64,000 bases of DNA from Deltaproteobacteria bacterium RIFCSPHIGHO2_01_FULL_43_49 (GTDB taxonomy: Bacteria > UBA10199 > SPLOWO2-01-44-7). The stretch spans positions 1,148 through 65,147 of the forward strand of contig MGRG01000005.1 of assembly GCA_001798075.1 (NCBI GenBank). Direction: 5' to 3'. The translations under genes were made by a program, and so were the position numbers. The notes under the pieces were generated by a model. The model searched no databases and had not been told where the DNA came from. It worked only from the letters and a program-made list of their open reading frames with translations. How positions within the stretch are numbered: the stretch's first letter is position 1; every line of letters starts with the position of its first letter. Below are positions 1-64,000 of this stretch, piece after piece.

Positions 1-661
1 TCGTCATTTCTTCAGGGCCACCAATTTCAAAAATTTGATCTTCTTGCGGAGTAGTTGATACACATGCTGCAATCACTTCTGCTAAATCATCAACAAAAAT
101 TGGTTGGACATGGTTTTTCCCCGATCCAATTAACGCAAAGAGAGGTAGCTTTCGCAACATTTGGATCATGCGATTGAGGCTTTTGTCACCAGGGCCATAA
201 ACCCAAGAGGGACGCAATATAGTTGCTGTAATGCCAGAGCCTCGCACCGCCTGCTCCGCATACCACTTTGCCTTAAACCAAGGTTCACTTCTTTTTCCAT
301 CGGTTCCCGCTCCACTCAAATAGATAAAATGTTTTACGCCGGCCAGTTTGGCGGCTTTAGCGAGATTTCCCGTCCCTAGTGCATCAACTTGCCAATAGGT
401 ATAACCCTTTTTGGGATTTTCGACAGGGTGCCCTGGAAATTGGGCGCACTGAATGACAACCTCCATTCCTTCCAGAGCTTTTGCAAAAGTTTGGGGGTCT
501 TGCAGATTTCCCTCAACAATTTCTACGGACTGATTCAAAAAAAGGTCTTTTGCCTTTTTCGCACCGCGGCTCAAAACTCTGACAGCATGCCCTTGCCGCA
601 GTAGGGCTTTTGCGATGGCTTGTCCAATAAAACCGGTTCCTCCGGAAATAAATATTTTCAA
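1..661 (-). CDS. NAD(P)-binding epimerase/dehydratase (NmrA-like) family protein, 3' part outside the window, TTG start at 661
   Basis: The reverse-strand translation begins LKIFISGGTGFIGQAIAKALLRQGHAV, a Rossmann GxxGxxG N-terminus typical of the NAD-dependent epimerase/NmrA family. An in-frame TAG lies 2 codons upstream. The ORF runs off the window edge, so it is absent from the supplied ORF track. Confidence 0.55.
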   Translation of the reverse strand, partial: MKIFISGGTGFIGQAIAKALLRQGHAVRVLSRGAKKAKDLFLNQSVEIVEGNLQDPQTFAKALEGMEVVIQCAQFPGHPVENPKKGYTYWQVDALGTGNLAKAAKLAGVKHFIYLSGAGTDGKRSEPWFKAKWYAEQAVRGSGITATILRPSWVYGPGDKSLNRMIQMLRKLPLFALIGSGKNHVQPIFVDDLAEVIAACVSTTPQEDQIFEIGGPEEMT

Positions 662-664
662 TGA

Positions 665-1063
665 CTAGCCCAAAGTCTTCACGGCTTTATTATTGTCTTT
701 TGTGGCAAAAAAGACTTTTGTCGTGTTGCCGTTTCCCGTCGAGGTATAGCAGTATTCAATGTCGACACCTGCTTGACCCAGTTTGTTAGCCGCTTCCGCC
801 AACGTTCCCACCTGATTGTTGAGCTCACAGCAGACGATGGGATTTTCTTTGGGAATCCACCCCCCTTTTTTAAACAACTCGCTCGTCTTGGCAGGATCGG
901 CGGTGACAAAATGGAGATTTGCTGTATTTCCATCTTGGGTATAGCAACAGCAAGCCTCAATGTTTACTCTTCCTTCTGCTAAAGTGGACGTTACTTTAGC
1001 AAACGTTCCCACTTTATTGGGAACCGTGATGATGACTTCCTTTGTTAAGGACGTTCTTGGCAT
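665..1063 (-). CDS. ACT domain-containing protein
   Basis: The 132 aa product shows two ACT-like beta-alpha-beta-beta-alpha-beta halves (VITVPNKVGTFAKVTSTLAEGRVNIEA and VCCELNNQVGTLAEAANKLGQAGVDIEY). Confidence 0.55.
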   Translation of the reverse strand: MPRTSLTKEVIITVPNKVGTFAKVTSTLAEGRVNIEACCCYTQDGNTANLHFVTADPAKTSELFKKGGWIPKENPIVCCELNNQVGTLAEAANKLGQAGVDIEYCYTSTGNGNTTKVFFATKDNNKAVKTLG

Positions 1064-1155
1064 AAAGCCTCCTTTGTTGTTGACCTCAATTTGTTATTCC
1101 AACATTATACCCGAAAGCAAAGAAAAATTTAGAATTTTTTTGAAGTCGCATAACA

Positions 1156-2256
1156 ATGAAAGGTTTTAATACCAAAGCAGTGCACGTAGGCCAAAAGCCA
1201 GAAGGCCTAACCGGCGCCGTAATTTCCCCAATTTATCAAACATCTACTTATGCTCAAGAAGCACCCGGAAAACACAAAGGTTTTGATTACACCAGGGCAG
1301 ATAATCCAAATTACAGAAATCTGGAGGCAGCCATCGCTGCCCTGGAAGAAGGTGCTTATGCGACTGTTTTTTCTTCTGGGATCGGCGCGGAACTAGCTGT
1401 TTTGAACTTATTGAAAGCGGGTGATCACGTAGTAGCTGGTGATGACTTATACGGTGGAACTTATCGTTTGTTTACACAGTGGGGAATGCGTTTTGGCTTG
1501 AGTTTTGATTTTGTCGATGGAACCAACCCAAAAGCATTTGAAAAAGCAATTCAGAAAAAGACAAAACTGATCTGGATCGAAACACCAACAAACCCCCTCT
1601 TGAAAACAACGGACATCAAGGCAGTGGCAACGATTGCGAAGAAGAAAAAAATCCTAACAGTGGCGGATAACACGTTCGCCACTCCTTATTTTCAAAAACC
1701 TCTTAATTTGGGCGCTGCTATGTCTTTGCATAGCACCACAAAATATATTGGAGGCCACTCGGATGTAATTGGTGGTGTCGTTGTAACAAATGACAAAAAA
1801 CTAAAAGAAAAACTCAACCTTGCAAGAATGTCACTAGGGATTAATCCATCCCCTTTTGACTGCTGGCTCACACAACGGGGGCTTAAAACATTGGGCTTAA
1901 GAATGGAGCGTCATCAAGAAAATGCCAAAGCTGTTGTACAATTTTTTAAAAAACACCCTCTCACAAAAAAAGTTTATTACCCCGGTTTTGGGGGAATGGT
2001 TTCAGCCGAGTTTAAATTGACTGTAGATCAGACCAAAAAACTAATCAGCTCTTTTGAATATTTTACACTGGGAGAAAGTTTAGGCGGTGTGGAATCGCTT
2101 GTTTGTCATCCTGCAACAATGACCCACGCTTCGATCCCACCTAAAGAAAGAGTCAAAAGAGGTTTATCTGATTCGTTGGTTCGCTTTTCGGTTGGGATTG
2201 AGGACGTAGAAGATCTGTTAGATGATTTGAAAAATACTTTAAGCCGATTTGGATAG
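1156..2256 (+). CDS. PLP-dependent Cys/Met metabolism enzyme (cystathionine gamma-synthase / beta-lyase / O-acetylhomoserine sulfhydrylase family)
   Basis: The 366 aa product carries the characteristic motifs of this family: YTRxxNP, the HSTTKYIGGHSDV PLP-lysine region, and a C-terminal FSVGIEDVEDL. Confidence 0.85.
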   Translation: MKGFNTKAVHVGQKPEGLTGAVISPIYQTSTYAQEAPGKHKGFDYTRADNPNYRNLEAAIAALEEGAYATVFSSGIGAELAVLNLLKAGDHVVAGDDLYGGTYRLFTQWGMRFGLSFDFVDGTNPKAFEKAIQKKTKLIWIETPTNPLLKTTDIKAVATIAKKKKILTVADNTFATPYFQKPLNLGAAMSLHSTTKYIGGHSDVIGGVVVTNDKKLKEKLNLARMSLGINPSPFDCWLTQRGLKTLGLRMERHQENAKAVVQFFKKHPLTKKVYYPGFGGMVSAEFKLTVDQTKKLISSFEYFTLGESLGGVESLVCHPATMTHASIPPKERVKRGLSDSLVRFSVGIEDVEDLLDDLKNTLSRFG

Positions 2257-3219
2257 GATAAATTCGTCCTCTATTCTCAAATTATCAACCAGGGCTTTAG
2301 CCTTACCACGGGGAACCCCTCCATAAATTAGAAAGGCCTGTACAAAATCGTAAAGAAGTTTTCGGTCACGACCATCTCTTGCTTCTATGTCGGGTAACCG
2401 TCCATGAACAAGCCATCGCCAAAAAAGAGTTCTTTTCACATCATATGTTGGAAAACCATATTTTTTCCCATCTCGCGAGCATTTCTCTCTTCCCTTCTCC
2501 ACAAAAATATGTCGGCAAGCGGTTAAAATCTGCCTGCCAATGGGAAGTCGTTTAGAATCTACAACCCATTCCCAACCATTATGAATGAAAGTCATTCGCT
2601 CAACCCATGTATCAATTTTTTCCTTGGCGATGCCTGCTTTTTGTAAAATAATCCGAATGCGCAAATAAAAAGCATAAGCAACTGAGGTAAAAGGTTCTGG
2701 GAAAACACCTTCTTCCAAAAAAATCCTAATGGGTGAATGTCGATATTGTCCCAAAAAAACACCTGGACGTTTTGACTGAGGAGTTTCTCCCGTCTGATCT
2801 ACAATTTCCAGAAGAAGTTTGCGAAGTTTTTTAAAAAAATCGGAATTGGTGGCCTGATCTACTACGGGCATGTGTTTCAACAAAGGAGCCCTACGATTGT
2901 CTGAAATCGGTCTAGACAAACCTGCTGTTAAATCTCTTAAGCCCCGGTATAAATCCCGGGCATTGTTTTCTAATTTCTTCGTCCCACTACCATTGATAAA
3001 AACAACGCCCTTCTTCCTCCTATAGGCGTGAATAAAAACACTCACTGCCAGGCTCTGTAAACGCACTACCAAATCGGGATCCACCACTCCATCTTGAGAC
3101 TTAATTTGCCCACTTAAATCTCTCAAATCTTGCGGAGTAAAATCAAAAGGAACAAGGCGGGCACTCAAAAGCCCTTGAGTAAAGCTCAGAGCCGATTGTA
3201 ATACGGGAAGTGATGTCAT
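2239..3219 (-). CDS. hypothetical protein with a Trp-rich repeat (paralog of the next gene)
   Basis: The 326 aa product contains WVERMTFIHNGWEW and FWRWLVHGRLP segments matching repeats in the adjacent 501 aa protein. Its stop overlaps the upstream gene's start, which suggests an operon. Confidence 0.5.
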   Translation of the reverse strand: MTSLPVLQSALSFTQGLLSARLVPFDFTPQDLRDLSGQIKSQDGVVDPDLVVRLQSLAVSVFIHAYRRKKGVVFINGSGTKKLENNARDLYRGLRDLTAGLSRPISDNRRAPLLKHMPVVDQATNSDFFKKLRKLLLEIVDQTGETPQSKRPGVFLGQYRHSPIRIFLEEGVFPEPFTSVAYAFYLRIRIILQKAGIAKEKIDTWVERMTFIHNGWEWVVDSKRLPIGRQILTACRHIFVEKGREKCSRDGKKYGFPTYDVKRTLFWRWLVHGRLPDIEARDGRDRKLLYDFVQAFLIYGGVPRGKAKALVDNLRIEDEFILSKSA

Positions 3220-4721
3220 TTTGCCCCCGCCGTTTTAAACAAAGGTTTGTCACCGCGTTCTTTTATTAAATAGGCGATCCAAGCGAGAGCATCCTCAGAT
3301 GATGTTCCTTCTTGGACCAAAAAGGTCTCTATCTCTTCGTACAACTGGAGTTGAAAAAACGGTGAATCGGGCCAATGACCGCCCATTGCCCATTTTTGAA
3401 ATAAAAGAACACCTGAAAGTTGACCGTTATATTTTTTTGCTATAATTTTTCTTACTTCAAAAAGAAGATTTTCTTCTGTTCCAAGCGAATCCGGATTTTG
3501 AGGTCGGTGCCAACGGTTTCGCACAAAGATAAGGCGTTCCACCCACTCAGCAACTTGATCTTCCGGAAATCCGGTTTGAGTCAGAAGAAGTTTAAGATTT
3601 TCGTGAAATTGGCCGATATGGGAACCATTTATTTTGGGCCATAGCTCGCTCTCAATAAAAAGTCTTAAAGATGCTTGTAGAGTTTGGGGTGGAATTTTTC
3701 CAATGGGCTTATGAAAGGGGAGCCTTTTCCCCCCAAAAGCTTGCATAACCACTTCAACGATTAACGAGTGAAAGGCTTTTTCAAAGCCTGTGTCCATAAC
3801 CATCTGGAGCTTTGTGATTGCCGCTTGAACCGAGGAGTTATCATACACATTCGGAATTTCTACAGGTCTTGTTGGTTCTTTGGGTCGTGGTTTTGGTGGT
3901 ACTTTAGACCCAATTCTTTTTCTGGGACCTTCCGGATACCGGTATTTTAAGGCAGCATCCATCAAGCGTTCTGCTCGCGACTTTTCAATCCCCCCATTTT
4001 CTAAGTAGTTTTGTACCTCTTGTCTAAAAAGCGGGGAAAAGTAAAATGTGGGCCAAGTGGCACGGCGAATCCATCTATAGACTTGCACATTAACGTTAGC
4101 TTCTGCCTGCTTGAAATAAGCCAATCGTGCCAGAAAAAGAAGTTTTTTATCGGGAGGGGGTTTATTCGAATTTTCCGGCCACTCCCAACCATAGGAATGA
4201 AAGGCGATTCTCAACAGCCAATCATTCCCCCTTGTTTTTTCTACGCCGACTTCTTCCAAGTATTGCAGTGCTTTTTGAAAAAAAACAGTAACGTTTTCAC
4301 CTTTTGAGTGCCACTTGGCGTATTTAAACAAGCTCTTGAAGATAAATGGCAGCGTTTCATGAGCTTGAATGACCCTTTCTCCTGCCTGAAAAAATTCCTC
4401 TGGAACAATTCCGGTTGCAAATGGTGATCTGGCAAACCGCCTTGTTTGTCCTGCAAGTTGTGCCATTTCTCCATTTTTTAATGTTTGGAATAATGCACGC
4501 GCCCTCTCTTCCCAAGGACCCCCAACAAGGGAATCCAAAAGGACAACAACATCTCCTTTGATTTCCAGAGAGCCAGGCCCATCGAAAACTTTTGTTCGGA
4601 GACGTTCCTCCAGGTTCACAAGGTCTGCCGAACCATACCCGAGAGGAAGCTCCTGGGCCGTCAGCAAATCTTGAATGAAGCCGCAAGTGAGCTTAACCCA
4701 ATTGACATTACCAACAAACAT
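3216..4721 (-). CDS. hypothetical protein with two copies of the Trp-rich repeat
   Basis: The 501 aa product carries two repeat copies (WLLRIAFHSYGWEW...YRWIRRATWP and EWVERLIFVRNRWHRP...FQKWAMGGHWPD). I recognise no known family. Confidence 0.5.
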   Translation of the reverse strand: MFVGNVNWVKLTCGFIQDLLTAQELPLGYGSADLVNLEERLRTKVFDGPGSLEIKGDVVVLLDSLVGGPWEERARALFQTLKNGEMAQLAGQTRRFARSPFATGIVPEEFFQAGERVIQAHETLPFIFKSLFKYAKWHSKGENVTVFFQKALQYLEEVGVEKTRGNDWLLRIAFHSYGWEWPENSNKPPPDKKLLFLARLAYFKQAEANVNVQVYRWIRRATWPTFYFSPLFRQEVQNYLENGGIEKSRAERLMDAALKYRYPEGPRKRIGSKVPPKPRPKEPTRPVEIPNVYDNSSVQAAITKLQMVMDTGFEKAFHSLIVEVVMQAFGGKRLPFHKPIGKIPPQTLQASLRLFIESELWPKINGSHIGQFHENLKLLLTQTGFPEDQVAEWVERLIFVRNRWHRPQNPDSLGTEENLLFEVRKIIAKKYNGQLSGVLLFQKWAMGGHWPDSPFFQLQLYEEIETFLVQEGTSSEDALAWIAYLIKERGDKPLFKTAGAK

Positions 4722-4871
4722 ATGGATATCTTATCGGTAGCTCATACAAAAAGTTGCTTGGGGCTGCAATAGTGGATTTATGAGGATTTCACATGTTTAG
4801 GGGCGGTCTAAAGATTTTAAAAAAACAAGCAACTTTTTTGGGGAATTGCCGAATAAAGCTCTGCCAATCCT

Positions 4872-5885
4872 ATGAGCAAAATATGCGACATAGCGAGCCA
4901 AGCGGGTACCCCCATTGACGTCGGAGTCATGCGCACCGATTTTGGCGATCCTGCAAAACCTGTCCGCCGCTACATCGGCCCTGATGGCCAGTTCAACGAT
5001 CAAAAAAGTGACGGTGTTGTTACACAAGAAGAATGCTACCAGGCGGCCATTGAGCTTGCCGAATTAACGGCTAGGCAAACAACTCCTGAGGATCTTTTGA
5101 AACCCAATCTATTTCTATCCTTGAAAGAAGAGGGTTTGAGAATTCCCTGGCTTCCAACGGATCCGTTCTTTTTTGAAACCCCCGTTGACAATCATACTCT
5201 AATGCTTGCTGAATTTTATTTTGATAAGGCTCAAAAAATATGGGACTCCACAAAAAATATAGCCAACCCCAACGAACAAAAAAAAGTTTTTGCAAAAAAT
5301 CTGTTTGAAAAAATGTCTCTTTCAAAAGAGAAGGGGGGCTTTGGAATCCGTTTTTTTAACCCAGAGAGTGAAAAAATATCTAAAACAGATCATCCATTTT
5401 ATTCGGATAAGCTAGATTGTTTTGGAAATTGGCTTTATGGGATTTTATGTGAACAATTTGGAATCAAGGCAACGCCGATCCAGCGCTTTACAGATGCCGA
5501 TGGAACTATTATTCATCACGTCTTGGTTGGTCTCTATCTCGATTCTAATAAAATTACACTGGTCAGTTTTCAACCACATGAGGCTGGTTTTGATATTTCA
5601 ATTCCTGCTAAAGATTGGATTCCTATCTCGCGTCTAGAATTGTTAGCCTATCTTCATTTGACTAGAGCATTTGAATTGTATCCACAAGACCGTAACGGGC
5701 AACTAACGGAACTAAAACTAGCTCGTCGTTACGCACCCCACAATTATGTCGTGAACTATCAGATTGGTTATTGGTATTATTTTTGGGGTCGTTCAGAACT
5801 TGGAAAAGGTTTCCTAAGAAAATCTTTAGAGTTTAATTCTGCTTATACGCCTGCTTCAAAGCTGCTAGCCAAACTTGAACAATAA
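4872..5885 (+). CDS. hypothetical protein
   Basis: This is a 337 aa ORF with an in-frame TAA 6 codons upstream of the ATG. The C-terminal region is TPR-like (YQIGYWYYFWGRSELGKGFLRKSLEFNSAY). I recognise no family. Confidence 0.45.
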   Translation: MSKICDIASQAGTPIDVGVMRTDFGDPAKPVRRYIGPDGQFNDQKSDGVVTQEECYQAAIELAELTARQTTPEDLLKPNLFLSLKEEGLRIPWLPTDPFFFETPVDNHTLMLAEFYFDKAQKIWDSTKNIANPNEQKKVFAKNLFEKMSLSKEKGGFGIRFFNPESEKISKTDHPFYSDKLDCFGNWLYGILCEQFGIKATPIQRFTDADGTIIHHVLVGLYLDSNKITLVSFQPHEAGFDISIPAKDWIPISRLELLAYLHLTRAFELYPQDRNGQLTELKLARRYAPHNYVVNYQIGYWYYFWGRSELGKGFLRKSLEFNSAYTPASKLLAKLEQ

Positions 5886-5888
5886 TGG

Positions 5889-6785
5889 TCATTCTTTTTC
5901 TTTTTTAATGCCGCCTCCGAAACGTGCTGGCTTGGGTTTATCTGGTTTTACTACCTCTACAGAAAATGTATCGGGTGGTGAAACAGTTCTGACCGGTTCG
6001 TTGAGTCTCTCTTGAATTTTGCCAATAAGAGCGCTTCTTGTTTCCGGAAAGAAATCTTTATTCATGGAGGCTTTATGGGTGCTGTCTACACCAAGTATCA
6101 TTGCTAAATTATCAGCGACACTCTTTTTTAAATCTATGGCTGGCACATTTTTAAGTCTTGCACTTACAATCATCCTCTGGGTGTCATTTTCAGACACATA
6201 ATACATTTTGTTAGGAATTTCAGTTTGTAGGACTTCCATAATACCCATGTCAGTTAATTTACGCCCAATTAGTTCTTTAACTTTTGCTTCCACCTCGCCT
6301 CTAGTTTTAAGAAGCTCTCCGGAATCCATTTTTTTGAGATGCCCTGCATCGACAGGAGTTATGCTCCCAAACCTTGCAGCTCCATGAGTCGGGGCCGGTT
6401 TGCCGACAACAGTCGCTCTATAAATCCTATCGGCTAAGTACCGCTTTGTTGTTCCAGTGAATTCATCTTTGGCTACGTGATACTCTGGACCTAGAAGTTT
6501 AGCCATTATTCCATTGGCATCCAATCCGCTTTTACCAGCCTCTTTTATTGCCTCATCATCGACTTTATCATCGCGAGCCTGAGCAATTAATTTATGGAGA
6601 TCGGCTTCTGGAATTTTATCGGTACCAAAAATGGGATTCTTCTTAACTGCGTCCAAAATAGCCACGTCAGTAGGATTTCCCTTGCCCAACATTTTATCAA
6701 TTTCTCTACGAAGCGTGGCAGCAATTTGGTCAATTTCATATTGTGAAATTTTATTCGGCTGACCAGCCCCTATTTTATCAACCAT
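5889..6785 (-). CDS. hypothetical protein
   Basis: This 298 aa ORF is convergent with the previous gene (4 bp gap). It is charged and Lys-rich, and I recognise no family. Confidence 0.45.
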   Translation of the reverse strand: MVDKIGAGQPNKISQYEIDQIAATLRREIDKMLGKGNPTDVAILDAVKKNPIFGTDKIPEADLHKLIAQARDDKVDDEAIKEAGKSGLDANGIMAKLLGPEYHVAKDEFTGTTKRYLADRIYRATVVGKPAPTHGAARFGSITPVDAGHLKKMDSGELLKTRGEVEAKVKELIGRKLTDMGIMEVLQTEIPNKMYYVSENDTQRMIVSARLKNVPAIDLKKSVADNLAMILGVDSTHKASMNKDFFPETRSALIGKIQERLNEPVRTVSPPDTFSVEVVKPDKPKPARFGGGIKKEKE

Positions 6786-7005
6786 AAAACCTCCTTGCCA
6801 CGCCGAGAAGGCGGGCTTTATTATCTACCGGAGACCTAAATGAGCAATTGGCGTGCCAACATGAGGTTAAAAATATCGTTTCCAGGGGGGCTAAAAATTG
6901 ATAGATTAGCCGGGTTAGGGGTCAAAAATGACCTGATTTTTTGAAAAGCGTCAGATTTTTGACAGCCCGCCTTCACTAAAGTTTCGGCGAGGCTAAGGAG
7001 GTTTT

Positions 7006-7953
7006 ATGGGGCTTCATATTGGCCAGGCAACAGCCATCACATTAAAAACGATGCCGTATCTTTTCTTGCGATTGGTAGTCTACGGTCTCTTTGGCATCGC
7101 AACGGTTATCTATTTTGTTGTCGTCTATTTTGTCGCAGGCTGGGTAGCCCCCTTGCACGAATATGCAGAACCCGGAGTTTGGATTTTAGCCCTGCTAGCC
7201 CCCACACCGATCGTTAGTTTTATCCGTGAATATATTCTCTACACCGTCAAGGCGGGTCATGTGGCCGTCATTGCGGAGCTAGCCACCAAAGGAAAACTCC
7301 CCGAAGGGAAGGGCCAGATTGCTTGGGGCAAAGATCAGGTTGTGAGAACATTCAAATCAACTTCTGTTTTGTTTTTAGTCGACCGTTTGGTTCATGGGGT
7401 GATCAGCGCTATCAACAACGGCATTACAAAAATAGGTGACGTCGCATCGGGCATTCCGGGTGTGCGAGGCTTGATGCAATTCATTAATCTCATTTTGTAT
7501 TTTAGTCTCACCTATGTGGACGAAGCCATCATGGCCAGAAATTTTTTAAACCCGCAAGAATCGGCCTGGCAGTCTTCCAAAATTGGGCTGATGCTCTACG
7601 CCCAGATTTGGAAAAATATTTTATGGAGTTCTGTTTTCTTGGCTTTCATTGCTTTAACAATCTACGCAGGTCTCGCCATTGTTTTTCTGGTTCCCGCTTT
7701 AGGGTTGGCCGTCGCTTTTCCCTCTATGGATCTTGTTTTTATTATTGGGGCATTGGTTTGTGCCTTTGTGGTTAAATTTGCTCTCTTTGACCCTTGGACG
7801 ATGTCGATGATGGTGGTGATGTATCTCAAAGAGATCGAAGGAAAAGCCCCCAACAAAGAGTGGGAAGAAAAACTCGAAAAACTCTCCGGCAAATTCAAAC
7901 AGATCAAAGAAAAGGCCGTTGAAAAACTTTCGGGGGCTCCCACCCCGGCTTGA
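7006..7953 (+). CDS. hypothetical integral membrane protein
   Basis: The 315 aa product has several hydrophobic helices (LFLRLVVYGLFGIATVIYFVVVYFVAGWV, VFLAFIALTIYAGLAIVFLVPALGLAVAF). A GGAGG Shine-Dalgarno lies upstream at 6995. Confidence 0.5.
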   Translation: MGLHIGQATAITLKTMPYLFLRLVVYGLFGIATVIYFVVVYFVAGWVAPLHEYAEPGVWILALLAPTPIVSFIREYILYTVKAGHVAVIAELATKGKLPEGKGQIAWGKDQVVRTFKSTSVLFLVDRLVHGVISAINNGITKIGDVASGIPGVRGLMQFINLILYFSLTYVDEAIMARNFLNPQESAWQSSKIGLMLYAQIWKNILWSSVFLAFIALTIYAGLAIVFLVPALGLAVAFPSMDLVFIIGALVCAFVVKFALFDPWTMSMMVVMYLKEIEGKAPNKEWEEKLEKLSGKFKQIKEKAVEKLSGAPTPA

Positions 7954-7954
7954 G

Positions 7955-8845
7955 ATGCTAAAACGAAAATTCGGGAAAACTAATCTCGAGGTGACACCCA
8001 TTGGCCTAGGCACCTGGGTTTTTGGGGGTTGGCCCTGGAATGAGATCAATGAAAAAGAGTGCGAAGCGGCTCTTGAAACAGCTATCGGCGCTGGCATTAA
8101 CCTTATCGATACCGCTCCCATTTATGGATTTGGTCGCTCTGAAGAAATTGTTGGCCGAACTTTGAGGCGCCTTAAAGTCAGAGAAAAAATCGTGCTGGCC
8201 ACCAAGCAAGGTTTTAGTTGGGATGACGGCAAAAAAAGAAATGTCCGAAAAGATTGCTCGAAAAAAGCGGTTTTTCGAGAAATCGACGAAAGCTTGAAGA
8301 GATTACAAACCGACTGGATTGATATCTATCAAATTCATTGGCCTGATGAAAACACACCGATTGGTGAAACGATGGAAGCCATGCTGAAATTGAAAGATCA
8401 GGGTAAAATTAAGGTGATCGGTGTTTGCAATTACAATGCGGAGCAAATGAAGGAGTGTTTGAAATACGCACCCCTTGAAAGTTCGCAACCACCCTATAAT
8501 TATTTTCAACGCGACATCGAAAAAGAAATTTTGCCTTTCTGTATCGAACACAAATTTGGAACACTGACTTATGGAACGTTGTGTAAAGGGTTGCTGACAG
8601 GAAAATTCGGCATTGATAAAAAGCCGAACGATCCGGTCCGACAACAAACCTGGGACCCCATTTTTGAGACTAAACGCTACGAAGAATGTTTGGCAGAAAT
8701 TGAAAAACTAAAAAAACAAGCGGCTGAAGAAAATCTCACTGTTGGCCAATGGGTTATTCGCTGGGCGATCAACCAACCCGGAGTCACTTGCGCTTTGGTT
8801 GGGGCTAGAAACCCAAAACAGGTCAAAGAAAATACTACCATATAA
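7955..8845 (+). CDS. aldo/keto reductase
   Basis: The N-terminus MLKRKFGKTNLEVTPIGLGTW and internal GINLIDTAPIYG...IGVCNY motifs are typical of the AKR family. I moved the start to ATG 7955, immediately after the TGA of the upstream gene; the ORF-track start at 7919 overlaps that gene. Confidence 0.85.
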   Translation: MLKRKFGKTNLEVTPIGLGTWVFGGWPWNEINEKECEAALETAIGAGINLIDTAPIYGFGRSEEIVGRTLRRLKVREKIVLATKQGFSWDDGKKRNVRKDCSKKAVFREIDESLKRLQTDWIDIYQIHWPDENTPIGETMEAMLKLKDQGKIKVIGVCNYNAEQMKECLKYAPLESSQPPYNYFQRDIEKEILPFCIEHKFGTLTYGTLCKGLLTGKFGIDKKPNDPVRQQTWDPIFETKRYEECLAEIEKLKKQAAEENLTVGQWVIRWAINQPGVTCALVGARNPKQVKENTTI

Positions 8846-8852
8846 AGATAGT

Positions 8853-8940
8853 AAAAGTAGTGGGTGGCCCGGAGTGTTTGTTGTGGGGTTTTGTTAGGGG
8901 CCCCCACAAAAACACGGAGGGACAGGACCCGCTACTTTTT
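8853..8940. repeat. MITE-like palindromic element, family 1, copy A
   Basis: Terminal inverted repeats AAAAGTAGTGGGT / ACCCGCTACTTTTT flank an internal hairpin GTGTTTGTTGTGGGG...CCCCACAAAAACAC. The element is about 85% identical to the copy at 15005-15093. Confidence 0.6.
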
Positions 8941-8947
8941 CACAATC

Positions 8948-9298
8948 TTATGGCCGTTTGATTTCAACAATTGCGGCGTCGGCGGCTTTAATGGCGGAGG
9001 GTTTGGTGAGTCTGACCAACACCGATTCTACAGGAAATTTGTTTAGACAAAGATCAGCGATGGCTTGGGCTAATGTTTCAATGAGGTGATAAGAATTCTT
9101 CTCAACAAATTTTAAAACATCTTTAGCCAGTTGGTTGTAGTCGAGCATATTTTTGTCCAGAACATCTTTTTTGCAGGCCTCTTCCAAATCAGCGACTAAT
9201 TCTAAATCCAAAATAATTTTTTGTGGGCGTTTACGCTCCCAGTCATAATCACCAATGATACATTTAGTTTTGAGCCCCTTAATTATAATTTTATCCAT
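8948..9298 (-). CDS. folB: dihydroneopterin aldolase
   Basis: The 116 aa product begins MDKIIIKGLKTKCIIGDYDWERKRPQKIILDLEL, the classic FolB fold signature and size. Confidence 0.85.
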   Translation of the reverse strand: MDKIIIKGLKTKCIIGDYDWERKRPQKIILDLELVADLEEACKKDVLDKNMLDYNQLAKDVLKFVEKNSYHLIETLAQAIADLCLNKFPVESVLVRLTKPSAIKAADAAIVEIKRP

Positions 9299-9430
9299 AG
9301 TTCTAAAATTCTAAATCCTAATATCTAAATCCTAAACAAATTCTAAATTCTAATGTTCTAAACGAAAACAAATTGTTTGGAATTTTGAATTTTGAACATT
9401 AGATATTGTTTAAAATTTAGTATTTAGTGC
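9299..9430. repeat. AT-rich low-complexity tandem/inverted repeats (TTCTAAA / TCCTAAA units)
   Basis: Directly visible in the sequence: ttctaaaattctaaatcctaatatctaaatcctaaacaaattctaaattctaatgttctaaa, followed by its imperfect inverse tttgaacattagatattgtttaaaatttag. A related motif recurs, inverted, at 55359-55393. Confidence 0.5.
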
Positions 9431-9913
9431 TTAGAATTTGTCCTTTCTATAGGTAGCATAAGAATCAGACGTTTCCCAAAGGCGCACTTCTTCGACGGGA
9501 AAACCAAGTTTCACCGCTTCTTCAAAAATTTTCTTGGCAATATTTTCTGCCGTGGGGTTTTCTTGAAAAATATACAGGGGTTCGTTTCGCTCCTTGAGAT
9601 AGGAGATAACAGGATCTTTTTCATTCAAAAGCATCTTGTGGTCGAATTCTTTATCAATCCAAGACTTGATCGCCTGTTTGATATCGGAAAAATCGTATGC
9701 CATCCCTCTTTTGTCGAGCCCTTCGGTTGCAATATCAATTTCAACACGCCCATTGTGACCATGCAGATGGCGGCATTTCCCCTCATAGTTGAGAAGCCGA
9801 TGCCCGTAGCAAAAATCAATCACCTTTGTAACGACGTAGGGCTTGCCCTGAGCGGAGCCTGCCCTGAGCTTTGCCGAAGGGTCGAAGGGCCTAGGCATGT
9901 TTTTTTTCTCCAT
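9431..9913 (-). CDS. queD: 6-carboxy-5,6,7,8-tetrahydropterin synthase (QueD/PTPS family)
   Basis: The CRHLHGHNGRVEI motif (Cys-x3-His-Gly-His) matches the zinc/catalytic motif of PTPS/QueD. The N-terminus may instead start at Met-6 (9898). Confidence 0.8.
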   Translation of the reverse strand: MEKKNMPRPFDPSAKLRAGSAQGKPYVVTKVIDFCYGHRLLNYEGKCRHLHGHNGRVEIDIATEGLDKRGMAYDFSDIKQAIKSWIDKEFDHKMLLNEKDPVISYLKERNEPLYIFQENPTAENIAKKIFEEAVKLGFPVEEVRLWETSDSYATYRKDKF

Positions 9914-10532
9914 TTAGTGTTACAACACTTCCTGTAGCACAATCAGCCTCTATCAGAAAAACCGCTGCGTTGGCAACCTCCTGAAAATTTTGATCGGGAA
10001 TCCGACCGGGAGCAATCGCATTGACTTGAACGTAAGGAGCTAATTCTAAAGCCAATGCCTTTGTTAATGTCATCAAGCCACCCTTTGAAACCAAGTAAGA
10101 AGAATAATTTTTGTAAGGTTTCTCTATCGCAGCATCCGTAATATTAATGATTTTGCCTGTCTTAAGGGAAAACATGGAACGAGCGACCCTTTGAGAAAGC
10201 AAAAAGGGCGCCTTGAGGTTGATGTTCATGTGGCGATCCCAATTAGACTCAGTGACTTCCAAAAATGGGGTTTTTTCAAAAATGGAGGCATTGTTGATCA
10301 AAATTTGAATGGGGCCTAGTTTTTTCTCAACTTCATCCACCAATTTTTCAATTTCGGATGTCTTATTTAAATCGGCTTGAAAAATATTTGTGCCAGTGGC
10401 ACGAGCCTCTTTTTCAGAAGTATTATAATGAATGGCCACCTTGGCACCCCTTTCGGCCAAGGCCAAACTGATTGCCCTGCCAATCCTTACGGCCCCTCCC
10501 GTCACCAAAGCCACTTTTCCTTTGATTTCCAC
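9891..10532 (-). CDS. short-chain dehydrogenase/reductase (candidate pteridine reductase, FolM-like, by context)
   Basis: The N-terminus MEIKGKVALVTGGAVRIGRAISLALAERGAKV is a TGxxxGxG Rossmann motif, and NNAS plus YxxxK (YSSYLVSK) motifs are present. The pteridine-reductase role is inferred only from its position among pterin genes. Confidence 0.7.
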   Translation of the reverse strand: MEIKGKVALVTGGAVRIGRAISLALAERGAKVAIHYNTSEKEARATGTNIFQADLNKTSEIEKLVDEVEKKLGPIQILINNASIFEKTPFLEVTESNWDRHMNINLKAPFLLSQRVARSMFSLKTGKIINITDAAIEKPYKNYSSYLVSKGGLMTLTKALALELAPYVQVNAIAPGRIPDQNFQEVANAAVFLIEADCATGSVVTLNGEKKHA

Positions 10533-10578
10533 AGGCGCAGAGGCTACGACAAGGCCTACAGGGGGTCAAGAAATTTCC

Positions 10579-11280
10579 ATGAAGATTGCAAAGTTTAATG
10601 GACAACCCGAGATTTATTATTCGATCCAGGGCGAAGGGAAAAATTCGGGGCGCCCAAGTGTTTTTGTCCGGCTCTCGCATTGCAACTTGAGCTGTATCTG
10701 GTGCGACACTCCATACACTTGGAACTGGGAAAAATTTAAAATGAGAGAAGAAATGATGGAGATGCCGGTTCAAGAAGTGGCTAGTGAAATTAAAAAATAT
10801 TCTTGCAAGCATGTTGTCTTAACCGGCGGAGAGCCCATGTTACAGCAAAAAGAATTAATAGAATTCATGCGGTTTCTGACAGGGAAAAATTATTTTTTTG
10901 AAGTTGAAACCAATGCGACATTGATCCCAACACCGGAATTCAATCTATTCGTTAACCAATACAATTGTTCTCCAAAATTGGCTAATTCTGAAAATTCTTT
11001 AAATCTTAGGGAAGAAAAAGGAGCGTTGGAATTTTTTTCAAAAAGTCCAAAGGCGTTTTTTAAATTTGTGATTGTTTTCCCCCAGGATCTTCAAGAGGTT
11101 TGCCAGCTCACAGATCGCTACAAAATCCCCAAAGAAAAAATCTACTTGATGTCAGAGGGGACTACTTCGGAAGAATTAAAAGAAAGGCAGCGATGGCTGG
11201 CAGGCCTATGTAAGGAAACAGGATTTCTGTTGACAGACCGCTTGCAGATTCATATTCATGGCCCGAAACGAGGGGTTTAA
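10579..11280 (+). CDS. queE: 7-carboxy-7-deazaguanine synthase (radical SAM)
   Basis: [44 protein letters not shown] matches the QueE N-terminus with its CxxxCxxC cluster. The start is placed at the in-frame ATG 10579; the ORF track extends it to 10432. Confidence 0.85.
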
Positions 11281-11284
11281 GTTT

Positions 11285-11827
11285 ATGGAAAATCTTGTAA
11301 AAGGCATCTTGCTGGAAATGGGGGAAAATCCCAACCGCGAAGGTCTGCTCAAAACGCCGGAACGGGTCAAGCAGATGTATCAATACCTCACCAAGGGCTA
11401 TCAAGAAGATCCAAAAAAACTAATCAATGACGCTATCTATGAACAAAAATATGATGAGATGATTTTGGTCAAAGATATTGAAGTCTACAGCCTGTGCGAA
11501 CATCATATGTTACCTTTTTTTGGGAAAGCGCATGTGGCCTATATCCCCAACGGAAAAATTATTGGATTGAGCAAAGTCCCCAGGCTAGTTGACATGTTTG
11601 CCAGACGCTTGCAGGTTCAAGAAAGACTCACGGTCGAAATTGCGCAAGTCATTAATGAAAATCTTCGTCCCAAAGGAGTGGCCGTGGTGATTGAAGCACA
11701 ACATCTGTGTATGCAGATGCGTGGCGTTGAAAAACAAAACTCAGTTGCAGTCACTTCCGAAATGCTCGGCTGTTTTCGAACGGACTCCAAAACGAGAGAA
11801 GAATTTATGGATTTGATTAGGCGCTAA
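11285..11827 (+). CDS. folE: GTP cyclohydrolase I
   Basis: [36 protein letters not shown] and [14 protein letters not shown] are hallmark FolE motifs. The start is set at ATG 11285 (MENLVKG). Confidence 0.9.
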
Positions 11828-11829
11828 TT

Positions 11830-12774
11830 TCAGAAAATTCCTTTTTTACATAAAATGCCGAAAGCATTATCTTTAGTTTTAGCCAGATGAACTATTTCGA
11901 GACCGTTTTTGTTAAAAATCCTCTCAACAACCTTTTCATTGCTTGGTTTGAATGATTTTAGAAGAATTACTGTATCGCCATCGGCGAGCTTATAGGAAAC
12001 AATGATTTGCTGGAGATTGTCATCGTAATAAGTTGGAAGAAACTGACCGAAATCATTTTTGACGGCGCCCACAGATTTTGCATATTTTATTCCATGAATC
12101 AAAAATTCACGAACTGTTGTTTTATCATATTCCAAGCAGATTGATTGTACATCGTTCGTAGCCACGCCATCTATTGAAAAAACGGCGTAGTCACTTTTTC
12201 CTAAAGCATCCGATATATATTTTAAAACATTGTGATTTGAGAAGAGCGTTCCTTCACCACTTGCTGCAATAATATTGATGGCTCTGTGGTGTGAACTAAT
12301 TTTATTACAAACATGTTTGATATTTCCTTTCAATTCTAAATCCGTTTGAAAAAATAGCGAATAGGTTACTTTCTTTGAAAGATACTCAGAGTAATTTTTC
12401 CTAAGAATTTCAAGAAGCTCTTTACTTATATCTACTCCAATATAAGTATCTTTCTTCTTCAATTTGAACATTGCAGTGAATACCGGTATTTCAATCCCAT
12501 TGCCACTTCCAAGATGGATAAAATTAATCGGTTCATTGTCGAAATCAATTGATTGATTAAGATAGGCGGAAATTTCTTTAAGGGCGTTGATTTCACGATT
12601 ACCAACCAAAAAATCAGTATTTTGCCTCATTGTATCCCATGCTTGAGCGCCTTTTTCCAAATAAGCGAATTTAAGCAGTGATTGGCACTCATTTATTATT
12701 TTGGAAATGATGTTTTTAATTTCCTTCTTATTAGGAATAGTGCCGACAATTTCGATTTGAGGGGTGCTGATCAT
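11830..12774 (-). CDS. putative SAM-dependent methyltransferase (EgtD/histidine-methyltransferase-like?) in an AT-rich islet
   Basis: The 314 aa product contains FIHLGSGNGIEIPVF, a SAM-fold motif I-like segment. Local GC content is visibly below the surroundings. The family assignment is tentative. Confidence 0.35.
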   Translation of the reverse strand: MISTPQIEIVGTIPNKKEIKNIISKIINECQSLLKFAYLEKGAQAWDTMRQNTDFLVGNREINALKEISAYLNQSIDFDNEPINFIHLGSGNGIEIPVFTAMFKLKKKDTYIGVDISKELLEILRKNYSEYLSKKVTYSLFFQTDLELKGNIKHVCNKISSHHRAINIIAASGEGTLFSNHNVLKYISDALGKSDYAVFSIDGVATNDVQSICLEYDKTTVREFLIHGIKYAKSVGAVKNDFGQFLPTYYDDNLQQIIVSYKLADGDTVILLKSFKPSNEKVVERIFNKNGLEIVHLAKTKDNAFGILCKKGIF

Positions 12775-13017
12775 ATGCTGAATAACATTAGTATAAAGAC
12801 CTTCTCAATTCCAAACCAAAAAGTAATGGCATCATTTTAACAAGCCCTAATTCTTATTCCACCCGCTTCAAATCCGTCTGTCCCTGCCCAATATCCGTCA
12901 TCTTCTAGGTCTGATCTGCAATATAACATTAAAAGGGATGGCATAAGCTTTGCTATAGTGAAGAATGGGAGTTTTGAAAAAAACATTGCACTTTCATATC
13001 ATTTTAATATAATATTT

Positions 13018-13293
13018 ATGTACATTTGGGATGAGAGGAAAAGCCAGCAAAATAAACAAAAACATGGTATTTCCTTTGAAGAAGCAAAAGAGTTTATTTT
13101 CGAACAAAGAAATGTTCTCGCTGTTGATGTGGCCTATGACAAGGGTGAACCGAGACATGCAGTGATTGGAAAATACCAGGGCAAGTATTACGTTGGGATC
13201 TTCACCCTCACAAAGAATGGTGAGATCCGAATCATTTCAGTACGGAGAGCGCGAAATGAAGAAACAAAACAGGCAAAAGAAAAAGGGCTTTGA
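13018..13293 (+). CDS. brnT: BrnT-family toxin (type II TA ribonuclease)
   Basis: MYIWDERKSQQNKQKHGISFEEA...GEIRIISVRRARNEE matches the BrnT/DUF497 signature (WDExKxxxNxxKHGxSFEEA). The start is at internal Met 13018. Confidence 0.7.
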   Translation: MYIWDERKSQQNKQKHGISFEEAKEFIFEQRNVLAVDVAYDKGEPRHAVIGKYQGKYYVGIFTLTKNGEIRIISVRRARNEETKQAKEKGL

Positions 13294-13507
13294 CAAAACC
13301 TTTGATAAAGGTGAGGCGGCTGTTGATTTTTCTGAAGGTGCCTTGACAGAGGGCTTGAGCAAAGTTGTTAAACTCCCGCCCATGACCATTCCTTCCTGGC
13401 TGGCTCTAGAAATTGAAAAAATCTCTAAGACCCAAGCTAATTCGAGAGCTGCTGTGATTCGTCAACTGTTGGTAGAGGCGATCCGAGCCAAAAAACATGC
13501 AGCTTAA
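13256..13507 (+). CDS. brnA: BrnA-family antitoxin (RHH)
   Basis: It overlaps the brnT stop. MKKQNRQ...GEAAVDFSEGAL...TIPSWLALEIEKISKTQANSRAAVIRQLL is the BrnA pattern: a DFS motif plus a C-terminal ribbon-helix-helix. Confidence 0.6.
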   Translation: MKKQNRQKKKGFDKTFDKGEAAVDFSEGALTEGLSKVVKLPPMTIPSWLALEIEKISKTQANSRAAVIRQLLVEAIRAKKHAA

Positions 13508-13518
13508 AAGGAGGTTTT

Positions 13519-13989
13519 ATGGCAAATAAAGAAATTATGGAAGGAGATGCAGCACCCGATTTTAAATTACCCGCGAATAATGGGGGAGAGGTCAGCCTAA
13601 CTAGTCTTAAAGGGAAATGGGTCGTTCTTTATTTTTATCCAAAAGACGATACCCCTGGCTGTACAAGAGAGGCTTGTAATTTCCGCGACACCAAAACAAA
13701 ATGGACCAAAAAAGGAGCAGTGGTTTTAGGGGTCAGTAAAGACAATGCTGCCTCTCACCAAAAATTCATCGATAAATATAATCTCAATTTTCTTTTACTC
13801 TCCGACATCGATGGGAAAGTGATCGAAAAATATGGGGCCTTCAAAAAGAAAAGCATGTTCGGAAAAACATTTTTAGGAATTAACCGCTCTACTTTTTTAA
13901 TCAACCCCGAAGGAAAAATCCAAAAAATTTGGCGCAGCGTCAAAGTCGACGGGCATGAAGAAGAGGTGTTAAAGGAAATTGGCGGTTGA
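13519..13989 (+). CDS. bcp: peroxiredoxin Bcp (thiol peroxidase)
   Basis: VVLYFYPKDDTPGCTREAC is the Bcp/PrxQ active-site motif. The gene is preceded by a GGAGG Shine-Dalgarno. Confidence 0.9.
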   Translation: MANKEIMEGDAAPDFKLPANNGGEVSLTSLKGKWVVLYFYPKDDTPGCTREACNFRDTKTKWTKKGAVVLGVSKDNAASHQKFIDKYNLNFLLLSDIDGKVIEKYGAFKKKSMFGKTFLGINRSTFLINPEGKIQKIWRSVKVDGHEEEVLKEIGG

Positions 13990-14997
13990 GTTTCCTATCC
14001 GTACTTCCTTAAGACTTAAAGAGGCATAACGAATATAACCTAGTGCAATAGGACTGCTGAATTTCGGTGAAAAGCAGCTTGAAGTGACGGTCCCAATTTC
14101 TTGGCCATCTTCTGAAAAAATCTTTTCTCCCCTTTGTGGGATTTTATCACCTTCCAATTTCAATGATCTTAACTGTTTTCCAACATGTCCTCGGTGCTCC
14201 AACCTTGCAATCACCTCTTGACCCACATAACAACCTTTGTTGAAGCTCAGCGCCGTATAGAGATTAGCTTCCTGCGGAATCGTATTTTCATCCATATCAA
14301 CACCAAACAAGGGCGTGGCCGATTCGATGCGAAGGACTTCTTGGGTTTCTGGATCCAACTCTGGAACGTTCAGTTTTGATTTTAAACTGGGTAGTTGATC
14401 ACGAGCCACCCACATTTCAAACGCCGGCAAACCCCACATTGTTTTTCGAATCATCCAAATTTTAAACCCCTCCCACTCCACGAAATCGTAATCATAATTT
14501 GCACGGAGAGAAAGAGTCGGGTCCTGCCCCTCCGTGTTGCCATGGGGGCCCCTAACAAAACCCCATGGCCAACACTGCGGGTCACCCAACCCTTTCTCTC
14601 CATTCACTTTGGGTCCAATCACCGCACAAGTCCCCCATTTGTCTGTCTGATCAAACAATTCCACTTTTTGAAAAATGATATATTTTTTGAGCGTTTCTAA
14701 AAGAGTCAGTTTGAGTTTCGAGCTACAATCAATCCCAAAATAGTTTTCGCTGCGCCCGCCAGGTTGTAGTGGAGGGCAGTTATAACAAAATAAGTCGGCA
14801 ATCATTTTCCCTTTGGGTGTGCAAAGACAGGAGTAGCAACCTGTTTTGGGCTGGAGAGTCTGAATATTGTTGGTGAGAATGCCGTTTAAAAATTTTTTAG
14901 AATCGCCCCCCTTCACTTCAACCCAACAACGATCAGATAGATCCACAAGACCCATATTTTGTGTAACTTGATTGTATATTTCTGAATGCATGTTCAA
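13969..14997 (-). CDS. folate-binding YgfZ-like / aminomethyltransferase (GcvT) family protein carrying an in-frame repeat-derived insertion
   Basis: The C-terminal KGCYVGQE motif is typical of YgfZ/GcvT. The internal segment GLGDPQCWPWGFVRGPHGNTEGQDPTLS is encoded by a copy of repeat family 1. Confidence 0.65.
   Translation of the reverse strand: MNMHSEIYNQVTQNMGLVDLSDRCWVEVKGGDSKKFLNGILTNNIQTLQPKTGCYSCLCTPKGKMIADLFCYNCPPLQPGGRSENYFGIDCSSKLKLTLLETLKKYIIFQKVELFDQTDKWGTCAVIGPKVNGEKGLGDPQCWPWGFVRGPHGNTEGQDPTLSLRANYDYDFVEWEGFKIWMIRKTMWGLPAFEMWVARDQLPSLKSKLNVPELDPETQEVLRIESATPLFGVDMDENTIPQEANLYTALSFNKGCYVGQEVIARLEHRGHVGKQLRSLKLEGDKIPQRGEKIFSEDGQEIGTVTSSCFSPKFSSPIALGYIRYASLSLKEVRIGNSTANFL
14519..14596. 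repeat. family-1 palindromic element, degenerate copy B, inside a CDS
   Basis: gggtcctgcccctccgtgttgccatgggggcccctaacaaaaccccatggccaacac aligns to the reverse complement of the copy A/C cores. The terminal inverted repeats are degraded. Confidence 0.5.
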
Positions 14998-15004
14998 AAA
15001 AAAT

Positions 15005-15093
15005 TAAAAAGTGGCGGGTGGCCCGGAGTGTTTGTTGTGGGGTTTAGTTAGGGGCCCCCACAAAAACACGGAGGGACAGGACCCGTTACTTTT
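15005..15093. repeat. MITE-like palindromic element, family 1, copy C
   Basis: aaaaagtggcgggtggcccggagtgtttgttgtggggtttagttaggggcccccacaaaaacacggagggacaggacccgttacttttt is near-identical to copy A. Confidence 0.6.
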
Positions 15094-15148
15094 TACTCCA
15101 CTCATATCCTTGTTTTCTACACTGTTTTCCGTTAAATCGTCAACGTTC

Positions 15149-16315
15149 ATGAATCCCTATCTTTCTTTGCGTCTCTTCTATCTTTTTTATTTCGCTATCA
15201 TCGGTGTGTTGACTCCTTACTTTCCAGTTTTTCTAAAAGAACAGGGTTTAAGAGCATCACAAATTGGTCTTGTGATGGCGGCTTGGCCGGTTGCTAAACT
15301 GGTCGGCCCCATTTTTATGTCCAACCTTGCTGATCGTCTTAACAAACGGCTCTTCTTTATCCAAATGGGAGCCCTTTTTTGTGCCATAACCTATCTCGGT
15401 TTTTTTAAAGCCAGTGGTGTTTGGAGTTTTTTGTTGGTCATGTTTATTTTTTCCTTTTTTCGAATGAATATTTTGCCCTTGGGAGAAGCTATCGCCATGG
15501 AATATTGTGAGCATCATCAAAAAGAATATGGAAAGATCCGCTATTGGGGTTCTGTCGGTTTTATCGCCGCCTCATTTTTATTCGGCTGGTTGATTGATTA
15601 TTTTTCGATTCACATCGTTCTTTGGGGAATGTTGGTAATTGCCATCTTGCAATGGACATCCACTTTTTCTCTTCCCCCCACTCACAACCCCGCACAAAAA
15701 AAAGAGTACAGCTTGAAACCTTTTTGGAACAAAGCGATCATCGGATTCTTGATCAATAGCGTTTTTCGAGTCGTTTCGTTTGGGATCTACTACACTTTTT
15801 TTAGCATCTGGATGCACTCCCGCGGATATTCTTCCAGTGTGATTGGGTTTTGCTGGGCCATAGCGGTGCTAAGCGAGGTTTTTGTCATGATCTGGTTTAC
15901 CCAGCTGACAAAACGTTTTAGTTTGAAAGAAATCATGGGATGGAGTTTGGTCCTCACAGTTTTGCGCTGGTTAATTTTGGGATCAACCGCTTGGCTTCCC
16001 GCCATTTTGTTTTCGCAACTGTTACATGCCTTCACTTTTGGGGCTTATCATTTGGCGGCGATTTCTTATATGTATCAGCACACCCCTTCGCATTTACGCT
16101 CCACCGGTCAGGCTATCTATACCAGTGTTAGTTTTGGACTGGGGAGTGCCATTGGTTTTTGGGGACTCTCTTATTTAAAAGAATATTTTAGTTTTGAAAC
16201 GATGTTTTTGATTTGCGCAGGCATTGCGGCACTGGGTCTTCCTTTTACAAAATGGTTCAAAGAGCAGAAAGGGATGCCCTCCCCCATCGTCGGGATGGCT
16301 GCTGATCAGACTTAA
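15149..16315 (+). CDS. MFS transporter (HcaT/PPP-family-like)
   Basis: The product has twelve predicted hydrophobic helices. The N-terminus MNPYLSLRLFYLFYFAIIGVLTPYFPVFL is typical of this MFS subfamily. The ORF-track extension to 15011 is translation of repeat copy C. Confidence 0.7.
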   Translation: MNPYLSLRLFYLFYFAIIGVLTPYFPVFLKEQGLRASQIGLVMAAWPVAKLVGPIFMSNLADRLNKRLFFIQMGALFCAITYLGFFKASGVWSFLLVMFIFSFFRMNILPLGEAIAMEYCEHHQKEYGKIRYWGSVGFIAASFLFGWLIDYFSIHIVLWGMLVIAILQWTSTFSLPPTHNPAQKKEYSLKPFWNKAIIGFLINSVFRVVSFGIYYTFFSIWMHSRGYSSSVIGFCWAIAVLSEVFVMIWFTQLTKRFSLKEIMGWSLVLTVLRWLILGSTAWLPAILFSQLLHAFTFGAYHLAAISYMYQHTPSHLRSTGQAIYTSVSFGLGSAIGFWGLSYLKEYFSFETMFLICAGIAALGLPFTKWFKEQKGMPSPIVGMAADQT

Positions 16316-16342
16316 AAGGACCCGCAACTTTTTTATCATCTT

Positions 16343-16645
16343 TTAAAAAGTTCTTAAGCGCTCGACCGGTTTTCCTGTCATCAGGTGAGATTCTATAATT
16401 TCGTGGACATCTTCGAGAGTGACTTTGCCATACCAAACCCCTTCGGGATAAACCACCATCGAGACTCCCTTGGAACATTGATCAAGGCACCCCGCTTTGT
16501 TGACACGGATTTTTCCAGCCAAACCTCTCTTTTTGATTTCTTCCTTCATCGCATCCACAATGGCCTCCGAGCCTTTGGCCGCACAACATTCTTTGCCAGG
16601 ATCGCGTTTGTTGATGCAAATGAAGATATGTTTTTCAAATCGCAT
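16343..16645 (-). CDS. thioredoxin-like [2Fe-2S] ferredoxin
   Basis: The 100 aa product has the Cys pattern CINKR...CC...GC...C (IFICINKRDPGKECCAAKGSE...AGCLDQCSKG), typical of thioredoxin-like ferredoxins. Confidence 0.65.
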   Translation of the reverse strand: MRFEKHIFICINKRDPGKECCAAKGSEAIVDAMKEEIKKRGLAGKIRVNKAGCLDQCSKGVSMVVYPEGVWYGKVTLEDVHEIIESHLMTGKPVERLRTF

Positions 16646-16655
16646 GTAACATAGT

Positions 16656-16919
16656 TAGCATCAGCTTTAGCAGACGTCAACAAAGGGAAAATCACCAATA
16701 ACCAAAATCCAAGTTCCAGATAAATTCCAATTACCAAACACCGGTAACCAAACATTGTTTCATTAATTGGTTATTGGGCATTGGTTATTGTTTGGTGTTT
16801 GAAATTTGGTGATTGGTTATTTGGCTTCTTTTACTTTTAAGATTCAGTTTCTTTCATTATTGGTAATTGATTATTGGTGATTATTTGGTTATTGGTAGTT
16901 GGTGATTGGTAATTAAACG
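16656..16919. promoter_or_regulatory. divergent intergenic region filled with TTGGTAATTGG / GGTTATTGG direct and inverted repeats
   Basis: The repeats are directly visible: accaataaccaaa...ccaattaccaaacaccggtaaccaaa...ttggttattgggcattggttattgtttggtg...ttggtaattgattattggtgattatttggttattggtagttggtgattggtaatt. Confidence 0.4.
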
Positions 16920-18386
16920 ATGAGTCAATATATTTTATCGATCGATCAAGGCACTACAAGTACTCGAACCTTTCTTATCGATCACGATTTAAATGTCAAA
17001 GGAACTGCTCAGAAAGAATTCAAACAGCATTACCCAAAACCGGGTTGGGTAGAGCACAACCCTGAAGAAATTTGGGCCTCAACGCTTCAAACGATCAAAG
17101 AGGCATTGGCAAAGTCTAAAGTCGATCCAAAAAATATTGCAGGCATTGGCATTACCAATCAGCGCGAGACGACTATTCTATGGGACCGCAAAACGGGAAA
17201 GCCAGTTTATAACGCTATTGTCTGGCAAGATCGCCGCACATCGGAGCGTTGCCGCGAGTTAAAAGAAAAAAATCTGGAAGGGATAGTTCGTGAAAAAACA
17301 GGTTTGGTTTTGGATCCTTATTTTTCGGGGACCAAAATTGAGTGGCTCTTGAAAAATACTCAAGCAACGGGTGATTTAGCTTTTGGAACCATCGATACTT
17401 TTCTTCTCTGGCGCTTAACTGGAGGAAAAGTTCACGCAACGGATGCCACAAATGCCAGCCGCACACTCTTGATGAATCTCAAAACTTTAAACTGGGATCC
17501 GGAAATTTTGGAACTCTTTAAAATTTCTTCCAGTCTTTTGCCAAAAATTGATTCGTGCTCTGAAATTTATGGAACGACAAAAGGTCTTGAAGTACTGCCT
17601 GACGGAATCCCCATTGCCGGCATGGCAGGCGATCAGCAAGCAGCCTTGATTGGCCAGGCTTGTTTTGAAACAGGGGAGGCCAAGTGCACTTATGGAACCG
17701 GTTCTTTTATTTTGATGAACATTGGGAAAGAACCGAGGCCTTCTCATCATGGCTTGATCACGACACTGGCTTACAAAATAAAAGATAATGTGGCTTATGC
17801 TTTCGAGGGCTCTGCTTTTATTGCCGGCGCCGCTGTTCAATGGCTCAGAGATGGCCTAAAAATTATTCAAAAATCCTCGGATGTTGAAGAATTAGCTTCA
17901 CAGGTTCCAGATAGCGGTGGCGTTGTTTTTGTACCAGCATTGGTTGGACTTGGTGCGCCTCATTGGAAGCCAGAAGCAAGAGGAGTCATTACAGGAATTG
18001 ATCGTTCAACAACGGCCGCCCACATTGCCAGGGCAACTCTGGAAGGAATTGCTTTTTGCCAATCAGACATTTTACAAGCGATGACCAGCGATGTTGGAAA
18101 ATCACTCACTGTTTTAAAAGTGGATGGCGGAGCTTCAGCAAATAATTTATTGATGCAGTTTCAATCGGATATTTTGCAAGTTCCAATTTCCAGACCCAAG
18201 ATGTTAGAAACAACCGTTTTGGGAGCCGCATTTTTAGCAGGGCTGGCGGTTGGACTCTGGAAAGATTTGAATGATATTAAGAAAAGTTGGAAGGAAGATA
18301 AGAAATTTTCCCCGCAAATTTCAAAAGAAAAAGCTCAGGAAAAAATCAAGTTGTGGCAAATGGCTATTTCACACCTTCGGGATTAA
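16920..18386 (+). CDS. glpK: glycerol kinase
   Basis: MSQYILSIDQGTTSTR at the N-terminus, GTGSFILMN and FEGSAFIAGAAVQWLRD are canonical GlpK motifs, and the length is 488 aa. Confidence 0.95.
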   Translation: MSQYILSIDQGTTSTRTFLIDHDLNVKGTAQKEFKQHYPKPGWVEHNPEEIWASTLQTIKEALAKSKVDPKNIAGIGITNQRETTILWDRKTGKPVYNAIVWQDRRTSERCRELKEKNLEGIVREKTGLVLDPYFSGTKIEWLLKNTQATGDLAFGTIDTFLLWRLTGGKVHATDATNASRTLLMNLKTLNWDPEILELFKISSSLLPKIDSCSEIYGTTKGLEVLPDGIPIAGMAGDQQAALIGQACFETGEAKCTYGTGSFILMNIGKEPRPSHHGLITTLAYKIKDNVAYAFEGSAFIAGAAVQWLRDGLKIIQKSSDVEELASQVPDSGGVVFVPALVGLGAPHWKPEARGVITGIDRSTTAAHIARATLEGIAFCQSDILQAMTSDVGKSLTVLKVDGGASANNLLMQFQSDILQVPISRPKMLETTVLGAAFLAGLAVGLWKDLNDIKKSWKEDKKFSPQISKEKAQEKIKLWQMAISHLRD

Positions 18387-18933
18387 ACCTGGCTAGCAAA
18401 CGATAATAAAGCCATGTCAAAGCACGATTCCTTCTGGCAGCATTTTTTATTCTCGAGATGTCGTCTTCTCTAAAAAGATCTGGTTGGTTTGTATTAAGGG
18501 CTCGTAAAACAACTGCCGATTGACCACAGCCTTTTTCGGCCATGATTAACAAACGCTCAAAATCGCCTCGTTCAAGCGTTTGTCCTCTTTCAACTGCCCG
18601 CACCAATTGAAAACCAGCTTTTCTGTCGCCTTCTCCCATTTTTGAAATGATCTCTTTCACATCAATAGGTTCTCGCTTCACGGCATCTTTTGGGGCAATC
18701 TCTGTAGCCCTTCCTCCACGAACAATAGCAGAGATCTGGGCAAAGATTTCATTTTTACTCAGACCTGCAGGGTTCCTAGCAGTAAGTTCTTCCGTAAAAT
18801 GAACAACTCTTGAAGCATCGCCTAAAGTGAAAGGCCCTTCGGCTTCTTGCGCAGCAGCAATTCCTAAGAGGATGGCCTCTTCTAAAGGACTAACAGAGAC
18901 AGCGACTGAACCAGCTACAGTTAGTGGTGGCAT
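18364..18933 (-). CDS. hypothetical protein
   Basis: This is a 189 aa ORF with a GGAG Shine-Dalgarno that overlaps the glpK 3' end convergently. I recognise no family. Confidence 0.4.
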   Translation of the reverse strand: MPPLTVAGSVAVSVSPLEEAILLGIAAAQEAEGPFTLGDASRVVHFTEELTARNPAGLSKNEIFAQISAIVRGGRATEIAPKDAVKREPIDVKEIISKMGEGDRKAGFQLVRAVERGQTLERGDFERLLIMAEKGCGQSAVVLRALNTNQPDLFREDDISRIKNAARRNRALTWLYYRLLARFNPEGVK

Positions 18934-19256
18934 TTCAATTTCTCCTTTTCATTTTTTAGAAAGCGAGCCGCATAATCCATACATATTTTTTCAAGTCAAG
19001 GTGTTTTGCGTCACGCTTCTACTATAGTTATCCTTTTCGCGCTATCGCGCTTCAAGGACTTCGTCGGCCACCCGCTTCGCGGGTTCCCGGCCTCGGTCGT
19101 CGGCTATACTACATTTATCTGTAATTTTTGGGAAAAGTTGCTTGACAAAACCAACAAAATTCCAGATAAGAACAAAAGGCAAAAAAACTATACAATTCAT
19201 ATATTTGTAACGTTCACCATCCACGCTAAAGAAATGCAAAAAAGCAGTTCCGACGA

Positions 19257-20195
19257 ATGTCATTAGAAATCTTCATTAAGAAAAAGGGTGAAGAAATCGG
19301 CTTTGACAAAGTAGCTTTTGCCAGAGCCGATTCCTATTTAGAGCACAATGCCCTTCAAAATTGGCTGGCCCAGGGTTGCCATGGCGACATGAACTACATG
19401 GAGAAAAACAAAACTAAACGGATGAACCCCAAAGAAGTCATGCCGGAGGCCAAATCTGTCATCACTTGCGCGCTCAATTATAATACAGATTACCCTTACT
19501 CAATTGATTGCAAAAATCCCAACAAAGGCTGGATTGCAAGATACGCATGGGGAGAAGATTATCATATTATTATAGAGGAGATGCTCAAGTCTCTTCAGAA
19601 AGCTGTATTACAGTTGGAGCCAGGCACCAACTGTAAGATTTATGTCGATACAGGGCCAGTGATGGAGAGAGTTTTTGCAAAACATGCCGGTGTGGGATGG
19701 ATTGGGAAAAATACCTGTATCATTGATCCAAAAATTGGTTCGTGGCTTTTTTTAGGGATTATTTTGACAAATTTGGAACTCAAAGAAGACCCCGTCATTC
19801 CCGATCATTGCGGCAAATGCACCGTCTGCATTGATGCCTGTCCAACACAAGCAATTACACAGCCATATAAAATTGATGCGCGCCGTTGTATTTCTTATCT
19901 AACCATTGAACATAAGGGAGAAATCGAACCAGAGTTGGCTCGAAAAATGGGGAACAATATTTTTGGTTGCGACATCTGCCAAGATGTCTGCCCATGGAAC
20001 AAAAAAGCCCCTAAAACAGAATTGCCGGCTTTTCAACCACGAAATGGTTTTTTCAATCCAGACCTGAAAGAACTTCGCCAAAAAGTATTAGAAAATTATC
20101 CACAAGATTTTAAAAACTCCCCCTTGAAACGCCCTAAAAGAGACGGGCTGATAAGGAACATCGAAATCGCTTCTAACAATGCCCTGATGATATAA
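19257..20195 (+). CDS. queG: epoxyqueuosine reductase
   Basis: GWIGKNTCIIDPKIGSWLFLG, CGKCTVCIDACPT and GCDICQDVCPWN are QueG signature motifs (two 4Fe-4S ferredoxin motifs plus the cobalamin-binding region). Confidence 0.85.
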   Translation: MSLEIFIKKKGEEIGFDKVAFARADSYLEHNALQNWLAQGCHGDMNYMEKNKTKRMNPKEVMPEAKSVITCALNYNTDYPYSIDCKNPNKGWIARYAWGEDYHIIIEEMLKSLQKAVLQLEPGTNCKIYVDTGPVMERVFAKHAGVGWIGKNTCIIDPKIGSWLFLGIILTNLELKEDPVIPDHCGKCTVCIDACPTQAITQPYKIDARRCISYLTIEHKGEIEPELARKMGNNIFGCDICQDVCPWNKKAPKTELPAFQPRNGFFNPDLKELRQKVLENYPQDFKNSPLKRPKRDGLIRNIEIASNNALMI

Positions 20196-20238
20196 ATCAT
20201 GTTTGCAGAGTAATTGAATTGAGAGTAAAAGGGATGAC

Positions 20239-21192
20239 ATGCGGCGGGGAGAAGGAAAAGTTCTTGGCTTCATCGTTTTTGCGGTCTCCATTATTCTTTT
20301 CGCGCCGACCACTTTCGCCGCACCGAAATCCAAAACCAGAAAAACTGAAAAAAAAGAGCCCCTAGCCGCCTCCGCAATGGTTGGCGATTCGGTCTGCCAA
20401 AACTGCCACGAGGATCAACTTGCAAAATTTAATAAAACCTTGATGGCAAAATACCTCTATTCAAAAACAAAATCCGGAAAAGAAACCTTTGCTTGTGAAA
20501 CATGCCACGGCCCCGGCAGGGCCCATTCCGAAGCGGGCGGGGGTAGGGGAGTCGGTAATTTGATCACCTTTGGCAAAGGGGCTACCACGCCGGCGGAAAA
20601 GCAAAACGCCGTCTGCCTGCAATGCCACAGTGGAAATGACAGGTTTTTTTGGAATGGAAGCCCTCACGATTCCAAAGAGGTTGCCTGCACCAGCTGTCAC
20701 AAAGTGATGGAAAATGCCACCGAACGTTTCCAACTTTCCAAGTCCAGTGAGATTGAAACCTGCGGACAATGCCACCAGCAAAAAAGGGCCCAACGGATGC
20801 GCTATTCCCACATGCCCCTTCGGGAAAACAAGATGAAGTGCACCAGTTGCCACAGCCCTCACGGATCGGTATCGGATAAATTGCTAAAAGGAAATTCAAT
20901 CAATGAAATGTGCTACTCTTGCCACGCAGAAAAACGTGGGCCGTTCCTCTGGGAACATGCCCCCGTTGCCGAAAGTTGCACGAACTGCCACGACCCCCAT
21001 GGAAGCAACAATGAAAGAATGCTAACGCTGCCAAAGCCAAGGTTGTGCCAACAGTGCCACGTTGAAAGTGGACACCCAACCACCCCACAAAGATTAACTG
21101 CGACTCGTTACTTATCTGATCAAGCTTGCAACAACTGTCATTATGATGTGCACGGCAGCAATCACCCGTCGGGCAAGGCCTTTACGCGGTAG
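20239..21192 (+). CDS. periplasmic decahaem cytochrome c, MtrA/MtoA/DmsE-like
   Basis: The product has a signal peptide and ten CxxCH motifs in 317 aa (CQNCH, CETCH, CLQCH, CTSCH, CGQCH, CTSCH, CYSCH, CTNCH, CQQCH, CNNCH). Size and haem number match MtrA/MtoA. Confidence 0.8.
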   Translation: MRRGEGKVLGFIVFAVSIILFAPTTFAAPKSKTRKTEKKEPLAASAMVGDSVCQNCHEDQLAKFNKTLMAKYLYSKTKSGKETFACETCHGPGRAHSEAGGGRGVGNLITFGKGATTPAEKQNAVCLQCHSGNDRFFWNGSPHDSKEVACTSCHKVMENATERFQLSKSSEIETCGQCHQQKRAQRMRYSHMPLRENKMKCTSCHSPHGSVSDKLLKGNSINEMCYSCHAEKRGPFLWEHAPVAESCTNCHDPHGSNNERMLTLPKPRLCQQCHVESGHPTTPQRLTATRYLSDQACNNCHYDVHGSNHPSGKAFTR

Positions 21193-21200
21193 GAGGATCT

Positions 21201-23363
21201 ATGCAACGTGGGAGAATACTATTTTCAACTCTTGCAGGTTGCATTGCCCTTCTACACATTGCCGCTAATAGTTACGCCGAGACCAAATTGTTTGGCTTTA
21301 AAACAGATGGTGAACTCTCGGCAGGGGGCCGAGCTTATTTGGAAGAACTCCCCTATCAATTTGAAAAGGCGAAGCTCGAAGAATACCGCGATCTGAGACA
21401 GCAATTCTTTTTGGACAAATTCCGCCTCGGCCTGGAAAGCGAAGACAAGCCCACTCTTTTCGAAATTGGGGGATCACTGGCAGGCCAACGTGATCAAAAC
21501 TTTTTCTTAAAAACCACCCAACTTGGAACCTATAACTTCGAGTTTGAATGGGACCAAATGCCGCATCTCTATTCAACGAGCGGTCAAATGTTGGGAACAA
21601 CAATAAGTCCCGGCGTTTATACCTTGGCAAGCCCTCGACCAACCGGGGCTCAATTTAACGCGGCGCCCTTCATCGATCGAATCGCCGCTCAATGGAATAC
21701 AGCACGCTTTCAAATTTCTTACCAGCCTAGTGATGAGTGGGATCTTTCATGGAAATATAATTGGATCATGAAGGGAGGGGAGCGCCCGCTCGGTATGGCA
21801 TTTGGAACTCCCGGAAGCAATTTTCGCGAAGTTTTGGAACCGGTGGAACATGATATCCATGATTTCCAGTTCACATCCCGATATGCAAAAGAAAAATACC
21901 AGCTTCAGTTCAACTACAACCTTTCTCTTTTCGAAAACAGCCTGAATTCGGTCACTTCAGACAACCCCGCTTCGGCAACCGATGGGGCCTTTGCTGCCAC
22001 AGCAACCGGTGGCTCCAGCACTCCAAGCAGGGGGCGAACAGCGCTGGCACCGGACAATGTGGCTCACACCTGGAGCCTTGCGGGTAGCATTCAACTACCT
22101 CACAAAACACGTATCAATAGTTCCTTTTCCTACAGCTGGCGGATTCAAAATCAGATTTTTATCCCTCATACCATCAACCCAAACATCCCTACGGCAAATT
22201 TGACGCTGCCCCAATCCGCACTGGAAGGAGAGGTGGGTGTCTTGTCTTATAATTTTAATCTGACCAGTAAACCCCTTGATAAGCTGACGCTGACCACAAA
22301 ATACCGTTTTTATCGCTTCGACGATGACAGCAGCACAATTATTTTTCCTGCATATGTGGAGGATGATCGAGTATTAGTAAACGGCAATCTCACCGCAGAG
22401 AGATATTCCTTCGATAAACACAAGGCTTCATTCGACGCCCGTTGGCAATTGTTAAAGCCGCTCGCATTGACAGCGGGAATGGATTGGGAACGCTGGGATC
22501 GTGGCTCTCATCGTGAAGCCCGAGAGACCGATGAGTATACGCCGAGGATATCTCTAGATTTAAAACCGAGTCATCGAGTACTTTTCAGGGCCACCTACTC
22601 TCCTTCCATTAAAGTAATTGATAATTATATTCCCCAATCTTCTCTGCAACATGTCTCCTTGCGCAAATTTGACGAAACCTCAAGGCAACGTCATAAAGTC
22701 GATTTTTTCACCCAACTTACTCCCTGGGATAATTTATCAACCAGCATCAATTTCAATTACAAAAACGACGATTATCAAGATTCCACATTTGGATTGCAAG
22801 ATTCTGAGAGCTGGTCTGTCGGAACAGATCTCTCTTGGAGTCCGACTGACCGACTGACATTGTTTGGAAACTACACAAGAGAAGAATATTTTTCCAAACA
22901 AGCCTCCCGCTCCAGAGCAACGGGAATTTTGGAAAACACTGCCTATGATTGGGTTGCAAAAACGAAAGATATTATTGATACCGCCAGAGTGGGATTTGAT
23001 ATCGCATTGATACGCAACAAACTAAATTTGAGTGCCAACTGGGACATTTCCCGTCAATCAACCAAGATGGATGCCTTCAACCCACAAACTCCAACGGGCG
23101 GCACAGCCGCTCAAAACACTACGGCAACGGCCAATGACTTTCCTGCCATCAAAAGCACGCTCAACCGTTTTGAATCCTATCTAAAGTATCGGTTTGGCAA
23201 GGCGTGGACCGCCAAGTTTGCCTATCTCCTTGAAGACTTTGACAGAGACGATTTTCGCACCGACGGCCTGGTACCAACAACAGGAAGTGATATCGTCCTG
23301 GGCAGCGCCCCTCTCGATTACACAGCCCACATCGTTGTCGCCACATTGGGCTATCAATTCTGA
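21201..23363 (+). CDS. outer-membrane beta-barrel protein, MtrB/MtoB/PioB-like porin partner
   Basis: The 720 aa product has a signal peptide, alternating amphipathic Tyr/Ser/Thr/Asn-rich segments, and a C-terminal ...VATLGYQF ending in Phe, the usual OMP terminus. It lies immediately downstream of the decahaem gene. Confidence 0.6.
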   Translation: MQRGRILFSTLAGCIALLHIAANSYAETKLFGFKTDGELSAGGRAYLEELPYQFEKAKLEEYRDLRQQFFLDKFRLGLESEDKPTLFEIGGSLAGQRDQNFFLKTTQLGTYNFEFEWDQMPHLYSTSGQMLGTTISPGVYTLASPRPTGAQFNAAPFIDRIAAQWNTARFQISYQPSDEWDLSWKYNWIMKGGERPLGMAFGTPGSNFREVLEPVEHDIHDFQFTSRYAKEKYQLQFNYNLSLFENSLNSVTSDNPASATDGAFAATATGGSSTPSRGRTALAPDNVAHTWSLAGSIQLPHKTRINSSFSYSWRIQNQIFIPHTINPNIPTANLTLPQSALEGEVGVLSYNFNLTSKPLDKLTLTTKYRFYRFDDDSSTIIFPAYVEDDRVLVNGNLTAERYSFDKHKASFDARWQLLKPLALTAGMDWERWDRGSHREARETDEYTPRISLDLKPSHRVLFRATYSPSIKVIDNYIPQSSLQHVSLRKFDETSRQRHKVDFFTQLTPWDNLSTSINFNYKNDDYQDSTFGLQDSESWSVGTDLSWSPTDRLTLFGNYTREEYFSKQASRSRATGILENTAYDWVAKTKDIIDTARVGFDIALIRNKLNLSANWDISRQSTKMDAFNPQTPTGGTAAQNTTATANDFPAIKSTLNRFESYLKYRFGKAWTAKFAYLLEDFDRDDFRTDGLVPTTGSDIVLGSAPLDYTAHIVVATLGYQF

Positions 23364-23471
23364 CCGGAAAGCCATTTTAAAGCCATCCTAGGCTCAGCCA
23401 AAAGAGCCAGCAAAAAAATAAGCCAGACCCCTTGACGATCGCAGTATAAGAAGTTATCTTACAACCTGCTT

Positions 23472-23957
23472 ATGGATACTGGCGAAAAGAAAAAAATGTC
23501 GGTTCACTACTTCCGCAAGGCTTATGAGGCCCAAACTCACGGAGATTTGGGGGAGGCGATCGAGCTTTATCAAAAATCAATCGACACCTTTCCCACACCA
23601 GAGGCGCTAACCTTTTTAGGCTGGGCCCTTTCCTTTTTGGGAAAATATGATGAAGCGATCTCTTTTTGCAAAAAGGCAATCGACCTAGATCCCGATTTTG
23701 GCAATCCCTACAATGATATCGGTGCTTATTTTATTGAATTGGGCAAATTCGATGATGCCATCCCCTTTTTGGAAAAGGCCACCAAAGCCAGCCGCTATGA
23801 CACCTATTGTTTTCCTCATTACAATCTGGGTCGCGTTTGGGAAAAAAAGGGGATGATTATTAAGGCAAAGCAAGCCTTCCAAAGGGCCCTAGAGGAAAAT
23901 CCGGAATATATGTTGGCTGTCGAGTCGCTAGAACGCTTGAAATACGCCCTCAACTAA
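23472..23957 (+). CDS. TPR repeat protein
   Basis: The product contains three to four TPR-like 34-residue units (e.g. [46 protein letters not shown]). Confidence 0.7.
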
Positions 23958-23986
23958 GCTACACTTTTGATCAAGGAGAGATCGTT

Positions 23987-24325
23987 ATGGAAAACGCAGA
24001 ACTAGTCAGTTTAAGTCCAAAAGCGGTGGAAAAAATTAAAGAATATTCGGAGAAAATGCCGGAGGCTAAAGGGAAACAATTTCGTGTCTATGTTCAAGGT
24101 GGCGGCTGCTCCGGATTTTCTTACGGCTTTATGTTCGACGATCAAAGAGACGGCGACAATATCATTCAAGCCAGTGGCGTTACCTGTTTGATCGATTCTC
24201 AAAGTTTGATGCTCATTAAAGGGGCGACGGTTGACTTCGTCGAAGGGATGACGGGTGCTGGCTTTGCGGTTGAAAACCCCAACGCCAAAACCTCTTGCGG
24301 CTGCGGCTCTTCGTTTAGTGTTTAG
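23987..24325 (+). CDS. erpA: A-type iron-sulfur cluster carrier (ErpA/IscA/HesB family)
   Basis: [13 protein letters not shown] together with a C-terminal CGCGSSFSV gives the three conserved Cys of A-type carriers. Confidence 0.85.
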
Positions 24326-24342
24326 AAATTCGAGGTTTTATA

Positions 24343-24780
24343 ATGCAACGTGGTTTTATTGTCTTGCTTCTTATATGTGTTGCGGGTTGCAGTAGCTATT
24401 TTACCCCCTATCACTCTGAAACAGCCCCCTCTCTCGAGAGTGGGATTTTGCTTGCGGGAACAATCATCATTGATTCAAAACTTCATAAAAAAATCCAACC
24501 AAGCGACACCCTTTATATCATTGCTAAAAAGGGAGATGGAATGCCTCCTTTGGCAGTCAAAAAAATGGCCGTCGGGGCATTTCCCCTAAAATTTGAGTTG
24601 GGGTCTCAGGATATCATGATGCACGGGGCCTCTTTAGAAGGGGATGTTATTCTAGTTGCCCGCATTGACCAGGACGGGATGGCTGGCCCTCCACAAAAGG
24701 GAGATCTAGAGGGGAGAACAGCAAAGCCGATTTCTATCGGTGACCAATCTATTGAAATAAAAATCGATAAAAGTTTTTAA
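24343..24780 (+). CDS. hypothetical lipoprotein
   Basis: The product has a signal peptide with a lipobox, LLICVAGCSS. Confidence 0.5.
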   Translation: MQRGFIVLLLICVAGCSSYFTPYHSETAPSLESGILLAGTIIIDSKLHKKIQPSDTLYIIAKKGDGMPPLAVKKMAVGAFPLKFELGSQDIMMHGASLEGDVILVARIDQDGMAGPPQKGDLEGRTAKPISIGDQSIEIKIDKSF

Positions 24781-26126
24781 TTCCCCAATTCATACACTAT
24801 CCACTCCGAAAAGGTTTCCGGACCTCGATGTTTTGGGAGATCTTCATCCCAAAGGGCAAATGAGGCATAACCCAATTGGGGAATGGGGGCATCCTCATTT
24901 TCTGCCGGTCGGAGCGTCCTTCTAAAAATCACATGCCAACTCCCCTGATAATATACCCCTTTGCCGGTCACATTTTGTCTCATCAAATCTTGAGGTTTCA
25001 ACTGTCCGACACCACCTGCATTGAAGTCTTTGAAGGAACCCGCCTTCCATTCCCAAATGTTTACTTTTTTGGAGGCACTTCCCATGCCAAGATAAGGTAA
25101 CTCGATAGGATTGGTTATTGTATCCATTGGGAGCTGAATCGCGGCGGCGTCACTTTGATTAGGATCCACATTCATCCGATCATCTTCCCACTGGATATAG
25201 AACGCAATCTCTTTGTCATTATGCAGGGCTTTTATGGTAAGCCATTCCGTCGCTTCGGGTTCATGCCATAGATGTTTTAGAAAAACGGGGATGCTGGAAG
25301 TTTTTTCCCATGCCTCATCTTCATAATCTAAAGGAATTTCTCCGTTTATTTTGGTAACGGGGAGCAAATTCCTTTTTGGACTGGAAGGATCATATCCCTC
25401 CGGGAGGGGCCTTTGAATAGATTTTAGGTAATGGACGAGTGACCACATCTGTTCTTTTGAAAAGGTGTGTTCATAGCCAGGCATCGGCGTCCCGGGAATT
25501 CCTATCATGAGGGTGCGGTAAATATCCCTGGTGGTATTTCCCCATTTCAAAGGGCCACGAGTCAAATCCCTTGGCGCAATCCTGTCTCCCCAAACATCTT
25601 TTAAAACAATAGCTCCCGGTCCGTCTCCTTTTCCTTGAAGACCGTGGCAAGCGACACAACCGCTTTTTTCGTAAAGTTCCCGTCCCGACTGAATCGATTC
25701 GGGCGTCTTCTTGGGCTCTTCAGGGGTGTCCACAGAAGGACCCGCTTTCTCATTGGCCAATCTTGGATTGAAGGATTTTAAGTATGACAAAATTGATCGC
25801 CAATCCTCCATGCTCAGCAAGTCCCAGCCGGGCATTGATGTGCCGGGGATCCCAAGTTTCATGGTCTGCAACAAATCGAGATCGGCAGGAACGGCCCCCC
25901 TTGTCCTGCGGTATTTAAAGATGCCTGAAGTAAAATCCCTCGGCTTTGGCCATAAAAATTCGGCGATAGGCCCCTTGCCGTCTCCTTTGGAACCGTGGCA
26001 TGAAGCACAATGAACTTCATAAAGATGTTTTCCCTGAGTTGTTGAAACCTCTCGGCTTGTGTCTCTGCAAGCTCTTTGCTGGCAAGAGAGTGATAGAGCA
26101 AGCAAAATAAAAAAAACTCTTTTCAC
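24777..26126 (-). CDS. dihaem cytochrome c with a C-terminal ~230 aa domain of unclear family
   Basis: Two class-I cytochrome c motifs are present, CASCHGSKGDG and CVACHGLQGKGDG, each followed by the Met-containing GIPGTxMPG motif. The gene is the last in the Rieske/cytochrome b operon. Confidence 0.7.
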   Translation of the reverse strand: MKRVFFILLALSLSCQQRACRDTSREVSTTQGKHLYEVHCASCHGSKGDGKGPIAEFLWPKPRDFTSGIFKYRRTRGAVPADLDLLQTMKLGIPGTSMPGWDLLSMEDWRSILSYLKSFNPRLANEKAGPSVDTPEEPKKTPESIQSGRELYEKSGCVACHGLQGKGDGPGAIVLKDVWGDRIAPRDLTRGPLKWGNTTRDIYRTLMIGIPGTPMPGYEHTFSKEQMWSLVHYLKSIQRPLPEGYDPSSPKRNLLPVTKINGEIPLDYEDEAWEKTSSIPVFLKHLWHEPEATEWLTIKALHNDKEIAFYIQWEDDRMNVDPNQSDAAAIQLPMDTITNPIELPYLGMGSASKKVNIWEWKAGSFKDFNAGGVGQLKPQDLMRQNVTGKGVYYQGSWHVIFRRTLRPAENEDAPIPQLGYASFALWDEDLPKHRGPETFSEWIVYELGN

Positions 26127-27736
26127 TATTTTCCTCGTTTCTGGGCTGCAAGGTAACTGGCCAAGTTTTCAATATCTTGAGTTTCAAGGATTGATCCAAA
26201 TTCCGGCATGGCGGCATCCGGGTTTAACAATTGAGGATTTTGAATATAGGCCCGAATCCATTCGGCTACCCTGAAGTTTCCGATGCCACTCAAGTCGGGA
26301 CCCACGTCGCCACCCTCTCCTTTCAACCGATGACAGGTTTGACAATTCTCCTGGTATATTTTTGCAAGTCTTGCCGTGAAAATACCACTCCCCCCAACAT
26401 CCCTCAAGTATGCAATGAGGGCGTAAATCTCTTCATTCAAGAGATTCAACTCCGGCATGGCGGAACCTGGAGTCGCTTCACGAGGCTTACGAAAATGAAC
26501 CTCCAACCATTCATCCGATCTGGAAGAAACGGTCAACGATAAATCGGGCCCAACAGTCCCCCCTTCACCCCGAATCTGGTGACAATAAGAGCAATGCAAA
26601 TCGGCATAAATTTTCTTCCCGTGAAGCACCATCGGATTTTTTTCGATTTGGGGATTCACCAAGGGGGATTTCCATCCCTGATAAGAGAGTAAAAGGATAT
26701 AACCTACCGCAAGAAGACCGGCTGTCATCCAAACGGGTCTTGCAAAGGGGTGTCTTTTTGTCCCTCGATCCAAAAAAGGAAGAAGCAGCAAAAAAAGGAT
26801 CAGGATAGTGGGCAAGACTACCGCGGCGAGATACTCCAAGTTTCCTGGAAAAAGTTTGAGCATTTGAAACAAAAAGAGAAAATACCACTCGGGCCTGGGG
26901 TTATAAGAGGCATCGGTCGGATCTGCGGGATCTTCCAAGTCGGCCCCAAAATAAATGCTTAGGAAAAAAAGAATTCCAATGACTGTCGTAATCATCACTA
27001 AATCTTTAAAAATACTGTGGGGATAAAACGATTTCCCTTTCGCCTTCAGACTTTCGTAATCGGGCGGTTCAGAGCCCGGAGGATGGGGGGGAGCAGAAAT
27101 CCCATGATAAACCACCAAGAAAAGATGGGTACCGATGAGAAGGGCCATAAAGGTTGGCAAAACAAGGACATGAAGGGCATAAAACCTTGTGAGTGTCATC
27201 GCCCCTAATTCCTCACCACCTTTGAATATCTTAGCGATCCAGAGACCCAAAAACGGTGCCTGCTTGGAGATGTTGATCCCGACGGCCGTGGCCCAATAAG
27301 CCTTTTGATCCCAAGGAAGAAGGTATCCTGTAAACCCCAAACCGAAGGCAGCTAGAAGCAAAAAGATACCCACAATCCAAGTTAGCTCCCTTGGAGATTT
27401 GTGCGAACCCATGCAGAAGGTTCGAAGCAGGTGCAAAACCAAAAGGATGATCATTGCGGAGGCGCCCCATTTATGGAGCCCGCGGATCAACCCCCCTAAT
27501 GGAACCTCTGTCATGATGTAGCGAATCGATTCGTAGGCATGATCCGGAGAGGGCGAATAATTCATTCCCAAAAACATTCCGGTCAGGACTTGAAGCAAAA
27601 AGACGGCCAAGGTAGCCGACCCCAATGTGTAAGCCCAAGCCCAACGACCCGGGTTTGGAATTTTTCGATCCAAAAGTGTTTGTTTAACAGAAGACCAACC
27701 CAAACGATTACGAAGCCATTTGAAGGGGGATTCCAT
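26126..27736 (-). CDS. cytochrome b of a bc-type complex fused to a C-terminal dihaem cytochrome c
   Basis: The N-terminal region (GSATLAVFLLQVLTGMFLGMNY...RGLHKWGASAMIILLVLHL...PEWYFLFLFQMLK) matches cytochrome b/b6 plus subunit IV helices. The C-terminus carries CSYCH and CQTCH with the GxGGxVGPDL pattern. Confidence 0.85.
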   Translation of the reverse strand: MESPFKWLRNRLGWSSVKQTLLDRKIPNPGRWAWAYTLGSATLAVFLLQVLTGMFLGMNYSPSPDHAYESIRYIMTEVPLGGLIRGLHKWGASAMIILLVLHLLRTFCMGSHKSPRELTWIVGIFLLLAAFGLGFTGYLLPWDQKAYWATAVGINISKQAPFLGLWIAKIFKGGEELGAMTLTRFYALHVLVLPTFMALLIGTHLFLVVYHGISAPPHPPGSEPPDYESLKAKGKSFYPHSIFKDLVMITTVIGILFFLSIYFGADLEDPADPTDASYNPRPEWYFLFLFQMLKLFPGNLEYLAAVVLPTILILFLLLLPFLDRGTKRHPFARPVWMTAGLLAVGYILLLSYQGWKSPLVNPQIEKNPMVLHGKKIYADLHCSYCHQIRGEGGTVGPDLSLTVSSRSDEWLEVHFRKPREATPGSAMPELNLLNEEIYALIAYLRDVGGSGIFTARLAKIYQENCQTCHRLKGEGGDVGPDLSGIGNFRVAEWIRAYIQNPQLLNPDAAMPEFGSILETQDIENLASYLAAQKRGK

Positions 27737-27739
27737 TTT

Positions 27740-28219
27740 CTAAACCTTTTCTTTTAGTGTGGGGAGCATCCAGAGTTTTCCCGCCTCCACCTTAACATCA
27801 TAACGATCCAAGGGTCTCGGTGGTGGACCAGAGATAACTTGTCCATCAACGTCAAACACAGCAGCATGACAGGGACATAAAAACTTCTCTTTTGCCTCAT
27901 CCCATCGATAAGGACAACCCAAATGGGTGCAGCGAGGATCAAACACCGTGAACTCTTTCCCATCCCTTGTGAGAACCCAAGCAGTGCGTTTTTCCTCAAC
28001 CGTCATCCATCCATCTTTTCTTCTTTGGATGAATTCAATTTTTGTCGGTTTACCGACAGGGATTTTTTTGGTCTCCCCAAGCAAGACCCAATCTTCTATG
28101 TGTTTTTTCCATGCCGGCGACAAAAAGTAGGTTGCAATGGGCGCCAAAAGGGAAATCCCGACCACAGAACCCAAGCCATAAATTGCGAGTTCCAAAAATT
28201 TTCGGCGATCCATTGTCAT
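27740..28219 (-). CDS. Rieske [2Fe-2S] iron-sulfur protein (Tat-exported)
   Basis: The product has a twin-arginine motif RRKFLE and the Rieske boxes CTHLGCP and CPCHAAVF. Confidence 0.85.
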   Translation of the reverse strand: MTMDRRKFLELAIYGLGSVVGISLLAPIATYFLSPAWKKHIEDWVLLGETKKIPVGKPTKIEFIQRRKDGWMTVEEKRTAWVLTRDGKEFTVFDPRCTHLGCPYRWDEAKEKFLCPCHAAVFDVDGQVISGPPPRPLDRYDVKVEAGKLWMLPTLKEKV

Positions 28220-28947
28220 GGTTTACGCAAAGATTCTCTGGCGTTCTTCAATTCTTTGAGCAATTTTTCGGACTCGCTCGACACAAAGACAACATCAAAA
28301 GAGTGCCATTTCCTTTGAATTTCTTGGTAGCGCCTCAAAAATTCTTCAGGGGTCTTCCCTTTGCGCAAGGCCAACTCTTTTTGATAAGAGCCCAAAGATT
28401 CCTTGATGGCACGGATGAGACTCAAGGCTTTGGCGGCCTGTGTCGGTTTTCCATGGCACAAAGAACAGGTCTTATCCAAATCGGAATAGGATAAAATGGT
28501 TGTGGCCATGGCTCCGTGGCAAGTAAGACAGTTGGGCCCCTTGCCCGTGCGCAAAAGCATTTTGTAATGAGCACTCGTTTCAAATTCTTTTAACTCTTCC
28601 GTGTGGCAAGTCCCACAAGTTGCCGGAACATTTTGGAAATAGATTTTCGAATTCTTATCTTTGGAAGACAAGACTCCTTGGTGGGCCTTGACAGGATCTG
28701 GTGTCTCTGCATTTCCCCCGTGACATGCTTCACAACCGACCCCTGATTTAGCGTGGATCGATTTTTCCCAATCCTTATAATTGTGCCCCAGGTACTTGGA
28801 GCCTTGCTGCTTGCGATGGCAATCAACACAAGAGTCATTCTTCGAAATCGCAGTTTGTGAAAAAAAGAAGAGAGAAAAACACAAACAAACTAAAAGGAAG
28901 GGTTTTCTCATTATTTTACAAATAATATATGATGCTTTTTTATTCAA
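28216..28947 (-). CDS. pentahaem cytochrome c (membrane-anchored or secreted)
   Basis: Five CxxCH motifs are present (CVDCH, CEACH, CGTCH, CLTCH, CSLCH) behind an N-terminal hydrophobic segment. The stop overlaps the Rieske start. Confidence 0.75.
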   Translation of the reverse strand: MNKKASYIICKIMRKPFLLVCLCFSLFFFSQTAISKNDSCVDCHRKQQGSKYLGHNYKDWEKSIHAKSGVGCEACHGGNAETPDPVKAHQGVLSSKDKNSKIYFQNVPATCGTCHTEELKEFETSAHYKMLLRTGKGPNCLTCHGAMATTILSYSDLDKTCSLCHGKPTQAAKALSLIRAIKESLGSYQKELALRKGKTPEEFLRRYQEIQRKWHSFDVVFVSSESEKLLKELKNARESLRKP

Positions 28948-29043
28948 GGATGGATTGAAAATGCAACCTGATGCAAATCAGCTTGTTATACGAAGATTTT
29001 ATCGGTTACTTCCCTTTCCGATCAAACACCAAGGAGGACTTTT

Positions 29044-29328
29044 ATGAAAACATTTCTTTCTTTTCTAGTAGTGGGGTTGCTCGGCGCTACCGCTCAAGCA
29101 GCCGGTGCAGATGGCGCAGCCCTTTTCAAGGCCAAGATGTGTGGGGCCTGCCACGCCGAAGGGAAAAAGGGGGGCGATCTCAAAAATTCCACATTGGATA
29201 AGGCGACCATGGTCCAGTTCCTGAAGGATCCCAAGGCCATGAGGCCAAAGACGACCAAGACCCCCGTAAAGGCAACGGATGAAGAATTGAGCGCCTTGGC
29301 CGATTATGTTATCAGTTTACGGAAATAA
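29044..29328 (+). CDS. small monohaem cytochrome c (paralog of 38011-38289)
   Basis: The product has a signal peptide, a single CGACH motif and a C-terminal amphipathic helix, 94 aa in total. A GGAGG Shine-Dalgarno lies upstream. Confidence 0.8.
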   Translation: MKTFLSFLVVGLLGATAQAAGADGAALFKAKMCGACHAEGKKGGDLKNSTLDKATMVQFLKDPKAMRPKTTKTPVKATDEELSALADYVISLRK

Positions 29329-29351
29329 TCGTCCCTTTAAACTATTAAGCT

Positions 29352-32072
29352 ATGGCACTCAGGAAGATCCTTCTTGTTTTTGGGAGTGTCTTGTTGTGGA
29401 CACTTCTCACCGGCGCTAACAAGACAGAGGACTGCCTGACATGCCATGAAGACAAGGCTCAATATAAAGAGTCTGTTCACGGGAAATATACCTGCTTTGA
29501 GTGCCATGCCGATCTGGCCAATGTGGCCCTGCCCCATGAAGCCGTCAAACCGGTTTCCTGTGTCCGCTGCCACACTCAAGTTGCCAATGTCTACCAACAA
29601 AGTTTGCACGGCAAAGCTGTCCAGGCGGGAGAAAAACTGGCACCCAAATGCCAAGACTGCCACGGAAGCCATGACATTAGTCTCGTCCGATCGCCCCATT
29701 CTAAAGTAGCCAAGTTTAACGTCCCCTTTGTGTGTGGTAGGTGTCACAAAGAGGGGAGCGAAGTCACCCAGACCTACGACATCCCCCAAGAAAAAATCCT
29801 GGAACACTATTCGGAAAGTATTCATGGCGAAGGGTTGTTCAAACAGGGATTGACAGTCACCGCTGTTTGCACCGATTGCCATACCGCTCACAACATTCGT
29901 TCCCATACCGATCCCCAATCCTCCATTTTCAGGGACAATGTTCCAAAAACCTGCCAGAAATGCCACGGACTCATCGAACGGGTTCACCGAAAGGTAATCC
30001 GGGGAGAATTGTGGGAAAGGGAACCCAACAAAGTTCCAATTTGTGTCGATTGTCACTCCCCGCACAAGATCCGCAAGGTTTTTTACGAACTCGGGATGGC
30101 GGATCATGACTGCCTGGAGTGTCATAGCAAACTTGATATTTCAACTACGCGTAATGGAAAAACGGTCTCTCTTTTTGTTGACGCAACGCAAGTGAAAGAA
30201 TCCATTCACAACAAGGTGGCTTGTGCCCAGTGTCATACGGGTGTCTCTCCAGTGGAAAAAAGGCCCTGTGCAACGATTACCACCAAGGTCGATTGTTCGA
30301 TTTGCCATGCGGAGCAAGTTCAAACCTATGTAACCAGCAAACATGGCCAACTCAGCTCTGAAGGAGATCCCAACGCCCCTGTTTGTCAGGACTGCCACTC
30401 TCCTCACTCCGCGAAAGGACATCGTGACCCTCAGTCCCCGACGTTTCCCACGAAAATACCTGAACTTTGTGGACAGTGCCACCGAGAAGGCAAGAAAGCA
30501 GCCATCCGTTATACTGGGGAAGAACGTCAGGTTGTGGAACACTATATGGAGAGTATTCACGGCAAAGGGTTGTTAAAAAGCGGCCTGGTCGTGACGGCCA
30601 TGTGCACCAACTGCCATACCGCCCATCATGAACTTCCTGCGAGTGATCCTCAGTCCAGCGTTCACCATGACAATATTGCAAAGACTTGTGCCCAATGTCA
30701 CAACGGAATTTATGAACAGTTTGTGAAAAGTGTTCATAGCCCAACCATCACCAAGACAGACAAAAAACTGCCGGTCTGCAGTGATTGCCACACCGCCCAC
30801 ACCATCAGCCGAACCGATGTAGAAGCTTTTAAACTGGAAATTATCAATCAGTGCGGTCAGTGCCATGAAGCGGTCGCCAAAACCTATTTTGAAACCTTCC
30901 ATGGAAAGGTTTCAAAACTTGGCTACACCACCGTTGCGAAATGTTATGACTGCCATGGGGCCCACGATATTCTCCCCCCATGGGATCCCAAATCGAGGCT
31001 CTCGAGAGCCAACATCGTCAAGACCTGCGGTAAATGTCATGAAGGCTCCCACAGAAGGTTTGCCGGATACCTAACCCACGCCACACACCATGATCCCGAC
31101 AAGTACCCGATTCTTTATTACACCTTTTGGTTTATGTCCTTCCTGCTGATCAGTGTCTTTATCTTTTTTGGTCTGCACACCCTCATGTGGTTGCCAAGAT
31201 CGATTAAGGAAAGGAGGCGACGCAAAAAACTGGGGCTCGAATACTCCGGAAAACATGTCGTTCGTTTTAGCAAGCTGGAGCGAAGACTCCATGCCATGGT
31301 CATTATCAGTTTCTTAGGGCTCGTGATAACGGGAATGACACTTAAGTTTTCTTATGCGGGATGGGCCCAGTGGATTTCCAAAGTTTTGGGTGGGTTTGAG
31401 TCAACCGGTTATATCCACCGCATCTGTGCCATCGTCACCTTCTTTTATTTTAGCGCCCATCTGGTCGACCTCGTTCGAAAAAAGAGGAAACTGAAAAAAA
31501 CCTGGAGAGAGTTTTTATTTGGCCCAGACTCGATGATTCCCATGAAGCGGGATTTGAAGGAGTTTTGGGAAACGATGAAATGGTTCGTCGGCAGAGGATC
31601 CAGGCCTATTTATGGACGTTGGACCTACTGGGAGAAGTTCGACTACTTTGCCGTTTTTTGGGGTGTCGCTATCATTGGCTCGACCGGTTTATTGCTCTGG
31701 TTTCCGGAATTTTTTACCCACTTTTTACCGGGCTGGTTTATCAATGTGGCCACCATTATCCACTCCGATGAGGCCTTGCTGGCCGCCGGCTTTATCTTCA
31801 CCATCCATTTTTTTAACACCCATTTCCGCCCGGAAAAATTTCCAATGGACACGGTGATCTTTACCGGCAGAGTTCCCTTAGAAGAGCTGAAAGAAGATCG
31901 CCCACAAGAATATAAAGAGTTGGTCGAATCGGGTGAATTGGAAAAATTATTAGCTCCCCCTCCAACAAAGTTGTTCGTTCGTCGGGCAAAAATTTTCGGG
32001 GCCATTGCGTTGGCAATTGGACTGACGCTGGTTGTGCTCATCATCCTAGCGGAGGTCTTTGGATATCGTTGA
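29352..32072 (+). CDS. giant multihaem cytochrome c (19 CxxCH) fused to a C-terminal HydC/FdnI-type membrane cytochrome b domain
   Basis: I counted nineteen CxxCH motifs in residues 1-590. The C-terminal ~300 aa have four to five TM helices with the b-type cytochrome signature VRFSKLERRLHAMVIISFLGLVITG (R-x-x-ER-x-x-H...TG) and further conserved His residues in the helices. Confidence 0.8.
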   Translation: MALRKILLVFGSVLLWTLLTGANKTEDCLTCHEDKAQYKESVHGKYTCFECHADLANVALPHEAVKPVSCVRCHTQVANVYQQSLHGKAVQAGEKLAPKCQDCHGSHDISLVRSPHSKVAKFNVPFVCGRCHKEGSEVTQTYDIPQEKILEHYSESIHGEGLFKQGLTVTAVCTDCHTAHNIRSHTDPQSSIFRDNVPKTCQKCHGLIERVHRKVIRGELWEREPNKVPICVDCHSPHKIRKVFYELGMADHDCLECHSKLDISTTRNGKTVSLFVDATQVKESIHNKVACAQCHTGVSPVEKRPCATITTKVDCSICHAEQVQTYVTSKHGQLSSEGDPNAPVCQDCHSPHSAKGHRDPQSPTFPTKIPELCGQCHREGKKAAIRYTGEERQVVEHYMESIHGKGLLKSGLVVTAMCTNCHTAHHELPASDPQSSVHHDNIAKTCAQCHNGIYEQFVKSVHSPTITKTDKKLPVCSDCHTAHTISRTDVEAFKLEIINQCGQCHEAVAKTYFETFHGKVSKLGYTTVAKCYDCHGAHDILPPWDPKSRLSRANIVKTCGKCHEGSHRRFAGYLTHATHHDPDKYPILYYTFWFMSFLLISVFIFFGLHTLMWLPRSIKERRRRKKLGLEYSGKHVVRFSKLERRLHAMVIISFLGLVITGMTLKFSYAGWAQWISKVLGGFESTGYIHRICAIVTFFYFSAHLVDLVRKKRKLKKTWREFLFGPDSMIPMKRDLKEFWETMKWFVGRGSRPIYGRWTYWEKFDYFAVFWGVAIIGSTGLLLWFPEFFTHFLPGWFINVATIIHSDEALLAAGFIFTIHFFNTHFRPEKFPMDTVIFTGRVPLEELKEDRPQEYKELVESGELEKLLAPPPTKLFVRRAKIFGAIALAIGLTLVVLIILAEVFGYR

Positions 32073-33834
32073 TATGAGATTGAGAAACAAAATCTTTTTT
32101 GTGACGGCGTTATCAATTTTTTCTTGTTTCGGTTTTTTTTCTGCTCACGCTAACGTCCACGAAGGTCTTGAATGCAATGCCTGCCACTTAGGTGAGAAGG
32201 CTAAAGAAGGGGGCATGCCGCCGGCCAATTGTGTTTCGTGCCATGAAGAAGTCGGCAACCTTTTAAAAAACTCTCCCCATGGTCAGGCCTTTATGGCGCG
32301 ATTCAAAACGCCTACGGCCAGTTGTCTTGCCTGCCATGGAGATCCTCATGAAATTCTAAGTCATCAAGATCCCAACTCCAAAACATCCCGTGTAAATCAG
32401 CCGGCGACTTGTGGCGCTTGCCATGAACATCCTTCCGAAATACCCCCCCATCTTGCAAAAAGAATGCCCATCAAATCTTATTTTATCACCGTTCATGGAG
32501 AGACTGTCCGAAAGGGAAATTTAAACGCTGCCTCCTGTGCCGATTGCCACGGATCCCATGACATCAGACCCCCGGGAGATCCGGCATCCCGGATTTCCCA
32601 TGGACAAATCGTAACGACTTGCGGTCAGTGCCATCAGGAAGAGGCAAAGACATTCGGATCCAGTGTTCACGGTTTGGCTCTGACCCACGGTATGCGAGAG
32701 GCCCCAACTTGTACTGACTGCCATGGAGAACATACCATTCGTTTTCCAGAAGAGATCGCGTCATCCGTTTGGAAAGGGGCCATTACTAAAACCTGTTCCG
32801 GATGCCACTCTTCAGAAAAAATAGCGGCCAAATTCGGTTTGCCCATTGATCGGGTGCAGACCTTCCTGGATTCCTTTCATGGATTGGCGGGACAGTTTGG
32901 CGATTTGAAGGTAGCCAATTGTGCCTCCTGTCACGGTTGGCATGATGTCCTCCCATCCAGTGATCCAAACTCCCGTATCCATCCGCAAAATATTTCACAG
33001 ACTTGTGGTCAGTGTCACCCTCATGCCGGTGTGGTACTGACTTCCGGAAAAATTCATACGTCACTATCCAAGAAGGGTGAGGGAAGTTCTATTGCTGGCA
33101 TCATACGGTCCATCTATTTAATCTTGATCCCTCTGCTGATTGCAGCCATGTTTCTTCACAACCTTGCCGACTTCTTAAGAAAGGCCCTTGCACGAACCTC
33201 TTCAGTATCCATTCATGAAGATGAAATTTTACTGACCTCTTCCGAACGTCTTCAACATGGAGGGCTTGTCCTTTCCTTTGTGTTATTGGCCTACAGTGGA
33301 TTTGCACTGGAATATGCAAACGCCTGGTGGGCCTTGCCCTTTCAACTCTTAGGGGGAGAAGAGACAAGGCGCAATATTCACCGCGTGGCGGCTTTCATTT
33401 TTATTCTCGTCAGTTTTTTCCATATTTGGTACCTTTTCCTTACGAAAGAGGGACGCACAAGATTTAGAGCGATTCTTCCGGAAAGACGTGACTTGTCGGA
33501 TCCATTCAAGATGATTCTTTTTAACTTGGGGCTGCGTCGGGAACGACCCATATTGAAGCGCTTTTCCTACATTGAGAAAGCGGAGTATTGGGCGCTGGTT
33601 TGGGGCTCCATGATCATGGTTTTGACCGGTGCACTCTTGTTTTTTCACAATTTTGCGCTGACGACGTTTCCTCTATGGGTGATCGAGGTTTCCAGGGTTA
33701 TTCATTTTCTGGAAGCTGTTTTGGCGACTTTGGCCATTGTTGTCTGGCATTTTTATTGGGTCTTGTTTGATCCGGATGTTTATCCCATGAACTGGGCTTG
33801 GTTGACGGGACGAAAAAAACGACCTCCAAAATAA
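32059..33834 (+). CDS. multihaem cytochrome c (10 CxxCH) fused to a HydC/FdnI-type cytochrome b domain; paralog of the previous gene
   Basis: Ten CxxCH motifs precede a C-terminal TM domain (RLQHGGLVLSFVLLAYSGFALEY, HRVAAFIFILVSFFHIWYLF, IHFLEAVLATLAIVVWHFYW). The gene overlaps the upstream gene by 14 nt. Confidence 0.8.
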   Translation: MDIVDMRLRNKIFFVTALSIFSCFGFFSAHANVHEGLECNACHLGEKAKEGGMPPANCVSCHEEVGNLLKNSPHGQAFMARFKTPTASCLACHGDPHEILSHQDPNSKTSRVNQPATCGACHEHPSEIPPHLAKRMPIKSYFITVHGETVRKGNLNAASCADCHGSHDIRPPGDPASRISHGQIVTTCGQCHQEEAKTFGSSVHGLALTHGMREAPTCTDCHGEHTIRFPEEIASSVWKGAITKTCSGCHSSEKIAAKFGLPIDRVQTFLDSFHGLAGQFGDLKVANCASCHGWHDVLPSSDPNSRIHPQNISQTCGQCHPHAGVVLTSGKIHTSLSKKGEGSSIAGIIRSIYLILIPLLIAAMFLHNLADFLRKALARTSSVSIHEDEILLTSSERLQHGGLVLSFVLLAYSGFALEYANAWWALPFQLLGGEETRRNIHRVAAFIFILVSFFHIWYLFLTKEGRTRFRAILPERRDLSDPFKMILFNLGLRRERPILKRFSYIEKAEYWALVWGSMIMVLTGALLFFHNFALTTFPLWVIEVSRVIHFLEAVLATLAIVVWHFYWVLFDPDVYPMNWAWLTGRKKRPPK

Positions 33835-35552
33835 ACTTGAAACCAGTTGAGAAAAAAATTTCTTGGTGGCGAAGAGCTCTTTATATAATAGGGGTAGACA
33901 CGACTGGCCCAAGTCGTTGGCATGTCCAGCTAAAACCCAGATTTTTTGCCATTCAAGTTTCGATCTTGGGAGTGGTCTTGCTCGCCTTACTCGGGGTCGC
34001 CAAATATTCGGAGAGTCCTTCGTTTTGCAACTCCTGTCATATCATGGAGCCTTACTATAACGCCTGGAAAACCTCGAAACACAACTTCGTGGCCTGTGTC
34101 GAATGTCACTACCCACCAGGCTCCCCTCAGACCGTTCTTTGGAAAAAATTCCAGGCCCTCTCCCAGGTGGTCAAATATGTGACGAGAACTTATTCTTCCA
34201 AACCCTTTGCCGAGATTGAAGATGCCTCTTGCCTTCGCTCGGGTTGTCACTCAACGAGACTTCTTCAAGGAAAAGTGGTTTCTGAGAGGGGAATTAAGTT
34301 TGATCACACTGCTCATATCACAGAGATAAGGCGCGGCAGACAATTGAGATGTGTTTCTTGCCATTCTCAGATTGTGGTCGGAAAACATGTCGAGGTGACT
34401 TATGACACATGTTATCTCTGCCATTTCAAAGGGCGTGGAAAAGGGAGAGACTTTCAACCACTAGGTGGTTGTTTGGGTTGCCACGATCTTCCGACAAAGA
34501 CGTTCCAAATTGGAAATATGGCCTACAATCATAAAGATTTTGTAACGAAGCAAGGGATTGCCTGTCAGAATTGTCATCTGGATGTGGTTTGGGGTGAGGG
34601 CGATGCCTTGCAAGATCGTTGTTTTACTTGCCACAATCAACCTGAGAAATTGGCCCGTTACAATGATATCCCTTTTATTCACGAAAACCATGTCACCAAA
34701 CACAATGTTGCCTGCTTTCATTGTCACCAGGAAATCCGTCATGTAATCGGCGAGGAACCTCTTGGGTCATCCAAGTTGCCCAACTTGAATGCCACTCCCC
34801 CACCCAGCCCGCCCGTTTCTGAAACGCCTGGACCCCATCCCACACTAGCCTTTGATTGTTCTTTCTGCCACCAAGGTAAACATCTAGGCCAACTCGAGAT
34901 GTATTCCGGAAAAGTGGGATCGCTGGGGCTCCCAGAAATTCCAAGCCCCATGTATGTTGCCAATGTTGATTGCATCGGTTGTCATTATCAAGAAATGATT
35001 TTGGACCAAAAAGAAAAGGAATTTCGTGGCACAACATTCAAAGCTTCGGAAGAAGCCTGTATCAAATGCCATGGAGAAAAGTTTAAGGGAATCTGGGAAG
35101 AGACTAAATTAGAGTTACAAATGACACTTTCAAAGATCGAAGAAAAACTAAAGATGGTTCAGAGGGGGGTAAAAACAGAGCAAATCAATCAGGTTGAACG
35201 CTGGATTCACTTTATTCATGCCGCCAAGGGAGAGCATAATATTTATTTGACCTCTTTTATCTTGCGTCAGGCGGATCAAATTCTCTCTGAAGCCCTAGAA
35301 AAGCTCAAAGTAAAAGCCCCTGATCTTTCATCACTTCCCCTTTTGTCGGGTGGTTTTTGTGCAACCATGTGCCATTCAAAAATGGGGGTTCAAGTTCCGC
35401 CGGAAACGGTTCAGGCCTTTGGAAAAACGATGCCCCACAAAATGCACACCGAAACGATGAGCTGTGTGACCTGTCATGATCTGGGTGGCCATAAAGAAGT
35501 CCCATTAAAAAAGGAGATCAAACCCTTCTGCGAAGGCTGTCATGCCCTATAA
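33798..35552 (+). CDS. NapC/NirT/NrfH-family membrane-anchored multihaem cytochrome c (~15 haems)
   Basis: An N-terminal TM helix is followed by CNSCHIM...CVECH, the NapC/NrfH start with a Met ligand. There are thirteen canonical CxxCH motifs plus CLRSGCH (CX4CH) and CATMCH (CX3CH). Confidence 0.7.
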   Translation: MVDGTKKTTSKINLKPVEKKISWWRRALYIIGVDTTGPSRWHVQLKPRFFAIQVSILGVVLLALLGVAKYSESPSFCNSCHIMEPYYNAWKTSKHNFVACVECHYPPGSPQTVLWKKFQALSQVVKYVTRTYSSKPFAEIEDASCLRSGCHSTRLLQGKVVSERGIKFDHTAHITEIRRGRQLRCVSCHSQIVVGKHVEVTYDTCYLCHFKGRGKGRDFQPLGGCLGCHDLPTKTFQIGNMAYNHKDFVTKQGIACQNCHLDVVWGEGDALQDRCFTCHNQPEKLARYNDIPFIHENHVTKHNVACFHCHQEIRHVIGEEPLGSSKLPNLNATPPPSPPVSETPGPHPTLAFDCSFCHQGKHLGQLEMYSGKVGSLGLPEIPSPMYVANVDCIGCHYQEMILDQKEKEFRGTTFKASEEACIKCHGEKFKGIWEETKLELQMTLSKIEEKLKMVQRGVKTEQINQVERWIHFIHAAKGEHNIYLTSFILRQADQILSEALEKLKVKAPDLSSLPLLSGGFCATMCHSKMGVQVPPETVQAFGKTMPHKMHTETMSCVTCHDLGGHKEVPLKKEIKPFCEGCHAL

Positions 35553-35559
35553 GTTTTCC

Positions 35560-36729
35560 TTAAGAGGCAAGTTGGCGCTCCTTTTCGAACGGCGGCAGCA
35601 CTTTAACAAGGAAATAGAGTAAAACAAAAGGGAGGGCAAAAATCAGCATGGCCGGAAGGATCCCTTCTTTTGCCAGAAATTCGGGGTGAAAATCTCTTAG
35701 CCCCCTTAGGCTCTTCGACATGATTTGTCCGCCGATGACGACATTCCAACGCATGGCAAAGACCTGAATGAGCAAAAGGATTGAGGCAAAGAAGGTAAGA
35801 CTGTTTCGAACTTTGGGGTGCAAGTATTTATCCAGCAAAACGGTCACCATCAAAAGGATAAAGGGAATGAGAGATCCCAAAACCATTTGGACCGAGATGA
35901 ATGAGAAGGCAAGTTTGGTGGTAAGAAGCGGGGCGATGATCTCCCAAGCCTCGTTTCTTTCATAACTCAACGTAATGATTTCCAAGAGTTCCAATGTCAC
36001 GGTTTGGATCTGGAAATACCAGAGCCACCTGGCCAACCCTCGAACACAATCTTGACTCACCTCTGTGCCACGAAAAATCGCCATGAGTTGATAAAGGATG
36101 ATCAGAAGGGCAATCCCCGAGACAACGGCTGAAAACAAAAAAATGATCGGCATCAAAGGAGTGGACCACCAAGGGTTTGCCTTGACGGCGCCAAAGAGAA
36201 AACCGACATAGCCGTGCAAAAGACAAGCGGAAGGAATTCCAATCGTTGCCAAAATGGTGATTACTTTATGATCTGTCTTGATGGCTTCGTCACTAACATC
36301 ATAAACTCCCAGTGTAAGAATACGATAAGGCAGCGCTCGAATTCCTTTATAGGTGGTTGCAAAATGGACAATGTCTTTTCTAAAAACCAACCAGATTTCT
36401 AAAATCAGGACAACAAGATAACTGGTGTAGAGAATCCCAAATCCGGCCATGGCGGAGGAAAAGTTGGGGGTAATCATAATATTGAGAGCTCTCTCCGGAT
36501 GCCCCAGGTGATTAAGCAGTGGCAGTGTTGCGCACAAAAGGAAGGCCAGTGAAGTCAAAAGTGCGAAACGTCCGATCGGTTGATACTCTTTTTTTTGAAA
36601 AACATGATAGAAAGAGGAAACAATGAAAGCACCGGCAACAAGACCGGTGATGTAGGGATACATGACAATCATAATGCTCCAATGGATGTGAATGTCGTTT
36701 GGAAAAGTATATTGCAGGTATGGGAGCAT
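35560..36729 (-). CDS. NrfD/PsrC-family polytopic membrane quinone-interacting subunit
   Basis: The 389 aa product has eight to ten TM helices, with a size and hydrophobicity pattern like NrfD/PsrC/ActC. It is co-oriented and contiguous with the FeS subunit gene. Confidence 0.75.
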   Translation of the reverse strand: MLPYLQYTFPNDIHIHWSIMIVMYPYITGLVAGAFIVSSFYHVFQKKEYQPIGRFALLTSLAFLLCATLPLLNHLGHPERALNIMITPNFSSAMAGFGILYTSYLVVLILEIWLVFRKDIVHFATTYKGIRALPYRILTLGVYDVSDEAIKTDHKVITILATIGIPSACLLHGYVGFLFGAVKANPWWSTPLMPIIFLFSAVVSGIALLIILYQLMAIFRGTEVSQDCVRGLARWLWYFQIQTVTLELLEIITLSYERNEAWEIIAPLLTTKLAFSFISVQMVLGSLIPFILLMVTVLLDKYLHPKVRNSLTFFASILLLIQVFAMRWNVVIGGQIMSKSLRGLRDFHPEFLAKEGILPAMLIFALPFVLLYFLVKVLPPFEKERQLAS

Positions 36730-37553
36730 TAACGTGTCTCCTTATCGAAACCTAAATAGTAGCATCTCGGTTTTGTCAGTTTTTCGGGTTGTAGGACTGC
36801 AATATGTTCTTCCGTTACAATTTTGCGGATAGGGTCACGTTCGTTATTCATGTCGCCGAACAATCTGGCCCCTGTGGGACAGGCCTCCACGCAAGCCGGC
36901 TTTAAACCTTTTGTGATTCGATGATAACACCAGGTACATTTTTCAGCCGTTCTGGTGAGAGGATTAATAAAGCGACTTCCGAAAGGACAGGCTTGGACAC
37001 AATAGCCGCAACCGATGCAGCGCTTGCTGTCGACCAAAACCGCTCCGTCTTGGTTGGTATAAGAAGCCCCAACGGGACAGACCTGTGAGCAAGGGGTATT
37101 GGCACAGTGGTTGCAAAGCTTTGGAACAAAATAAGATTTGGAGACGTTGAATCCAGGGGTCATCGGTTTGAATCCGTTGATTCCTCCATCAGGAGATTCA
37201 ACAATGACTTCTCCTTTTTCCGAGACCACATAACGTTCGATCCAAGTTCTGAAAAAATGATCGGGAACTTTATTCTCCAGGGCGCAAGCCTTGACACACA
37301 TTCCACAGCCGATGCATTTATTGATGTCGACGACATAGGCAAAGAGGTGTTCGCTCGGATCATAGTTTGTCCCTGGAATCATTCCCAAGGCTTGTTCCGC
37401 CGCTTTTAATGGAGAAACGCGCATCAGACCTACAAAGAGAGCCACACTGGGAGCCATCTTGAGCGCGGAGGTTAAAAATTCGCGCCTCGAAATCGCATCC
37501 TCATCTTCTATTTTTCCCCCATTGGACTGTGGGGCTGATGGCAACTTAAGCAT
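36729..37553 (-). CDS. Tat-exported 4Fe-4S ferredoxin-type subunit (PsrB/NrfC/DmsB-like)
   Basis: The product has a twin-arginine motif SRREFLTS and four Cys clusters (CIGCGMCVKAC, CNHCANTPCSQVCP, CIGCGYCVQACP, CTWC...CVEACP). Confidence 0.85.
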   Translation of the reverse strand: MLKLPSAPQSNGGKIEDEDAISRREFLTSALKMAPSVALFVGLMRVSPLKAAEQALGMIPGTNYDPSEHLFAYVVDINKCIGCGMCVKACALENKVPDHFFRTWIERYVVSEKGEVIVESPDGGINGFKPMTPGFNVSKSYFVPKLCNHCANTPCSQVCPVGASYTNQDGAVLVDSKRCIGCGYCVQACPFGSRFINPLTRTAEKCTWCYHRITKGLKPACVEACPTGARLFGDMNNERDPIRKIVTEEHIAVLQPEKLTKPRCYYLGFDKETR

Positions 37554-37990
37554 ATTTCTTCATTCTCCAAGTTTTTGTCTTTCGAGACGACATGTTCATG
37601 AAAATCGATTTGTGGAAATGTTTTGGGCTTCGCCTCCAATTTTTGGTGACAACGGGCACAAAGGGCAAACGTTTTATGGATGGGCATGGGCTGAACGCCA
37701 TCCTCTGTCACATGCTGGGTTAGAGGGGCATGGCAATCTTGACAAGGAACGGCTGCATGTCTGCCAGCCAATTTTATTTTCCAAACATCGTCATGACATT
37801 CCGCACACGAGTTTGGATTGCCATGCACAATAGGCAAGCTGGCCTGCTCTGCCAAGTTCTCACCCCGGAAATGCCCATACAACCCAAAACTTTTGGGAAT
37901 CAAAAGCGCCCTAACGACAAAAAAGAGAAAGATGGCTGCACCCAAGAGAATAGCCGCACGGATCAAATGTCGGTGGTGTCCTTTGCCCAT
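37508..37990 (-). CDS. membrane-anchored tetrahaem cytochrome c (NrfH/NapC-like or DsrJ-like)
   Basis: An N-terminal TM helix is followed by four CxxCH motifs (CAECH, CQDCH, CARCH, CLSCH) in 160 aa. The gene's 3' end overlaps the start of the FeS-subunit gene. Confidence 0.7.
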   Translation of the reverse strand: MGKGHHRHLIRAAILLGAAIFLFFVVRALLIPKSFGLYGHFRGENLAEQASLPIVHGNPNSCAECHDDVWKIKLAGRHAAVPCQDCHAPLTQHVTEDGVQPMPIHKTFALCARCHQKLEAKPKTFPQIDFHEHVVSKDKNLENEEICLSCHQPHSPMGEK

Positions 37991-38010
37991 GAATCCTTCT
38001 CATCTTTCTC

Positions 38011-38289
38011 TTACTTTCTTAAGCTCAACACATAATCGGCCAAGGCATTAAGCTCTTCATCGGTTGCTTTGACCGCAGGCATGGTGACCTTTGGATTCAC
38101 CGATTTTGGGTCTTTCATAAATTTGACCAACGAGGCCTTATCCATCTTGGAATCTTTGAGATCTCCGCCTTTTTTCCCTGCGGCGTGACAAGCCCCGCAC
38201 ATCTTGGCTTTGAACAGCGCGGCCCCATCAGCCCCCGCGAAGGCCGATCCCGCGACAGCGACTGCTAACAAACAGAGTATGATTTTCAT
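38011..38289 (-). CDS. small monohaem cytochrome c (paralog of 29044-29328)
   Basis: GADGAALFKAKMCGACHAAGKKGGDLKDS...VKATDEELNALADYVLSLRK is about 80% identical to the 29044 product. The start is set at the internal Met with a GGAGGA Shine-Dalgarno; the ORF track extends it to 38370. Confidence 0.8.
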   Translation of the reverse strand: MKIILCLLAVAVAGSAFAGADGAALFKAKMCGACHAAGKKGGDLKDSKMDKASLVKFMKDPKSVNPKVTMPAVKATDEELNALADYVLSLRK

Positions 38290-38366
38290 GACTTCCTCCT
38301 TTTTTAAAAGAATCATAAATGGCAAAAGAGCAATATGAGCCAGATCATTCTTGGGCCTGATCTTTA

Positions 38367-39692
38367 TCATATGAGGCTTGCCACGTGAACGGCATTTTTC
38401 ATTGTATCATTCACAGAGATCCCTTCCCAGTAATTCCCAGTCAGATAAAGGCCAGGGGATTTTTGAAGGTGCGCTCTTATTTTTTCTAATTTTTTTGGAT
38501 GTCCTAGCGTGTATTGTGGCAGCGCTTTCGTGTGTCTGGTTAAGGAGGCTTCTTCGATGCGAAACGAGGAGCCAAAAATTTGTCGCAGCTCATTGAGGAC
38601 CTTTGAAATGATTTGATCCTCTCCTTCTTGAAGGATTGTGGGATTCTTGGCACCACCGACAAAACAGGTGAGCAAGGCCAAAGAATCTGGGCAGCGATTT
38701 TCAAAAATGGAAGAAGACCAGAGACACCCGAGCAAGAAATTTTTTCCGCCGGCACCCGATAGAAACCCAAAACCGTTCAAGGGATGGTTGATGAAGGATC
38801 GTTCCACGACGAGATGGATTACAGCAAGAGGGGCATAGGGGACTGTATTTAATTGGAGTGCCAAACCAGGATTTGAATCTTCCAAAAGTCTGGCGGCCTC
38901 AAAAGCAGGGAGACCCAAGATCAGAACACGAGCCTCTTCTTCACGAAGTCCCCCTTGGTGTTTCCATTGAACCTTCCAGCCCTCCTTCAATTTTGTAATC
39001 GCAATGTCCTGGCACTCCAGTTGGCAATGTTTTTGGATCGTTTGATAAAGTGCATCGGTCAAGGTTTGCATCCCCCCTTTAAAGGAGTAAAGAGTTTGCC
39101 CTTGAGACAAGAGGCGTGTTTTTTTAAGGGCCTTAAACAAGCTCCCATATTCTCTTTCCCACTCCGTTATTTTTGGCGCAACAGCCTGGATACTGAGATG
39201 TTCGCAATCGCCGGCATAAATCCCGTGAATCATCGGCTTGACCAGATTTAGGGCCTGTTTTCCTAAACGCCTTGTCACAAATTGCGCAATGCTTTCTTCT
39301 CCGTTTAAGCTTCTGGCTGCGATGAGAGGTTCCAAAATCAGGCGAAGTTTTCCCAAAGGAGTTAAAAGAGGCGTTTTTAAAAATTGGGCCGGTGACGTGG
39401 GAAAAGAAATCAATTTCCCCCGCCTCAAGACAAAACGATTTTTTGAAGACTCCCTCGCTTGGATCATTTCGCCCGTTAGTCCCAGCTCTTTAGCGTGAGC
39501 CATTAACGTATCATGGCTGGACAAAAAACTGTTGGGTCCTTTTTCCAAAAGAGTTCCATTGGTGGTGACAGTATGGAGACATCCGCCACAGCGTAAGGTC
39601 TTTTCTAATAGCAAAAAAGAAAAACCCTTTCGCTTGAGATGATAAGAGGCTGTGAGCCCCGCGATTCCGGCCCCCAATATAATGGCATCCAT
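38367..39692 (-). CDS. hemY: protoporphyrinogen/coproporphyrinogen oxidase (HemY/CgoX family, FAD-dependent)
   Basis: The N-terminus MDAIILGAGIAGLTASYHL is a FAD dinucleotide-binding motif, and the 441 aa product carries HemY-like motifs (GGCLHTV...GPNSF, C-terminal GxYxxG). Confidence 0.8.
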   Translation of the reverse strand: MDAIILGAGIAGLTASYHLKRKGFSFLLLEKTLRCGGCLHTVTTNGTLLEKGPNSFLSSHDTLMAHAKELGLTGEMIQARESSKNRFVLRRGKLISFPTSPAQFLKTPLLTPLGKLRLILEPLIAARSLNGEESIAQFVTRRLGKQALNLVKPMIHGIYAGDCEHLSIQAVAPKITEWEREYGSLFKALKKTRLLSQGQTLYSFKGGMQTLTDALYQTIQKHCQLECQDIAITKLKEGWKVQWKHQGGLREEEARVLILGLPAFEAARLLEDSNPGLALQLNTVPYAPLAVIHLVVERSFINHPLNGFGFLSGAGGKNFLLGCLWSSSIFENRCPDSLALLTCFVGGAKNPTILQEGEDQIISKVLNELRQIFGSSFRIEEASLTRHTKALPQYTLGHPKKLEKIRAHLQKSPGLYLTGNYWEGISVNDTMKNAVHVASLI

Positions 39693-39742
39693 ATAAGTGA
39701 ATATTGATACCGCTTTTTAAAGACCGGAGGATATGATTATTA

Positions 39743-40120
39743 TCAGGTCCGTCGGGACCATTGAGAAATTTTTAGGGCGAGAAAACCCCCTCCTCCGATG
39801 AGGAGAACAACTGGCAAAACCCAAACCAGCAAGTTAAAACCTTGGGGTTTGGGTGAAAGCAAAATCCATTCACCATAGCGATCCTCAAAATATTTTAGAA
39901 TTTGCTCTTCGCTCTCACCTTTCCCAAGTTTTTCGCGAATCACCTTCATCATATCTTGGGCCAGTTCCGCCGGCGACTCTGAGATTGGAATTCCCCGACA
40001 AACCGGACAGCGGAGTTGGTCGGCAATTTGGCGTGCCTCCTGGTTTAGGCTTAAATTTGAGGAAACACCCCAGGCAAGCGTGGAAACAAGGAAAAACAAG
40101 AGAGACCTGATTAAAATCAT
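39743..40120 (-). CDS. ccmH: cytochrome c-type biogenesis protein CcmH/NrfF
   Basis: The product has a signal peptide, the LRCPVCRG motif (CcmH LRCxxC) and a C-terminal TM anchor. Confidence 0.75.
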   Translation of the reverse strand: MILIRSLLFFLVSTLAWGVSSNLSLNQEARQIADQLRCPVCRGIPISESPAELAQDMMKVIREKLGKGESEEQILKYFEDRYGEWILLSPKPQGFNLLVWVLPVVLLIGGGGFLALKISQWSRRT

Positions 40121-40164
40121 GAGAAAAGTAAGTTTATTTGCTATAGTACAGCTAAGAGAGATCT

Positions 40165-42669
40165 ATGTCTAATTTAGGCCCAGGCCGCAAGGTTTTTTTT
40201 GTGTTGGTTGGGCTTTTTTGTTTCCTCATTTTTTCCTTTGGTTGTGGCGAGAGAAAACCAAGTACCAAGTCTCAGACTCAGCAAGGAGCTGGGGGAGAAG
40301 GAACTCCTGGTGAGGGTCTTGCCCCTCCCGCTATTTTTCCTCATTCCGAAAACTGGGCAAGTCCTATCGATCACGGTGTGTGGACGGCACAAAATGGTTC
40401 TGAAGTTTGCTTGAACTGTCATAAAATAGAATCGGCTCAGGTAGAAACGCCCCCGACTTGTCACTCTTGCCACAAACTTTTTCCCCACCCAGATACTTGG
40501 GTCAAAAAAGAAAATCATGGGTCTTTTGTTTTGACCAATGGAAAAGGAAGCTGTGCGACCCAGTGCCATGGCACCGATCTCAATGGCGGCCTTTCAAAAC
40601 TTGCTTGTGATTCGTGCCACGAAATCTATCCTCACAAACAAACCTGGATAGTTCCTGCGGAACATGGAGCGGCTGCTGAGGGAAATGGAAAACTTAACTG
40701 CAAAGGATGTCATGGTGATGATTTTCGCGGTGGTCTCAGTGGAAAAAGTTGCTACGAGTGTCACGAGTTATTTCCCCACGAGAAGGGCTGGTATGATCCA
40801 CAGAGGGTACAACAAAAACATCGCGATTTTGTGATGGCAAACGGAACAACCAGTTGTGCCACCCAATGCCACGGAACCGATTTGGGCGGGGGACTTTCGG
40901 GAAGGTCCTGTAATGAATGTCACCAATGGCTCCCCTGGTTCCCTCATCCTGAAGGTTGGAAGGATTATGAAGGCCACGGAACCTATGTTTTGCAAACCTT
41001 GGGTAATGACAAAACCAGTTGTAAGTTATGTCATGGAAACGATTTTCTAGGTGGGTTTTCGGGAGTTTCCTGTTCCAATTCCAGTTGTCATTCTAATTAT
41101 CCCCATGACCCTGCCACTTGGGGCCAGGCGGCAAACCATGGTCCTCCGGCTTACGGAGCAGGCAAAACCAGTTGCGCAACGGCCAATTGTCATGGGACAG
41201 TCTTTCAAGGGAGCCAATATCAAGTTAGTCCAGGCAATCCTCTAGCACCCTCTTGCTTTAATTCTGGTTGCCACGCCGATTTTCCCCACATCGATCCAAA
41301 GTGGATGACCCCTGACAAAACAAACAATGCAGTAACGAGGGATGAAAGTTTTCATGGGGATCGATTCATCAGACAAGTGCAAAGGGGAGTTGTCACCTGT
41401 ACCGGCTGCCATGGGATTAACTACGACCGCGTCGTTGGGGGATACCAGTGCACGGCTTGCCATGCAGATGGTATCACCCACAAGATCATAGGAACAGCAA
41501 CTTGGTCTAGCGGATTAGGGCATGGAAAGTTTTTTTCAAATCGTGGTTTCCTCGCAATAGATACTTCTGTCCGTTGCTGGGACTGTCATGGAAGCCCTGT
41601 TATTTTTGACAAAACACAAACAAGGCCATTTTTAGAAAACCAATCCGATTGTTATCGCTGTCACTTTGCCTATCCTCATAAAGGCTATCAGGATCAGGAT
41701 TTACTTACATGGGAGCCTGTCAATATCAATGTTTGTGGTACCAGAAATTCCGCAAATGCGCCGGCCCACTATTTTTACCTATTCGAAAATCCTTTAAGCG
41801 TGGATGTTAGTAATACCTGCGGCGGCGGGACAAATGGGTCCTGTCATTCCAATGGTTATCGAGCCTATCGTATCGAAGGTTTCTCCGGTTTTGCTCCTTG
41901 TAATTATTGTCATGGACAAAGCAACCCGCCTCCTCCACTGCCAGATTGTGCCGGACCCCCTCCATCGAACCTCCAAAATCCAGGTGCCCCGACAATTACA
42001 AGTATCTATCCGGCGCGTGATGAAACAAGTGTCTTAGTTGGATCGGCTATAAGAATACAATTTAGCGAGGCAATGGAGACGGCAAGCATTACTCAAACAG
42101 GGACATTCGTTCTCAGGCAAGTTGGGCGACCCGATTCCATCATGGCAAATATAGTTTGCAGTAACGATTGGTGCCGACAAGCAAGTTTAGTCCCTGCAGC
42201 ACAACTGCTTCGTGACACTTTATATGAAGCCACGGTGACAACTGCCACCAAAGACTGGGGAGGGACCGCTATGGCAGCTGATTATAGTTGGACTTTCAGG
42301 ACAGAGTTGCCAGATACGACTCCCCCTCTCATTGTTTCCACTATCCCAGCAAGCGGAGCAGTGGACGTGCCTCGGGGAAGATATATTTACGTCACTTTCA
42401 ATGAACTCGTAAATCAATTCTTCATCAGGGACTCCATCAAGGTAAAGAATTTAACAACTGGAGGGGCCATTGCAGGGGCAACAGGTTGTTCAAGTGCAGT
42501 AGTCAGTAATGGTTGCACAACAGTACGTTTTCAACGAAACACCACGGCAAGTTACGATACGGAGTATGAAGTGAGGGTTTTGACAATTGTGAGAGATTTG
42601 TCAGGCAACCCCCTCCAATCAGAGCATCGCTGGACTTTCAGAACAGCAGAAGCACCACCCGGACCTTAA
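40165..42669 (+). CDS. lipoprotein multihaem cytochrome c with repeated dihaem modules (non-canonical CX3CH/CX4CH) and C-terminal Ig-like domains; probably cell-surface
   Basis: The lipobox is FSFGCGE. The repeating unit is [C-x2-CH]-x2-[FY]PH-x3-W-x~6-HG-x~8-NG-x3-CATQCHGTDL-GGLS. There are about 16-18 haem motifs, including CATQCH twice and CSNSSCH, CATANCH and CFNSGCH. The last ~220 aa resemble bacterial Ig-like beta-sandwich domains (TITSIYPARDETSVLVGSAIRIQFSEAM..., LIVSTIPASGAVDVPRGRYIYVTFNELV...). Confidence 0.7.
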   Translation: MSNLGPGRKVFFVLVGLFCFLIFSFGCGERKPSTKSQTQQGAGGEGTPGEGLAPPAIFPHSENWASPIDHGVWTAQNGSEVCLNCHKIESAQVETPPTCHSCHKLFPHPDTWVKKENHGSFVLTNGKGSCATQCHGTDLNGGLSKLACDSCHEIYPHKQTWIVPAEHGAAAEGNGKLNCKGCHGDDFRGGLSGKSCYECHELFPHEKGWYDPQRVQQKHRDFVMANGTTSCATQCHGTDLGGGLSGRSCNECHQWLPWFPHPEGWKDYEGHGTYVLQTLGNDKTSCKLCHGNDFLGGFSGVSCSNSSCHSNYPHDPATWGQAANHGPPAYGAGKTSCATANCHGTVFQGSQYQVSPGNPLAPSCFNSGCHADFPHIDPKWMTPDKTNNAVTRDESFHGDRFIRQVQRGVVTCTGCHGINYDRVVGGYQCTACHADGITHKIIGTATWSSGLGHGKFFSNRGFLAIDTSVRCWDCHGSPVIFDKTQTRPFLENQSDCYRCHFAYPHKGYQDQDLLTWEPVNINVCGTRNSANAPAHYFYLFENPLSVDVSNTCGGGTNGSCHSNGYRAYRIEGFSGFAPCNYCHGQSNPPPPLPDCAGPPPSNLQNPGAPTITSIYPARDETSVLVGSAIRIQFSEAMETASITQTGTFVLRQVGRPDSIMANIVCSNDWCRQASLVPAAQLLRDTLYEATVTTATKDWGGTAMAADYSWTFRTELPDTTPPLIVSTIPASGAVDVPRGRYIYVTFNELVNQFFIRDSIKVKNLTTGGAIAGATGCSSAVVSNGCTTVRFQRNTTASYDTEYEVRVLTIVRDLSGNPLQSEHRWTFRTAEAPPGP

Positions 42670-42736
42670 CTGATCCAAATCATGTCCTCATAACTTCCCA
42701 TTTCTGCTATTTTAACCCTCAGATTTTGGAGAGAGA

Positions 42737-44332
42737 ATGGGGGAAAAAAGGCCTTGGGGTTTTTTAAAGATTGCTCCTTTTGGATGCCTTTGTCTGACCC
42801 TGGCCTGCGGCGAAATAAAACCAATCACAGACGCAGCAGCACAACTAGAAGAAGAAAGTAATGCTACCCCCAAAGTAGAAAGCCTCTTACCCCCATCTGA
42901 AACGATATTTCCCCATTCAAAAAGCTGGTCGGATCCCGTGGTACATGGGGCATGGACCATACAAAACGACTCCGATGTTTGTTTTCAATGCCACCAAAAA
43001 GATTTAGGGGGGATGGGAGGAGCCCCCGCCTGTCATTCCTGTCATCCACTTTTCCCCCATCCTGATGGGTGGGTTAAAAAAGAAAATCATGGTTCTTGGG
43101 TGTCTGCCAACGGAAAGGAAAATTGCGCTACTCAGTGTCACGGCACCGACTTCAAAGGGGGGCTTTCAAAAGTCTCGTGTGAATCCTGTCATGCGATCTA
43201 TCCCCACATGGTGACCTGGACCAATCCTGTAGAGCATGGGGCGGTTGCGAAAGGAGACGGCAAAGCGATTTGTATGAATTGCCACGGTAACACAAGCTGT
43301 TATGCGTGCCACGAAAAATACCCCCACGAAACGGGGTGGGCCGACCCTTTAAAACATGGGAAGGATGTCACTCAAAATGGCACAAACGGTTGTGCCACCC
43401 AGTGTCACGGAACCAATCTGAAGGGAGGACTGTCAGAGGTCTCCTGCGATAATTGTCATGCGAGTTATCCTCATCTTGATAACTGGAGGGATCCCACTCA
43501 ACACGGAACGGCGGCCTTAGGAAATGGTAAAACCAGTTGCGGGACAGCCAATTGTCACGGGAGCGACTTTAAGGGAAGCCTAAAAGCCCCATCCTGTTTT
43601 TCTTGTCACGCCGATTTTCCTCATACTAGTTCTCGTTGGATGACACTGAAGCCGACGACGAGTAAAACTTCTGATCGCGATGAAGGTTTCCACGGAGACC
43701 GATTCATACGGATGCAAATGTCGGGAAAGACGGGTGCTTGCGCCGAATGTCACGGTGCAAACTATGACCGTTTGATCGGTACCGGCCAATGTACGAATTG
43801 TCATCCCAATGGTGTTACCCATCGAAATACAACCCAAACAACCTGGTCTTCTTTTACGCACGGGCAGTATTACACAAGTTTCTTCAATTCCATTTCAACG
43901 AATGCCAACTGCAAGGATTGTCACGGAGGCTTTGTCGATTTCACAGACACCCAGACAAAACTCTCTTTGGAAAGTCAGTCGGGCTGCTACCGCTGCCACT
44001 GGGCTTATCCTCATAGGGCCTATGAAACTCCGATCTGGCATGAGATTTGGGAGCCCGTCGTCGCGAATAACTGTGGTGGAATGGCAAATTCCGGACACCT
44101 CCTCTATCTGACGGGGAGTTCACTCTTCACGGATGAACAAGGAAGGCGACCGACCAGCACGAACGATCCGATCAGCATCGGCGCCATCAAACATACCTGC
44201 GGCGGGTCGGCCGGTTCCTGCCATTTCAATGGTCTTCGCTCCTATAACACGCAAGCAACCTCGGCATTGTGCGGGCAATACTGTCATAGTTCAACAATGC
44301 CTTCCATCCCATCGCGGCCCCCTTGCCCTTAA
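42737..44332 (+). CDS. lipoprotein multihaem cytochrome c, paralog of the previous gene (same dihaem module repeats)
   Basis: The lipobox is LTLACGE, and the same modules recur (CFQCH...CHSCHPLFPHPDGWVKKENHGSWVSANGKENCATQCHGTDFKGGLSKVSCESCHAIYPH...). CX4CH variants CGTANCH and CGGSAGSCH are present; the 531 aa product has no Ig-like tail. Confidence 0.7.
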   Translation: MGEKRPWGFLKIAPFGCLCLTLACGEIKPITDAAAQLEEESNATPKVESLLPPSETIFPHSKSWSDPVVHGAWTIQNDSDVCFQCHQKDLGGMGGAPACHSCHPLFPHPDGWVKKENHGSWVSANGKENCATQCHGTDFKGGLSKVSCESCHAIYPHMVTWTNPVEHGAVAKGDGKAICMNCHGNTSCYACHEKYPHETGWADPLKHGKDVTQNGTNGCATQCHGTNLKGGLSEVSCDNCHASYPHLDNWRDPTQHGTAALGNGKTSCGTANCHGSDFKGSLKAPSCFSCHADFPHTSSRWMTLKPTTSKTSDRDEGFHGDRFIRMQMSGKTGACAECHGANYDRLIGTGQCTNCHPNGVTHRNTTQTTWSSFTHGQYYTSFFNSISTNANCKDCHGGFVDFTDTQTKLSLESQSGCYRCHWAYPHRAYETPIWHEIWEPVVANNCGGMANSGHLLYLTGSSLFTDEQGRRPTSTNDPISIGAIKHTCGGSAGSCHFNGLRSYNTQATSALCGQYCHSSTMPSIPSRPPCP

Positions 44333-44338
44333 CACTTT

Positions 44339-45622
44339 ATGTTTAGTTGTCAGGTCACAGATTTTTATGGTATTTCTCACAAGGTGAAAATATTGACTTT
44401 GATCCTTCCCTTTCTCCTTGCTTCCTCAATAGTGAATGCGGGGGAGTTTCATTTAAACGCAACTAGTCTTGGCCAAGTTCGCAAAAATGCGAGACTCCAA
44501 AAAGAAATCCCTGTCAACGGATACCTGGGCATGGCCTTTGCCCAGCCAACATGGGAGCTTTCGGGCGAAACAAATATGCGTGTCATTCGAGATTTCAAAA
44601 GAAAACTAGACGACTACGATCTCTACCAGGCGGTGATTCATTACAAGCCCACAGAGAAACTTCGGATCGATTCAGGTCGCCAGATTGTCAACCAGGGGTT
44701 TTCCCTTGAGATGCTCGACGGTGTCCAAACGACTATTATGCCCTGGGATCATGTCGATTTTACCGTTTATTCAGGAATTCCCCGAAGTGTTGAAAGAGAG
44801 GATTTTAACAAAAATGATGGTTTGCTGACCGGTATCTCTATTGGGATGAAAAATGTTGCCAGGACAAATTTTTCACTACACGCTGCGTGGCGCAAAAACG
44901 ACATTTATTTCATCGATCCAAAACAAAACGATGAGGCCCGTGTCGGCGCCAATTTTTCACATCAGTTTGCTGTCTCCACAACACCAATGTTGTATGGAAC
45001 CTTTGAATACGACGCGATGGGCAAGGTGATTGATACGGGTGTGGCGGGTTTTGATATTTATCCCTCCAAGCGAATTGCACTCAACATGGAGTTCAACTAT
45101 TTCAACATCAGTCGGGAAACAGATCGATTGACCATTCAAAGACTCTTCACTCAGGGAAGACAAATTGGTGGCCGCTTTTCCTCCACATGGACACTCGTTC
45201 CAAACTATTTGGATCTTGTGGAAAGCTATACTTATCAAAATGTAGAGGTAGTCAAAGGGGATCGCCGCCATGGACACATCGTCGATGCGGCCCTGCAACT
45301 CTCCCTGGATAACATTGGACTCCATATAGAACCAGGCTATTATTTTTCAAAAAGTTTTGGCGGTCGCTTACACGGGGGAAGAATTTCCATTCATGAACAA
45401 TTCACCGATAAGTTTTATACCGAAGTGGGATTTGATTTCACAAAATACAAAAAAATTACCAATGACAATGACAATGCCTATTCAGGCGTAGGTTGGGCCG
45501 GCTATGAAGTAGCCAAAGGCTTGACGATATCTGGAGGTTTTGAATACAACAAAAATAATTCATTTAACAAAGATGCTCGTGGCTCTTTTAGGCTAGATTA
45601 TCAATTTGACCATGGAAGCTAA
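44339..45622 (+). CDS. putative outer-membrane beta-barrel (porin-like) protein, candidate porin of a porin-cytochrome complex
   Basis: The signal peptide is KILTLILPFLLASSIVNA; the true start may be GTG 44384. The product is rich in alternating aromatic/polar residues and short loops, with the C-terminal ...FRLDYQFDHGS. The family assignment is inference. Confidence 0.45.
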   Translation: MFSCQVTDFYGISHKVKILTLILPFLLASSIVNAGEFHLNATSLGQVRKNARLQKEIPVNGYLGMAFAQPTWELSGETNMRVIRDFKRKLDDYDLYQAVIHYKPTEKLRIDSGRQIVNQGFSLEMLDGVQTTIMPWDHVDFTVYSGIPRSVEREDFNKNDGLLTGISIGMKNVARTNFSLHAAWRKNDIYFIDPKQNDEARVGANFSHQFAVSTTPMLYGTFEYDAMGKVIDTGVAGFDIYPSKRIALNMEFNYFNISRETDRLTIQRLFTQGRQIGGRFSSTWTLVPNYLDLVESYTYQNVEVVKGDRRHGHIVDAALQLSLDNIGLHIEPGYYFSKSFGGRLHGGRISIHEQFTDKFYTEVGFDFTKYKKITNDNDNAYSGVGWAGYEVAKGLTISGGFEYNKNNSFNKDARGSFRLDYQFDHGS

Positions 45623-46172
45623 AAAAATTTTCATAGGGGTGGTGAGCCTTCTTCTGGTGGCAAGCTCCGTTGCGGCAAAGGAAAAAGTAAAACATCCCTT
45701 TGACCTTTTTGATCATGAGATGCACACGGGGCTTTTTGAGACGGTTGAATTTCAATGTGAGAATTGTCACAAGGATCAGGAAGATTTTGCAAACAGGGAA
45801 AAGATGAATCGCCTGGGGTGTCACACCTGCCACAACAATCCCAATCCGCCACTGCCCGGAACTCAGGAGTGCACCGTTTGCCATATCGGCGGCAAATTTC
45901 CAAAACCCCAAAGTCATAAGGCGGGCTGGATTGCCAAACATGAGTCCTATGCCAAGCTCAATCCACAAGAATGCGCTCAATGTCATAGCAATGCGATGTT
46001 TTGCGTCGATTGCCATAAAAGAAGGGATACCATTCAACAGAAGGGGCATCGCCGTAACTTTAGATTTTTCCACTCGATCGAAGCGAGGGCCAATCCCAGA
46101 AAGTGTGATGCCTGTCATACCGTAAACTATTGTCAGCAGTGTCATGCCGGAGGAGGCAACTCAAAGAGATGA
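45606..46172 (+). CDS. periplasmic heptahaem cytochrome c
   Basis: The product has a signal peptide and seven CxxCH motifs in 188 aa (CENCH, CHTCH, CTVCH, CAQCH, CVDCH, CDACH, CQQCH). Confidence 0.75.
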   Translation: MTMEAKKIFIGVVSLLLVASSVAAKEKVKHPFDLFDHEMHTGLFETVEFQCENCHKDQEDFANREKMNRLGCHTCHNNPNPPLPGTQECTVCHIGGKFPKPQSHKAGWIAKHESYAKLNPQECAQCHSNAMFCVDCHKRRDTIQQKGHRRNFRFFHSIEARANPRKCDACHTVNYCQQCHAGGGNSKR

Positions 46173-46477
46173 AATCGTATTTGGCTTTACCCATTTTGCT
46201 TATTTCTGTAGGCTTTCTAACTTCCTGTGGTGGCGCCGCTCTGAATGAAGGGGAAAACTACGGAAACATCCTGAATACCTCCCAAGGTTTGACACTGACT
46301 CAAGCGGAACACCAAATCGGCTGGGGACAATCAGAGTGTACGATATGCCACAATTTAGAAAATATTCATCTGGTGGACCGAACGGGCATCACCGACATCA
46401 AGGCAGTTCATAACCAAGCATTGAGCGAAGGAATTTCTGGGTGTGCCGCCTGCCATGGAACAAACGGTGCCCCTTAA
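46169..46477 (+). CDS. dihaem cytochrome c lipoprotein
   Basis: The start is at internal Met (MKSYLALPILLISVGFLTSCGG, with a lipobox). CTICH and CAACH motifs are present. Confidence 0.6.
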   Translation: MKSYLALPILLISVGFLTSCGGAALNEGENYGNILNTSQGLTLTQAEHQIGWGQSECTICHNLENIHLVDRTGITDIKAVHNQALSEGISGCAACHGTNGAP

Positions 46478-47172
46478 ATTCCATGGCCATTTGTGTGACG
46501 AACAACATAAATACCTTCTGCAATTTCTTTATCTAGGGCAATTTCTGTTTCTTCAATTTTGAGGACATAAGAAGGGCGTTTTTGCAACAGATGAAGGGTG
46601 GCGCCCGGAATAACACCGAGCCCCGATAACCTTTCCAAGAGCGAGTGGTATTTGGGGGCAATGAAAATGATGCGATAGTTTTCTCCAACCTCTTCTAGGC
46701 TCAAGGGGGTCACCAGAGGTCTCACTTCGTTAACAAAAAGACGACAGCAATCACCGGGAGGAATAGGTCTTCCATGTGGACAGGACGGTGGGTGGCCCAA
46801 AAAAGAGCAAATTCCCTCTACTGCCTCAGGGGTGAGAACCTTTTCATGCTCCAAACGACAGGCCTGCGCCCTCACCGCTTCTTCAGAAAGATTGAAAACA
46901 ACCGCGAACAGGCGTTCGGCAAGACGATTTCGACGAATCAAAGAACGAGCCTGATTTTCACCTTTGGTGGCCAGTTTCAAACATCCATTCTTTTGCTGAA
47001 CGAGTCCTTCTTTGACGAGCTCCGAAGTAGCCCTCTCAACTTCCAAAGGGTCTACCTGAGAGAGACAATGATCCGGCTCTTCTTTCCCCACCTCTTGATT
47101 GAGCCAGGCCCTCACCAAGATGTGATCCTTGATTTCATCGAAACCCAGATCTTCTGTTGTTTCCTGTAACAT
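46474..47172 (-). CDS. DtxR/IdeR/MntR-family metal-dependent transcriptional regulator with C-terminal FeoA-like domain
   Basis: The product has a winged-helix N-terminus and metal-site motifs ACRLEHE and CPHGRPIP, as in DtxR. The C-terminal ~70 aa SH3-like segment (VRPLVTPLSLEEVGENYRIIFIAP...) resembles FeoA. Confidence 0.75.
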   Translation of the reverse strand: MLQETTEDLGFDEIKDHILVRAWLNQEVGKEEPDHCLSQVDPLEVERATSELVKEGLVQQKNGCLKLATKGENQARSLIRRNRLAERLFAVVFNLSEEAVRAQACRLEHEKVLTPEAVEGICSFLGHPPSCPHGRPIPPGDCCRLFVNEVRPLVTPLSLEEVGENYRIIFIAPKYHSLLERLSGLGVIPGATLHLLQKRPSYVLKIEETEIALDKEIAEGIYVVRHTNGHGI

Positions 47173-47174
47173 AA

Positions 47175-47420
47175 CTATTTCACCTTCTTAAAAACTTTTT
47201 GAAACCAATTGACAATCCTAGATTCGGCAACAAATTCATAACTGCAATTGGGGCATTTGAGCATGGAACATCCGCTGACCATCGCACAGCCACCACAGGC
47301 AGCCTCCCCTGCGTTGAACTGGAACCCACACAAAGGGCAGTCTTGCACCTTGGCTTTTGTCTGCTGAACTCCAACACTCGGCAATTGAAGTGCATCCATT
47401 ATAATCCTTTCAAAACCCAA
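47175..47420 (-). CDS. small cysteine-rich (zinc-ribbon-like) protein between feoB and the regulator
   Basis: The 81 aa product has the pattern CPLCG...CGGC...C...CPNC. I cannot assign a family. Confidence 0.4.
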   Translation of the reverse strand: MGFERIIMDALQLPSVGVQQTKAKVQDCPLCGFQFNAGEAACGGCAMVSGCSMLKCPNCSYEFVAESRIVNWFQKVFKKVK

Positions 47421-49402
47421 TTCAAAACACCCCCGACTAAAAAAGCAAAAGGGAAAACGAAAAAAACCATCCGCGCTGCTACCTTGCCACCATGCTCTTT
47501 AACCATCATAAAGACATTGGCAACACAAGGGACAAACAATGTAATGACGACAAGTGCCACCAGGGCCTGAACAACAGAGAGCTGGCCGTGGCTATACATA
47601 TCAAAAAAACCGGTTGCCCCGTAATCACGTCTCAAAAAACCGATCAAAAAAGCATTCGCTGCCTGAGCCGGCAATCCCAAAATGGAAACGACAAGAGGGG
47701 CCGCCAGCTTTTGAATCCGAGTCAAAAGATGGACTGCATCAAGAAGAAACAAAATGAAGGTCCCAAGCAAGAAAAGAGGTATGGCTTCCTTCACGTACCA
47801 TTCCAAATGAGAAAGGGTTTTCTTGGCGACATTGGAAAATTTAGGAACACGCAACGGGGGAATTTCCATTACAAAGGCATTTCCCTCCCCCGCAATGATC
47901 TTGTTCGACGCGAATCCCACAAAAAACATCACGCCCAGCATGACGAAGAGCCAGACCCAAAAGGCCCACATGGGCATTGTCCCAAACATCCCCAATAAAA
48001 CTCCCAATTGAGCAGAACAGGGGACAGCAAGTGCCAGCAGGAGAGTCACAATGAGACGCTGTTTTTTCGTCTCAAGAATCCTTGTCGTCAATGTTGCCAT
48101 CGTATCGCACCCAAGCCCTAAAACCATTGGCAAAACTGCCTTGCCATTGAGCCCCATCCCTTTGAAGAGACGATTGACCATTACTGCAAGTCTTGGAAGA
48201 TAACCGGAATCTTCCATCAAACTAAAGGCAATGAAAAATGTGGTGACAATGGGAAGGACAATCGCAAAACCGTAAGAAAGCCCCATCACCACCAACCCAT
48301 AGGGCCCGACAAAACAATCATGGAGTATTTTGAAAATCGGGTTGGCCTCGCCACTCAAAACATAACTGCCGACTAGAAATCCCTCCTCCACATTGTGGGC
48401 ATGAGAAAATGGCAATAGTTTGTCGAAAAACCAGATAAAAGCCGGTGAAATATATTTTGCAAAGATGCCATTTTCAATAAAGTCGACCGCAGTACCCGCA
48501 CCGAATTTTCCAACAAAGAGATAAACCAACTCCAAAATGCCGGCCAAGACGATCATGCCTGCAATGGGATGCATTGTCCAAGCAGATAGCCATGCCCCCA
48601 CAGCGCGTCCTCTTTTTTGCGTGGTCATCACCTTTTCCAATAGGGATTGGGTCAACGTACTTCTTTCTCGATTCATCAGAAAACTGACCGGCTCCGCAAA
48701 ATAGGCGGCCACTTGCCGGCACTGTTCTTCAATAATGTTTTGAACATTGTTTGACAGTTGAGATTTAAAGCGAGTGCTAATGTGTCTATCCCCGGCAAGC
48801 AGCATACTGGCCACCGACAGACGGCCGTGTATTTCTCCAGGCAGTGCACCCGTAATCGTTTTCAACGCCTTTGCAAAAATGGTCGAATATCCCCATTTAA
48901 ATGTGCAGGGCCTTGCATCTTTTATTCGTTCTTTTAATAGCGGGAGTCCAATTTTTCGGATCGCAACGGTTGTGACGACGGGAATACCCAAAACGGATTC
49001 CAGTTTTTTAGCGTCAATTTTAATGCCGGCACGGGCTGCCTCATCACACATATTGATGACCAAAACCATCGGAACACCCATTTCTTGGAGCTGCAAAGTA
49101 AGCGGTAATGCCCGCATCAGATTTTTAGCATCGGCAATCTGGATGACCAGACCCTCATTTTGAATCAGCAGATCACGAGTTACACACTCATCTTCAGACA
49201 TTGGGATTAAAGAATTGATGCCGGGTGTATCAACAACCTGATATTTTTTATCATCGATGAGCGCTTCTCCCTGAGACAAAGCGACAGTTGTACCCGGGTA
49301 ATTGGAGACTGTGGCGTAGGTCCCTGTGAGGTAGCCGAAGATGACACTTTTGCCCACATTGGGATTCCCCACCAAAAAGATCTTTGTTGAACTATTTACC
49401 AT
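47399..49402 (-). CDS. feoB: ferrous iron transport protein B
   Basis: The N-terminal G-protein domain (IFLVGNPNVGKSVIFGYLTG...VVDTPG) is followed by a polytopic membrane domain, 667 aa in total. Confidence 0.9.
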   Translation of the reverse strand: MVNSSTKIFLVGNPNVGKSVIFGYLTGTYATVSNYPGTTVALSQGEALIDDKKYQVVDTPGINSLIPMSEDECVTRDLLIQNEGLVIQIADAKNLMRALPLTLQLQEMGVPMVLVINMCDEAARAGIKIDAKKLESVLGIPVVTTVAIRKIGLPLLKERIKDARPCTFKWGYSTIFAKALKTITGALPGEIHGRLSVASMLLAGDRHISTRFKSQLSNNVQNIIEEQCRQVAAYFAEPVSFLMNRERSTLTQSLLEKVMTTQKRGRAVGAWLSAWTMHPIAGMIVLAGILELVYLFVGKFGAGTAVDFIENGIFAKYISPAFIWFFDKLLPFSHAHNVEEGFLVGSYVLSGEANPIFKILHDCFVGPYGLVVMGLSYGFAIVLPIVTTFFIAFSLMEDSGYLPRLAVMVNRLFKGMGLNGKAVLPMVLGLGCDTMATLTTRILETKKQRLIVTLLLALAVPCSAQLGVLLGMFGTMPMWAFWVWLFVMLGVMFFVGFASNKIIAGEGNAFVMEIPPLRVPKFSNVAKKTLSHLEWYVKEAIPLFLLGTFILFLLDAVHLLTRIQKLAAPLVVSILGLPAQAANAFLIGFLRRDYGATGFFDMYSHGQLSVVQALVALVVITLFVPCVANVFMMVKEHGGKVAARMVFFVFPFAFLVGGVLNWVLKGL

Positions 49403-49518
49403 ATAGTACCAGGTACCCCATGGTACCGTGTGGTACCAGGTACCTGGTGGTAGTGGCGTTAGGTAATACTAACAAAGGACAGATATGTCAAACAAAAGCT
49501 ACCACGTACCTAAATAAG
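49403..49518. promoter_or_regulatory. feoB leader/promoter with a helically phased array of GGTACC palindromes and a GTTAGGTAATACTAAC near-palindrome
   Basis: Directly visible: tagtaccaGGTACCccatGGTACCgtgtGGTACCaGGTACCtggtgg, with 10, 10 and 7 bp spacing, followed by gcgttaggtaatactaacaaa. Confidence 0.35.
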
Positions 49519-50121
49519 TTACTGATTTTGTTTGATTTTTTCTATCTGGTCTTTAAGATATTCTTTTGTGAGGACACCTGAGAATTTGTTTTGGATGAGC
49601 CCTTTGGAATCTATAAAAAAGGTCTCTGGGACACCTCCCACCCCATAGTCAATGGCCATTTGGCTTTTGGGATCGAAAAGAACGAGAAAAGGCTCTCCCA
49701 ACTCTTTTACAAATTGCACGACGGTTTCCTTTTTATCCTGATAAACTACTCCTAAAAATTTTACCCCCTCTTTTTCGTAAATTGAGCGTACCTCCTTAAG
49801 AACGGGGTGTTCATAAAAACAGGGGCCGCACCAGGTTGCCCAAAAGTTGATGACGACAGGCGAGCCTTTCAAAGAAGGAAGATCGATTTTTTTACCATCG
49901 AGTGTCTCCAGTAAAAAATCGGGGGCCATTTTTCCAACCATCGCTGATGGAAGCTCTCTGGGATTTCTGGTCAGTCCAAAGGCTAAGAGATAAACGATCG
50001 GGGCAACAATCAATATAAAAAGCAGCCAGCGTTTTAACACGGGGGCTCCCCCTCTTTTTTCTTCATTCCAGCGGAAATGAGAACTCCCAACACAATGACC
50101 CCACCACCACCCCAAATCCAA
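49519..50121 (-). CDS. ccmG: thiol:disulfide interchange protein CcmG/DsbE (thioredoxin-like)
   Basis: The product has a TM anchor followed by VVINFWATWCGPC, the CcmG WCxxC motif. The true start probably lies downstream of the ORF-track start, because this gene overlaps the ccmF 3' end. Confidence 0.75.
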   Translation of the reverse strand: MDLGWWWGHCVGSSHFRWNEEKRGGAPVLKRWLLFILIVAPIVYLLAFGLTRNPRELPSAMVGKMAPDFLLETLDGKKIDLPSLKGSPVVINFWATWCGPCFYEHPVLKEVRSIYEKEGVKFLGVVYQDKKETVVQFVKELGEPFLVLFDPKSQMAIDYGVGGVPETFFIDSKGLIQNKFSGVLTKEYLKDQIEKIKQNQ

Positions 50122-51938
50122 GAAACGGCAGGAGTCACCATCGTCCGGATCGTTGCCTCAAGACGGTTATGTTCAAAAGCCATGAGGGTTAAATATAAGT
50201 CTCCTGTCACAGTTGAATAAACGGCAGGGGAACCGACCGGTTCTCGATTATTCGGATAAAAATTGAGTTTGGGATTTAAATATCCAAGGGGCCTTCCATT
50301 TTTAAAAACCTCGATTTTTGCGATGACTTCAAAACGTTGTGGTTGTGGGTCCCCGTATAATTTATCCAGTTTGATTTGATATGGTTCCATTTCAAAAATA
50401 TCCCCCAATTTCAAGTGGACCTGATTTTCCTTTTGATAGTTTCCGGAGAGCGCCACTCCAATTGAAACGAATATAATCCCGATGTGGACGACAAATCCCC
50501 CATAGCGTCTTGGGTTTAAAGAAAAAACCCTTTTGGCCCTCCAAAAAACAGTGGCCATTTCGATCAACATAATGGAGAGAGACAATGTTGCGAAAGCAAC
50601 TGTGATTAAAACGAGTGGTTTTTTTATGCCTAAGATAAAAGCAATGACGACAGCAACAGCCATCAGCAAAACGGGCCATCGAAGAAGTTTAAGAAGGGTT
50701 TTGGGATCTCCCTTTTTCCAGGGAAGGGCGACACCCACCCCCATGAGCAAGATGATGAGGAGGGCCAGGGGAACAACCATTTGATTGAAAAAGGGGGCGC
50801 CAACCGTGACTTTCACACCGCGCAACGCTTCAACAATCAGGGGATACATTGTCCCCAATAAAACAACGAAACAAAAACAGACGAACAAAAGGTTATTGAT
50901 TAAAAAAGCTGTCTCACGACTTAAGGGGTGATCCAATTTTCCGGGACTTTTGAACTGCGGCCCCTTCCAGATCAAAAGGGCAGTGGCAATGGCCAACGCA
51001 ATTCCAATGCTAAACAAAAAGTAGAGACCAATTTCAGACTCCGTAAAGGAATGAACACTGTCGAGGACACCGGAGCGGGTTAAAAAGGTTCCGAGCAGGG
51101 TCAGGAGAAAAGTCATGCAGATCAAAACGAGATTCCAAATTTTGAGCATCTGGCGGCGTTCCTCCACCATGATGGAATGCAAAAAAGCGGTTCCGGTAAG
51201 CCACGGCATGAAACTCGCATTTTCCACCGGATCCCACGCCCAATAACCTCCCCAGCCCAAAACCGCATAAGACCACCAGCCCCCAAGGACAATGGCTATT
51301 GATAAAAACATCCAAGCGATCAAAAACCAGCGCCTGGTGATTGAAACCCAGGCATTACTCAAATCTCCTGTTACAAGACTCGCAATCGCGAAGGAAAAGG
51401 GGACACTCATTCCGACATATCCCAAATAAAGCATTGGGGGATGCAGACCCATAAGCCAGTGGTTTTGAAGAAGTGGATTGGGGCCGGGACCATTGTCTGG
51501 AACGGGATAAACACTCTGAAATGGATTCGCAGGAATTGCGAGAACAAGATAAAAGAAGGCGCCAATGGCAAATAGAGAAATACAAACCCACGGCATCAAA
51601 TTTTCAAACTTGTTTCGATTGCGATAAATACACAAAGCGGTATAGCCAGACAATACCCAACCCCAGAGCAAGATCGATCCCTCCAGAGAACTCCACAACG
51701 AAATGGCCGCATAAAATCGTGGTGTTTCTTTAGCCCCCACATGGGCGACATAGCTGACACTAAAGTCGTTCGTAAGGAGTGCCACCATCATGCCCAAACC
51801 GGCAACCGTCATCGCAAAAAAGTTGGTGTAGGCCAGTTTTCTTGCCACAGCCATTTTGCCAAAATAGGCAAAGGCCATTCCAGCAAGGGAAGAGGCAAGG
51901 GCCAAAAAGATGCAGATGTTTCCGATAGTATTAATCAT
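50034..51938 (-). CDS. ccmF: cytochrome c-type biogenesis protein CcmF (haem lyase)
   Basis: The 634 aa polytopic product carries the WD/W-rich motif GGYWAWDPVENASFMPWL. Confidence 0.9.
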   Translation of the reverse strand: MINTIGNICIFLALASSLAGMAFAYFGKMAVARKLAYTNFFAMTVAGLGMMVALLTNDFSVSYVAHVGAKETPRFYAAISLWSSLEGSILLWGWVLSGYTALCIYRNRNKFENLMPWVCISLFAIGAFFYLVLAIPANPFQSVYPVPDNGPGPNPLLQNHWLMGLHPPMLYLGYVGMSVPFSFAIASLVTGDLSNAWVSITRRWFLIAWMFLSIAIVLGGWWSYAVLGWGGYWAWDPVENASFMPWLTGTAFLHSIMVEERRQMLKIWNLVLICMTFLLTLLGTFLTRSGVLDSVHSFTESEIGLYFLFSIGIALAIATALLIWKGPQFKSPGKLDHPLSRETAFLINNLLFVCFCFVVLLGTMYPLIVEALRGVKVTVGAPFFNQMVVPLALLIILLMGVGVALPWKKGDPKTLLKLLRWPVLLMAVAVVIAFILGIKKPLVLITVAFATLSLSIMLIEMATVFWRAKRVFSLNPRRYGGFVVHIGIIFVSIGVALSGNYQKENQVHLKLGDIFEMEPYQIKLDKLYGDPQPQRFEVIAKIEVFKNGRPLGYLNPKLNFYPNNREPVGSPAVYSTVTGDLYLTLMAFEHNRLEATIRTMVTPAVSWIWGGGGVIVLGVLISAGMKKKEGEPPC

Positions 51939-51949
51939 TGTAACGGGGT

Positions 51950-52381
51950 CTACTTTCCCTTGAACCTCTTTAAATAGTGAATGACCGTTTTTAAATGTTC
52001 TTGTTCATCCGCCAAAATCCCCTTGATTAAAAGGGCTTCTTTGGGGGGAAGTGGCAGCTTGAGTATCTCTTCGTACAGTCGGATGGATTGGAGTTCCATT
52101 TCGATGTGCGCCTGAAGGGATGCCCTGAGGGAATCGGAACGAGGGACTCGCTTCGGCTCTGGAAGGGAAGGCGTAGAACCTGTTACGGTCGCAACAATCT
52201 CGCTGAATACTTTTGAATGAACCGCCTCTTCTTCAGCAAATCGTTTGAAGGTCTTGCCAATGTGTTCCCCATCGATGATCTTTTGATGGAACAGCTCTGC
52301 TTCATGCTCGTAGAGAGATTCATCTGCCAACTCCTGAATCGCGGCTGTTAAAATCTTTTCCATTTTTTCTCTCGACGGCAT
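51950..52381 (-). CDS. ferritin-like (diiron-carboxylate four-helix-bundle-like) protein embedded in the ccm operon
   Basis: Paired E...ExxH motifs are present (YEHEAELFHQ, EEEAVHSK, EMELQSIRLYEE, ADEQEHLK). The assignment is tentative. Confidence 0.4.
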   Translation of the reverse strand: MPSREKMEKILTAAIQELADESLYEHEAELFHQKIIDGEHIGKTFKRFAEEEAVHSKVFSEIVATVTGSTPSLPEPKRVPRSDSLRASLQAHIEMELQSIRLYEEILKLPLPPKEALLIKGILADEQEHLKTVIHYLKRFKGK

Positions 52382-52396
52382 ATTGCCTCCATTGTT

Positions 52397-52849
52397 TTAT
52401 GGAACTAGTTCCTTATAAATGATGGCGGGTTTTTCGCCCTCTTTGGGGGGGTGATATTCGTTGGAATGTTTGACCATTAAACGATCTGCCTGAAAAGAAC
52501 TTGTCTTCAAAAGTTTACCCTCAACAACAACCCCCATCCCTTCTTGAAACATTTGGGGTGGGGTTTCGTAACTCACAATAGAAATTTCTTTGGATCCATC
52601 CGAGAGCAAAAATTTAAGAGATACCCTTTCAGCATCCCATTGAATAGATCCCTTTTTAACAGTCCCTCCCAGCCGCACCGGTTTGTCATAGGCCAAGTCC
52701 CCCTTGGCCAAAAGTTCTGTCGGTGTGACAAAGTAGACGATATTTTTTTCTAATTTTCCGAAAATAAGATAGCTTAGACCCCCAACAATGATCGCCAAGG
52801 CAAACCCTAAACTAACCCAATTCTTTTTTTGCTTTTTTAAGTCGGACAT
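52397..52849 (-). CDS. ccmE: cytochrome c maturation haem chaperone CcmE
   Basis: The product has an N-terminal TM anchor, a VYFVTPTEL start to the OB fold, and VKHSNEYHPP, the haem-binding His region. Confidence 0.85.
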   Translation of the reverse strand: MSDLKKQKKNWVSLGFALAIIVGGLSYLIFGKLEKNIVYFVTPTELLAKGDLAYDKPVRLGGTVKKGSIQWDAERVSLKFLLSDGSKEISIVSYETPPQMFQEGMGVVVEGKLLKTSSFQADRLMVKHSNEYHPPKEGEKPAIIYKELVP

Positions 52850-52912
52850 AAAGTAAAATTGTATAGAGAATTAAAACACTCCAAGTCAATCCATAACCTG
52901 CAATTAAAAAAT

Positions 52913-53581
52913 TCATTGAATCTCCCCCATTATTTGATTCTCAATTTTTTCTTTAAGCCGACTTAAATGAAATCGATAATAGATAAAAAGAATGAGAATG
53001 AATAAAAAGGCAACAGCATTCAGTCGCAAACTCAAAACCATCTGGGGATCAACCGTGGAGGGACTTGATTGAACCTGGTGAAGAGTCCTCCACCATTTCA
53101 CGCTAAAATAGACGATTGGGACGTTTAGAAAAATAAGCAATCCCAACGGAGCGCTCAAACGGGCCCGTTTTTCTCGATCATCCACAAAAGCCCTGAAGGC
53201 CAAATATCCCACATACAAAAACAATAGAATCGCGGTGGTGGTAAGCCTTGCATCCCAAGTCCACCAAACGCCCCAAGTGGGGCGACCCCAAATGGAACCC
53301 AAAGACAAAGTCAGGGCGGTCAAGACACAACCTACTTCCGCGGAACTAGCTGCCAAATGATCCCAAAACATTTTTTTGCGAACCAAATATAAAATACTAC
53401 TGATAAAAACGATTGAATAGGCGATAAAAGAATTCCAGGCAGCGGGGACATGGACATACATCAGCTTTTGCACCTCTCCCATTTGGGCATCGGGCGGGCT
53501 TCTAAAAAGCCCCCACCATTGTGCAAAGATAAAAAAACCGATAGCCACAATTAAACTTCCATATTGAAAAATCTTCTTCAC
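52913..53581 (-). CDS. ccmC: haem exporter protein CcmC
   Basis: The WWD domain motif GRPTWGVWWTWDARLTTT is present in a 6-TM topology. Confidence 0.85.
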   Translation of the reverse strand: MKKIFQYGSLIVAIGFFIFAQWWGLFRSPPDAQMGEVQKLMYVHVPAAWNSFIAYSIVFISSILYLVRKKMFWDHLAASSAEVGCVLTALTLSLGSIWGRPTWGVWWTWDARLTTTAILLFLYVGYLAFRAFVDDREKRARLSAPLGLLIFLNVPIVYFSVKWWRTLHQVQSSPSTVDPQMVLSLRLNAVAFLFILILFIYYRFHLSRLKEKIENQIMGEIQ

Positions 53582-53584
53582 TTT

Positions 53585-54262
53585 TTAAGCCTCCAAAAGT
53601 AATCCTGCAGTGAGCAAGCAGGCCGACAAAAAAATACTATCAAAAACAAAAAGCATCTCTATCCAAGGTCTGGCTTGAAGAAAAGGGTCTCCTTCCAGGG
53701 CGTATTGTGTGGCAAAAACGCAAGCCAAAAGCAAGGGGATTAGCATCGGGAAAAGCAAAAGCGGTAGCATCACTTGACGCGCTCTGGTCTTGGTAATGAG
53801 GAGGGCATAGAAAGTTCCCAAGGTGGCTATGCCTAAATCTCCCAGTAAAAAAATTAAAACCAAATTCCAAGGTTCTTTAGGGACATCCAAATCATAAAGA
53901 ACCATCATCATCAAAAGAACGACCGTTTGGACGATGAGGACAAAGAGGAAGTTGGTGAAAAGCTTCCCTAAAAAAATGGCGCGATGACTGACCGAGTACA
54001 AAATGAGGCGATCGAGACAACCTTCTTCCGCCTCGGCTTGAAAAGAACGGTCGAGGGCGAGAACAGCACTGAACAAGACAACGAGCCAAAGGAGACCCGG
54101 CGCTAATTTTTTGAGCAAAGCAGTCTCCGGCCCGATCGCAAAACTAAAAAGAAAGATGATTAAAATCCCGAAAAAAAGGATGCTGTTCAATGTCTCCCTC
54201 TTTCTCAGTTCGGAGAGGAGATCCTTATGACAGATGGCAGCCAAACAACGAATGAAATTCAT
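53585..54262 (-). CDS. ccmB: haem exporter membrane protein CcmB
   Basis: The 225 aa polytopic protein sits between ccmA and ccmC. The motif pattern FxxxxxKDLxxExR is typical of CcmB. Confidence 0.75.
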   Translation of the reverse strand: MNFIRCLAAICHKDLLSELRKRETLNSILFFGILIIFLFSFAIGPETALLKKLAPGLLWLVVLFSAVLALDRSFQAEAEEGCLDRLILYSVSHRAIFLGKLFTNFLFVLIVQTVVLLMMMVLYDLDVPKEPWNLVLIFLLGDLGIATLGTFYALLITKTRARQVMLPLLLFPMLIPLLLACVFATQYALEGDPFLQARPWIEMLFVFDSIFLSACLLTAGLLLEA

Positions 54263-54942
54263 AGGATGACGCTTGATGGAATGTTTTTGGGGTCACCAAA
54301 ATAGGCAACCCTCCCTTGATTCAAAACCATGGCCTTGTCACAAAGGGGTAAAACCTCATGATGATCGTGGGAGGCCAAAAGGAGGGTTAGACCCCCCTTT
54401 TTCCAGTTTTGGATGCAGCGGTTCATCAAGGTTTTGCCTTCCCGGTCCAGATTTGCATGGGGTTCATCTAACAAAACAAATTCAGGACTTTCTAAAAGGA
54501 TTCTTGCAAGGCTTAAGCGCTTTCGCATCCCGACAGAGAAAGAGGCGATCGGTTTTCCGCCCACCGCATTGAGCCCTACTTCAGCCATGGCCTCGCGAAG
54601 CTTTTTCACCAGAGGTTTTCGGCCCTTTATCACACAGGAAAATTTTAAATTTTCCTCAGCGGTCAGTGTCTTGTAAAGGCCCAGCTCGTGACCCAACCAC
54701 TCAACCTGATTTCTAATCTTGAGGGTGTTCTGTCTGATATCGAAACCCGCAATGGTTCCCCCTCCCGTCGTCGGCTCCAAAAGAGTGGCCAAGATTTTAA
54801 GGAGGGTTGATTTGCCACAACCATTGGGCCCCAAAATTGCGATACAATCTCCCTTGTTCGCTACAAGCCCAATATCCCTCAAAGCCCAATGAGTGGCAAA
54901 ACGTTGACTAATTCCCGTTAACTCAACGACTCTGGAATTCAT
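54259..54942 (-). CDS. ccmA: haem exporter ATP-binding protein CcmA
   Basis: Walker A (GPNGCGKSTLLK), the ABC signature (FSVGMRKRLSLAR) and Walker B (LLDEP) are all present. Confidence 0.85.
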   Translation of the reverse strand: MNSRVVELTGISQRFATHWALRDIGLVANKGDCIAILGPNGCGKSTLLKILATLLEPTTGGGTIAGFDIRQNTLKIRNQVEWLGHELGLYKTLTAEENLKFSCVIKGRKPLVKKLREAMAEVGLNAVGGKPIASFSVGMRKRLSLARILLESPEFVLLDEPHANLDREGKTLMNRCIQNWKKGGLTLLLASHDHHEVLPLCDKAMVLNQGRVAYFGDPKNIPSSVIL

Positions 54943-55028
54943 TTCGGCTGCCTATATAGACTTTTCATTCTTGATAGCAAGACCATTCTACTTTATAAGG
55001 TGTTGGGGTCCTAAAAAAAGGGGGGTCT

Positions 55029-55322
55029 ATGTATGGTTTTGGACATTCTGGGTTTTATTCCTTTGAGCCACACATCGCTGTCTTTTTGGGATTGATGGCC
55101 TTAGGTTTCGGTTACTGGATTTTTATACAAGCCAAATCCGACACAAGTTGTTCCAAGTTAGGTAAATTTTTTGGGGTTTTGATATCCATTGTTGCGGCTT
55201 TGGGGCTCATCTGCATCCTTTATTTAAGCATCAAACGCTGTTGCATGGCTCCAAAGGGAGACTGGTACAAAAGCCATATGCAAATGATGGCACCACCTGA
55301 TGAAAATCATCCTGGTAAATGA
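55029..55322 (+). CDS. small hypothetical membrane protein
   Basis: The 97 aa product has two hydrophobic helices. Confidence 0.35.
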   Translation: MYGFGHSGFYSFEPHIAVFLGLMALGFGYWIFIQAKSDTSCSKLGKFFGVLISIVAALGLICILYLSIKRCCMAPKGDWYKSHMQMMAPPDENHPGK

Positions 55323-55411
55323 TTTCTATCATCTTTATATGAGGGCTTTTTTGTGGTTGTTTAGAATTCAGATATTAGAATTTAGGATTTTCCAAAAAAA
55401 AGGGGGGGATT

Positions 55412-56659
55412 ATGAAAAAATTTTTCTGTGTAGCAGGGCTGCTTTCTTTTTTATGCGTCTGGTTGTTTCCTTCCAGTGAAGCCCAAGCCGTTTCGCAATG
55501 GGCCCGAAAATACAAGATGAATTGCCAATCTTGTCACACGGCTTTTCCCAGACTTAACTATTTTGGCGAAAAATTTCAGCGCAATGGCTTCCAGCTTCCC
55601 GAGACAGAAGATGGAGACGAAAATAAGGAAAAACTAAGTGACACGGCTTTCATTGATAATCTTATCAATATGTTTGGTGTTCGTATTGCGGTCTCCCCGG
55701 CATCTATCACCACCAATGGGCTCACAAGACCGGATGGAACAGTGACTACCCGAACCAGCTTTGGTAACACCGATTGGGTCCAATTTTTCTCGGCTGGAAG
55801 TATTTTTAAAAATGCCTCCATTTTTATTGAGACAGAAATAACGAATACTGCCATCAAAAATAACTGGTTTACTCTGGGATATCACAACTTGTTTGGTCAT
55901 AGTCTTTTAAACCTCCGTGTTGGCAAACTAGGTGTCATGAATTGGGTTGGTCAAAGTGGGCGCTTGAGAATGATTCCAAACATCCAAGTGGAGGGTTGGA
56001 AAAATTTTCTGACCGCGGAGGGGACGACTTCAGCATCAACCACCTTGCAAGATCAGGTGGCTATGGGTGAACCCCAGCCTGGCATTGAGCTCTACGGTTA
56101 TAAGGGGCCTTTCCTTTATTCAGTAGGAGTTGTGAACGGGAATGCCTTGACGGACAACAACGAATTTAAAAACGTGTTTGGAACTCTGCGTCTGGAAGCA
56201 ACCGATGGACCCATCCAAGGAAGTTCCATCTCCGGGTGGGGCTATTGGGGAACAGACACGTTTAGTACCGTGCGCCGCAAAGATCGTTTCTATCGTGTCT
56301 CCGGTGCGGCCAACTTAAGATGGAAAAACTGGGATGTGATTGGCGCCTTTCTCCATGGACGGGACAGCGACTGGATTTTATCAACAGCCGCACCAAATCG
56401 AAACACAACTCACGCTGCCTCGGGGCAGGTGGGTTACTTGATCAATCCCAAGTGGTATGCAGCAGCTCAATATGATTATGTCACCGACACATTTAAGAAT
56501 ACGGCGACAACATCCAATTTTTATCACAAGGCGTCGCCTTCGATCTGGTTCATGCCAAGAGAAAACATGCGAATTGGATTGGTCCAGCGCTTTGAATTTA
56601 AGGGAAGAGCGGGTGGCAGACAGCATGAATTTCTCGTTCATGCAAGGGCCATGTTTTAA
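55412..56659 (+). CDS. Cyc2-like fused monohaem cytochrome c-porin (candidate outer-membrane Fe(II) oxidase)
   Basis: The product has a signal peptide and a single CQSCH within ~15 residues of the predicted mature N-terminus (ARKYKMNCQSCHTAFPRLNYFGEKF). The following ~370 aa have an amphipathic beta-strand character and end ...VHARAMF in a C-terminal Phe. Size (415 aa) and architecture match the Cyc2 family. Confidence 0.65.
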   Translation: MKKFFCVAGLLSFLCVWLFPSSEAQAVSQWARKYKMNCQSCHTAFPRLNYFGEKFQRNGFQLPETEDGDENKEKLSDTAFIDNLINMFGVRIAVSPASITTNGLTRPDGTVTTRTSFGNTDWVQFFSAGSIFKNASIFIETEITNTAIKNNWFTLGYHNLFGHSLLNLRVGKLGVMNWVGQSGRLRMIPNIQVEGWKNFLTAEGTTSASTTLQDQVAMGEPQPGIELYGYKGPFLYSVGVVNGNALTDNNEFKNVFGTLRLEATDGPIQGSSISGWGYWGTDTFSTVRRKDRFYRVSGAANLRWKNWDVIGAFLHGRDSDWILSTAAPNRNTTHAASGQVGYLINPKWYAAAQYDYVTDTFKNTATTSNFYHKASPSIWFMPRENMRIGLVQRFEFKGRAGGRQHEFLVHARAMF

Positions 56660-56696
56660 TAAAAGGGAAAACTGGAATCTCTAGCAAACTACATGC

Positions 56697-57740
56697 TTAG
56701 CTTGAGAAAATAGGGGAGAATCGGCACTGTCTTCTTTGCCATTCTTCTACTAAAGAAGTCATAGACTGTTGGAGCATTTCTTCGGCAAGGAGGCCTTCTT
56801 GTTTTCTAAAAGACAAGTTTTTGTCAGCGATCGTTTTCAAATCATCCACATTATATAAATAGACATTGTCTAGAGTTCCTACCTCCGGATCAATGTTACG
56901 AGGAACACCCAAATCAATTAAAATCGATGGTTCCGGCCTTTCTAAACAACCTTTCGATAAAAGCATCTTTTTTGAAATAATGTGGGCATTCGCTGCTGTT
57001 GATGTCACAACAACATTTGCGTGGGGCAATATTTCCTCCAATTTATCAAAAGGGACCACTTGGGCTGCTAGACGGCCGGCAAGCTTTTCTGCCAAATTAC
57101 GAGTCCTGTTAGCAACGATCAATTTCTTAACCCCTCGTTTTTTCAAAAGCTCTGCGGCTTGAACACCCATTTCCCCTAACCCTACAACCAAAACTGTGAG
57201 GGGATCGAAAGACCCAAAAATTTGCTCTATCAACATGATTGAAACGGAACTAACGGAAGTGGGATACCTCGCAATTCCTGTATTTGTCCGAATTCGTTTG
57301 GCAATCTGAAAAGCCTTTTGAAAAATAAAATGAATGTTGGAATCCGCAACATCGACTGCCAGGGTTTGCATGTAGGCCTGTTTGACCTGACCTAAAACTT
57401 GCGTCTCTCCTAACACAAGCGAATCAAGTCCGGTTGCAACTTTTATAAGATGCTGAAGTGCCTCTTTATTTCGATAAACATAGTTTGGAAAGGGATTTTC
57501 ATCTTTCAGATTTAGAAAATCTTTCCAATAAGCCATTAAATCCGAGGTGCTCGTTTGTTCTTGCAATGAAACATAGATTTCAACGCGGTTACAGGTGGCC
57601 AAATAGCAAGCACCACTGACTTGAGCTAAAGAACACAGCCCTTTCAAGAACACCGGCACTTGCGGTGGGGGCAGTATCCAACGCTCCCTTTCTCCAATGG
57701 AGCTGCCTTTGAAATTATAACCTAGAACGATTAGTTCCAT
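56697..57740 (-). CDS. hemA: glutamyl-tRNA reductase
   Basis: CNRVEIY, GETQVLGQVKQAY and the NAD-binding VVGLGEMGVQAAELL are HemA motifs. Confidence 0.85.
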   Translation of the reverse strand: MELIVLGYNFKGSSIGERERWILPPPQVPVFLKGLCSLAQVSGACYLATCNRVEIYVSLQEQTSTSDLMAYWKDFLNLKDENPFPNYVYRNKEALQHLIKVATGLDSLVLGETQVLGQVKQAYMQTLAVDVADSNIHFIFQKAFQIAKRIRTNTGIARYPTSVSSVSIMLIEQIFGSFDPLTVLVVGLGEMGVQAAELLKKRGVKKLIVANRTRNLAEKLAGRLAAQVVPFDKLEEILPHANVVVTSTAANAHIISKKMLLSKGCLERPEPSILIDLGVPRNIDPEVGTLDNVYLYNVDDLKTIADKNLSFRKQEGLLAEEMLQQSMTSLVEEWQRRQCRFSPIFSS

Positions 57741-57812
57741 TGATATATCAATCTAACAAACTTGAGCTGCGCGGGCAACCTGATTTTATCCACTTTTCGA
57801 TCAAACAGCCTT

Positions 57813-58199
57813 TCACAAAAAGCGTTTTTGTTTTAAAAAATCGATTATAACGGACTTTGGAACAAAAAAGATCTCAACATCTGTTTTGGCAGTGGCTGTG
57901 GCACAGTGAGGCGTATTGGTCAAAAGATGAAATAAGCCAAATAGGCCATTTCTATAACCTGCAGAGATCGGTAAATGTTCATTTTTTCCCTCCATACCGA
58001 CTCGGGATAGGGCGATTTCACCCTTTTTTAAAGTATAGAAACCATATGTGTGGTGGCCTTCGTAAAAAATGACATGCCCCTTTTTGAAGTGCATAACCCC
58101 GCCTTGAGGAATGAGATCATCCAAATGAATTTGAACCTCTTTGGTGACCTTTTGTTCCCAGGGGGTAACACCGCAACAAATGTCTTGATGAATATCCAT
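57813..58199 (-). CDS. cyclic nucleotide-binding domain protein
   Basis: The 128 aa product has a cNMP-binding beta-barrel pattern (FKKGHVIFYEGHHTYGFYTLKKGEIAL) and no DNA-binding domain. Confidence 0.55.
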   Translation of the reverse strand: MDIHQDICCGVTPWEQKVTKEVQIHLDDLIPQGGVMHFKKGHVIFYEGHHTYGFYTLKKGEIALSRVGMEGKNEHLPISAGYRNGLFGLFHLLTNTPHCATATAKTDVEIFFVPKSVIIDFLKQKRFL

Positions 58200-58277
58200 C
58201 CATTAAAAAGCTAACCTAAATACGAGGTCTACTGATATGATTGAGCACAGACTAAAATATGATATAAATCAGCCTTT

Positions 58278-59636
58278 ATGAAGATTCAGTTTTTGGGAGC
58301 AGCGGGGACCGTAACCGGCTCAAAATATCTCTTGTCGGTGGATCAAAGCCACTTTTTAATTGATTGTGGACTCTTCCAGGGGCTTAAAGAGTGGCGCCTC
58401 AAAAACTGGGAATCGCTTCCCGTTAACCCCGAGCAAATTCAGGCGGTCATTTTAACCCATGCTCACTTGGATCATAGCGGTTATCTGCCTGTGCTTGTTA
58501 AAAATGGTTTTAAAGGAAAAATTTATACAACAACAGCCAGCAAAGCCCTCTGTGAAATTTTGCTTCCCGATGCCGGTTATTTACAAGAAGAAGATGCTGC
58601 CTTTGCCAATAAACACCATTTTTCAAAACACAAACCGGCATTTCCTCTTTATACAGAAGAAGAGGCTCGCCAAACAATTCCCTATATTGAATCGGTGAGT
58701 TGGGATCAAAAAATTCCGATCTCCAAAGATTGTTTTGCTATTTTCAAACGGGCGGGTCATATTTTGGGAGCAAGTATTGTTCAATTATTTGCCAATGGAC
58801 GGGTAATTACTTTTTCAGGTGACCTGGGCCGTCAAAAAACATTGACTGTCGAGCCCCCAAAAAAAATTTCCAAAACCGATTATCTTGTTGTGGAATCGAC
58901 TTATGGCGACAAACTCCATCCAACAGAAGACCCCAAAGAGACATTGAAAAGATTCATCGGGGAAGCGGTCGCCAAGAAAGGAATTTTGCTCATCCCTGCT
59001 TTTGCGGTAGGAAGGGCCCAACAAATCCTTTTCGTATTGAGTCAGCTTAAAAAATCGAATGCGATTCCTTCTATTCCAATTTATCTCAACAGTCCCATGG
59101 CTCAAGAAGCAACACGTATTTTCTGCCAATTTGACAAGGAGCAAGCCTTAACACCAACAGAATGCAAGCAGATGTGTGAAGCAGCAAAGTTTGTCTCTTC
59201 TGTTCAAGAGTCCAAAAATCTTAATGCCTTGCGTGGGCCTGCTATCGTGATTGCGGCAAGTGGCATGGCAACAGGAGGTAGAGTCTTGCACCATCTTAAA
59301 TTTTTGGCACCGAACCCCCGCAACATGATTGTCTTTGCTGGTTTTCAAGCAGCCGGCACCAGAGGGGAGGCTATGATTCACGGCGCCAAAGAAATTAAAA
59401 TTCATGGGGAACAGGTCCCCGTTCGTGCTCAAGTCAAAGTCATCAACACCCTTTCCGCCCACGCCGACCAGGAAGAAATTATGACTTGGCTCAAAGGTTT
59501 TTCAAAACCACCGAAGCAAACCTTTATCACTCATGGTGAGATCAATGCCAGCAATGCATTAAAAAAACGTATTGAGTTAGATTTACACTGGCAATGTGAA
59601 ACACCCCAGTATCTTCAAGAATACAAGCTGAATTGA
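58278..59636 (+). CDS. MBL-fold beta-CASP family RNA-metabolising hydrolase
   Basis: The HAHLDHSGYLP motif (HxHxDH), GHILGAS, and a C-terminal beta-CASP region with SAHAD are present. Confidence 0.8.
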   Translation: MKIQFLGAAGTVTGSKYLLSVDQSHFLIDCGLFQGLKEWRLKNWESLPVNPEQIQAVILTHAHLDHSGYLPVLVKNGFKGKIYTTTASKALCEILLPDAGYLQEEDAAFANKHHFSKHKPAFPLYTEEEARQTIPYIESVSWDQKIPISKDCFAIFKRAGHILGASIVQLFANGRVITFSGDLGRQKTLTVEPPKKISKTDYLVVESTYGDKLHPTEDPKETLKRFIGEAVAKKGILLIPAFAVGRAQQILFVLSQLKKSNAIPSIPIYLNSPMAQEATRIFCQFDKEQALTPTECKQMCEAAKFVSSVQESKNLNALRGPAIVIAASGMATGGRVLHHLKFLAPNPRNMIVFAGFQAAGTRGEAMIHGAKEIKIHGEQVPVRAQVKVINTLSAHADQEEIMTWLKGFSKPPKQTFITHGEINASNALKKRIELDLHWQCETPQYLQEYKLN

Positions 59637-59643
59637 ATAGATC

Positions 59644-60570
59644 CTATGAATCCCCCTTGAGAAACTTTCTTCTTCTTTCTGCCTGTTTTTTGGGACAAAA
59701 ACTAAGGACATTGACCGGTGAATATCTCACCACAAGCTCCGCAACACTTCCCATCAACAGATGGCTCAAACCCGTGTGCCCGTGTGTCGGTATCAAAATA
59801 ATGTCCGAATCGGTTCGCTTTGCAGCTTTTGATATCTCATCAACAACGGGACCCATGGAAATATAAGGCTCGATTTTTAGTGAGCGGTGTCTGGTAATGA
59901 TCGACTGTAATTTGCGCATCGCTGTTCTCTTGGCTTTCTTTGCATGATCAGAAAAACCGATAACGTGCGCCAAAGTCAGATTACATTCGACCTGTTTGCT
60001 TAGATGAACACCCAACAACAAGGCTTCTTCCGTAAACTTCGAAAAATCGGTGGGAATCAAAACCCCTCTAATCTTTTTGGGCGGAAGGTTGGGGGGTCTT
60101 TTGGCAATCAAGACCGGCACCGGCGAATAACGCACCACATTTTCAGCCACACTCCCTAAAAAGATGTGCTTTAAGCCTTTTCTCCCATGAGTTCCCACGA
60201 TGACCAAATCGGGCTTTTCCTTTTGAATAATTCGCAAAATGGTGGGAATGGTTTGCCCAATCCGAATGTTTATTGCCACACGTCCAAGGCCTGGCAATGT
60301 GCTTTTATCCAAAAATTGGCGAACGGATTCATAAGCCCCTAGTTGTTTTTGAATGATTTTCTTGATTTCACGGCTTTTCACTGTCTGTTTTTCCTCGAGA
60401 AGAAAATCCCTTCCAGCAACATAAAAAAATTTTAGATGAGACCCAAAATAAGCGCTGAAATTAACCCCCCAATCGAGAGCTTTTTTGCTGGCATCCGATA
60501 GATCATGAAAAATAATAATTTTTTTTAACATAAAAAGTCCTCCGATAACTCCTTCATACACGACCGACAA
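59644..60570 (-). CDS. tandem universal stress protein (UspA) domain protein
   Basis: Two Usp domains each end in a G-x2-G-x9-G-S motif (VGTHGRKGLKHIFLGSVAENVV and IPTHGHTGLSHLLMGSVAELVV). Confidence 0.75.
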   Translation of the reverse strand: MSVVYEGVIGGLFMLKKIIIFHDLSDASKKALDWGVNFSAYFGSHLKFFYVAGRDFLLEEKQTVKSREIKKIIQKQLGAYESVRQFLDKSTLPGLGRVAINIRIGQTIPTILRIIQKEKPDLVIVGTHGRKGLKHIFLGSVAENVVRYSPVPVLIAKRPPNLPPKKIRGVLIPTDFSKFTEEALLLGVHLSKQVECNLTLAHVIGFSDHAKKAKRTAMRKLQSIITRHRSLKIEPYISMGPVVDEISKAAKRTDSDIILIPTHGHTGLSHLLMGSVAELVVRYSPVNVLSFCPKKQAERRRKFLKGDS

Positions 60571-61318
60571 TATCCTTCAAGAGATATCCTATCAAGTAAG
60601 CCAGTCCAGAAGCAACACCACCAATTGCCAACGTCTCGAGACCCGCGAGATACCACCTCTCGGTTACGAACCGGCCCTTCACAGCACCTACAGTGAAAAA
60701 TGCAATGCCCGTTAAAACAGAGCTATAGAAAAAGGGACGAGATAAATGAACATGTGTCACCACTTCGTAGACAAAAGTGAGAATGGGTAAAGATCCAAAA
60801 AGAACAAAGGCGGCAAAGGTTGACAATGCCGCTTTCGATGGTGAAGGGGACTCCAAGGTCATCCCCAATTCTTCTTTCAACATCGTTTCTTCCCATAATT
60901 TTTCATCAGCCGTGATGATTTTCACTGCCTTTTCCAAATCAACACCTTTAAAACCTTTTTTTGCAAAAATTTGTCGGACCTCTTCTTTTTCCCCTTCAGG
61001 AAAGGTGGCGATGTGATTGCGTTCCCTATCGCGGGCTTTCTCCTTTTGTTGTCGTTCAGTCCGAGTGGACACGAAATTGCCGACCGCCATGCTAAAACCA
61101 TCCCCCACCAAATTGGCCAGACCGAGGATGACAACGATACCTGCAGAAAGATTGGCCCCAATGACACCCGCAACCACAGCAAAGGTCGTGACGATTCCGT
61201 CAATGGCGCCGTAAACGAAATCACGCAGATAACTGTGAGCCGGTTTCATTTCGAGACGTTCTCGAATGGCCTCCGGCGTATGAGATTCCCGAAGATGTCT
61301 TAATAATTCATCCACCAT
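60554..61318 (-). CDS. VIT1/CCC1-family iron/manganese transporter
   Basis: The motif LRDFVYGAIDGIVTTFAVVAGVIGANL and the five-TM pattern of the VIT family are present. Confidence 0.8.
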   Translation of the reverse strand: MVDELLRHLRESHTPEAIRERLEMKPAHSYLRDFVYGAIDGIVTTFAVVAGVIGANLSAGIVVILGLANLVGDGFSMAVGNFVSTRTERQQKEKARDRERNHIATFPEGEKEEVRQIFAKKGFKGVDLEKAVKIITADEKLWEETMLKEELGMTLESPSPSKAALSTFAAFVLFGSLPILTFVYEVVTHVHLSRPFFYSSVLTGIAFFTVGAVKGRFVTERWYLAGLETLAIGGVASGLAYLIGYLLKDIVGRV

Positions 61319-61326
61319 TTAGATTT

Positions 61327-62085
61327 ATGGAACCATTTGACACATTTTACAATATTCCCTATAGCTTCGGCTCCATGATTAAATCTCCTTCATTGAATTG
61401 TCAAACCTGCAAAAGCAGGGGACAGAGCGTTTTTTGCGATTTGAGCGAGGATCATCTTAAAGAAATTGATGCCTGTAAAACAACCAATAAGTACAAAACA
61501 CATCAAATCATCTTCTACGAAGGGAACAAACCCCATGGTCTTTACTGCGTTGCCTCCGGAAAGGTGAAAGTTTACAAAATGGATAAAGAAGGTCATCAGC
61601 AAATTGTGCGTCTTGCGGGACCGGGAGATATTGTGGGCTACAGAAGTCTTTTGGCCGATCAAAACTACTCCGCGACTGCGGAAACTTTGGAAGAGGCCGA
61701 TATCTGTTTCGTCGATAAAAAAACTTTTTTTCATGTTTTGGAAACGCACCCCGTAACGGCGTTTCATGTCATGTCTGCTTTGGCTCAAGACCTTGAAAAG
61801 GCGGAAAAAAAATTGATCGACATGGCCCACAAAAATATTCGAGAACGACTGGCGGAATTGCTACTGGTTTTTCAGAAAAAATATGGGGAAAAGTCTGGAA
61901 ACGGAGTTCATCTTAAAATCTCGCTGACCCGCGAAGAACTGGCAGAAATGATCGGCACCACACAAGAATCGGTCATCCGTTTAATTACGGAATTCAAAAA
62001 TGACGGGCTCATTCAAGTCGATGGTCGTGACATTACCCTTCTGAATGTCAAAAAGTTGGTCGAGACAGCAAACCTCCCGGAGTAA
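61327..62085 (+). CDS. Crp/Fnr-family transcriptional regulator with N-terminal Cys cluster (FNR-like)
   Basis: The N-terminal NCQTCKSRGQSVFC is followed by a cNMP-binding-like beta-barrel and a C-terminal HTH (LTREELAEMIGTTQESVIRLITEFKNDGLI). The start may be the internal Met at 61375. Confidence 0.8.
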   Translation: MEPFDTFYNIPYSFGSMIKSPSLNCQTCKSRGQSVFCDLSEDHLKEIDACKTTNKYKTHQIIFYEGNKPHGLYCVASGKVKVYKMDKEGHQQIVRLAGPGDIVGYRSLLADQNYSATAETLEEADICFVDKKTFFHVLETHPVTAFHVMSALAQDLEKAEKKLIDMAHKNIRERLAELLLVFQKKYGEKSGNGVHLKISLTREELAEMIGTTQESVIRLITEFKNDGLIQVDGRDITLLNVKKLVETANLPE

Positions 62086-62289
62086 TCAAAACTGATTTAT
62101 ATCATATCCTCGCCTGATCTTGCGCATAGTCATTCTTTTTGTCCTCCCTTAAAAGTTAACTCATCCCGAACCCCCTTTTTCTAAAGATCCTTAGAATCCA
62201 TGAAAGGGGAGTCGAAAAGGTAGGGTTGGAAACGACTTTGCCTCCCGAACTCGCCAATGTTTTAGTGGCGGGGAAATTGGAAAGGGAAG

Positions 62290-63408
62290 ATGACAAATTC
62301 TGACTTAACGAGAAGATTCCCATCTGGGGTGAATGCGTCTGGCTCTGCCAGCGCAGAGGGGGCCCAGCGGGCCCCCTCTTTGATCGATTCTTTTGGCCGC
62401 ACCATTGATTATTTGCGTATTTCCGTCACCGATCGGTGTAATTTTCGCTGTGTCTATTGCATGCCGCCCGAGGGGATACCCAATCTTTCTCATAACGATG
62501 TCTTAACATTTGAAGAGATCGCCCGGATCGCCCGGATTTTTTTACAAATGGGTGGGAAAAGGCTTCGAATTACAGGGGGCGAGCCCCTGGTTAGAAAAAA
62601 TATCATCGAGCTGGTTTTTCAATTATCCAATCTGCCCGGGCTTGAAAGTTTGGGCCTGACCACGAATGGTTTTTATCTCAAAGAGTTTGCCAAATTCCTA
62701 AAGGAGGCGGGGCTCAAAAAAATCAATGTGAGCTTGGATAGTGTCAGGCCAAGCCGTTTTTCTGAACTGACCCATTGTCCTCAAGGGGTGAATGCGTCTG
62801 GCTCTGCCAGCGCAGAGGGGGGCCAGCGGGCCCCCTCTTCATTTGAAAAAGTTTGGGAAGGGATTGAAGAAGCTCTCTTTGTTGGGCTTCAGACAAAAAT
62901 CAATGTGGTTGCCTTGAAAGGCATTTCAGAAGAAGAAATTCTTTCTTTTGGCGAGATGGCGAAAAGACTTCCCGTCGAGGTTCGATTCATTGAGTTCATG
63001 CCCCTTTGTGGAACCGGTTGGCACCCGGAATGGATGATCCCTCTAAGGGAGATTCGAAACGCCCTGAACTCAAATTTCGAACTGTTGCCTCTACCCAGGG
63101 GAACCGAAGTGGCTGAGTCTTATCAGGTCAAGAAAGGCCGTGGGAGGATTGGATTCATTTCCTCCATGACGGAACCATTCTGTAAAAACTGTTCACGCCT
63201 TAGGCTTACTTGCGATGGAAAAATCAGACCGTGTCTTTTTTCAAATTTGGAAATCGATTTAAAATCGTGGCTCCGCGGGGGCTGGCCCGATACGGACATC
63301 ATGGCGACGATCCTGGAGGCCGTCCGTGCGAAACCTTCCGGCCATCATATAACGTTTCCAATACCGGACGCGCGCGAGTTGCCGCGCATTCGCTTTATAG
63401 GGGGATAA
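62290..63408 (+). CDS. moaA: GTP 3',8-cyclase MoaA (radical SAM) carrying two in-frame copies of a palindromic repeat
   Basis: IDYLRISVTDRCNFRCVYCMPPEG (CxxxCxxC), GGEPLVRKN and a C-terminal ...CxxC...RLTCDGKIRPCLF are MoaA motifs. The 20-aa segments GVNASGSASAEG[AG]QRAPS occur twice, encoded by a 55 bp DNA repeat. Confidence 0.85.
   Translation: MTNSDLTRRFPSGVNASGSASAEGAQRAPSLIDSFGRTIDYLRISVTDRCNFRCVYCMPPEGIPNLSHNDVLTFEEIARIARIFLQMGGKRLRITGGEPLVRKNIIELVFQLSNLPGLESLGLTTNGFYLKEFAKFLKEAGLKKINVSLDSVRPSRFSELTHCPQGVNASGSASAEGGQRAPSSFEKVWEGIEEALFVGLQTKINVVALKGISEEEILSFGEMAKRLPVEVRFIEFMPLCGTGWHPEWMIPLREIRNALNSNFELLPLPRGTEVAESYQVKKGRGRIGFISSMTEPFCKNCSRLRLTCDGKIRPCLFSNLEIDLKSWLRGGWPDTDIMATILEAVRAKPSGHHITFPIPDARELPRIRFIGG
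62326..62380. repeat. palindromic repeat family 2, copy 1 (in or just 5' of moaA)
   Basis: ggggtgaatgcgtctggctctgccagcgcagagggggcccagcgggccccctctt contains a perfect 10-bp stem, GAGGGGGCCC-agc-GGGCCCCCTC. Confidence 0.55.
62785..62840. repeat. palindromic repeat family 2, copy 2 (in-frame inside moaA)
   Basis: ggggtgaatgcgtctggctctgccagcgcagaggggggccagcgggccccctctt is near-identical to copy 1. Confidence 0.55.
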
Positions 63409-63412
63409 AATT

Positions 63413-64000
63413 ATGTTTTCCACTATTGATAAAATAGAGACGTTGCGCACAGCCAAGGCACAGGCGATTTTGAAGCTAACGCCTCAGTTAGTTGATGTGT
63501 TGGAATCAAGAAAAGGACCCAAGGGGGATGCCTACGAAATCGCCAGGGCGGCAGGGATTCTAGCAGCCAAAAGAACCTGGGAAATCATTCCCTATTGCCA
63601 TCCAATTCCCATCGATCATATCGCCATCGATTTTTTAACCGACACGACAGAAGTAAAAATCACCACAACCGTTAGTGCCGTCTGGAAAACCGGTGTAGAG
63701 ATGGAGGCCCTCATGGCTGCCCAAGTTGCAGCCATCACCCTTTTTGACATGCTGAAACCAATGGGAGCGGAAATGGAGATTACCAGCGTCAAAGTTCTTG
63801 AAAAGATGGGTGGAAAAACAAGCTTCAAGGAAAAAATCCCTCAAGATTTTAAGGTTGGAATCCTTGTCACCTCCGATGGGACTTTTGCTGGACAAAGGGA
63901 AGACCGCTCCGGAAAAATAATTAAAGAACGTCTGGAGCAGTTTGGAATAAAAAATTTGGACTATCAAATCTTGCCGGACGACAAACAAACTATTCGAGAA
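63413..64000 (+). CDS. moaC: cyclic pyranopterin monophosphate synthase MoaC fused to a MogA/MoaB-like domain (3' end outside the window)
   Basis: GDAYEIARAAGILAAKRTWEIIPYCHPIPIDHIAIDF is the MoaC core, and FKVGILVTSDGTFAGQREDRSGKII is the MogA/MoaB N-terminus. The ATG at 63413 is preceded by an AGGGGGA Shine-Dalgarno. The gene runs past the window edge, so it is absent from the ORF track. Confidence 0.75.
   Translation, partial: MFSTIDKIETLRTAKAQAILKLTPQLVDVLESRKGPKGDAYEIARAAGILAAKRTWEIIPYCHPIPIDHIAIDFLTDTTEVKITTTVSAVWKTGVEMEALMAAQVAAITLFDMLKPMGAEMEITSVKVLEKMGGKTSFKEKIPQDFKVGILVTSDGTFAGQREDRSGKIIKERLEQFGIKNLDYQILPDDKQTIRE

What the first reader, a model, noticed from the sequence alone, without database searches (positions are those of the whole stretch)
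14519..14596. A MITE-like palindromic repeat (family 1) inserted in frame inside the YgfZ-like folate-binding gene, contributing a ~26-residue peptide
Copies A (8853-8940) and C (15005-15093) are intergenic, ~88 bp, with 13-14 bp terminal inverted repeats and an internal GTGTTTGTTGTGGGG...CCCCACAAAAACAC hairpin. A degenerate inverted copy lies inside the CDS at 13969-14997 and is translated as GLGDPQCWPWGFVRGPHGNTEGQDPTLS without breaking the frame. In other reading contexts the same element is read through in the ORF track (MAGGPECLLWGLVRGPHKNTEGQDP..., MGAPNKTP...). This is reminiscent of Rickettsia palindromic elements (RPEs), which insert in frame into genes.
Basis: seen in the sequence. 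Interest (0 to 1): 0.7.

Follow-up and report, generated by a model that had tools for sequence, protein, structure and literature searches.

The report
Palindromic repeat inserted in-frame in ygfZ
A roughly 95-base hairpin-forming repeat, present about once per 20-30 kb in contigs of this uncultivated groundwater bacterium, sits in frame inside a folate-binding YgfZ-like gene and adds a floppy surface loop, much as Rickettsia palindromic elements do.

Summary

**Copies.** The window has exactly three copies of one palindromic repeat: A at 8853-8940 (+), C at 15005-15094 (+), and B at 14506-14600 (-).

**Copy B.** It lies inside an intact GcvT/YgfZ-family gene (13969-14991, -). It reads as about 32 codons, in the same sense as the mRNA. 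None of 115 homologues has this segment. An AlphaFold2 model is confident everywhere except the insert, which looks like a disordered loop.

**B is not degenerate.** Its full hairpin is kept through paired (compensatory) substitutions. One such pair is unique to B and consists of two synonymous third-codon changes.

**The family.** A metagenome scan recovered about 60 further unique copies. Identical proteins tie some of these contigs to 'Deltaproteobacteria bacterium RIFCSPLOWO2_01_44_7' (Rifle aquifer). All copies share a near-invariant 69-nt asymmetric core. The inner and outer stems covary.

**Other coding insertions.** The same family is inserted in frame in PrmA and in a PabB-like gene, and it extends an M23 peptidase at the C-terminus.

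**Not found.** No target-site duplication, transposase, Rfam family, or copy outside this lineage turned up.

**Verdict.** This is a new family of a known kind: a small palindromic repeat with RPE-like behaviour. How it moves is unresolved.

The parts
14506..14600 (-). Copy B. This is the whole imperfect hairpin (outer stem, core, inner stem-loop) inside the ygfZ-like CDS, in the same sense as the mRNA. It encodes about residues 131-162 (GEKGLGDPQCWPWGFVRGPHGNTEGQDPTLSL).
   Evidence: The outer stem is 17-20 bp and its only two mismatches are G-T wobbles.
14519..14587 (-). The 69-nt conserved core of copy B (GGGTGACCCGCAG ... GGAGGGGCAGGACCC).
13969..14991 (-). The host gene: a YgfZ/GcvT-family folate-binding protein of 340 aa, intact on both sides of the insert.
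   Evidence: Pfam GCV_T and GCV_T_C. Homologues. PDB relatives 1nrk/1vly YgfZ and GcvT. AF2 pLDDT 91.9 overall, with residues 131-160 at 53-60. The same protein with the insert is in NCBI as OGQ05792.1 and three other accessions.
8853..8940 (+). Copy A. It is intergenic, between the convergent 3' ends of an aldo-keto-reductase-like ORF (7919-8845 +) and a FolB-like ORF (8948-9298 -). The flanks are an A-run and a T-run.
15005..15094 (+). Copy C. It is intergenic, in the divergent spacer between ygfZ and an MFS-transporter-like gene. The syntenic spacer in L001 is only 22 nt and has no element.

Best explanation
Copy B belongs to a lineage-specific family of small, non-coding, hairpin-forming repeats, comparable to REPIN, MITE or RPE elements. 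The family has spread through the genome of an uncultivated Rifle-aquifer 'Deltaproteobacteria' bacterium at roughly one copy per 20-30 kb.

**Shown.**
- One copy landed in a length-variable loop of the YgfZ-like protein.
- Its length keeps the reading frame, and the frame used has no stop codon.
- The gene therefore remains intact, and the repeat is predicted to be translated as a disordered loop of about 32 residues.

**Anatomy of the unit.**
- A 69-nt asymmetric core that is almost invariant.
- An inner stem-loop.
- A 10-20 bp outer stem whose sequence differs between sub-families but stays complementary.

**Inferred.**
- The folded single strand is the form that matters for propagation or maintenance. 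A single-stranded DNA intermediate is the likeliest form.
- An enzyme supplied in trans, not yet identified, recognises the conserved core.
- The peptide in YgfZ is a tolerated passenger rather than an adaptation.
- In-frame copies are the survivors of purifying selection against disruptive insertions.
For: **Repeat family.** Three copies in the window and about 60 more unique ones in the metagenome loci.

**One organism for some loci.** The window's YgfZ cluster and FolE cluster are named 'Deltaproteobacteria bacterium RIFCSPLOWO2_01_44_7' in NCBI. The PrmA of locus L030 is 100% identical to a protein of that same record.

**Insertion, not ancestral sequence.**
- 115 homologues lack it.
- Syntenic locus L001 has neither B nor C.

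**Tolerated.**
- All family-invariant residues are retained.
- The AF2 model has pLDDT 91.9 and pTM 0.90. Only the insert is low, at 53-60, with no secondary structure.
- The identical insert appears in separately deposited records of these Rifle samples in ENA, NCBI and JGI.

**Structure is conserved, not just sequence** (62 copies).
- 91.4% of cells are paired, against 80.3% in shuffles and 41-60% when partners are slid.
- 17 pairs show changes on both sides.
- 13 of 17 outer-stem pairs covary.

**B-specific pair.** The A40-U64 pair occurs in 1 of 62 copies. It is CCG to CCA (Pro) and CAC to CAT (His), both synonymous in the ygfZ frame (and direct reading).

**Other in-frame copies.**
- PrmA, L030:4437-5381.
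- A PabB-like gene, L037.
- A C-terminal extension of an M23 peptidase, L015.
- All four coding copies carry the TTTTGTTAG loop variant, found in 26 of 62 copies overall. This variant removes a TAG stop in the frames used by three of the four.

**No orientation bias.** Among copies between tandem genes, 9 are sense and 14 antisense relative to the flanking genes, which argues against a strand-specific RNA role.

**Internal-deletion derivatives.** Five short forms lack the inner hairpin, each with a different junction. Their differing junctions are more easily explained by independent deletions than by an ancestral short form.

**Precedent.** RPEs and other intragenic small repeats are known to give in-frame fusions (PMC10969869). 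REPINs show compensatory hairpin changes (PMC3116915).
Against: - No mobility was observed. Overlapping loci from different datasets are identical, so there are no filled-versus-empty site pairs.
- No target-site duplication was found.
- No candidate transposase was found in the roughly 450 kb held.
- The core is much better conserved than the outer stems. Simple selfish spread does not fully explain this, and it could mean each copy is under functional constraint.
- Translation of the insert is inferred from the intact ORF only. No peptide evidence exists.
Confidence: 0.8

Rival explanations
1. The repeat is mainly a host-useful cis-element rather than selfish DNA. It might be a bidirectional terminator or mRNA-stabilising hairpin, or a binding site for a structure-specific protein. 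On this view the copy in ygfZ would have a regulatory effect on the mRNA.
For: - Most copies fill very short spacers, 10-30 nt from the flanking ORFs.
- Many have an A-run and a T-run around the outer stem.
- The 69-nt core is near-invariant while the stems covary, as in functional structured nucleic acids.
- S2-type copies lie inside a larger repeat with promoter-like and Shine-Dalgarno-like ends.
Against: - There is no orientation bias relative to flanking genes: 9 sense and 14 antisense.
- Copies occur inside coding regions in both orientations.
- The simple terminator scan does not flag A or C.
- No Rfam family matches.
- The element is absent from the related genome at syntenic sites.
Confidence: 0.12
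2. The insertion inactivated ygfZ, and the gene is a young pseudogene that has not yet acquired stop codons.
For: A 32-codon foreign segment with Cys and Trp residues lies in the middle of the protein. No expression data exist.
Against: - The frame is kept for 130 codons before the insert and 178 codons after it.
- All invariant and nearly invariant family residues are present.
- The model is confident on both sides of the insert.
- The site is naturally length-variable, 1-31 aa in homologues.
- Three other genes show the same in-frame outcome.
Confidence: 0.05
3. It is an assembly artefact: a repeat wrongly joined into the gene.
For: The window comes from a short-read metagenome assembly of a genome with many copies of the repeat.
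Against: - The B sequence is unique. Its own stem variants and flanks are not shared with any other copy.
- It is present in an ENA contig (L002, one nucleotide different), in four NCBI protein accessions and in JGI contigs.
- The element is shorter than a typical read pair.
Confidence: 0.01

Closest known systems
Rickettsia palindromic elements (RPEs)
   Same: Both are small palindromic, hairpin-forming repeats dispersed in one lineage. Both are repeatedly found in frame inside unrelated housekeeping genes, at positions compatible with the protein fold (PMC10969869; here).
   Different: - The host is an unrelated, free-living groundwater bacterium.
- This element is about 95-105 nt, against about 100-150 nt for RPEs.
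- Only about 5-6% of the copies seen are coding. The review reports nearly half for the RPE families concerned.
- Several reading frames and both orientations are used.
- No sequence relation to RPEs was tested.
REPINs / REP sequences mobilised by RAYT (TnpA-REP) transposases
   Same: Both are long imperfect hairpins, mostly extragenic, with frequent compensatory changes between arms and a proposed single-stranded DNA intermediate (PMC3116915). S1-type copies even carry GTAG in each arm.
   Different: - Here the conserved part is the centre of the hairpin and the variable part is the ends. REPINs are the reverse.
- The core is asymmetric, not two inverted REPs.
- No RAYT gene was found in the sequence held (weak test).
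- GTAG is absent from the other sub-families.
Bacterial MITEs (Correia, ERIC, RUP, Nezha, QMITE and others)
   Same: Small size, many copies, inverted-repeat architecture, nested and composite copies, and occasional intragenic in-frame copies.
   Different: No target-site duplication. No related IS element with the same ends. The whole unit, not just its termini, is self-complementary, and the terminal sequences are the least conserved part.

Membership tests
Rickettsia palindromic elements (RPE) | Palindromic repeat predicted to form a stable hairpin | tested here: met
   Folds of -43 to -47 kcal/mol, z about -5. 91.4% of cells paired across 62 copies.
Rickettsia palindromic elements (RPE) | Recurrent in-frame insertion in unrelated protein-coding genes | tested here: met
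   YgfZ, PrmA, a PabB-like gene and the M23 peptidase C-terminus.
Rickettsia palindromic elements (RPE) | Insertion site compatible with the protein fold (surface loop) | tested here: met
   In the AF2 model of YgfZ, only residues 131-160 have low pLDDT (53-60) and they lack secondary structure. The site is length-variable in homologues. In PrmA the insert is in a variable loop.
Rickettsia palindromic elements (RPE) | Sequence homology to an RPE family and occurrence in Rickettsia | tested here: not met
   The host is 'Deltaproteobacteria bacterium RIFCSPLOWO2_01_44_7'. No direct comparison with RPE sequences was possible. This is therefore an analogue of RPEs, not a member.
MITE | Small (<300 bp), non-coding, multi-copy | tested here: met
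   About 95-105 nt. 62 unique copies were aligned. Density is roughly one per 20-30 kb on contigs of 124-474 kb.
MITE | Conserved terminal inverted repeats | tested here: inconclusive
   The ends are always complementary, but their sequence differs between copies and sub-families. The conserved part is internal.
MITE | Target-site duplication | tested here: not met
   No consistent flanking direct repeat was found. The GAA/GAA in S2-type copies is an internal feature, and no empty GGAGCGAAGCTCC hairpin exists in the data.
MITE | Parent IS or transposase sharing the ends | tested here: inconclusive
   No IS200-like TnpA was found among 1,828 ORFs from about 450 kb. The query was recalled from memory, and the rest of the genome was not available.
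REPIN / REP-RAYT | Two inverted REP units with a less conserved spacer, forming a hairpin with compensatory changes | tested here: inconclusive
   The hairpin and compensatory changes are present. The conservation pattern is inverted, with a conserved centre and variable ends.
REPIN / REP-RAYT | Cognate RAYT gene flanked by the repeats | not testable with these tools
   The whole genome is not held. Both scans of the reference genome collection returned nothing.
Known structured RNA (Rfam) | Match to a curated covariance model | tested here: not met
   The gathering-threshold scan found only a Moco riboswitch elsewhere in the window. The E-value scan gave only chance miRNA hits with E of 0.5 or more.
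Terminator-like repeat (e.g. SPRITE) | G+C-rich hairpin immediately followed by a T-run, located downstream of genes | tested here: inconclusive
   Copies A, C and the S1-type copies have A-run/stem/T-run flanks by direct reading. The consensus scan does not call them. Other sub-families lack the T-run.

The most novel reading that the evidence does not exclude
The near-invariant, strand-asymmetric 69-nt core has conserved GGA/GGA and ACAGG internal loops and an apex that pairs only through G-U/G-T wobbles on one strand. It could be the recognition module of an undescribed structure-specific mobilisation or maintenance system acting on a folded single strand. That system would tolerate any sequence in the closing stem. 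It would actively keep the hairpin intact even inside genes, as the paired synonymous changes in ygfZ suggest. On this reading the family would be an ongoing source of new protein loops in a free-living bacterium.
Probability: 0.15. Interest if true: 0.6.

Novelty: new member of a known kind. Interest (0 to 1): 0.42.

Why it matters
In-frame colonisation of housekeeping genes by palindromic repeats is best known from Rickettsia. A 2024 review could only say it is 'conceivable' that this happens in other prokaryotes.

This is a clean, checkable case in an unrelated, free-living, uncultivated groundwater lineage. Three different enzymes are affected, plus one C-terminal extension.

It also matters for annotation. 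NCBI names this YgfZ and this PrmA 'hypothetical protein'. Several small 'hypothetical proteins' in NCBI are simply translations of the repeat.

The conservation pattern, with an invariant centre and free but paired ends, gives a concrete handle for finding whatever protein recognises the element.

Tried and rejected
1. **Core inserting into pre-existing hairpins (terminators), with outer stems derived from the target.** Rejected. No empty hairpin with S2 arms exists in about 450 kb. The ygfZ and pabB copies carry 17-20 bp outer stems inside coding sequence.
2. **Short forms as ancestors.** Five short copies lack the inner hairpin, but each has a different junction. They are better read as deletion derivatives.
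3. **Strand-specific RNA function judged from G-U versus A-C mismatches.** There is an excess of G-T at two positions next to the core: 22 against 3. Outer-stem positions 5-13 show none: 18 against 15. The counts are not independent, so this was not used.
4. **Presence/absence polymorphism between datasets.** Overlapping loci are 100% identical, so there is no information.
5. **Copies outside the lineage.**
   - Two scans of 185,579 reference genomes gave 0 hits, including a loop-independent pattern.
   - Viral contigs gave 0 and plasmids gave 0.
   - Protein searches with element-encoded peptides returned small ORFs named for this lineage, a few unnamed short ORFs, and repetitive proteins that look like chance matches.
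6. **IS200-type transposase among the ORFs of all held sequence.** None found.
7. **S2 flanks as upstream regions of paralogous genes.** Rejected, because the downstream genes are unrelated.

Full report

Yes. The window holds three copies of one repeat.
- The 22-nt pattern GGGGTTTNGTTAGGGGCCCCCA occurs at 8885 (+), 14543 (-) and 15039 (+). None is expected in shuffled sequence.
- A second pattern from the 3' part gives the same three sites.
- Copies A (8853-8940) and C (15005-15094) are 95% identical. Copy B is 79-80% complementary to them over 85-88 nt.
- A covariance model built later from 62 copies, run with filters off, finds only these three in the window. They score 106-111 bits in the sense orientation and 27-31 bits antisense.
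- Each copy folds into one long imperfect hairpin at -43 to -47 kcal/mol, z = -4.5 to -5.3. No shuffle folds as well.

**2. The host gene and the insertion**

Copy B lies in the ORF 13969-14997 (-), with a likely ATG at 14991 and a product of 340 aa.
- The protein has Pfam GCV_T and GCV_T_C.
- It matches solved YgfZ and GcvT structures on both sides of the insert.

The element reads in the sense of the mRNA as ...GPKVN-GEKGLGDPQCWPWGFVRGPHGNTEGQDPTLSL-RANYDYDFV...

Homologues do not have this segment.
- Among 115 homologues, the stretch between GPK and the YDYDFV equivalent is 1-31 residues (mode 16-18), against 37 here.
- None contains an element-type peptide.
- The closest orthologue is 62% identical, and its locus L001 (GCA_023265595.1) is syntenic. 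There the MFS-ygfZ spacer is 22 nt, so copy C is also absent. The model finds no copy in L001.

The gene looks functional.
- All invariant family residues are kept.
- An AlphaFold2 model has mean pLDDT 91.9 and pTM 0.90. Only residues 131-160 are low, at 53-60, with no secondary structure.
- The insert is therefore a disordered loop at a naturally length-variable site.

The insert is unlikely to be an assembly artefact. The same insert appears in an ENA contig that differs by one nucleotide, in four NCBI protein accessions and in JGI contigs.

**3. B is not a degenerate copy**

B differs from A and C in the inner stem. A and C have GTGTTTGTTGTGGGG/CCCCACAAAAACAC. B has GTGTTGGCCATGGGG/CCCCATGGCAACAC. 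It also differs in the outer stem. Every change is matched on the other arm.

Its 17-20 bp outer stem has only two mismatches, and both are G-T wobbles.

The pair A40-U64 is found in B alone, where 61 other copies have G-C. In the ygfZ frame it consists of CCG to CCA (Pro) and CAC to CAT (His). Both are third-position synonymous changes (direct reading). This suggests the hairpin has been maintained after insertion. An unsampled master copy carrying this variant cannot be excluded.

**4. The family**

A metagenome scan with the loop pattern gave 48 loci on long contigs. nhmmer and de-duplication gave about 60 further unique copies.

At least some of these contigs belong to the window's organism.
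- The PrmA of L030 is 100% identical to A2W61_07645 of 'Deltaproteobacteria bacterium RIFCSPLOWO2_01_44_7'.
- The window's YgfZ cluster includes A2W61_00030 (OGQ05792.1) of the same record.
- Assignment of the remaining loci to this organism is inferred, not shown.

Density is about one copy per 20-30 kb.
- 15 exact hits on a 474-kb contig.
- 10 on a 253-kb contig.
- 7 on a 124-kb contig.
- 3 in the 64-kb window.

All copies share a 69-nt core: GGGTGGCCCGGAG-[inner stem]-GGGGTTTWGTTAGGGGC-[inner stem]-GGAGGGACAGGACCC. Most of its columns are at least 90% conserved.

The outer stem is 10-20 bp. Its sequence differs between copies but stays complementary. At positions 8-13 from the core, 89-95% of copies pair, against 45-80% when arms from different copies are combined.

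Counts on a MAFFT alignment of 62 copies:

| Measure | Observed | Shuffled | Partners slid |
|---|---|---|---|
| Cells forming a standard pair | 91.4% | 80.3% | 41-60% |
| Cells changed on both sides | 319 | 106 | 57-86 |

- 17 pairs show a change on both sides: 13 of 17 in the outer helix and 4 of 18 in the inner helix.
- 0 of 500 shuffles reach the observed pairing or covariation score.

Sub-families are visible.
- S1 has AAAAAGTAGT.../...ACTACTTTTT arms.
- S2 has GGAGCGAAGGGGT/ACCCCGAAGCTCC arms with a GAA/GAA internal loop.
- S3 has GGTGGAGTGGT arms.

Five short copies lack the inner hairpin. Each has a different junction, so they look like deletion derivatives.

**5. Other coding copies**

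| Gene | Locus | Orientation and frame | Peptide or position |
|---|---|---|---|
| PrmA | L030:4437-5381 (-) | sense, frame 0 | TTGGVARSVACGVLLGAPTGTRRDRTRSCPH, in a variable loop just before the PGMAFGTG strand; 314 aa against 271-293 in most orthologues |
| PabB / anthranilate-synthase-I-like | L037 | antisense | GGVLSLRVAVGAPNKTPQPTLRATLPF, between the N-terminal and chorismate-binding parts |
| M23 peptidase | L015:5510-6187 | sense, frame 0 | runs through a copy, giving a C-terminal extension |

The family consensus is always open in two frames. Two further frames are open only with the TTTTGTTAG loop variant. All four coding copies have that variant, against 26 of 62 overall. This is as expected if only stop-free insertions survive.

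Most other copies sit in very short spacers, 10-30 nt from the flanking ORFs.

**6. What it is and how it probably works**

The best reading is a lineage-specific, non-autonomous, hairpin-forming repeat. Its coding copies are tolerated passengers, as with Rickettsia palindromic elements.

The covarying stems and the asymmetric, invariant core point to a folded single strand as the form that matters. A trans-acting enzyme would recognise the core.

The following were not found:
- a target-site duplication;
- empty target hairpins;
- a transposase in about 450 kb (weak test);
- presence/absence polymorphism.

Orientation relative to flanking genes is unbiased, with 9 sense and 14 antisense copies. 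This argues against a strand-specific RNA role.

A host-useful role as a terminator or protein-binding site remains possible. The core is far better conserved than the stems, and many copies have A-run/T-run flanks. However, the simple terminator scan does not flag them.

**7. Comparison with what is known**

No Rfam family matches. No copy was found outside this lineage.
- 185,579 reference genomes: 0 hits in two scans.
- Viral contigs: 0 hits.
- Plasmids: 0 hits.
- Billions of predicted proteins: only small ORFs named for this lineage, a few unnamed short ORFs, and repetitive proteins that look like chance matches.

| Known kind | How this element compares |
|---|---|
| RPE | Behaves like one, but is not a member (different host; no sequence comparison possible) |
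| REPIN | Shares hairpin covariation, but the conservation pattern is inverted |
| MITE | Fails the target-site-duplication test |

**8. Verdict**

It is a new family of a known kind. It is moderately interesting as a documented RPE-like case in a free-living uncultivated bacterium, and because of its unusual conservation pattern.

Noticed in passing
window 62152-62303 (+): A Moco/tungsten riboswitch aptamer (RF01055), scoring 52.6 bits against a gathering score of 36.
   Followed up: no
window 62326-62380 and 62785-62839: Two 98%-identical copies of a 55-nt unit that ends in the G+C-rich palindrome AGAGGGGGCCCAGCGGGCCCCCTCT, just downstream of the riboswitch. This may be a second repeat family or a duplicated terminator (D9, I21).
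   Followed up: no
window ~29100-45800: Many diverged direct and inverted repeats built on TGY-N6-TGYCAY codon patterns (CxxCH). They suggest several paralogous multihaem cytochrome genes (D1, D2, D5-D7, D11, I1). This was not checked with Pfam.
   Followed up: no
window 14749-14778 (-), YgfZ residues ~72-81: A second, shorter extra loop (PPLQPGGRSE) in the same protein. It is shared in part with two orthologues (P0010, P0011) and is not related to the repeat. pLDDT is about 73.
   Followed up: partly
L002:~490 (equivalent to window ~14576): The ENA contig from another record of these samples differs from the window by one base. It lies inside the element in ygfZ (GACCCG to GACACG). The change is Pro to Thr, and it breaks one pair of the middle helix.
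   Followed up: partly
L012, L022, L047, L048, L050 (S2-type copies with ~170 nt flanks): S2-type copies sit inside a larger repeat of about 300 nt.
- The left part is conserved and contains a promoter-like TTGACT...CACAAT and its own CGAACTATAG/CTATAGTTCG hairpin.
- A TGCGAAAAAYGC/GCRTTTTTCGCA outer palindrome surrounds the copy.
- The right end is GGAGAAGAATTT, directly before the ATG of an ornithine-carbamoyltransferase-like gene in L022.
- The downstream genes are unrelated to each other.
   Followed up: partly
L020:~9000-9180, L010:~230-420: Nested copies: an S3-type element lies between the two arms of an S2-type stem (GGGGCGAAGGGGTGGCC ... AACCCCGAAGCTCC). Elements therefore occur inside one another.
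   Followed up: partly
L003:4902, L006:957, L007:7626, L017:3065, L029:7475: Short forms of the element, 19-25 nt between the arms, that lack the inner stem-loop. Each has a different junction.
   Followed up: yes
P0134 (PrmA orthologue), P0006 and P0007 (YgfZ orthologues): Orthologues from other MAGs carry unrelated extra segments at other positions. Examples are KSVVENAGPARSKRCVSPKRGPSHPLLLSPAFSTTSM in P0134 and CNLPAGRQGRGLGGGR in P0006. These could be in-frame repeats of other families.
   Followed up: no
window 9306-9369 and 16766-16914: A+T-rich short tandem-like repeats in two spacers: AAATTCTAAATCCTAA... and ATTGGTTATTGG... (D3, D15).
   Followed up: no
P0164-P0169, P0175, P0177: Several 59-149-aa 'hypothetical proteins' annotated in NCBI or JGI, and the N-terminus of a 448-aa ORF, are largely translations of this repeat. 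Those with a source name belong to this lineage. They are likely mis-annotations.
   Followed up: partly

Follow-up and report, generated by a model that had tools for sequence, protein, structure and literature searches.

A gene cluster encoding three kinds of predicted outer-membrane electron conduit in an uncultured groundwater bacterium

MtoAB of Sideroxydans lithotrophicus ES-1, PioAB of Rhodopseudomonas palustris and MtrAB of Shewanella (6R2Q) each comprise a decahaem cytochrome and an adjacent MtrB-family porin, and Mto and Pio have no gene for an MtrC-type surface decahaem protein next to the pair. The Geobacter OmbB-OmaB-OmcB and ExtABCD complexes, and the PCC3 and PCC4 clusters of iron oxidisers (He et al. 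2017), combine a porin with periplasmic and lipoprotein or extracellular multihaem cytochromes, with quinone-active membrane proteins nearby. The Cyc2 proteins of Acidithiobacillus, Leptospirillum (Cyt572), Mariprofundus (Cyc2 PV-1) and 'Ca. Mariimomonas' have a signal peptide, a single CXXCH, an ARKY core, a PxL motif and a 16-strand barrel with OprP as its best match. Keffer et al. used the upstream signature [A-x-]P-x-F-A-R-[QK]-[TY] as an inclusion filter for Cyc2, and expression in E. coli has shown Fe(II) oxidation by the Cyc2 proteins of PV-1 and of a candidate species of Nitrospirota. Proteins of the CbcL/MtoC/MtrH family, which like NapC/NirT proteins oxidise quinol or reduce quinone, join a multihaem c domain at the N-terminus to a C-terminal HydC/FdnI-like dihaem b domain, with 3-23 motifs; CbcL-family and MtrAB-family proteins occur in reducers and oxidisers alike (PMC6295460). 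NapC/NirT (CymA-like) proteins have a single helix followed by a NapC-type haem domain.

Here we analysed a 64,000-nucleotide stretch of Deltaproteobacteria bacterium RIFCSPHIGHO2_01_FULL_43_49, hereafter the window. Its sequence agrees base for base with a scaffold from the Rifle aquifer (ENA ERZ28563625 scaffold_17) and differs from NCBI GCA_001798515.1 at 2 of 22163 bases; identical proteins are listed at NCBI under 'Deltaproteobacteria bacterium RIFCSPLOWO2_01_44_7' and 'RIFCSPLOWO2_12_FULL_44_12'. The host belongs to an uncultured groundwater lineage and is not a known iron oxidiser or reducer. Genes for a type II DMSO-reductase-family enzyme and for molybdenum cofactor lie just beyond the window.

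Positions 20239-57740 (~37 kb) form a multi-operon neighbourhood of outer-membrane conduits, inner-membrane partners and haem-protein assembly genes, spread over both strands and divided into at least seven transcription units (Table 1). Every gene class listed in a preliminary description of the locus was found, at or near the place assigned to it. Within 20239-56659, 99 CXXCH motifs are spread over 14 ORFs, and a 100th lies in a 94-aa cytochrome c absent from the ORF list. The earlier count of "well over 100" haem motifs is a slight overstatement for this canonical form, ~111 being reached only with 11 CX3-4CH variants. Residue shuffles of the same proteins gave a chance expectation of 0.78 +/- 0.82 CXXCH, and the 31 flanking ORFs contain none. 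A search of the intergenic DNA for FNR/CRP boxes found no box, and no terminal oxidase is encoded within the window.

Table 1 Features of the locus, in window coordinates
Feature	Position	Strand	Size, motifs and matches
Decahaem cytochrome c, MtrA/MtoA/PioA/DmsE family, periplasmic	20239-21192	+	317 aa; 10 CXXCH
MtrB/MtoB/PioB-family outer-membrane porin	21201-23363	+	720 aa
TPR protein	23472-23957	+	Pfam TPR families
IscA-type Fe-S assembly protein	23987-24325	+	PF01521 60.8 bits
Ig_CycH lipoprotein	24343-24780	+	PF23892 66.3 bits
Rieske/cytochrome b operon, four genes	24777-28947	-	PF00355, PF00033, PF00032, PF00034, PF09459
Same operon: lipoprotein, dihaem c and EB_dh haem-b domain	24777-26126	-	
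Same operon: cytochrome b6, subunit IV and dihaem c in one fusion	26126-27736	-	536 aa; PF00033 167 bits; PF00032 38.6 bits
Same operon: Rieske protein	27740-28219	-	PF00355 49 bits
Same operon: pentahaem c	28216-28947	-	
Monohaem class I cytochrome c	29044-29328	+	94 aa; PF13442 44.3 bits; annotated gene in L001
CbcL/MtoC/MtrH-type fusion	29352-32072	+	906 aa; N-terminal 19 CXXCH, C-terminal membrane b-type cytochrome
Second CbcL/MtoC/MtrH-type fusion	32059-33834	+	591 aa; 10 CXXCH and HydC/FdnI-like cytochrome b
NapC/NirT-type membrane-anchored multihaem cytochrome	33798-35552	+	584 aa; 13 CXXCH and 2 CX4CH
Quinone-interacting module (tetrahaem/FeS/NrfD), three genes	35560-37990	-	
Same module: NrfD/PsrC-type membrane subunit	35560-36729	-	PF03916 154.8 bits
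Same module: Tat-signal 4Fe-4S protein	36729-37553	-	PF13247 92.5 bits; RREFL twin-arginine motif
Same module: membrane-anchored tetrahaem c	37508-37990	-	160 aa; transmembrane helix
Monohaem cytochrome c	38011-38370	-	PF13442 43.6 bits
Protoporphyrinogen oxidase HemY	38367-39692	-	TIGR00562 288.7, cut-off 97.85
CcmH	39743-40120	-	PF03918 104.5 bits
Lipoprotein multihaem cytochromes, two paralogues	40165-44332	+	834 aa and 531 aa
Porin of porin-cytochrome cluster	44339-45622	+	427 aa; predicted ~22-strand beta-barrel
Periplasmic heptahaem cytochrome c	45606-46172	+	188 aa; 7 CXXCH; signal peptide
Dihaem lipoprotein	46130-46477	+	Lipobox FLTSC; start likely 46169
DtxR-family repressor fused to FeoA	46474-47172	-	PF02742 71.8 bits; PF04023 48.3 bits
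FeoB ferrous-iron transporter	47399-49402	-	PF02421 175 bits
System I: ccmA, B, C, (D), E, F, G	49519-54942	-	CcmB, Cytochrom_C_asm, CcmE, CcmF_C, ABC_tran, AhpC-TSA (Pfam)
Rubrerythrin-like insert in ccm genes	51950-52381	-	Between ccmE and ccmF in listed order
ccmD position, 34-aa gene	52812-52916	-	Gene call
Cyc2-like fused monohaem cytochrome and 16-strand porin	55412-56659	+	415 aa
Glutamyl-tRNA reductase HemA	56697-57740	-	PF05201 129.7 bits; PF01488 126 bits

Outer-membrane conduits

The decahaem cytochrome has a signal peptide and lacks a lipobox, scores 263.6 bits against TIGR03508 (cut-off 192.2), and matches MtrA (PDB 6r2q chain A) with an E-value of 2.8e-71. A gap of 9 bp separates its gene from that of the porin, which matches PF11854 over profile positions 6-635 of 635 (331.9 bits), TIGR03509 (270.3, cut-off 240) and 6r2q chain B (E 6.8e-17). 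No gene for an MtrC/OmcA-type decahaem surface lipoprotein flanks 20239-23363; MtrC/MtrF-domain matches elsewhere are mostly short or near cut-off, and none lies in a decahaem lipoprotein. Because this neighbour is missing, the pair has Mto/Pio architecture and not that of the Shewanella reducing type, MtrCAB. A CbcL/MtoC-type inner-membrane partner near the pair is a further likeness to the known systems, but no MtoD-like or CymA gene adjoins it. Here the pair is also linked with a Rieske/cytochrome b complex and with a gene of Cyc2-like type, an arrangement undescribed in the literature searched.

The second conduit is a cluster of a porin, a heptahaem cytochrome, a dihaem lipoprotein and two large lipoprotein cytochromes, the last two being presumed to lie at the cell surface. 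These two (lipoboxes FSFGC and LTLAC) are 40% identical (E 3e-125). The 834-aa protein contains 12 CXXCH, 5 CX3-4CH and two Big_5 Ig-like domains, and the 531-aa protein 11 CXXCH and 4 CX3-4CH; PF13205 was matched at 114 bits. A PDB search gave no relatives for either. The heptahaem cytochrome scores 30.7 bits against PF14522, and the porin matches no Pfam or NCBIfam family. In relatives, a heptahaem-type gene always follows the porin gene, and an ORF of ~100 aa comes after it in loci L004, L089, L090, L091 and L092. Close and distant relatives of the porin alike are always adjoined by a ~190-aa cytochrome and a ~100-aa protein, often with a large cytochrome upstream.

This cluster had been described as a Geobacter-type complex. 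Its architecture agrees, with a porin, a heptahaem protein and three lipobox-bearing cytochromes in an order kept in relatives, but a sequence relation was not found: searches of Pfam, NCBIfam and PDB gave no family-specific match for the porin, the heptahaem protein or the large cytochromes, and the likeness to Geobacter is architectural only. Unlike in the Geobacter and PCC complexes, the periplasmic partner has only 7 haems, and a conserved dihaem lipoprotein of ~100 aa belongs to the core. The large cytochromes, optional in relatives, have 15-17 motifs, compared with 21-60 in PCC3, and the five-helix membrane protein of PCC3 is absent. The cluster appears to belong to a new, small environmental family.

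Cyc2 proteins are delimited by a signal peptide, one N-terminal CXXCH and a minimum length of 365 aa, and the third conduit shows all three features. The signal peptide ends in AQA, leaving the mature N-terminus AVSQWARKYKMNCQSCHTAFPRL, and the single CXXCH is at residue 38, 12 residues into the mature chain. AlphaFold2 modelling (pLDDT 82-84) predicted a 16-strand, OprP/OprO-type barrel with OprP as the best structural match, and ~22 strands for the 427-aa porin. Together with the 332-bit MtrB_PioB match of the remaining porin, this agrees with the earlier proposal that all three are beta-barrels.

The literal signature of Keffer et al. is not present in this protein, which reads A-V-S-Q-W-A-R-K-Y (P to S, F to W); SQWARKY, conserved across its subfamily, thus replaces the PxFAR[QK][TY] of the named Cyc2 proteins. 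For this reason the protein is filed as Cyc2-like and not as a strict Cyc2 member. The PxL motif lies four residues past CXXCH (CQSCH-TAF-PRL), and P46, R47 and L48 are invariant or nearly so in 38 homologues. Nitrospira proteins with AIPAFARKY...CxxCH...PRL, which carry the exact published signature, align with it over most of its length (107-114 bits, ~29% identity). A profile search reached no Cyc2 of any named iron oxidiser, and the relatives listed bear the labels of uncultured Deltaproteobacteria, Elusimicrobia, Chlamydiae, Nitrospinae, Zixibacteria and Aminicenantes, not of classical iron oxidisers. The name "Cyc2-like", already used in the preliminary description, is thus borne out by fold and homology, while the published signature is matched only as a variant.

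Inner-membrane modules and assembly genes

The gene for the Rieske 2Fe-2S protein adjoins one whose cytochrome b product has both the N- and the C-terminal domain, the make-up of a Rieske/cytochrome b complex, and the gene order of the operon is repeated in L013 and L017. The 94-aa cytochrome c encoded next to it is a candidate periplasmic carrier.

Both CbcL/MtoC/MtrH-type proteins have an N-terminal multihaem c region and a C-terminal HydC/FdnI-like cytochrome b, and their 19 and 10 motifs fall inside the published range. The 591-aa fusion, with a likely start at 32074 (gene call in L001), scores 49.5 bits against PF01292 (cut-off 30.1) and 58 bits against TIGR01583. For the 906-aa fusion these scores are 22 bits (below cut-off) and 39.5 bits, and its alignment with the paralogue runs through the membrane domain (E 3e-73).

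The 15-haem protein matches PF03264 (42.9 bits, cut-off 24.1) and, below cut-off, TIGR03153 (70 bits), and has an Elusimicrobia homologue at 684 bits. Like NapC/NirT proteins, it has one transmembrane helix, at residues 45-72, followed by a NapC-type haem domain. Identity with ImcH was rejected, as this single hydrophobic segment takes the place of three N-terminal helices; the first variant motif is a CX4CH at residue 145, after two CXXCH, whereas ImcH has CX3CH beside the helices. The protein is classed as an extended NapC/NirT type. Relative to the described CbcL/MtoC/MtrH and NapC/NirT proteins, the locus is distinguished by two tandem c/b paralogues and a much enlarged, 15-motif NapC-type protein.

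The three-gene module at 35560-37990, conserved in L013, had been read as NrfH/FeS/NrfD. Its tetrahaem/FeS/NrfD make-up was confirmed but the NrfH identity was not, the tetrahaem protein reaching no NrfH/NapC model. Within the cluster as a whole, likenesses to proteins of the Geobacter selenite/tellurite Ext operon, DsrO, TtrB and NrfC are weak and below threshold.

The assembly genes named earlier (hemY, ccmABCEFGH, feoB and dtxR) are all present, in addition to ccmD and a split ccmI. Of System I (CcmA-H), every member except CcmD has a Pfam match, CcmD being represented by a 34-aa gene at its position, and the TPR protein and Ig_CycH lipoprotein look like a split CcmI/CycH. The hemA gene is likewise present, although it lies just outside the end (56659) first assigned to the island.

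Recurrence in related loci

The preliminary description had regarded the co-localisation of these conduits as unusual. The Cyc2-like gene adjoins mtoAB homologues in 5 of 80 related loci, many of the 80 being short: an Elusimicrobia locus (L017), a Zixibacteria locus (L015), and L008, L072 and L074. As genomes labelled Elusimicrobia, Zixibacteria and Deltaproteobacteria share this adjacency, the co-localisation is less exceptional than first proposed, and the clustering is not unique to this genome. In L017, the genes for MtoA, MtoB, Cyc2-like protein, cytochrome c, c/b fusion, NapC-like protein, pentahaem cytochrome, Rieske protein and cytochrome b lie on one strand. The Cyc2-like gene is linked to feoAB and/or ccm in L005, L006, L009 and L073, with an aa3-type oxidase and a Rieske/cytochrome b complex also beside it in L005. 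It adjoins multihaem cytochrome genes in L007, L011 and L013, with a possible porin gene in L007. Related genomes thus repeatedly hold these genes together, as had been anticipated.

Function and direction of electron flow

We favour an extracellular electron-transfer system because the predicted barrels, the cytochrome families and the synteny all point to one, as the preliminary description had proposed. Such a function is well supported by sequence comparison and structural models, and the locus probably encodes an integrated system that links the cell surface with the quinone pool and includes its own assembly machinery. The parts of the proposed chain are three conduits, two small soluble cytochromes c, four inner-membrane modules, Ccm, HemA, HemY, FeoB and DtxR-FeoA. 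The conduits would work in parallel, each on different substrate forms: the Cyc2-like protein may act on dissolved Fe2+, and complexed or solid phases may be the substrates of MtoAB and of the lipoprotein-bearing complex. Electrons would pass between the conduits and the quinone modules, in either direction, via periplasmic cytochromes.

Seven or more transcription units on both strands could also mean that no single pathway is encoded, the cytochrome genes having gathered near ccm, hem and feo through shared biogenesis needs and serving unrelated periplasmic redox reactions of nitrogen, sulfur, selenium or the nearby molybdoenzyme. The weak likenesses to Ext, DsrO, TtrB and NrfC proteins, the molybdoenzyme and cofactor genes past the window, and the occurrence of the minimal porin-cytochrome triad in unrelated contexts elsewhere would fit such an origin. 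However, none of the cytochromes reached a nitrite-reductase or hydroxylamine-oxidoreductase model in profile searches, so that, in keeping with the earlier assignment, they are not placed in those families, and none reached threshold for the catalytic multihaem families (NrfA, HAO, octahaem reductases). The three separate barrels are each paired with or fused to a cytochrome, and because the same outer- and inner-membrane genes form the single-strand Elusimicrobia array and partial arrays elsewhere, biogenesis convenience alone is insufficient; we consider this explanation very improbable. It is also improbable that the Cyc2-like protein alone serves iron nutrition, as an Fe2+ entry or redox-conditioning pore feeding FeoB for the haem demand of the cluster. 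FeoB, FeoA and Cyc2-like genes, followed by ccmABCEFGH, do lie in order on one strand in L005, L006 and L009, and here the Cyc2-like gene is divergent from the ccm-feoB-dtxR/feoA unit. However, the family elsewhere sits within mtoAB and Rieske/cytochrome b arrays without feo genes, passive Fe2+ diffusion needs no covalently bound haem, and Fe(II) oxidation of the kind found in tested Cyc2 proteins would oppose Feo-type Fe2+ uptake.

The direction of the favoured extracellular system, Fe(II) oxidation or metal reduction, is not decidable by sequence, and both the two-way flow and the Fe(II), Fe(III) or electrode substrates put forward in the preliminary description are inferences. We tentatively suggest, at somewhat short of an even chance, that the main flow is inward, with Fe(II) or mineral oxidation and possible reversal, because Fe(II) oxidation is the only demonstrated activity of Cyc2-family proteins, the MtoAB pair has no MtrC partner, and one relative has the Cyc2-like gene beside an aa3-type oxidase. 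Features typical of metal reducers speak against this: large lipoprotein cytochromes at the surface, CbcL-type proteins and quinol dehydrogenases of the NapC type. An outward system for dissimilatory Fe(III), Mn(IV), humic-substance or electrode reduction seems rather unlikely; in it, quinol would be oxidised by the CbcL-, NapC- and NrfD-modules, electrons would reach the lipoprotein cytochromes at the surface by way of MtrAB and the porin-cytochrome complex, with the Cyc2-like protein as a minor or reversible outlet. The pair of large lipoprotein cytochromes, of which one bears Ig-like surface domains, resembles Geobacter OmcB/Ext-type complexes; this pair and the several quinol-dehydrogenase-type modules are consistent with it, as are the occurrence of CbcL and MtrAB families in reducers as well as oxidisers (PMC6295460) and one relative in which the porin-cytochrome complex adjoins 2-oxoacid:ferredoxin oxidoreductase and citrate synthase genes. 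However, all Cyc2-family proteins tested so far are Fe(II) oxidases, MtoAB lacks the adjacent MtrC/OmcA-type lipoprotein, the NapC-like protein lacks the three-helix ImcH architecture tied to reducers, the minimal complex in L089 and L090 has no large surface cytochromes, and the Rieske/cytochrome b complex is tightly linked across several phyla.

The partial recurrence of this layout in other phyla suggests an overlooked route of electron exchange with extracellular iron.

Composition and layout of the haem-rich region

At least seven gene units on alternating strands make up the region 20239-57740, in which 99 CXXCH motifs are spread across 14 ORFs, against 0.78 ± 0.82 in residue shuffles of the same proteins. 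One further CXXCH comes from a 94-aa cytochrome c, and the region also holds 11 CX3-4CH variants. No CXXCH was found in 31 flanking ORFs or in the left flank (1-20238), which encodes housekeeping functions (queuosine and folate synthesis, glycerol kinase, a BrnT toxin). The enrichment in haem motifs is real and non-random. Cys + His content is about twice that of the flanks, and G+C reaches 0.464 in the cluster, compared with 0.421 (left flank) and 0.446 (right flank), a modest rise that may reflect cytochromes rich in Cys, His and Gly. A mobile island was not called, since the window contains no tRNA genes, the proteins scanned include no integrase or transposase, and G+C rises only from 0.42 to 0.46.

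Pfam and NCBIfam matches recovered every gene class in the preliminary description, which had proposed a respiratory island of about 36 kb (20239-56659) combining three conduit types, and additionally revealed ccmD and a split ccmI. The hemA gene assigned to that island is present, lying 38 bp past its proposed end. Identification of the cytochromes as nitrite reductases or hydroxylamine oxidoreductases was rejected, every such match falling far under cut-off.

The window matches scaffold_17 of ENA ERZ28563625, from a Rifle aquifer sample, at every base and shows 2 differences in 22163 bases from NCBI assembly GCA_001798515.1, at window positions 31930 and 29163, the sole differences over 22 kb. 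The 19-haem c/b fusion gene encodes 859 aa in the NCBI copy versus 906 aa in the window, probably because of the base change at 31930. Identical proteins are named in NCBI under 'Deltaproteobacteria bacterium RIFCSPLOWO2_01_44_7' and 'RIFCSPLOWO2_12_FULL_44_12'. Three long ORFs overlapping cytochrome or feoB genes were treated as shadow ORFs; two are antisense and one runs in from upstream intergenic DNA, apart from a single stray CX3-4CH they show nothing typical of cytochromes, and they are uncalled in public assemblies where checked.

Gene units and other features, in window coordinates
Position	Strand	Feature
12958-13507	+	BrnT toxin-family gene and small overlapping ORF in the housekeeping flank; probably a toxin-antitoxin pair
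20239-23363		Conduit 1, MtoAB pair
24777-28947	-	Four-protein operon: pentahaem c; Rieske; 536-aa fusion; dihaem c/EB_dh lipoprotein
24777-26126	-	Lipoprotein with two c haems and an EB_dh haem-b domain
26126-27736	-	536-aa fusion of cytochrome b6, subunit IV and dihaem c
29044-35552	+	Small cytochrome c; two paralogous c/b fusions (19 and 10 haem motifs); NapC/NirT-type protein
29044-29328	+	94-aa cytochrome c
29337-30125	-	Shadow ORF
35560-40120	-	CcmH; HemY; monohaem c; tetrahaem anchor; Tat-exported 4Fe-4S; NrfD-type subunit
40165-46477		Conduit 2, porin-cytochrome cluster
45588-46145	-	Shadow ORF
46474-54942	-	ccmABC(D)E; rubrerythrin-like; ccmF; ccmG; FeoB; DtxR-FeoA fusion
47199-47570	+	Shadow ORF
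51950-52381	-	Rubrerythrin/ferritin-like gene between ccmE and ccmF
55029-55322	+	97-aa ORF between ccmA and the Cyc2-like gene
55412-56659		Conduit 3, Cyc2-like
57813-62085		After hemA: cNMP-binding protein; beta-CASP metallo-beta-lactamase RNase; universal stress protein; VIT1-family iron transporter; Crp/Fnr-type regulator

Three outer-membrane conduits

In conduit 1, a 317-aa decahaem protein scores 263.6 bits against the DmsE/MtrA family (cut-off 192.2) and matches MtrA of the solved Shewanella Mtr complex with E 2.8e-71. The next gene, starting 9 bp downstream, encodes a 720-aa porin that matches the whole MtrB_PioB profile (332 bits), passes TIGR03509 and also matches MtrB of the same complex (6R2Q). 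No MtrC/OmcA-type decahaem lipoprotein adjoins the pair, which was therefore assigned to the MtoAB/PioAB architecture, the likeness being that of a decahaem protein and porin without an MtrC partner.

The 427-aa porin of conduit 2 has no Pfam or NCBIfam match, and an AlphaFold2 model built with 27 homologues (pLDDT 83.7) predicts a barrel with some 22 strands. Upstream are the genes of two lipoprotein cytochromes, which have 17 and 15 motifs; they are paralogues (40% identical), one of them bearing two C-terminal Big_5 Ig-like domains. Downstream come the genes of a signal-peptide-bearing heptahaem protein and of a dihaem lipoprotein, in that order. A full HMM search of 1.84 billion representative proteins returned only 265 relatives of the porin, and no informative name was found among them, distant relatives and cluster look-ups included. 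The order porin, ~190-aa cytochrome, ~100-aa protein is constant in loci of close (L004, L089, L090) and distant (L091, L092) relatives, and the large upstream cytochrome is present in L004, L091 and L092 and missing in L089 and L090. The core is therefore the triad of porin, heptahaem protein and small lipoprotein, with the large surface cytochromes as accessories. For the cytochromes, the PDB yielded no relatives by sequence. The 'Geobacter-type' label given earlier holds for the design alone, which resembles that of Geobacter porin-cytochrome complexes. Judged from its sequences, the triad appears to represent a small, new and as yet unnamed porin-cytochrome family.

The protein of conduit 3 carries a signal peptide and a single CXXCH, and its mature N-terminus reads AVSQWARKYKMNCQSCHTAFPRL. 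Keffer et al. recognise Cyc2 by AxPxFAR[Q/K][T/Y] ahead of the haem site, PxL four residues beyond it, and a porin of 16 strands resembling OprP. The window protein has the ARKY core and the PRL motif, neither of which varies across 38 homologues, and the P and F positions of the signature are S and W throughout the window protein's subfamily. Among 80 species-level loci, the signature grades from SQW[AS]RKY via S[QGA]FARKY to AIPAFARKY, the exact canonical form, in Nitrospira, and the canonical-motif Nitrospira proteins match the window protein with 107-114 bits. Given this homology despite the S/W shift, the 'Cyc2-like' designation was narrowed to a divergent subfamily, outside strict Cyc2. 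FeGenie reportedly detects homologues of Cyc2 or sulfocyanin in Nitrospira defluvii and Aminicenantes, and a network study places Leptospirillum Cyt572 adjoining Nitrospira homologues; both reports fit a putative position of the window protein near Cyc2 Cluster 3. When a profile built from distant family members (alignment A3) was used to look for Cyc2 of named iron oxidisers, only uncultured genomes came up, and a promoter and terminator scan around the gene gave nothing above shuffled expectation. The 97-aa ORF preceding it apparently encodes two hydrophobic segments; the public assembly lists it as a gene, with no family assignment.

Inner-membrane modules and gene linkage across relatives

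Both window c/b fusions match the published CbcL/MtoC/MtrH architecture. The adjacent NapC/NirT-type protein has one helix and 15 motifs; the earlier count of 15 haems corresponds to 13 canonical and 2 variant motifs, and identity with ImcH was rejected, ImcH having three helices. HemY passes TIGR00562, and the 160-aa protein previously named 'NrfH' is a tetrahaem cytochrome with a membrane anchor, nothing more specific than that. The parts of the 536-aa fusion occur as two genes in L013 and L017, encoding b6 (~225 aa) and subunit IV with dihaem c (~320 aa). The rubrerythrin/ferritin-like gene is missing from the ccm operons of L005 and L007.

Adjacency was counted over 80 Cyc2-like loci in other genomes, many of them short; a Cyc2-like gene adjoins MtoAB in 5 of the 80, across phylum labels. 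The adjacency is thus recurrent, and co-localisation, described earlier as unusual, is no one-off. The Elusimicrobia genome RIFCSPLOWO2_02_FULL_39_32 (L017) carries a closely spaced, single-strand array of ten genes, in the order MtoA, MtoB, Cyc2-like, cytochrome c, 7-haem c/b fusion, 14-haem NapC-like (684 bits to the window NapC-type protein), pentahaem, Rieske, cytochrome b6, and subunit IV with dihaem c. L015 (Zixibacteria) has Cyc2-like, MtoA, MtoB, two cytochromes c, Rieske, cytochrome b and a 9-haem protein; L008 has Cyc2-like (61% identical to that of the window), MtoA and MtoB; and L072 and L074 have MtoA, MtoB and Cyc2-like. FeoB, Cyc2-like and ccm follow one another in L005, L006 and L009, with FeoA between FeoB and Cyc2-like in L005 and L006, and L005 additionally has genes for an aa3-type oxidase before this set and for a Rieske/cytochrome b complex after it. 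The Cyc2-like gene adjoins multihaem cytochrome genes in L007, L011 and L013, and L007 includes a 442-aa gene without known family that may encode a porin. Co-inheritance of the parts, set beforehand as a test, is borne out in modular form by this synteny, and by gene order the window is an expanded, rearranged form of a common design.

In 11 Nitrospira/Nitrospirales loci (L077-L087), a homologue of the dihaem c/EB_dh lipoprotein follows the canonical-motif Cyc2 gene in all but L084 (10 of 11; for example L078:9917-12800), and three of the loci, L078, L079 and L085, also encode proteins with 24-33 haem motifs no more than 10 kb away. The dihaem/EB_dh protein is a candidate for a conserved partner of Cyc2-type proteins in the periplasm.

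A scan for FNR/CRP boxes gave 10 matches versus 5.2 expected, none in the region's intergenic DNA, so shared regulation is unsupported. A Crp and cNMP-binding pair similar to that of the right flank lies upstream of the oxidase/feoB/Cyc2-like array of L005, and its presence near both arrays hints at a common regulator. No terminal oxidase is encoded within the window. Immediately beyond window position 64000, L088:11124-21119 carries the molybdenum cofactor genes moaA, moaC/mog, moeA, moaD, moaE and mobA, followed by a divergent type II DMSO-reductase-family enzyme (alpha of 1158 aa, beta, EB_dh gamma, chaperone), and then an Alginate_exp-type outer-membrane protein and a DsrE protein. This putative enzyme could be the cluster's terminal reductase or oxidase partner.

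Direction of electron flow and significance

The cluster genes are established in identity, fold, predicted sorting signal and linkage. In the chain they would form, small periplasmic cytochromes would carry electrons, in one direction or the other, between three parallel outer-membrane routes and the Rieske/b complex and quinone-active modules, with the local ccm, hem, feo and Fe-S genes supplying about 100 haems. As to direction, we lean, at slightly below an even chance, toward uptake of electrons from Fe(II), because no activity other than Fe(II) oxidation has been shown for Cyc2 proteins, MtoAB stands without an MtrC partner, the Rieske/b complex is tightly linked, and L005 has an oxidase next to its Cyc2-like gene. 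Outward reduction, or reversibility, is favoured by the large surface lipoprotein cytochromes and by the several modules of quinol-dehydrogenase type; outward flow we consider rather unlikely.

A bolder and doubtful proposal is that the window and its relatives share a laterally exchanged electron-uptake supermodule, in which electrons from a Cyc2-like pore and an MtoAB wire would enter a dedicated Rieske/b complex with extra haem subunits and CbcL/NapC-type quinone reductases. Elusimicrobia, Zixibacteria and this 'Deltaproteobacteria' groundwater lineage, none of them known for iron oxidation, would then possess an unrecognised respiratory chain oxidising iron or minerals, and the conduit 2 triad would represent outer-membrane conduits of a new, minimal class.

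The three conduits each belong to known kinds. New are the Cyc2-like subfamily with its shifted signature, which a published motif-based filter would discard; the candidate porin-cytochrome family with a heptahaem and dihaem-lipoprotein core; and the genetic linkage of Cyc2-like and MtoAB conduits to specific inner-membrane complexes in several uncultured phyla. In the literature searched, of incomplete coverage, none of the three is described, and neither is this genome's cluster or any cyc2-mtoAB operon, a weak sign of novelty. To our knowledge, the electron route from Cyc2 or MtoAB to the inner membrane is not settled, cultured iron oxidisers included. Here, and more compactly in an Elusimicrobia genome, the genes of both conduits stand in one array with specific partners, and linkage nominates the c/b fusion, the NapC-type protein and the Rieske/cytochrome b complex as those partners. 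Abundant uncultured groundwater lineages also gain candidate roles in iron cycling.

Follow-up and report, generated by a model that had tools for sequence, protein, structure and literature searches.

Electron wires that cross the cell envelope through a decahaem c-type cytochrome and an outer-membrane barrel are of a known kind. In the MtoAB systems of Sideroxydans lithotrophicus ES-1, Gallionella capsiferriformans ES-2 and Dechloromonas aromatica RCB, the decahaem and barrel genes are adjacent and co-oriented and no MtrC is present; genes for a CbcL/MtoC-like fusion of haem-b and multihaem-c domains, a NapC/NirT-class protein and a monohaem cytochrome c lie close by, and a Cyc2-type porin-cytochrome is present in these genomes. 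PioABC of Rhodopseudomonas palustris TIE-1, implicated in electron uptake, is likewise built on an MtrC-less MtrAB-family pair, in which PioA has a long N-terminal extension. Shewanella MtrCAB (6R2Q) offers a structural reference for both components, and the N-terminal CXXC of MtrB is a feature of metal-reducing Gammaproteobacteria. Additionally, the cytochrome-rich rus/petI locus of Acidithiobacillus ferrooxidans combines an outer-membrane Cyc2-like protein with a bc-type complex and is a precedent for a bc complex running in reverse during iron oxidation (PMC10654088, PMC5566968).

The locus described here lies in a Rifle-aquifer "Deltaproteobacteria" MAG, where the proteins of the pair were deposited as "hypothetical protein"; the whole stretch of DNA analysed, 64 kb, is referred to below as the window. 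Its mtrAB pair is a genuine MtrC-less porin-cytochrome conduit of the MtrAB family, in the style of MtoAB and PioAB, a label given because no MtrC-like or DmsAB-like gene adjoins the pair and the barrel has no CXXC. Less ordinary than the wire itself are the neighbouring multihaem Rieske/cytochrome b complex and quinone-linked cytochromes, a neighbourhood that recurs in the present lineage and several other uncultured phyla. The best overall explanation, with a probability of roughly 0.6, is a conduit of this type linked inward to quinone modules and leaning towards electron uptake.

Identity of the conduit pair

20239..21192, + strand: MtrA/MtoA-like periplasmic decahaem c-type cytochrome (317 aa, ten CxxCH, TIGR03508)
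21201..23363, + strand: MtrB/MtoB/PioB-like outer-membrane beta-barrel (720 aa; PF11854, TIGR03509, structural model), translationally coupled to mtrA

Both ORFs occupy exactly the coordinates given beforehand, and the original prediction of a secreted 317 aa protein of MtrA/MtoA size with ten CxxCH motifs was borne out. The protein, 100% identical to the deposited record OGQ05798.1 (labelled "hypothetical protein"), passes TIGR03508 with 263.6 bits (cut-off 192.2; E 1.8e-78) over profile positions 1-258 of 258; this best NCBIfam model is named "DmsE family" and takes in MtrA, MtoA and PioA too. Its CxxCH motifs, exactly ten in number (residues 53, 86, 126, 150, 175, 201, 225, 247, 270 and 297), align in register with those of S. 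baltica MtrA (PDB 6r2q_A; E 2.8e-71, 45.7% identity over 265 aligned residues), and on profile and alignment the protein is a member of the MtrA/MtoA/DmsE family. Its N-terminus has a hydrophobic segment (residues 8-26) followed by TFA-AP, and lacks a lipobox Cys. Identity to the MtoA of the gallionellaceous iron oxidiser Ferrigenium straubiae KS is about 41%, and the two proteins fall in different clades of a rough NJ tree. Unlike PioA, it has no long N-terminal extension, and the window shows neither a HiPIP (PioC) gene, among the ORFs examined, nor a phototrophy context. Published networks nevertheless put Rokubacteria homologues, clade-mates of the window's protein, next to PioAB (PMC10654088).

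A spacer of 8 nt separates the mtrA stop codon from the barrel gene, whose ATG is preceded at 6 nt by a GGAGGA ribosome-binding site. The predicted outer-membrane character of its 720 aa product, of MtrB/MtoB size with a signal peptide and C-terminal Phe, is upheld by the ends of the protein, a signal-peptide-like MQRGRILFSTLAGCIALLHIAANSYA-ET and a C-terminal ...LGYQF with an aromatic last residue, and by both family models: PF11854 (331.9 bits against a threshold of 23, profile positions 6-635 of 635) and TIGR03509 (270.3 bits against 240.05). The PDB sequence match is 6r2q_B (E 6.8e-17). The AlphaFold model (pLDDT 89.8, pTM 0.82) is all-beta with about 26-28 long strands by DSSP, the number that had been expected, and its top Foldseek match is again MtrB 6r2q_B (E 4e-38, TM 0.81/0.89, rmsd 3.4) at 19% identity in the structural alignment; as modelled, the protein is an MtrB/PioB-family barrel. 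A TonB-dependent receptor fold, named beforehand among the outcomes that would overturn the barrel assignment, was rejected, reaching a TM of only about 0.35-0.45.

Family membership, barrel fold and the adjacent, co-oriented genes together confirm the canonical trans-outer-membrane pair that had been proposed. Several features set it apart from Shewanella MtrCAB. No CXXC occurs anywhere in the barrel protein, whose sole Cys, residue 14, lies within the signal peptide; no MtrC/OmcA-family surface decahaem lipoprotein lies next to mtrAB, which is flanked by queG and a TPR gene; and there is no CymA-FccA/CctA context. In the proposed mechanism, the 317 aa cytochrome would be exported by Sec, undergo maturation by a Ccm system whose genes also lie in the window, and be seated as a haem wire inside the lumen of the roughly 26-strand barrel. 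Such a wire would carry electrons across the outer membrane, linking cytochromes in the periplasm with iron minerals or dissolved Fe(II) outside, and perhaps with Mn or humic substances.

Quinone-linked modules near the pair

The bc-type operon that had been predicted to converge on the mtrAB strand was found at 24777-28947, opposite in strand to mtrB, with three backbone-type genes between. In operon order its genes are:

28216..28947, - strand: membrane-anchored pentahaem c-type cytochrome (five CxxCH, N-terminal hydrophobic segment, Pfam Cytochrom_NNT and Cytochrome_C7)
27740..28219, - strand: Rieske [2Fe-2S] subunit with a twin-arginine leader, MDRRKFL (PF00355, 49 bits)
26126..27736, - strand: cytochrome b (b6/subunit IV-like, PEWY) fused to a C-terminal dihaem cytochrome c (PF00033, 167 bits; PF00032; two Cytochrom_C; CxxCH at residues 382 and 465)
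24777..26126, - strand: dihaem cytochrome c fused to an EB_dh domain (haem-b, DMSO-reductase type II gamma-like; PF00034 twice, PF09459; TIGR03477 at 85.7 bits, under its cut-off)

Divergent from this operon runs a second one, which carries a monohaem cytochrome c and the CbcL/MtoC-like and NapC/NirT classes 5.7-12 kb downstream of mtrAB, the latter two classes at 6-12 kb:

29044..29328, + strand: monohaem class-I cytochrome c, 94 aa, candidate periplasmic shuttle (PF13442, PF00034)
29352..32072, + strand: CbcL/MtoC/MtrH-like inner-membrane fusion, 906 aa (19 CxxCH, then a multi-span haem-b domain, transmembrane from residue 594)
32059..33834, + strand: second CbcL-like fusion, 591 aa (10 CxxCH and a cytochrome b561-type membrane domain; PF01292, 49.5 bits against a cut-off of 30.1)
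33798..35552, + strand: NapC/NirT (CymA-class) membrane-anchored 13-haem cytochrome, 584 aa (PF03264, 42.9 bits; TIGR03153 NrfH, 70 bits, under its cut-off)

The 906 aa fusion also gave Ni_hydr_CYTB and formate-DH-gamma matches, both under cut-off, and shares its haem and transmembrane spacing with a 907 aa Elusimicrobia homologue (Table S2, PMC6295460). The 94 aa cytochrome has a paralogue at 38011-38370 and, in L087, a 46% identical homologue directly 3' of a Cyc2-like gene. These partner classes recall MtoAB, and clustering of mtoC (CbcL-like) with mtoAB has been published (PMC6295460, PMC5566968). The differences from MtoAB are that the partners lie outside the mtrAB operon, that the MtoC-like protein has 19 haems rather than 9 and a second copy with 10, that the nearest respiratory neighbour is the multihaem Rieske/cytochrome b operon, and that the monohaem cytochrome c has no detectable similarity to MtoD; a PDB search with the monohaem cytochromes (E up to 1) gave matches to cytochromes c551, c552 and c6 and to no chain named MtoD. 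The inner link would run through the small monohaem cytochromes c to the quinone-reactive inner-membrane modules next door, namely the multihaem Rieske/cytochrome b complex, the two CbcL/MtoC-like fusions and the NapC/NirT-type 13-haem protein.

Conservation of the neighbourhood

Of 80 species-level relatives (GTDB species representatives), 13 have Rieske and cytochrome b genes no more than 10 kb from mtrAB; among the 38 loci whose two flanks each span at least 9 kb, the count is 9. The 13 loci, mostly within the MtrA clade that holds the window's protein, come from Methylomirabilota, Gemmatimonadota, Acidobacteriota, Aminicenantes and Elusimicrobia, and the two genes also adjoin mtrAB in the metagenome loci L003 and L004. 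CbcL-like and NapC/NirT-type genes each occur near mtrAB in 9 of the 80. The fullest parallel is an Elusimicrobia MAG (L041), which carries on one strand mtrA, mtrB, a Cyc2-like gene, a cytochrome c, a CbcL-like fusion, a 13-haem NapC-type protein, a pentahaem cytochrome, Rieske and cytochrome b, with 30-56% identity to the window's proteins: 51% for the Rieske subunit, 37% for the pentahaem cytochrome just upstream of it, 47% for the 591 aa CbcL-like fusion and 52% for the 13-haem cytochrome. Furthermore, homologues of the 591 aa fusion adjoin mtrAB in L023 and L024 (41-42%), and NapC/NirT-type genes 55% and 47% identical to the 13-haem cytochrome stand directly 5' of mtrAB in L004 and L003, so that in these five loci one or other class adjoins the pair directly.

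The suggestion that the bc-type complex is the inner-membrane partner gains from this neighbourhood in other phyla, but the partnership itself stays a candidate. Against it, no bc complex lies 10 kb or less from mtrAB in the closest relatives (L001/L005, L085). The bc-type complex could instead be a general respiratory complex III that happens to be a neighbour, leaving the CbcL/MtoC-like and NapC/NirT-type proteins as the only partners of MtrAB, on the precedent of Gallionella ES-2 and Dechloromonas (PMC6295460, PMC5566968). This alternative follows the published mtoC/CbcL-like and CymA-class pattern and suits both the opposite strand of the bc operon in the window and the closest relatives; additionally, 25 of the 38 full-flank loci have neither Rieske/cytochrome b nor a CbcL-like module near the pair. 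Against it, the genes share the mtrA strand in 12 of the 13 loci, spread over several phyla; the observed frequency is far above the roughly 1% that we estimate for one to three bc operons per genome; and the bc operons concerned have multihaem subunits, not a plain cytochrome c1. We regard a mere-neighbour role as possible yet rather unlikely.

Cyc2-like protein and direction of electron flow

55412..56659, + strand: divergent Cyc2-like fused monohaem cytochrome-porin, 415 aa (signal peptide, one CxxCH, porin model), 32 kb from mtrAB
40165-46477: second, Geobacter-style cluster of surface lipoprotein cytochromes (two of them with 11-12 CxxCH)

Cyc2, a verified iron oxidase family, is recognised by a signal peptide, a single N-terminal CXXCH and a length of at least 365 aa, with PXFAR[Q/K][T/Y] upstream of the haem motif and PXL 4 residues downstream (PMC8406198). 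The window's protein has all three general features, its single CxxCH (residues 38-42) lying just past the predicted signal peptide cleavage site in the order AVSQWARKY-KMN-CQSCH-TAF-PRL. It reads SQWARKY (P to S, F to W) before a 3-residue spacer, with PRL exactly 4 residues after the His, and the L041 homologue reads SQFARKY; since both lack the Pro, neither would pass the strict published filter. In the model (pLDDT 86.2), 16 long strands can be counted, and the closest PDB structures by fold are porins of 16 strands, among them OprP 2o4v, which has been reported as the template for Cyc2 (PMC8406198). The protein belongs to a divergent clade with members also in Chlamydiae and Elusimicrobia MAGs, and homologues adjoin mtrAB immediately 5' of mtrA in L001/L005 (61%) and immediately 3' of mtrB in L041 (41%).

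We lean towards inward electron flow, as in Fe(II) oxidation. Counting for this direction are the adjacency of genes similar to an iron oxidase family to mtrAB in relatives and, in the window itself, FeoB, a DtxR-FeoA fusion and VIT1 encoded nearby. Counting against it are the similar closeness of the window's MtrA to its Shewanella and Ferrigenium counterparts, the divergence of the Cyc2-like protein, whose iron oxidase role is only putative, and the Geobacter-style cluster, which would suit outward flow. If electrons are taken up from outside, the bc-type complex may drive the "uphill" branch, which costs energy and ends in the quinone pool; such a role has been proposed for petI of Acidithiobacillus. 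That analogy is functional only: the window has no rusticyanin, the organism is from a neutral-pH aquifer and has an extra MtrAB conduit, and multihaem subunits and an EB_dh domain are part of its bc complex. Also weighing against uptake, genes for a terminal oxidase or for carbon fixation are not seen within the 64 kb.

The opposite direction, judged a doubtful but serious option, would make the pair a conduit for dissimilatory reduction. The CbcL-like, NapC/NirT-like or bc modules would oxidise quinol, and MtrAB would hand the electrons on to Fe(III), oxides of Mn(IV) or humics, with no MtrC involved or by way of the lipoprotein cytochromes encoded at 40-44 kb. A Q-cycle bc complex passes electrons on at fairly high potential, and on general bioenergetic grounds its output would fit only high-potential acceptors such as Mn(IV), which argues against this direction, as do the failure to find an MtrC/OmcA homologue, the barrel without CXXC and the Cyc2-like genes beside mtrAB in relatives. 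On the other side, MtrAB-family conduits are reversible, and phylogeny does not split the two directions: MtoA and PioA form no function-specific clade, and direction is not readable from sequence (PMC8805035). FeGenie leaves pairs without MtrC ambiguous, and Magnetospirillum AMB-1 reduces iron although it has mtrAB alone (PMC7005843). Moreover, in Geobacter and Shewanella quinol is oxidised by CbcL and CymA-class proteins (PMC6295460), and the source of the MAG is aquifer sediment low in oxygen, a setting in which iron is commonly reduced. The window also encodes surface lipoprotein cytochromes, along with a putative porin and a protein of 7 haems, although the two large lipoproteins (40165-44332) gave no MtrC/MtrF domain match and no similar PDB chain.

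Downstream genes and relation to DmsEF

23472-23957, + strand: TPR protein
23987-24325, + strand: ErpA (NF010147, 122.5 bits against 117)
24343-24780, + strand: lipoprotein with a CycH Ig-like domain

The gene order directly 3' of mtrB is as the original prediction described it. Its further remark, that these genes follow where CymA or MtoD would be usual, held only for what comes next on the strand, the usual partner classes being present further downstream. Judged by gene order in relatives, the TPR and ErpA genes are queG backbone genes, neither partners of the pair nor a CymA/MtoD replacement. In the 66%-identical relative L001/L005, TPR (76% identical) and ErpA (85%) come straight after queG, and mtrAB lies further downstream, after the Cyc2-like gene.

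A new five-gene operon, in which the three would be dedicated accessories of the conduit, is very improbable. They do share the mtrB strand and start within 108 nt of it, no terminator-like site is predicted between the genes, and the CycH Ig-like domain is linked to cytochrome c maturation; yet, besides the L001/L005 arrangement, TPR and ErpA homologues are not near mtrAB in L085, L086 or any other locus examined, a promoter-like site is predicted 5' of the TPR gene, and the TPR protein has no signal peptide.

Hardly credible at all is a DmsEF-type pair that serves not minerals but a molybdoenzyme outside the cell, such as DMSO or iodate reductase, since the "DmsE family" name of the top model, which might suggest it, also spans MtrA, MtoA and PioA, no molybdopterin-binding protein occurs among the scanned ORFs of at least 100 aa in the window, and the molybdopterin oxidoreductases found 5-9 kb from mtrAB in L002 and L086 sit in a multihaem-FeS-NrfD-cytochrome c layout typical of alternative complex III, not of DmsAB. 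Modules of this ACIII-like or NrfD type occur near mtrAB in these two loci and five more, and EB_dh proteins also flank mtrAB in L002 and L004.

Identity of the decahaem-barrel pair

MtrAB-family conduits are the best-understood Gram-negative route for electron exchange with minerals; their inner-membrane connection varies by lineage, and sequence is a poor guide to the direction of electron flow. The original prediction, made from sequence alone, placed such a conduit in two adjacent open reading frames, both of which were confirmed:

20239-21192 (+), 317 aa decahaem cytochrome (MtrA)
21201-23363 (+), 720 aa outer-membrane barrel protein (MtrB)

The first carries exactly ten CxxCH motifs, as predicted (residues 53, 86, 126, 150, 175, 201, 225, 247, 270 and 297), behind a hydrophobic N-terminal leader that ends in TFA-AP and has no lipobox cysteine. 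It scores 263.6 bits against TIGR03508, the model of DmsE/MtrA-family decahaem cytochromes (curated cut-off 192.2 bits), and its match in the Shewanella baltica Mtr complex (6R2Q) is chain A (E 2.8e-71), with ten of ten haem motifs in register and 45.7% identity over 265 aligned residues; that chain is MtrA, and the name 'cystathionine beta-synthase' in the PDB table is a mislabel. The barrel gene starts 8 nt past the TAG of the decahaem gene and has a GGAGGA ribosome-binding site 6 nt 5' of its ATG, an arrangement that suggests translational coupling. Its product has a signal-peptide-like N-terminus, ends in YQF, and matches nearly the entire Pfam MtrB_PioB profile (331.9 bits), TIGR03509 (270.3 bits, cut-off 240.05) and, in sequence comparison, MtrB (6R2Q chain B, E 6.8e-17).

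An AlphaFold model of the barrel, built with 57 homologues as input, is all-beta (mean pLDDT 89.8, pTM 0.82) and has the approximately 26-28 long strands anticipated. Its top structural match in the PDB is MtrB (E 4e-38, TM 0.81/0.89, rmsd 3.4 Å), whereas TonB-dependent receptors reach a TM of only ~0.35-0.45. A non-barrel or receptor fold is thereby set aside, as is membership of another decahaem family, given the TIGR03508 score above cut-off and the ten haem motifs that match MtrA; the call of an MtrAB-type core therefore stands, with both family membership and barrel fold established. With this pair, a well-known family gains a new member from a lineage that has been little studied; existing HMMs would name it correctly.

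Both proteins are 100% identical to OGQ05798.1 and OGQ05799.1 of 'Deltaproteobacteria bacterium RIFCSPLOWO2_12_FULL_44_12' and to entries of sibling Rifle-aquifer MAGs, all deposited as 'hypothetical protein'; an uncultured Rifle-aquifer lineage whose key genes all bear this name thus joins the carriers of MtrAB-type conduits. The family is very large, with E below 1e-20 in 7,960 of 8,000 scored candidates, and a contig search with the MtrA alignment located relatives on more than 587 stretches of GTDB species genomes, while a contig search with the single MtrB protein as query returned no relatives. Several Methylomirabilota-type MtrA homologues (P0012, P0015, P0032, P0116) have a lipobox-like cysteine where the signal peptide ends (for example LALSSC, LLSSC or LTGC) and may therefore be lipoproteins, unlike the window's MtrA.

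Regarding the type of conduit, no MtrC/OmcA-type surface cytochrome adjoins the pair, whose neighbours are queG and a TPR gene, and the barrel lacks a CXXC motif, its sole cysteine lying within the signal peptide; a Shewanella-type MtrCAB module is accordingly rejected. A DmsEFAB-type module is likewise rejected, because there is no molybdopterin enzyme among the scanned ORFs of the 64-kb window. In architecture, the MtrC-less pair resembles MtoAB and PioAB.

Gene order around the pair

Downstream, the genes follow in the predicted order, up to the convergent bc-type operon (24777-28947):

23472-23957 (+), TPR protein
23987-24325 (+), ErpA (NF010147, 122.5 bits, cut-off 117)
24343-24780 (+), 145 aa lipoprotein with a CycH Ig-like domain

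Among other genomes, MAG GCA_030648035 (contig JAUSII010000035, loci L001 and L005) comes closest, with 66% identity in MtrA and 55% in MtrB. It shares with the window a backbone of GCV_T-2Fe-2S ferredoxin-glycerol kinase-small ORF-QueG-TPR-ErpA at 58-85% identity, in which TPR and ErpA directly follow queG and mtrAB lies further downstream, behind a 424 aa gene. This synteny with queG led to the rejection of a TPR-ErpA-lipoprotein accessory operon. In another relative (L085, MtrB 56%), mtrAB stands by itself, flanked by an RNase-H-like gene and queF/queC; in a third (L086, MtrB 50%), it adjoins a two-component system and an operon resembling alternative complex III (ACIII); no TPR or ErpA homologue occurs near mtrAB in any other locus compared. 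Since contexts differ among these relatives, mtrAB behaves as a two-gene cassette located at differing sites, whereas TPR and ErpA go with queG. The 145 aa lipoprotein, which may be linked to cytochrome c maturation, has no counterpart in the 20 kb L001 locus, where TPR and ErpA lie within 7503-8373. A promoter and terminator scan gave counts at shuffle level and was uninformative.

Inner-membrane modules beside the pair

Two divergent operons, separated by 96 nt, occupy the next stretch:

28216-28947 (-), pentahaem cytochrome with a membrane anchor, opening the bc-type operon
27740-28219 (-), Tat-exported Rieske protein
26126-27736 (-), PEWY-motif cytochrome b carrying a fused dihaem cytochrome c
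24777-26126 (-), fusion of a dihaem cytochrome c with an EB_dh haem-b domain
29044-29328 (+), monohaem class-I cytochrome c of 94 aa
29352-32072 (+), 906 aa protein in which 19 CxxCH precede a multi-span haem-b domain
32059-33834 (+), 591 aa protein built in the same way, with 10 CxxCH (PF01292, 49.5 bits)
33798-35552 (+), NapC/NirT-type 13-haem protein

The bc-type operon is unusual: the pentahaem membrane cytochrome takes the place of cytochrome c1, and the EB_dh domain of the final subunit is NxrC/EbdC-like, with a weak match to Leptospirillum cytochrome 579 (49 bits). The three consecutive haem-rich membrane proteins of 29352-35552, encoded by overlapping genes of one operon, include two tandem CbcL/MtoC-like fusions. 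In how its haems and transmembrane segments are spaced, the longer fusion matches long CbcL/MtoC/MtrH homologues, such as the 907 aa Elusimicrobia protein OGS41263.1 (PMC6295460 Table S2). The NapC/NirT-type protein adds two CX3-4CH motifs to its 13 CxxCH, and its counterpart in two metagenome loci (L003, L004) is divided between two genes.

Both mtoC and cymA are documented as inner-membrane partners in mto clusters, and the partner varies by lineage (Zhong & Shi PMC6295460; He et al. PMC5566968). The earlier statement that the usual CymA or MtoD is missing holds for the immediate neighbours of the pair but not beyond them, because CbcL/MtoC-like and NapC/NirT-type genes lie within 24.8-35.6 kb, together with a monohaem cytochrome; similarity of this 94 aa cytochrome to MtoD was sought and not found. 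It has a paralogue at 38011-38370 (-), with the common motif LFKAKMCGACHA.GKKGGDLK, and each paralogue heads an inner-membrane module, namely the CbcL-like operon and a tetrahaem-FeS-NrfD operon (35560-37990).

Recurrence of the neighbourhood in other genomes

Neighbourhoods were compared across 80 species-representative loci with MtrA relatives and three metagenome loci by tblastn on locus DNA, using the window proteins and additional Rieske and cytochrome b sequences as queries. MtrB adjoins in 68 of the 80 species loci, the remainder being mostly truncated contigs. Rieske and cytochrome b genes lie within 10 kb of mtrA in 13/80, and near it in 9 of the 38 loci having at least 9 kb on both flanks, against a chance expectation of ~1% at one to three bc operons per genome, which is our own rough estimate; they share the strand of mtrA in 12 of the 13 linked loci. 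The hosts belong to Methylomirabilota/Rokubacteria, Gemmatimonadaceae, Aminicenantales, Acidobacteriota and Elusimicrobia. CbcL-like and NapC/NirT-type genes each occur in 9/80 loci and NrfD-type genes in 5/80, with at least one such inner-membrane module in 22/80.

The most informative locus is that of Elusimicrobia bacterium RIFCSPLOWO2_02_FULL_39_32 from the same aquifer (L041), where nine tightly packed genes on one strand encode, in order and with identity to the window proteins, MtrA (45%), MtrB (30%), a Cyc2-like protein (41%), a monohaem cytochrome c, a CbcL-like protein (47%), the NapC/NirT 13-haem protein (52%), the pentahaem cytochrome (37%), Rieske (51%) and cytochrome b (53-56%); the same set is present in the window, but dispersed. 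The recurrent linkage lends support to the suggested partnership with a bc-type complex. The Rieske/cytochrome b arrangement also stands directly upstream of mtrAB in L003 and L004. ACIII-like operons replace it beside mtrAB in two relatives (L002 and L086), so that the recurring theme may be a complex-III-type enzyme next to mtrAB. These operons (L002 1-4856; L086 8915-14788) encode a multihaem cytochrome, a molybdopterin-family subunit, an FeS subunit, NrfD and a cytochrome c.

A rough neighbour-joining tree of MtrA, which carries no support values, places the window protein and its JAUSII sister inside a Rokubacteria/Methylomirabilota/Gemmatimonadaceae clade in which bc linkage is common; outside this clade, and lacking such linkage, are MtoA of the iron-oxidising Ferrigenium straubiae KS (41% identity), Thiocapsa KS1 and the homologues from Alphaproteobacteria. 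Both the operon coupling of the pair and its recurrent neighbourhood are documented, and the conserved link of mtrAB with multihaem Rieske/cytochrome b or ACIII-like modules and a divergent Cyc2-like clade constitutes a comparative-genomic lead, of which a limited literature search found no description. The link joins MtrC-less conduits to complex-III-type enzymes across soil and groundwater phyla, among them Methylomirabilota, Gemmatimonadota and Acidobacteriota.

A divergent Cyc2-like porin-cytochrome

A second porin-cytochrome candidate of the window shares 61% identity with the 424 aa product of the gene that precedes mtrA in the JAUSII relative:

55412-56659 (+), 415 aa Cyc2-like protein, deposited as hypothetical

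This protein has a signal peptide, a single CxxCH at residues 38-42 and the N-terminal signature AVSQWARKY-KMN-CQSCH-TAF-PRL; its AlphaFold model (pLDDT 86.2) has 16 strands, and the closest PDB folds are 16-strand porins, OprP among them. Cyc2 is defined by a signal peptide, a single CXXCH, an upstream PXFAR[Q/K][T/Y], a PXL motif 4 residues downstream of CXXCH and a 16-strand OprP-like porin (Keffer et al. PMC8406198), all of which the window protein shows, save that its motif has Ser in place of Pro and Trp in place of Phe; the L041 homologue has SQFARKY. This divergent family lacks a model in both Pfam and NCBIfam, and its members, all labelled hypothetical, also occur in MAGs assigned to Elusimicrobia, Chlamydiae, Zixibacteria, Nitrospinae and Aminicenantes. 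At one further locus (L087), the Cyc2-like gene is directly followed by one for a cytochrome c that shares 46% identity with the 94 aa cytochrome of the window, and a tetrahaem-FeS-NrfD operon like that at 35560-37990 also lies downstream.

Proposed mechanism and direction of electron flow

In the proposed mechanism, MtrA would sit within MtrB and carry electrons through the outer membrane, and the monohaem cytochromes would exchange them with the CbcL-like, NapC-like and Rieske/cytochrome b modules. Direction is unreadable from sequence, since MtoA and PioA form no function-specific clade (PMC8805035) and MtrC-less pairs are treated as ambiguous in FeGenie (PMC7005843). We lean towards electron uptake, that is Fe(II) or mineral oxidation, because MtrC and the CXXC motif are absent, two relatives have a Cyc2-type gene next to mtrAB, and in iron oxidisers the inner-membrane route is proposed to run through bc-type or ACIII-type complexes (PMC5566968, PMC10654088). 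A rival to be taken seriously is outward reduction through MtrAB: in model iron reducers, CbcL- and CymA-class proteins act as quinol oxidases, surface lipoprotein cytochromes in the style of Geobacter are also encoded in the window, and the habitat supports iron reduction.

Extended to the wider neighbourhood, the uptake reading becomes tentative, at a probability of roughly 0.3. It posits a horizontally shared supermodule in which MtrC-less MtrAB and a divergent Cyc2-like protein would pass electrons to monohaem cytochromes c and on to a dedicated multihaem Rieske/cytochrome b complex (ACIII-like in some lineages) and CbcL/NapC-type quinone reductases, in six or more lineages, most of them uncultured: the window's Rifle lineage, Methylomirabilota/Rokubacteria, Gemmatimonadota, Acidobacteriota, Aminicenantes and Elusimicrobia. 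A complex-III-type enzyme would then be hard-wired to the outer-membrane conduit, probably for reverse electron flow in lithotrophic Fe(II)/Mn(II) oxidation. If functional, the genomic link to complex-III-type enzymes would offer a testable path across the inner membrane for the cycling of iron, and possibly manganese, in the subsurface by abundant uncultured bacteria, as well as a better marker set for genomes than mtoAB alone.

In L001, the stretch after mtrAB (13111-19245) encodes NnrS and a nitrous oxide reductase cluster of clade-II type (nos_propeller, NosD, NosL, ABC transporter, cytochrome c); an uptake pathway might use this cluster as its electron sink.

Remainder of the cytochrome island

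A possible second porin-cytochrome cluster of Geobacter style occupies 40165-46477 (+):

in 40165-46477 (+), 834 aa lipoprotein cytochrome, 12 CxxCH, several CX3-4CH, Big_5 Ig-like domains
in 40165-46477 (+), 531 aa lipoprotein cytochrome, 11 CxxCH, several CX3-4CH
44339-45622 (+), 427 aa putative outer-membrane protein, no family match
in 40165-46477 (+), 7-haem protein and 2-haem protein

Its proteins have no PDB or NCBIfam match; the lipoprotein cytochromes in 40165-44332 also show no MtrC/MtrF domain, and hhalign profile comparison ruled out the 427 aa ORF as a relative of MtrB or the Cyc2-like protein. At the other end of the window, five consecutive ORFs of 298-501 aa (2239-7953) have no Pfam match at E up to 1e-5.

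The GC content is ~46-48% in the cytochrome-rich 20001-50000 versus 38-44% in 1-20000, and GC3 is 54% in mtrA versus 42.5% in the adjacent queG, a mild hint of foreign origin or, alternatively, an effect of codon and amino-acid composition. Haem and iron housekeeping genes surround the island (39743-40120, 46474-54942, 56697-57740 and 60554-61318), comprising CcmH, a DtxR-FeoA fusion, FeoB, a CcmG-like thioredoxin, CcmF/E/C/B/A, HemA (glutamyl-tRNA reductase) and a VIT1-family iron transporter, and a Crp/Fnr regulator lies at 61327-62085.
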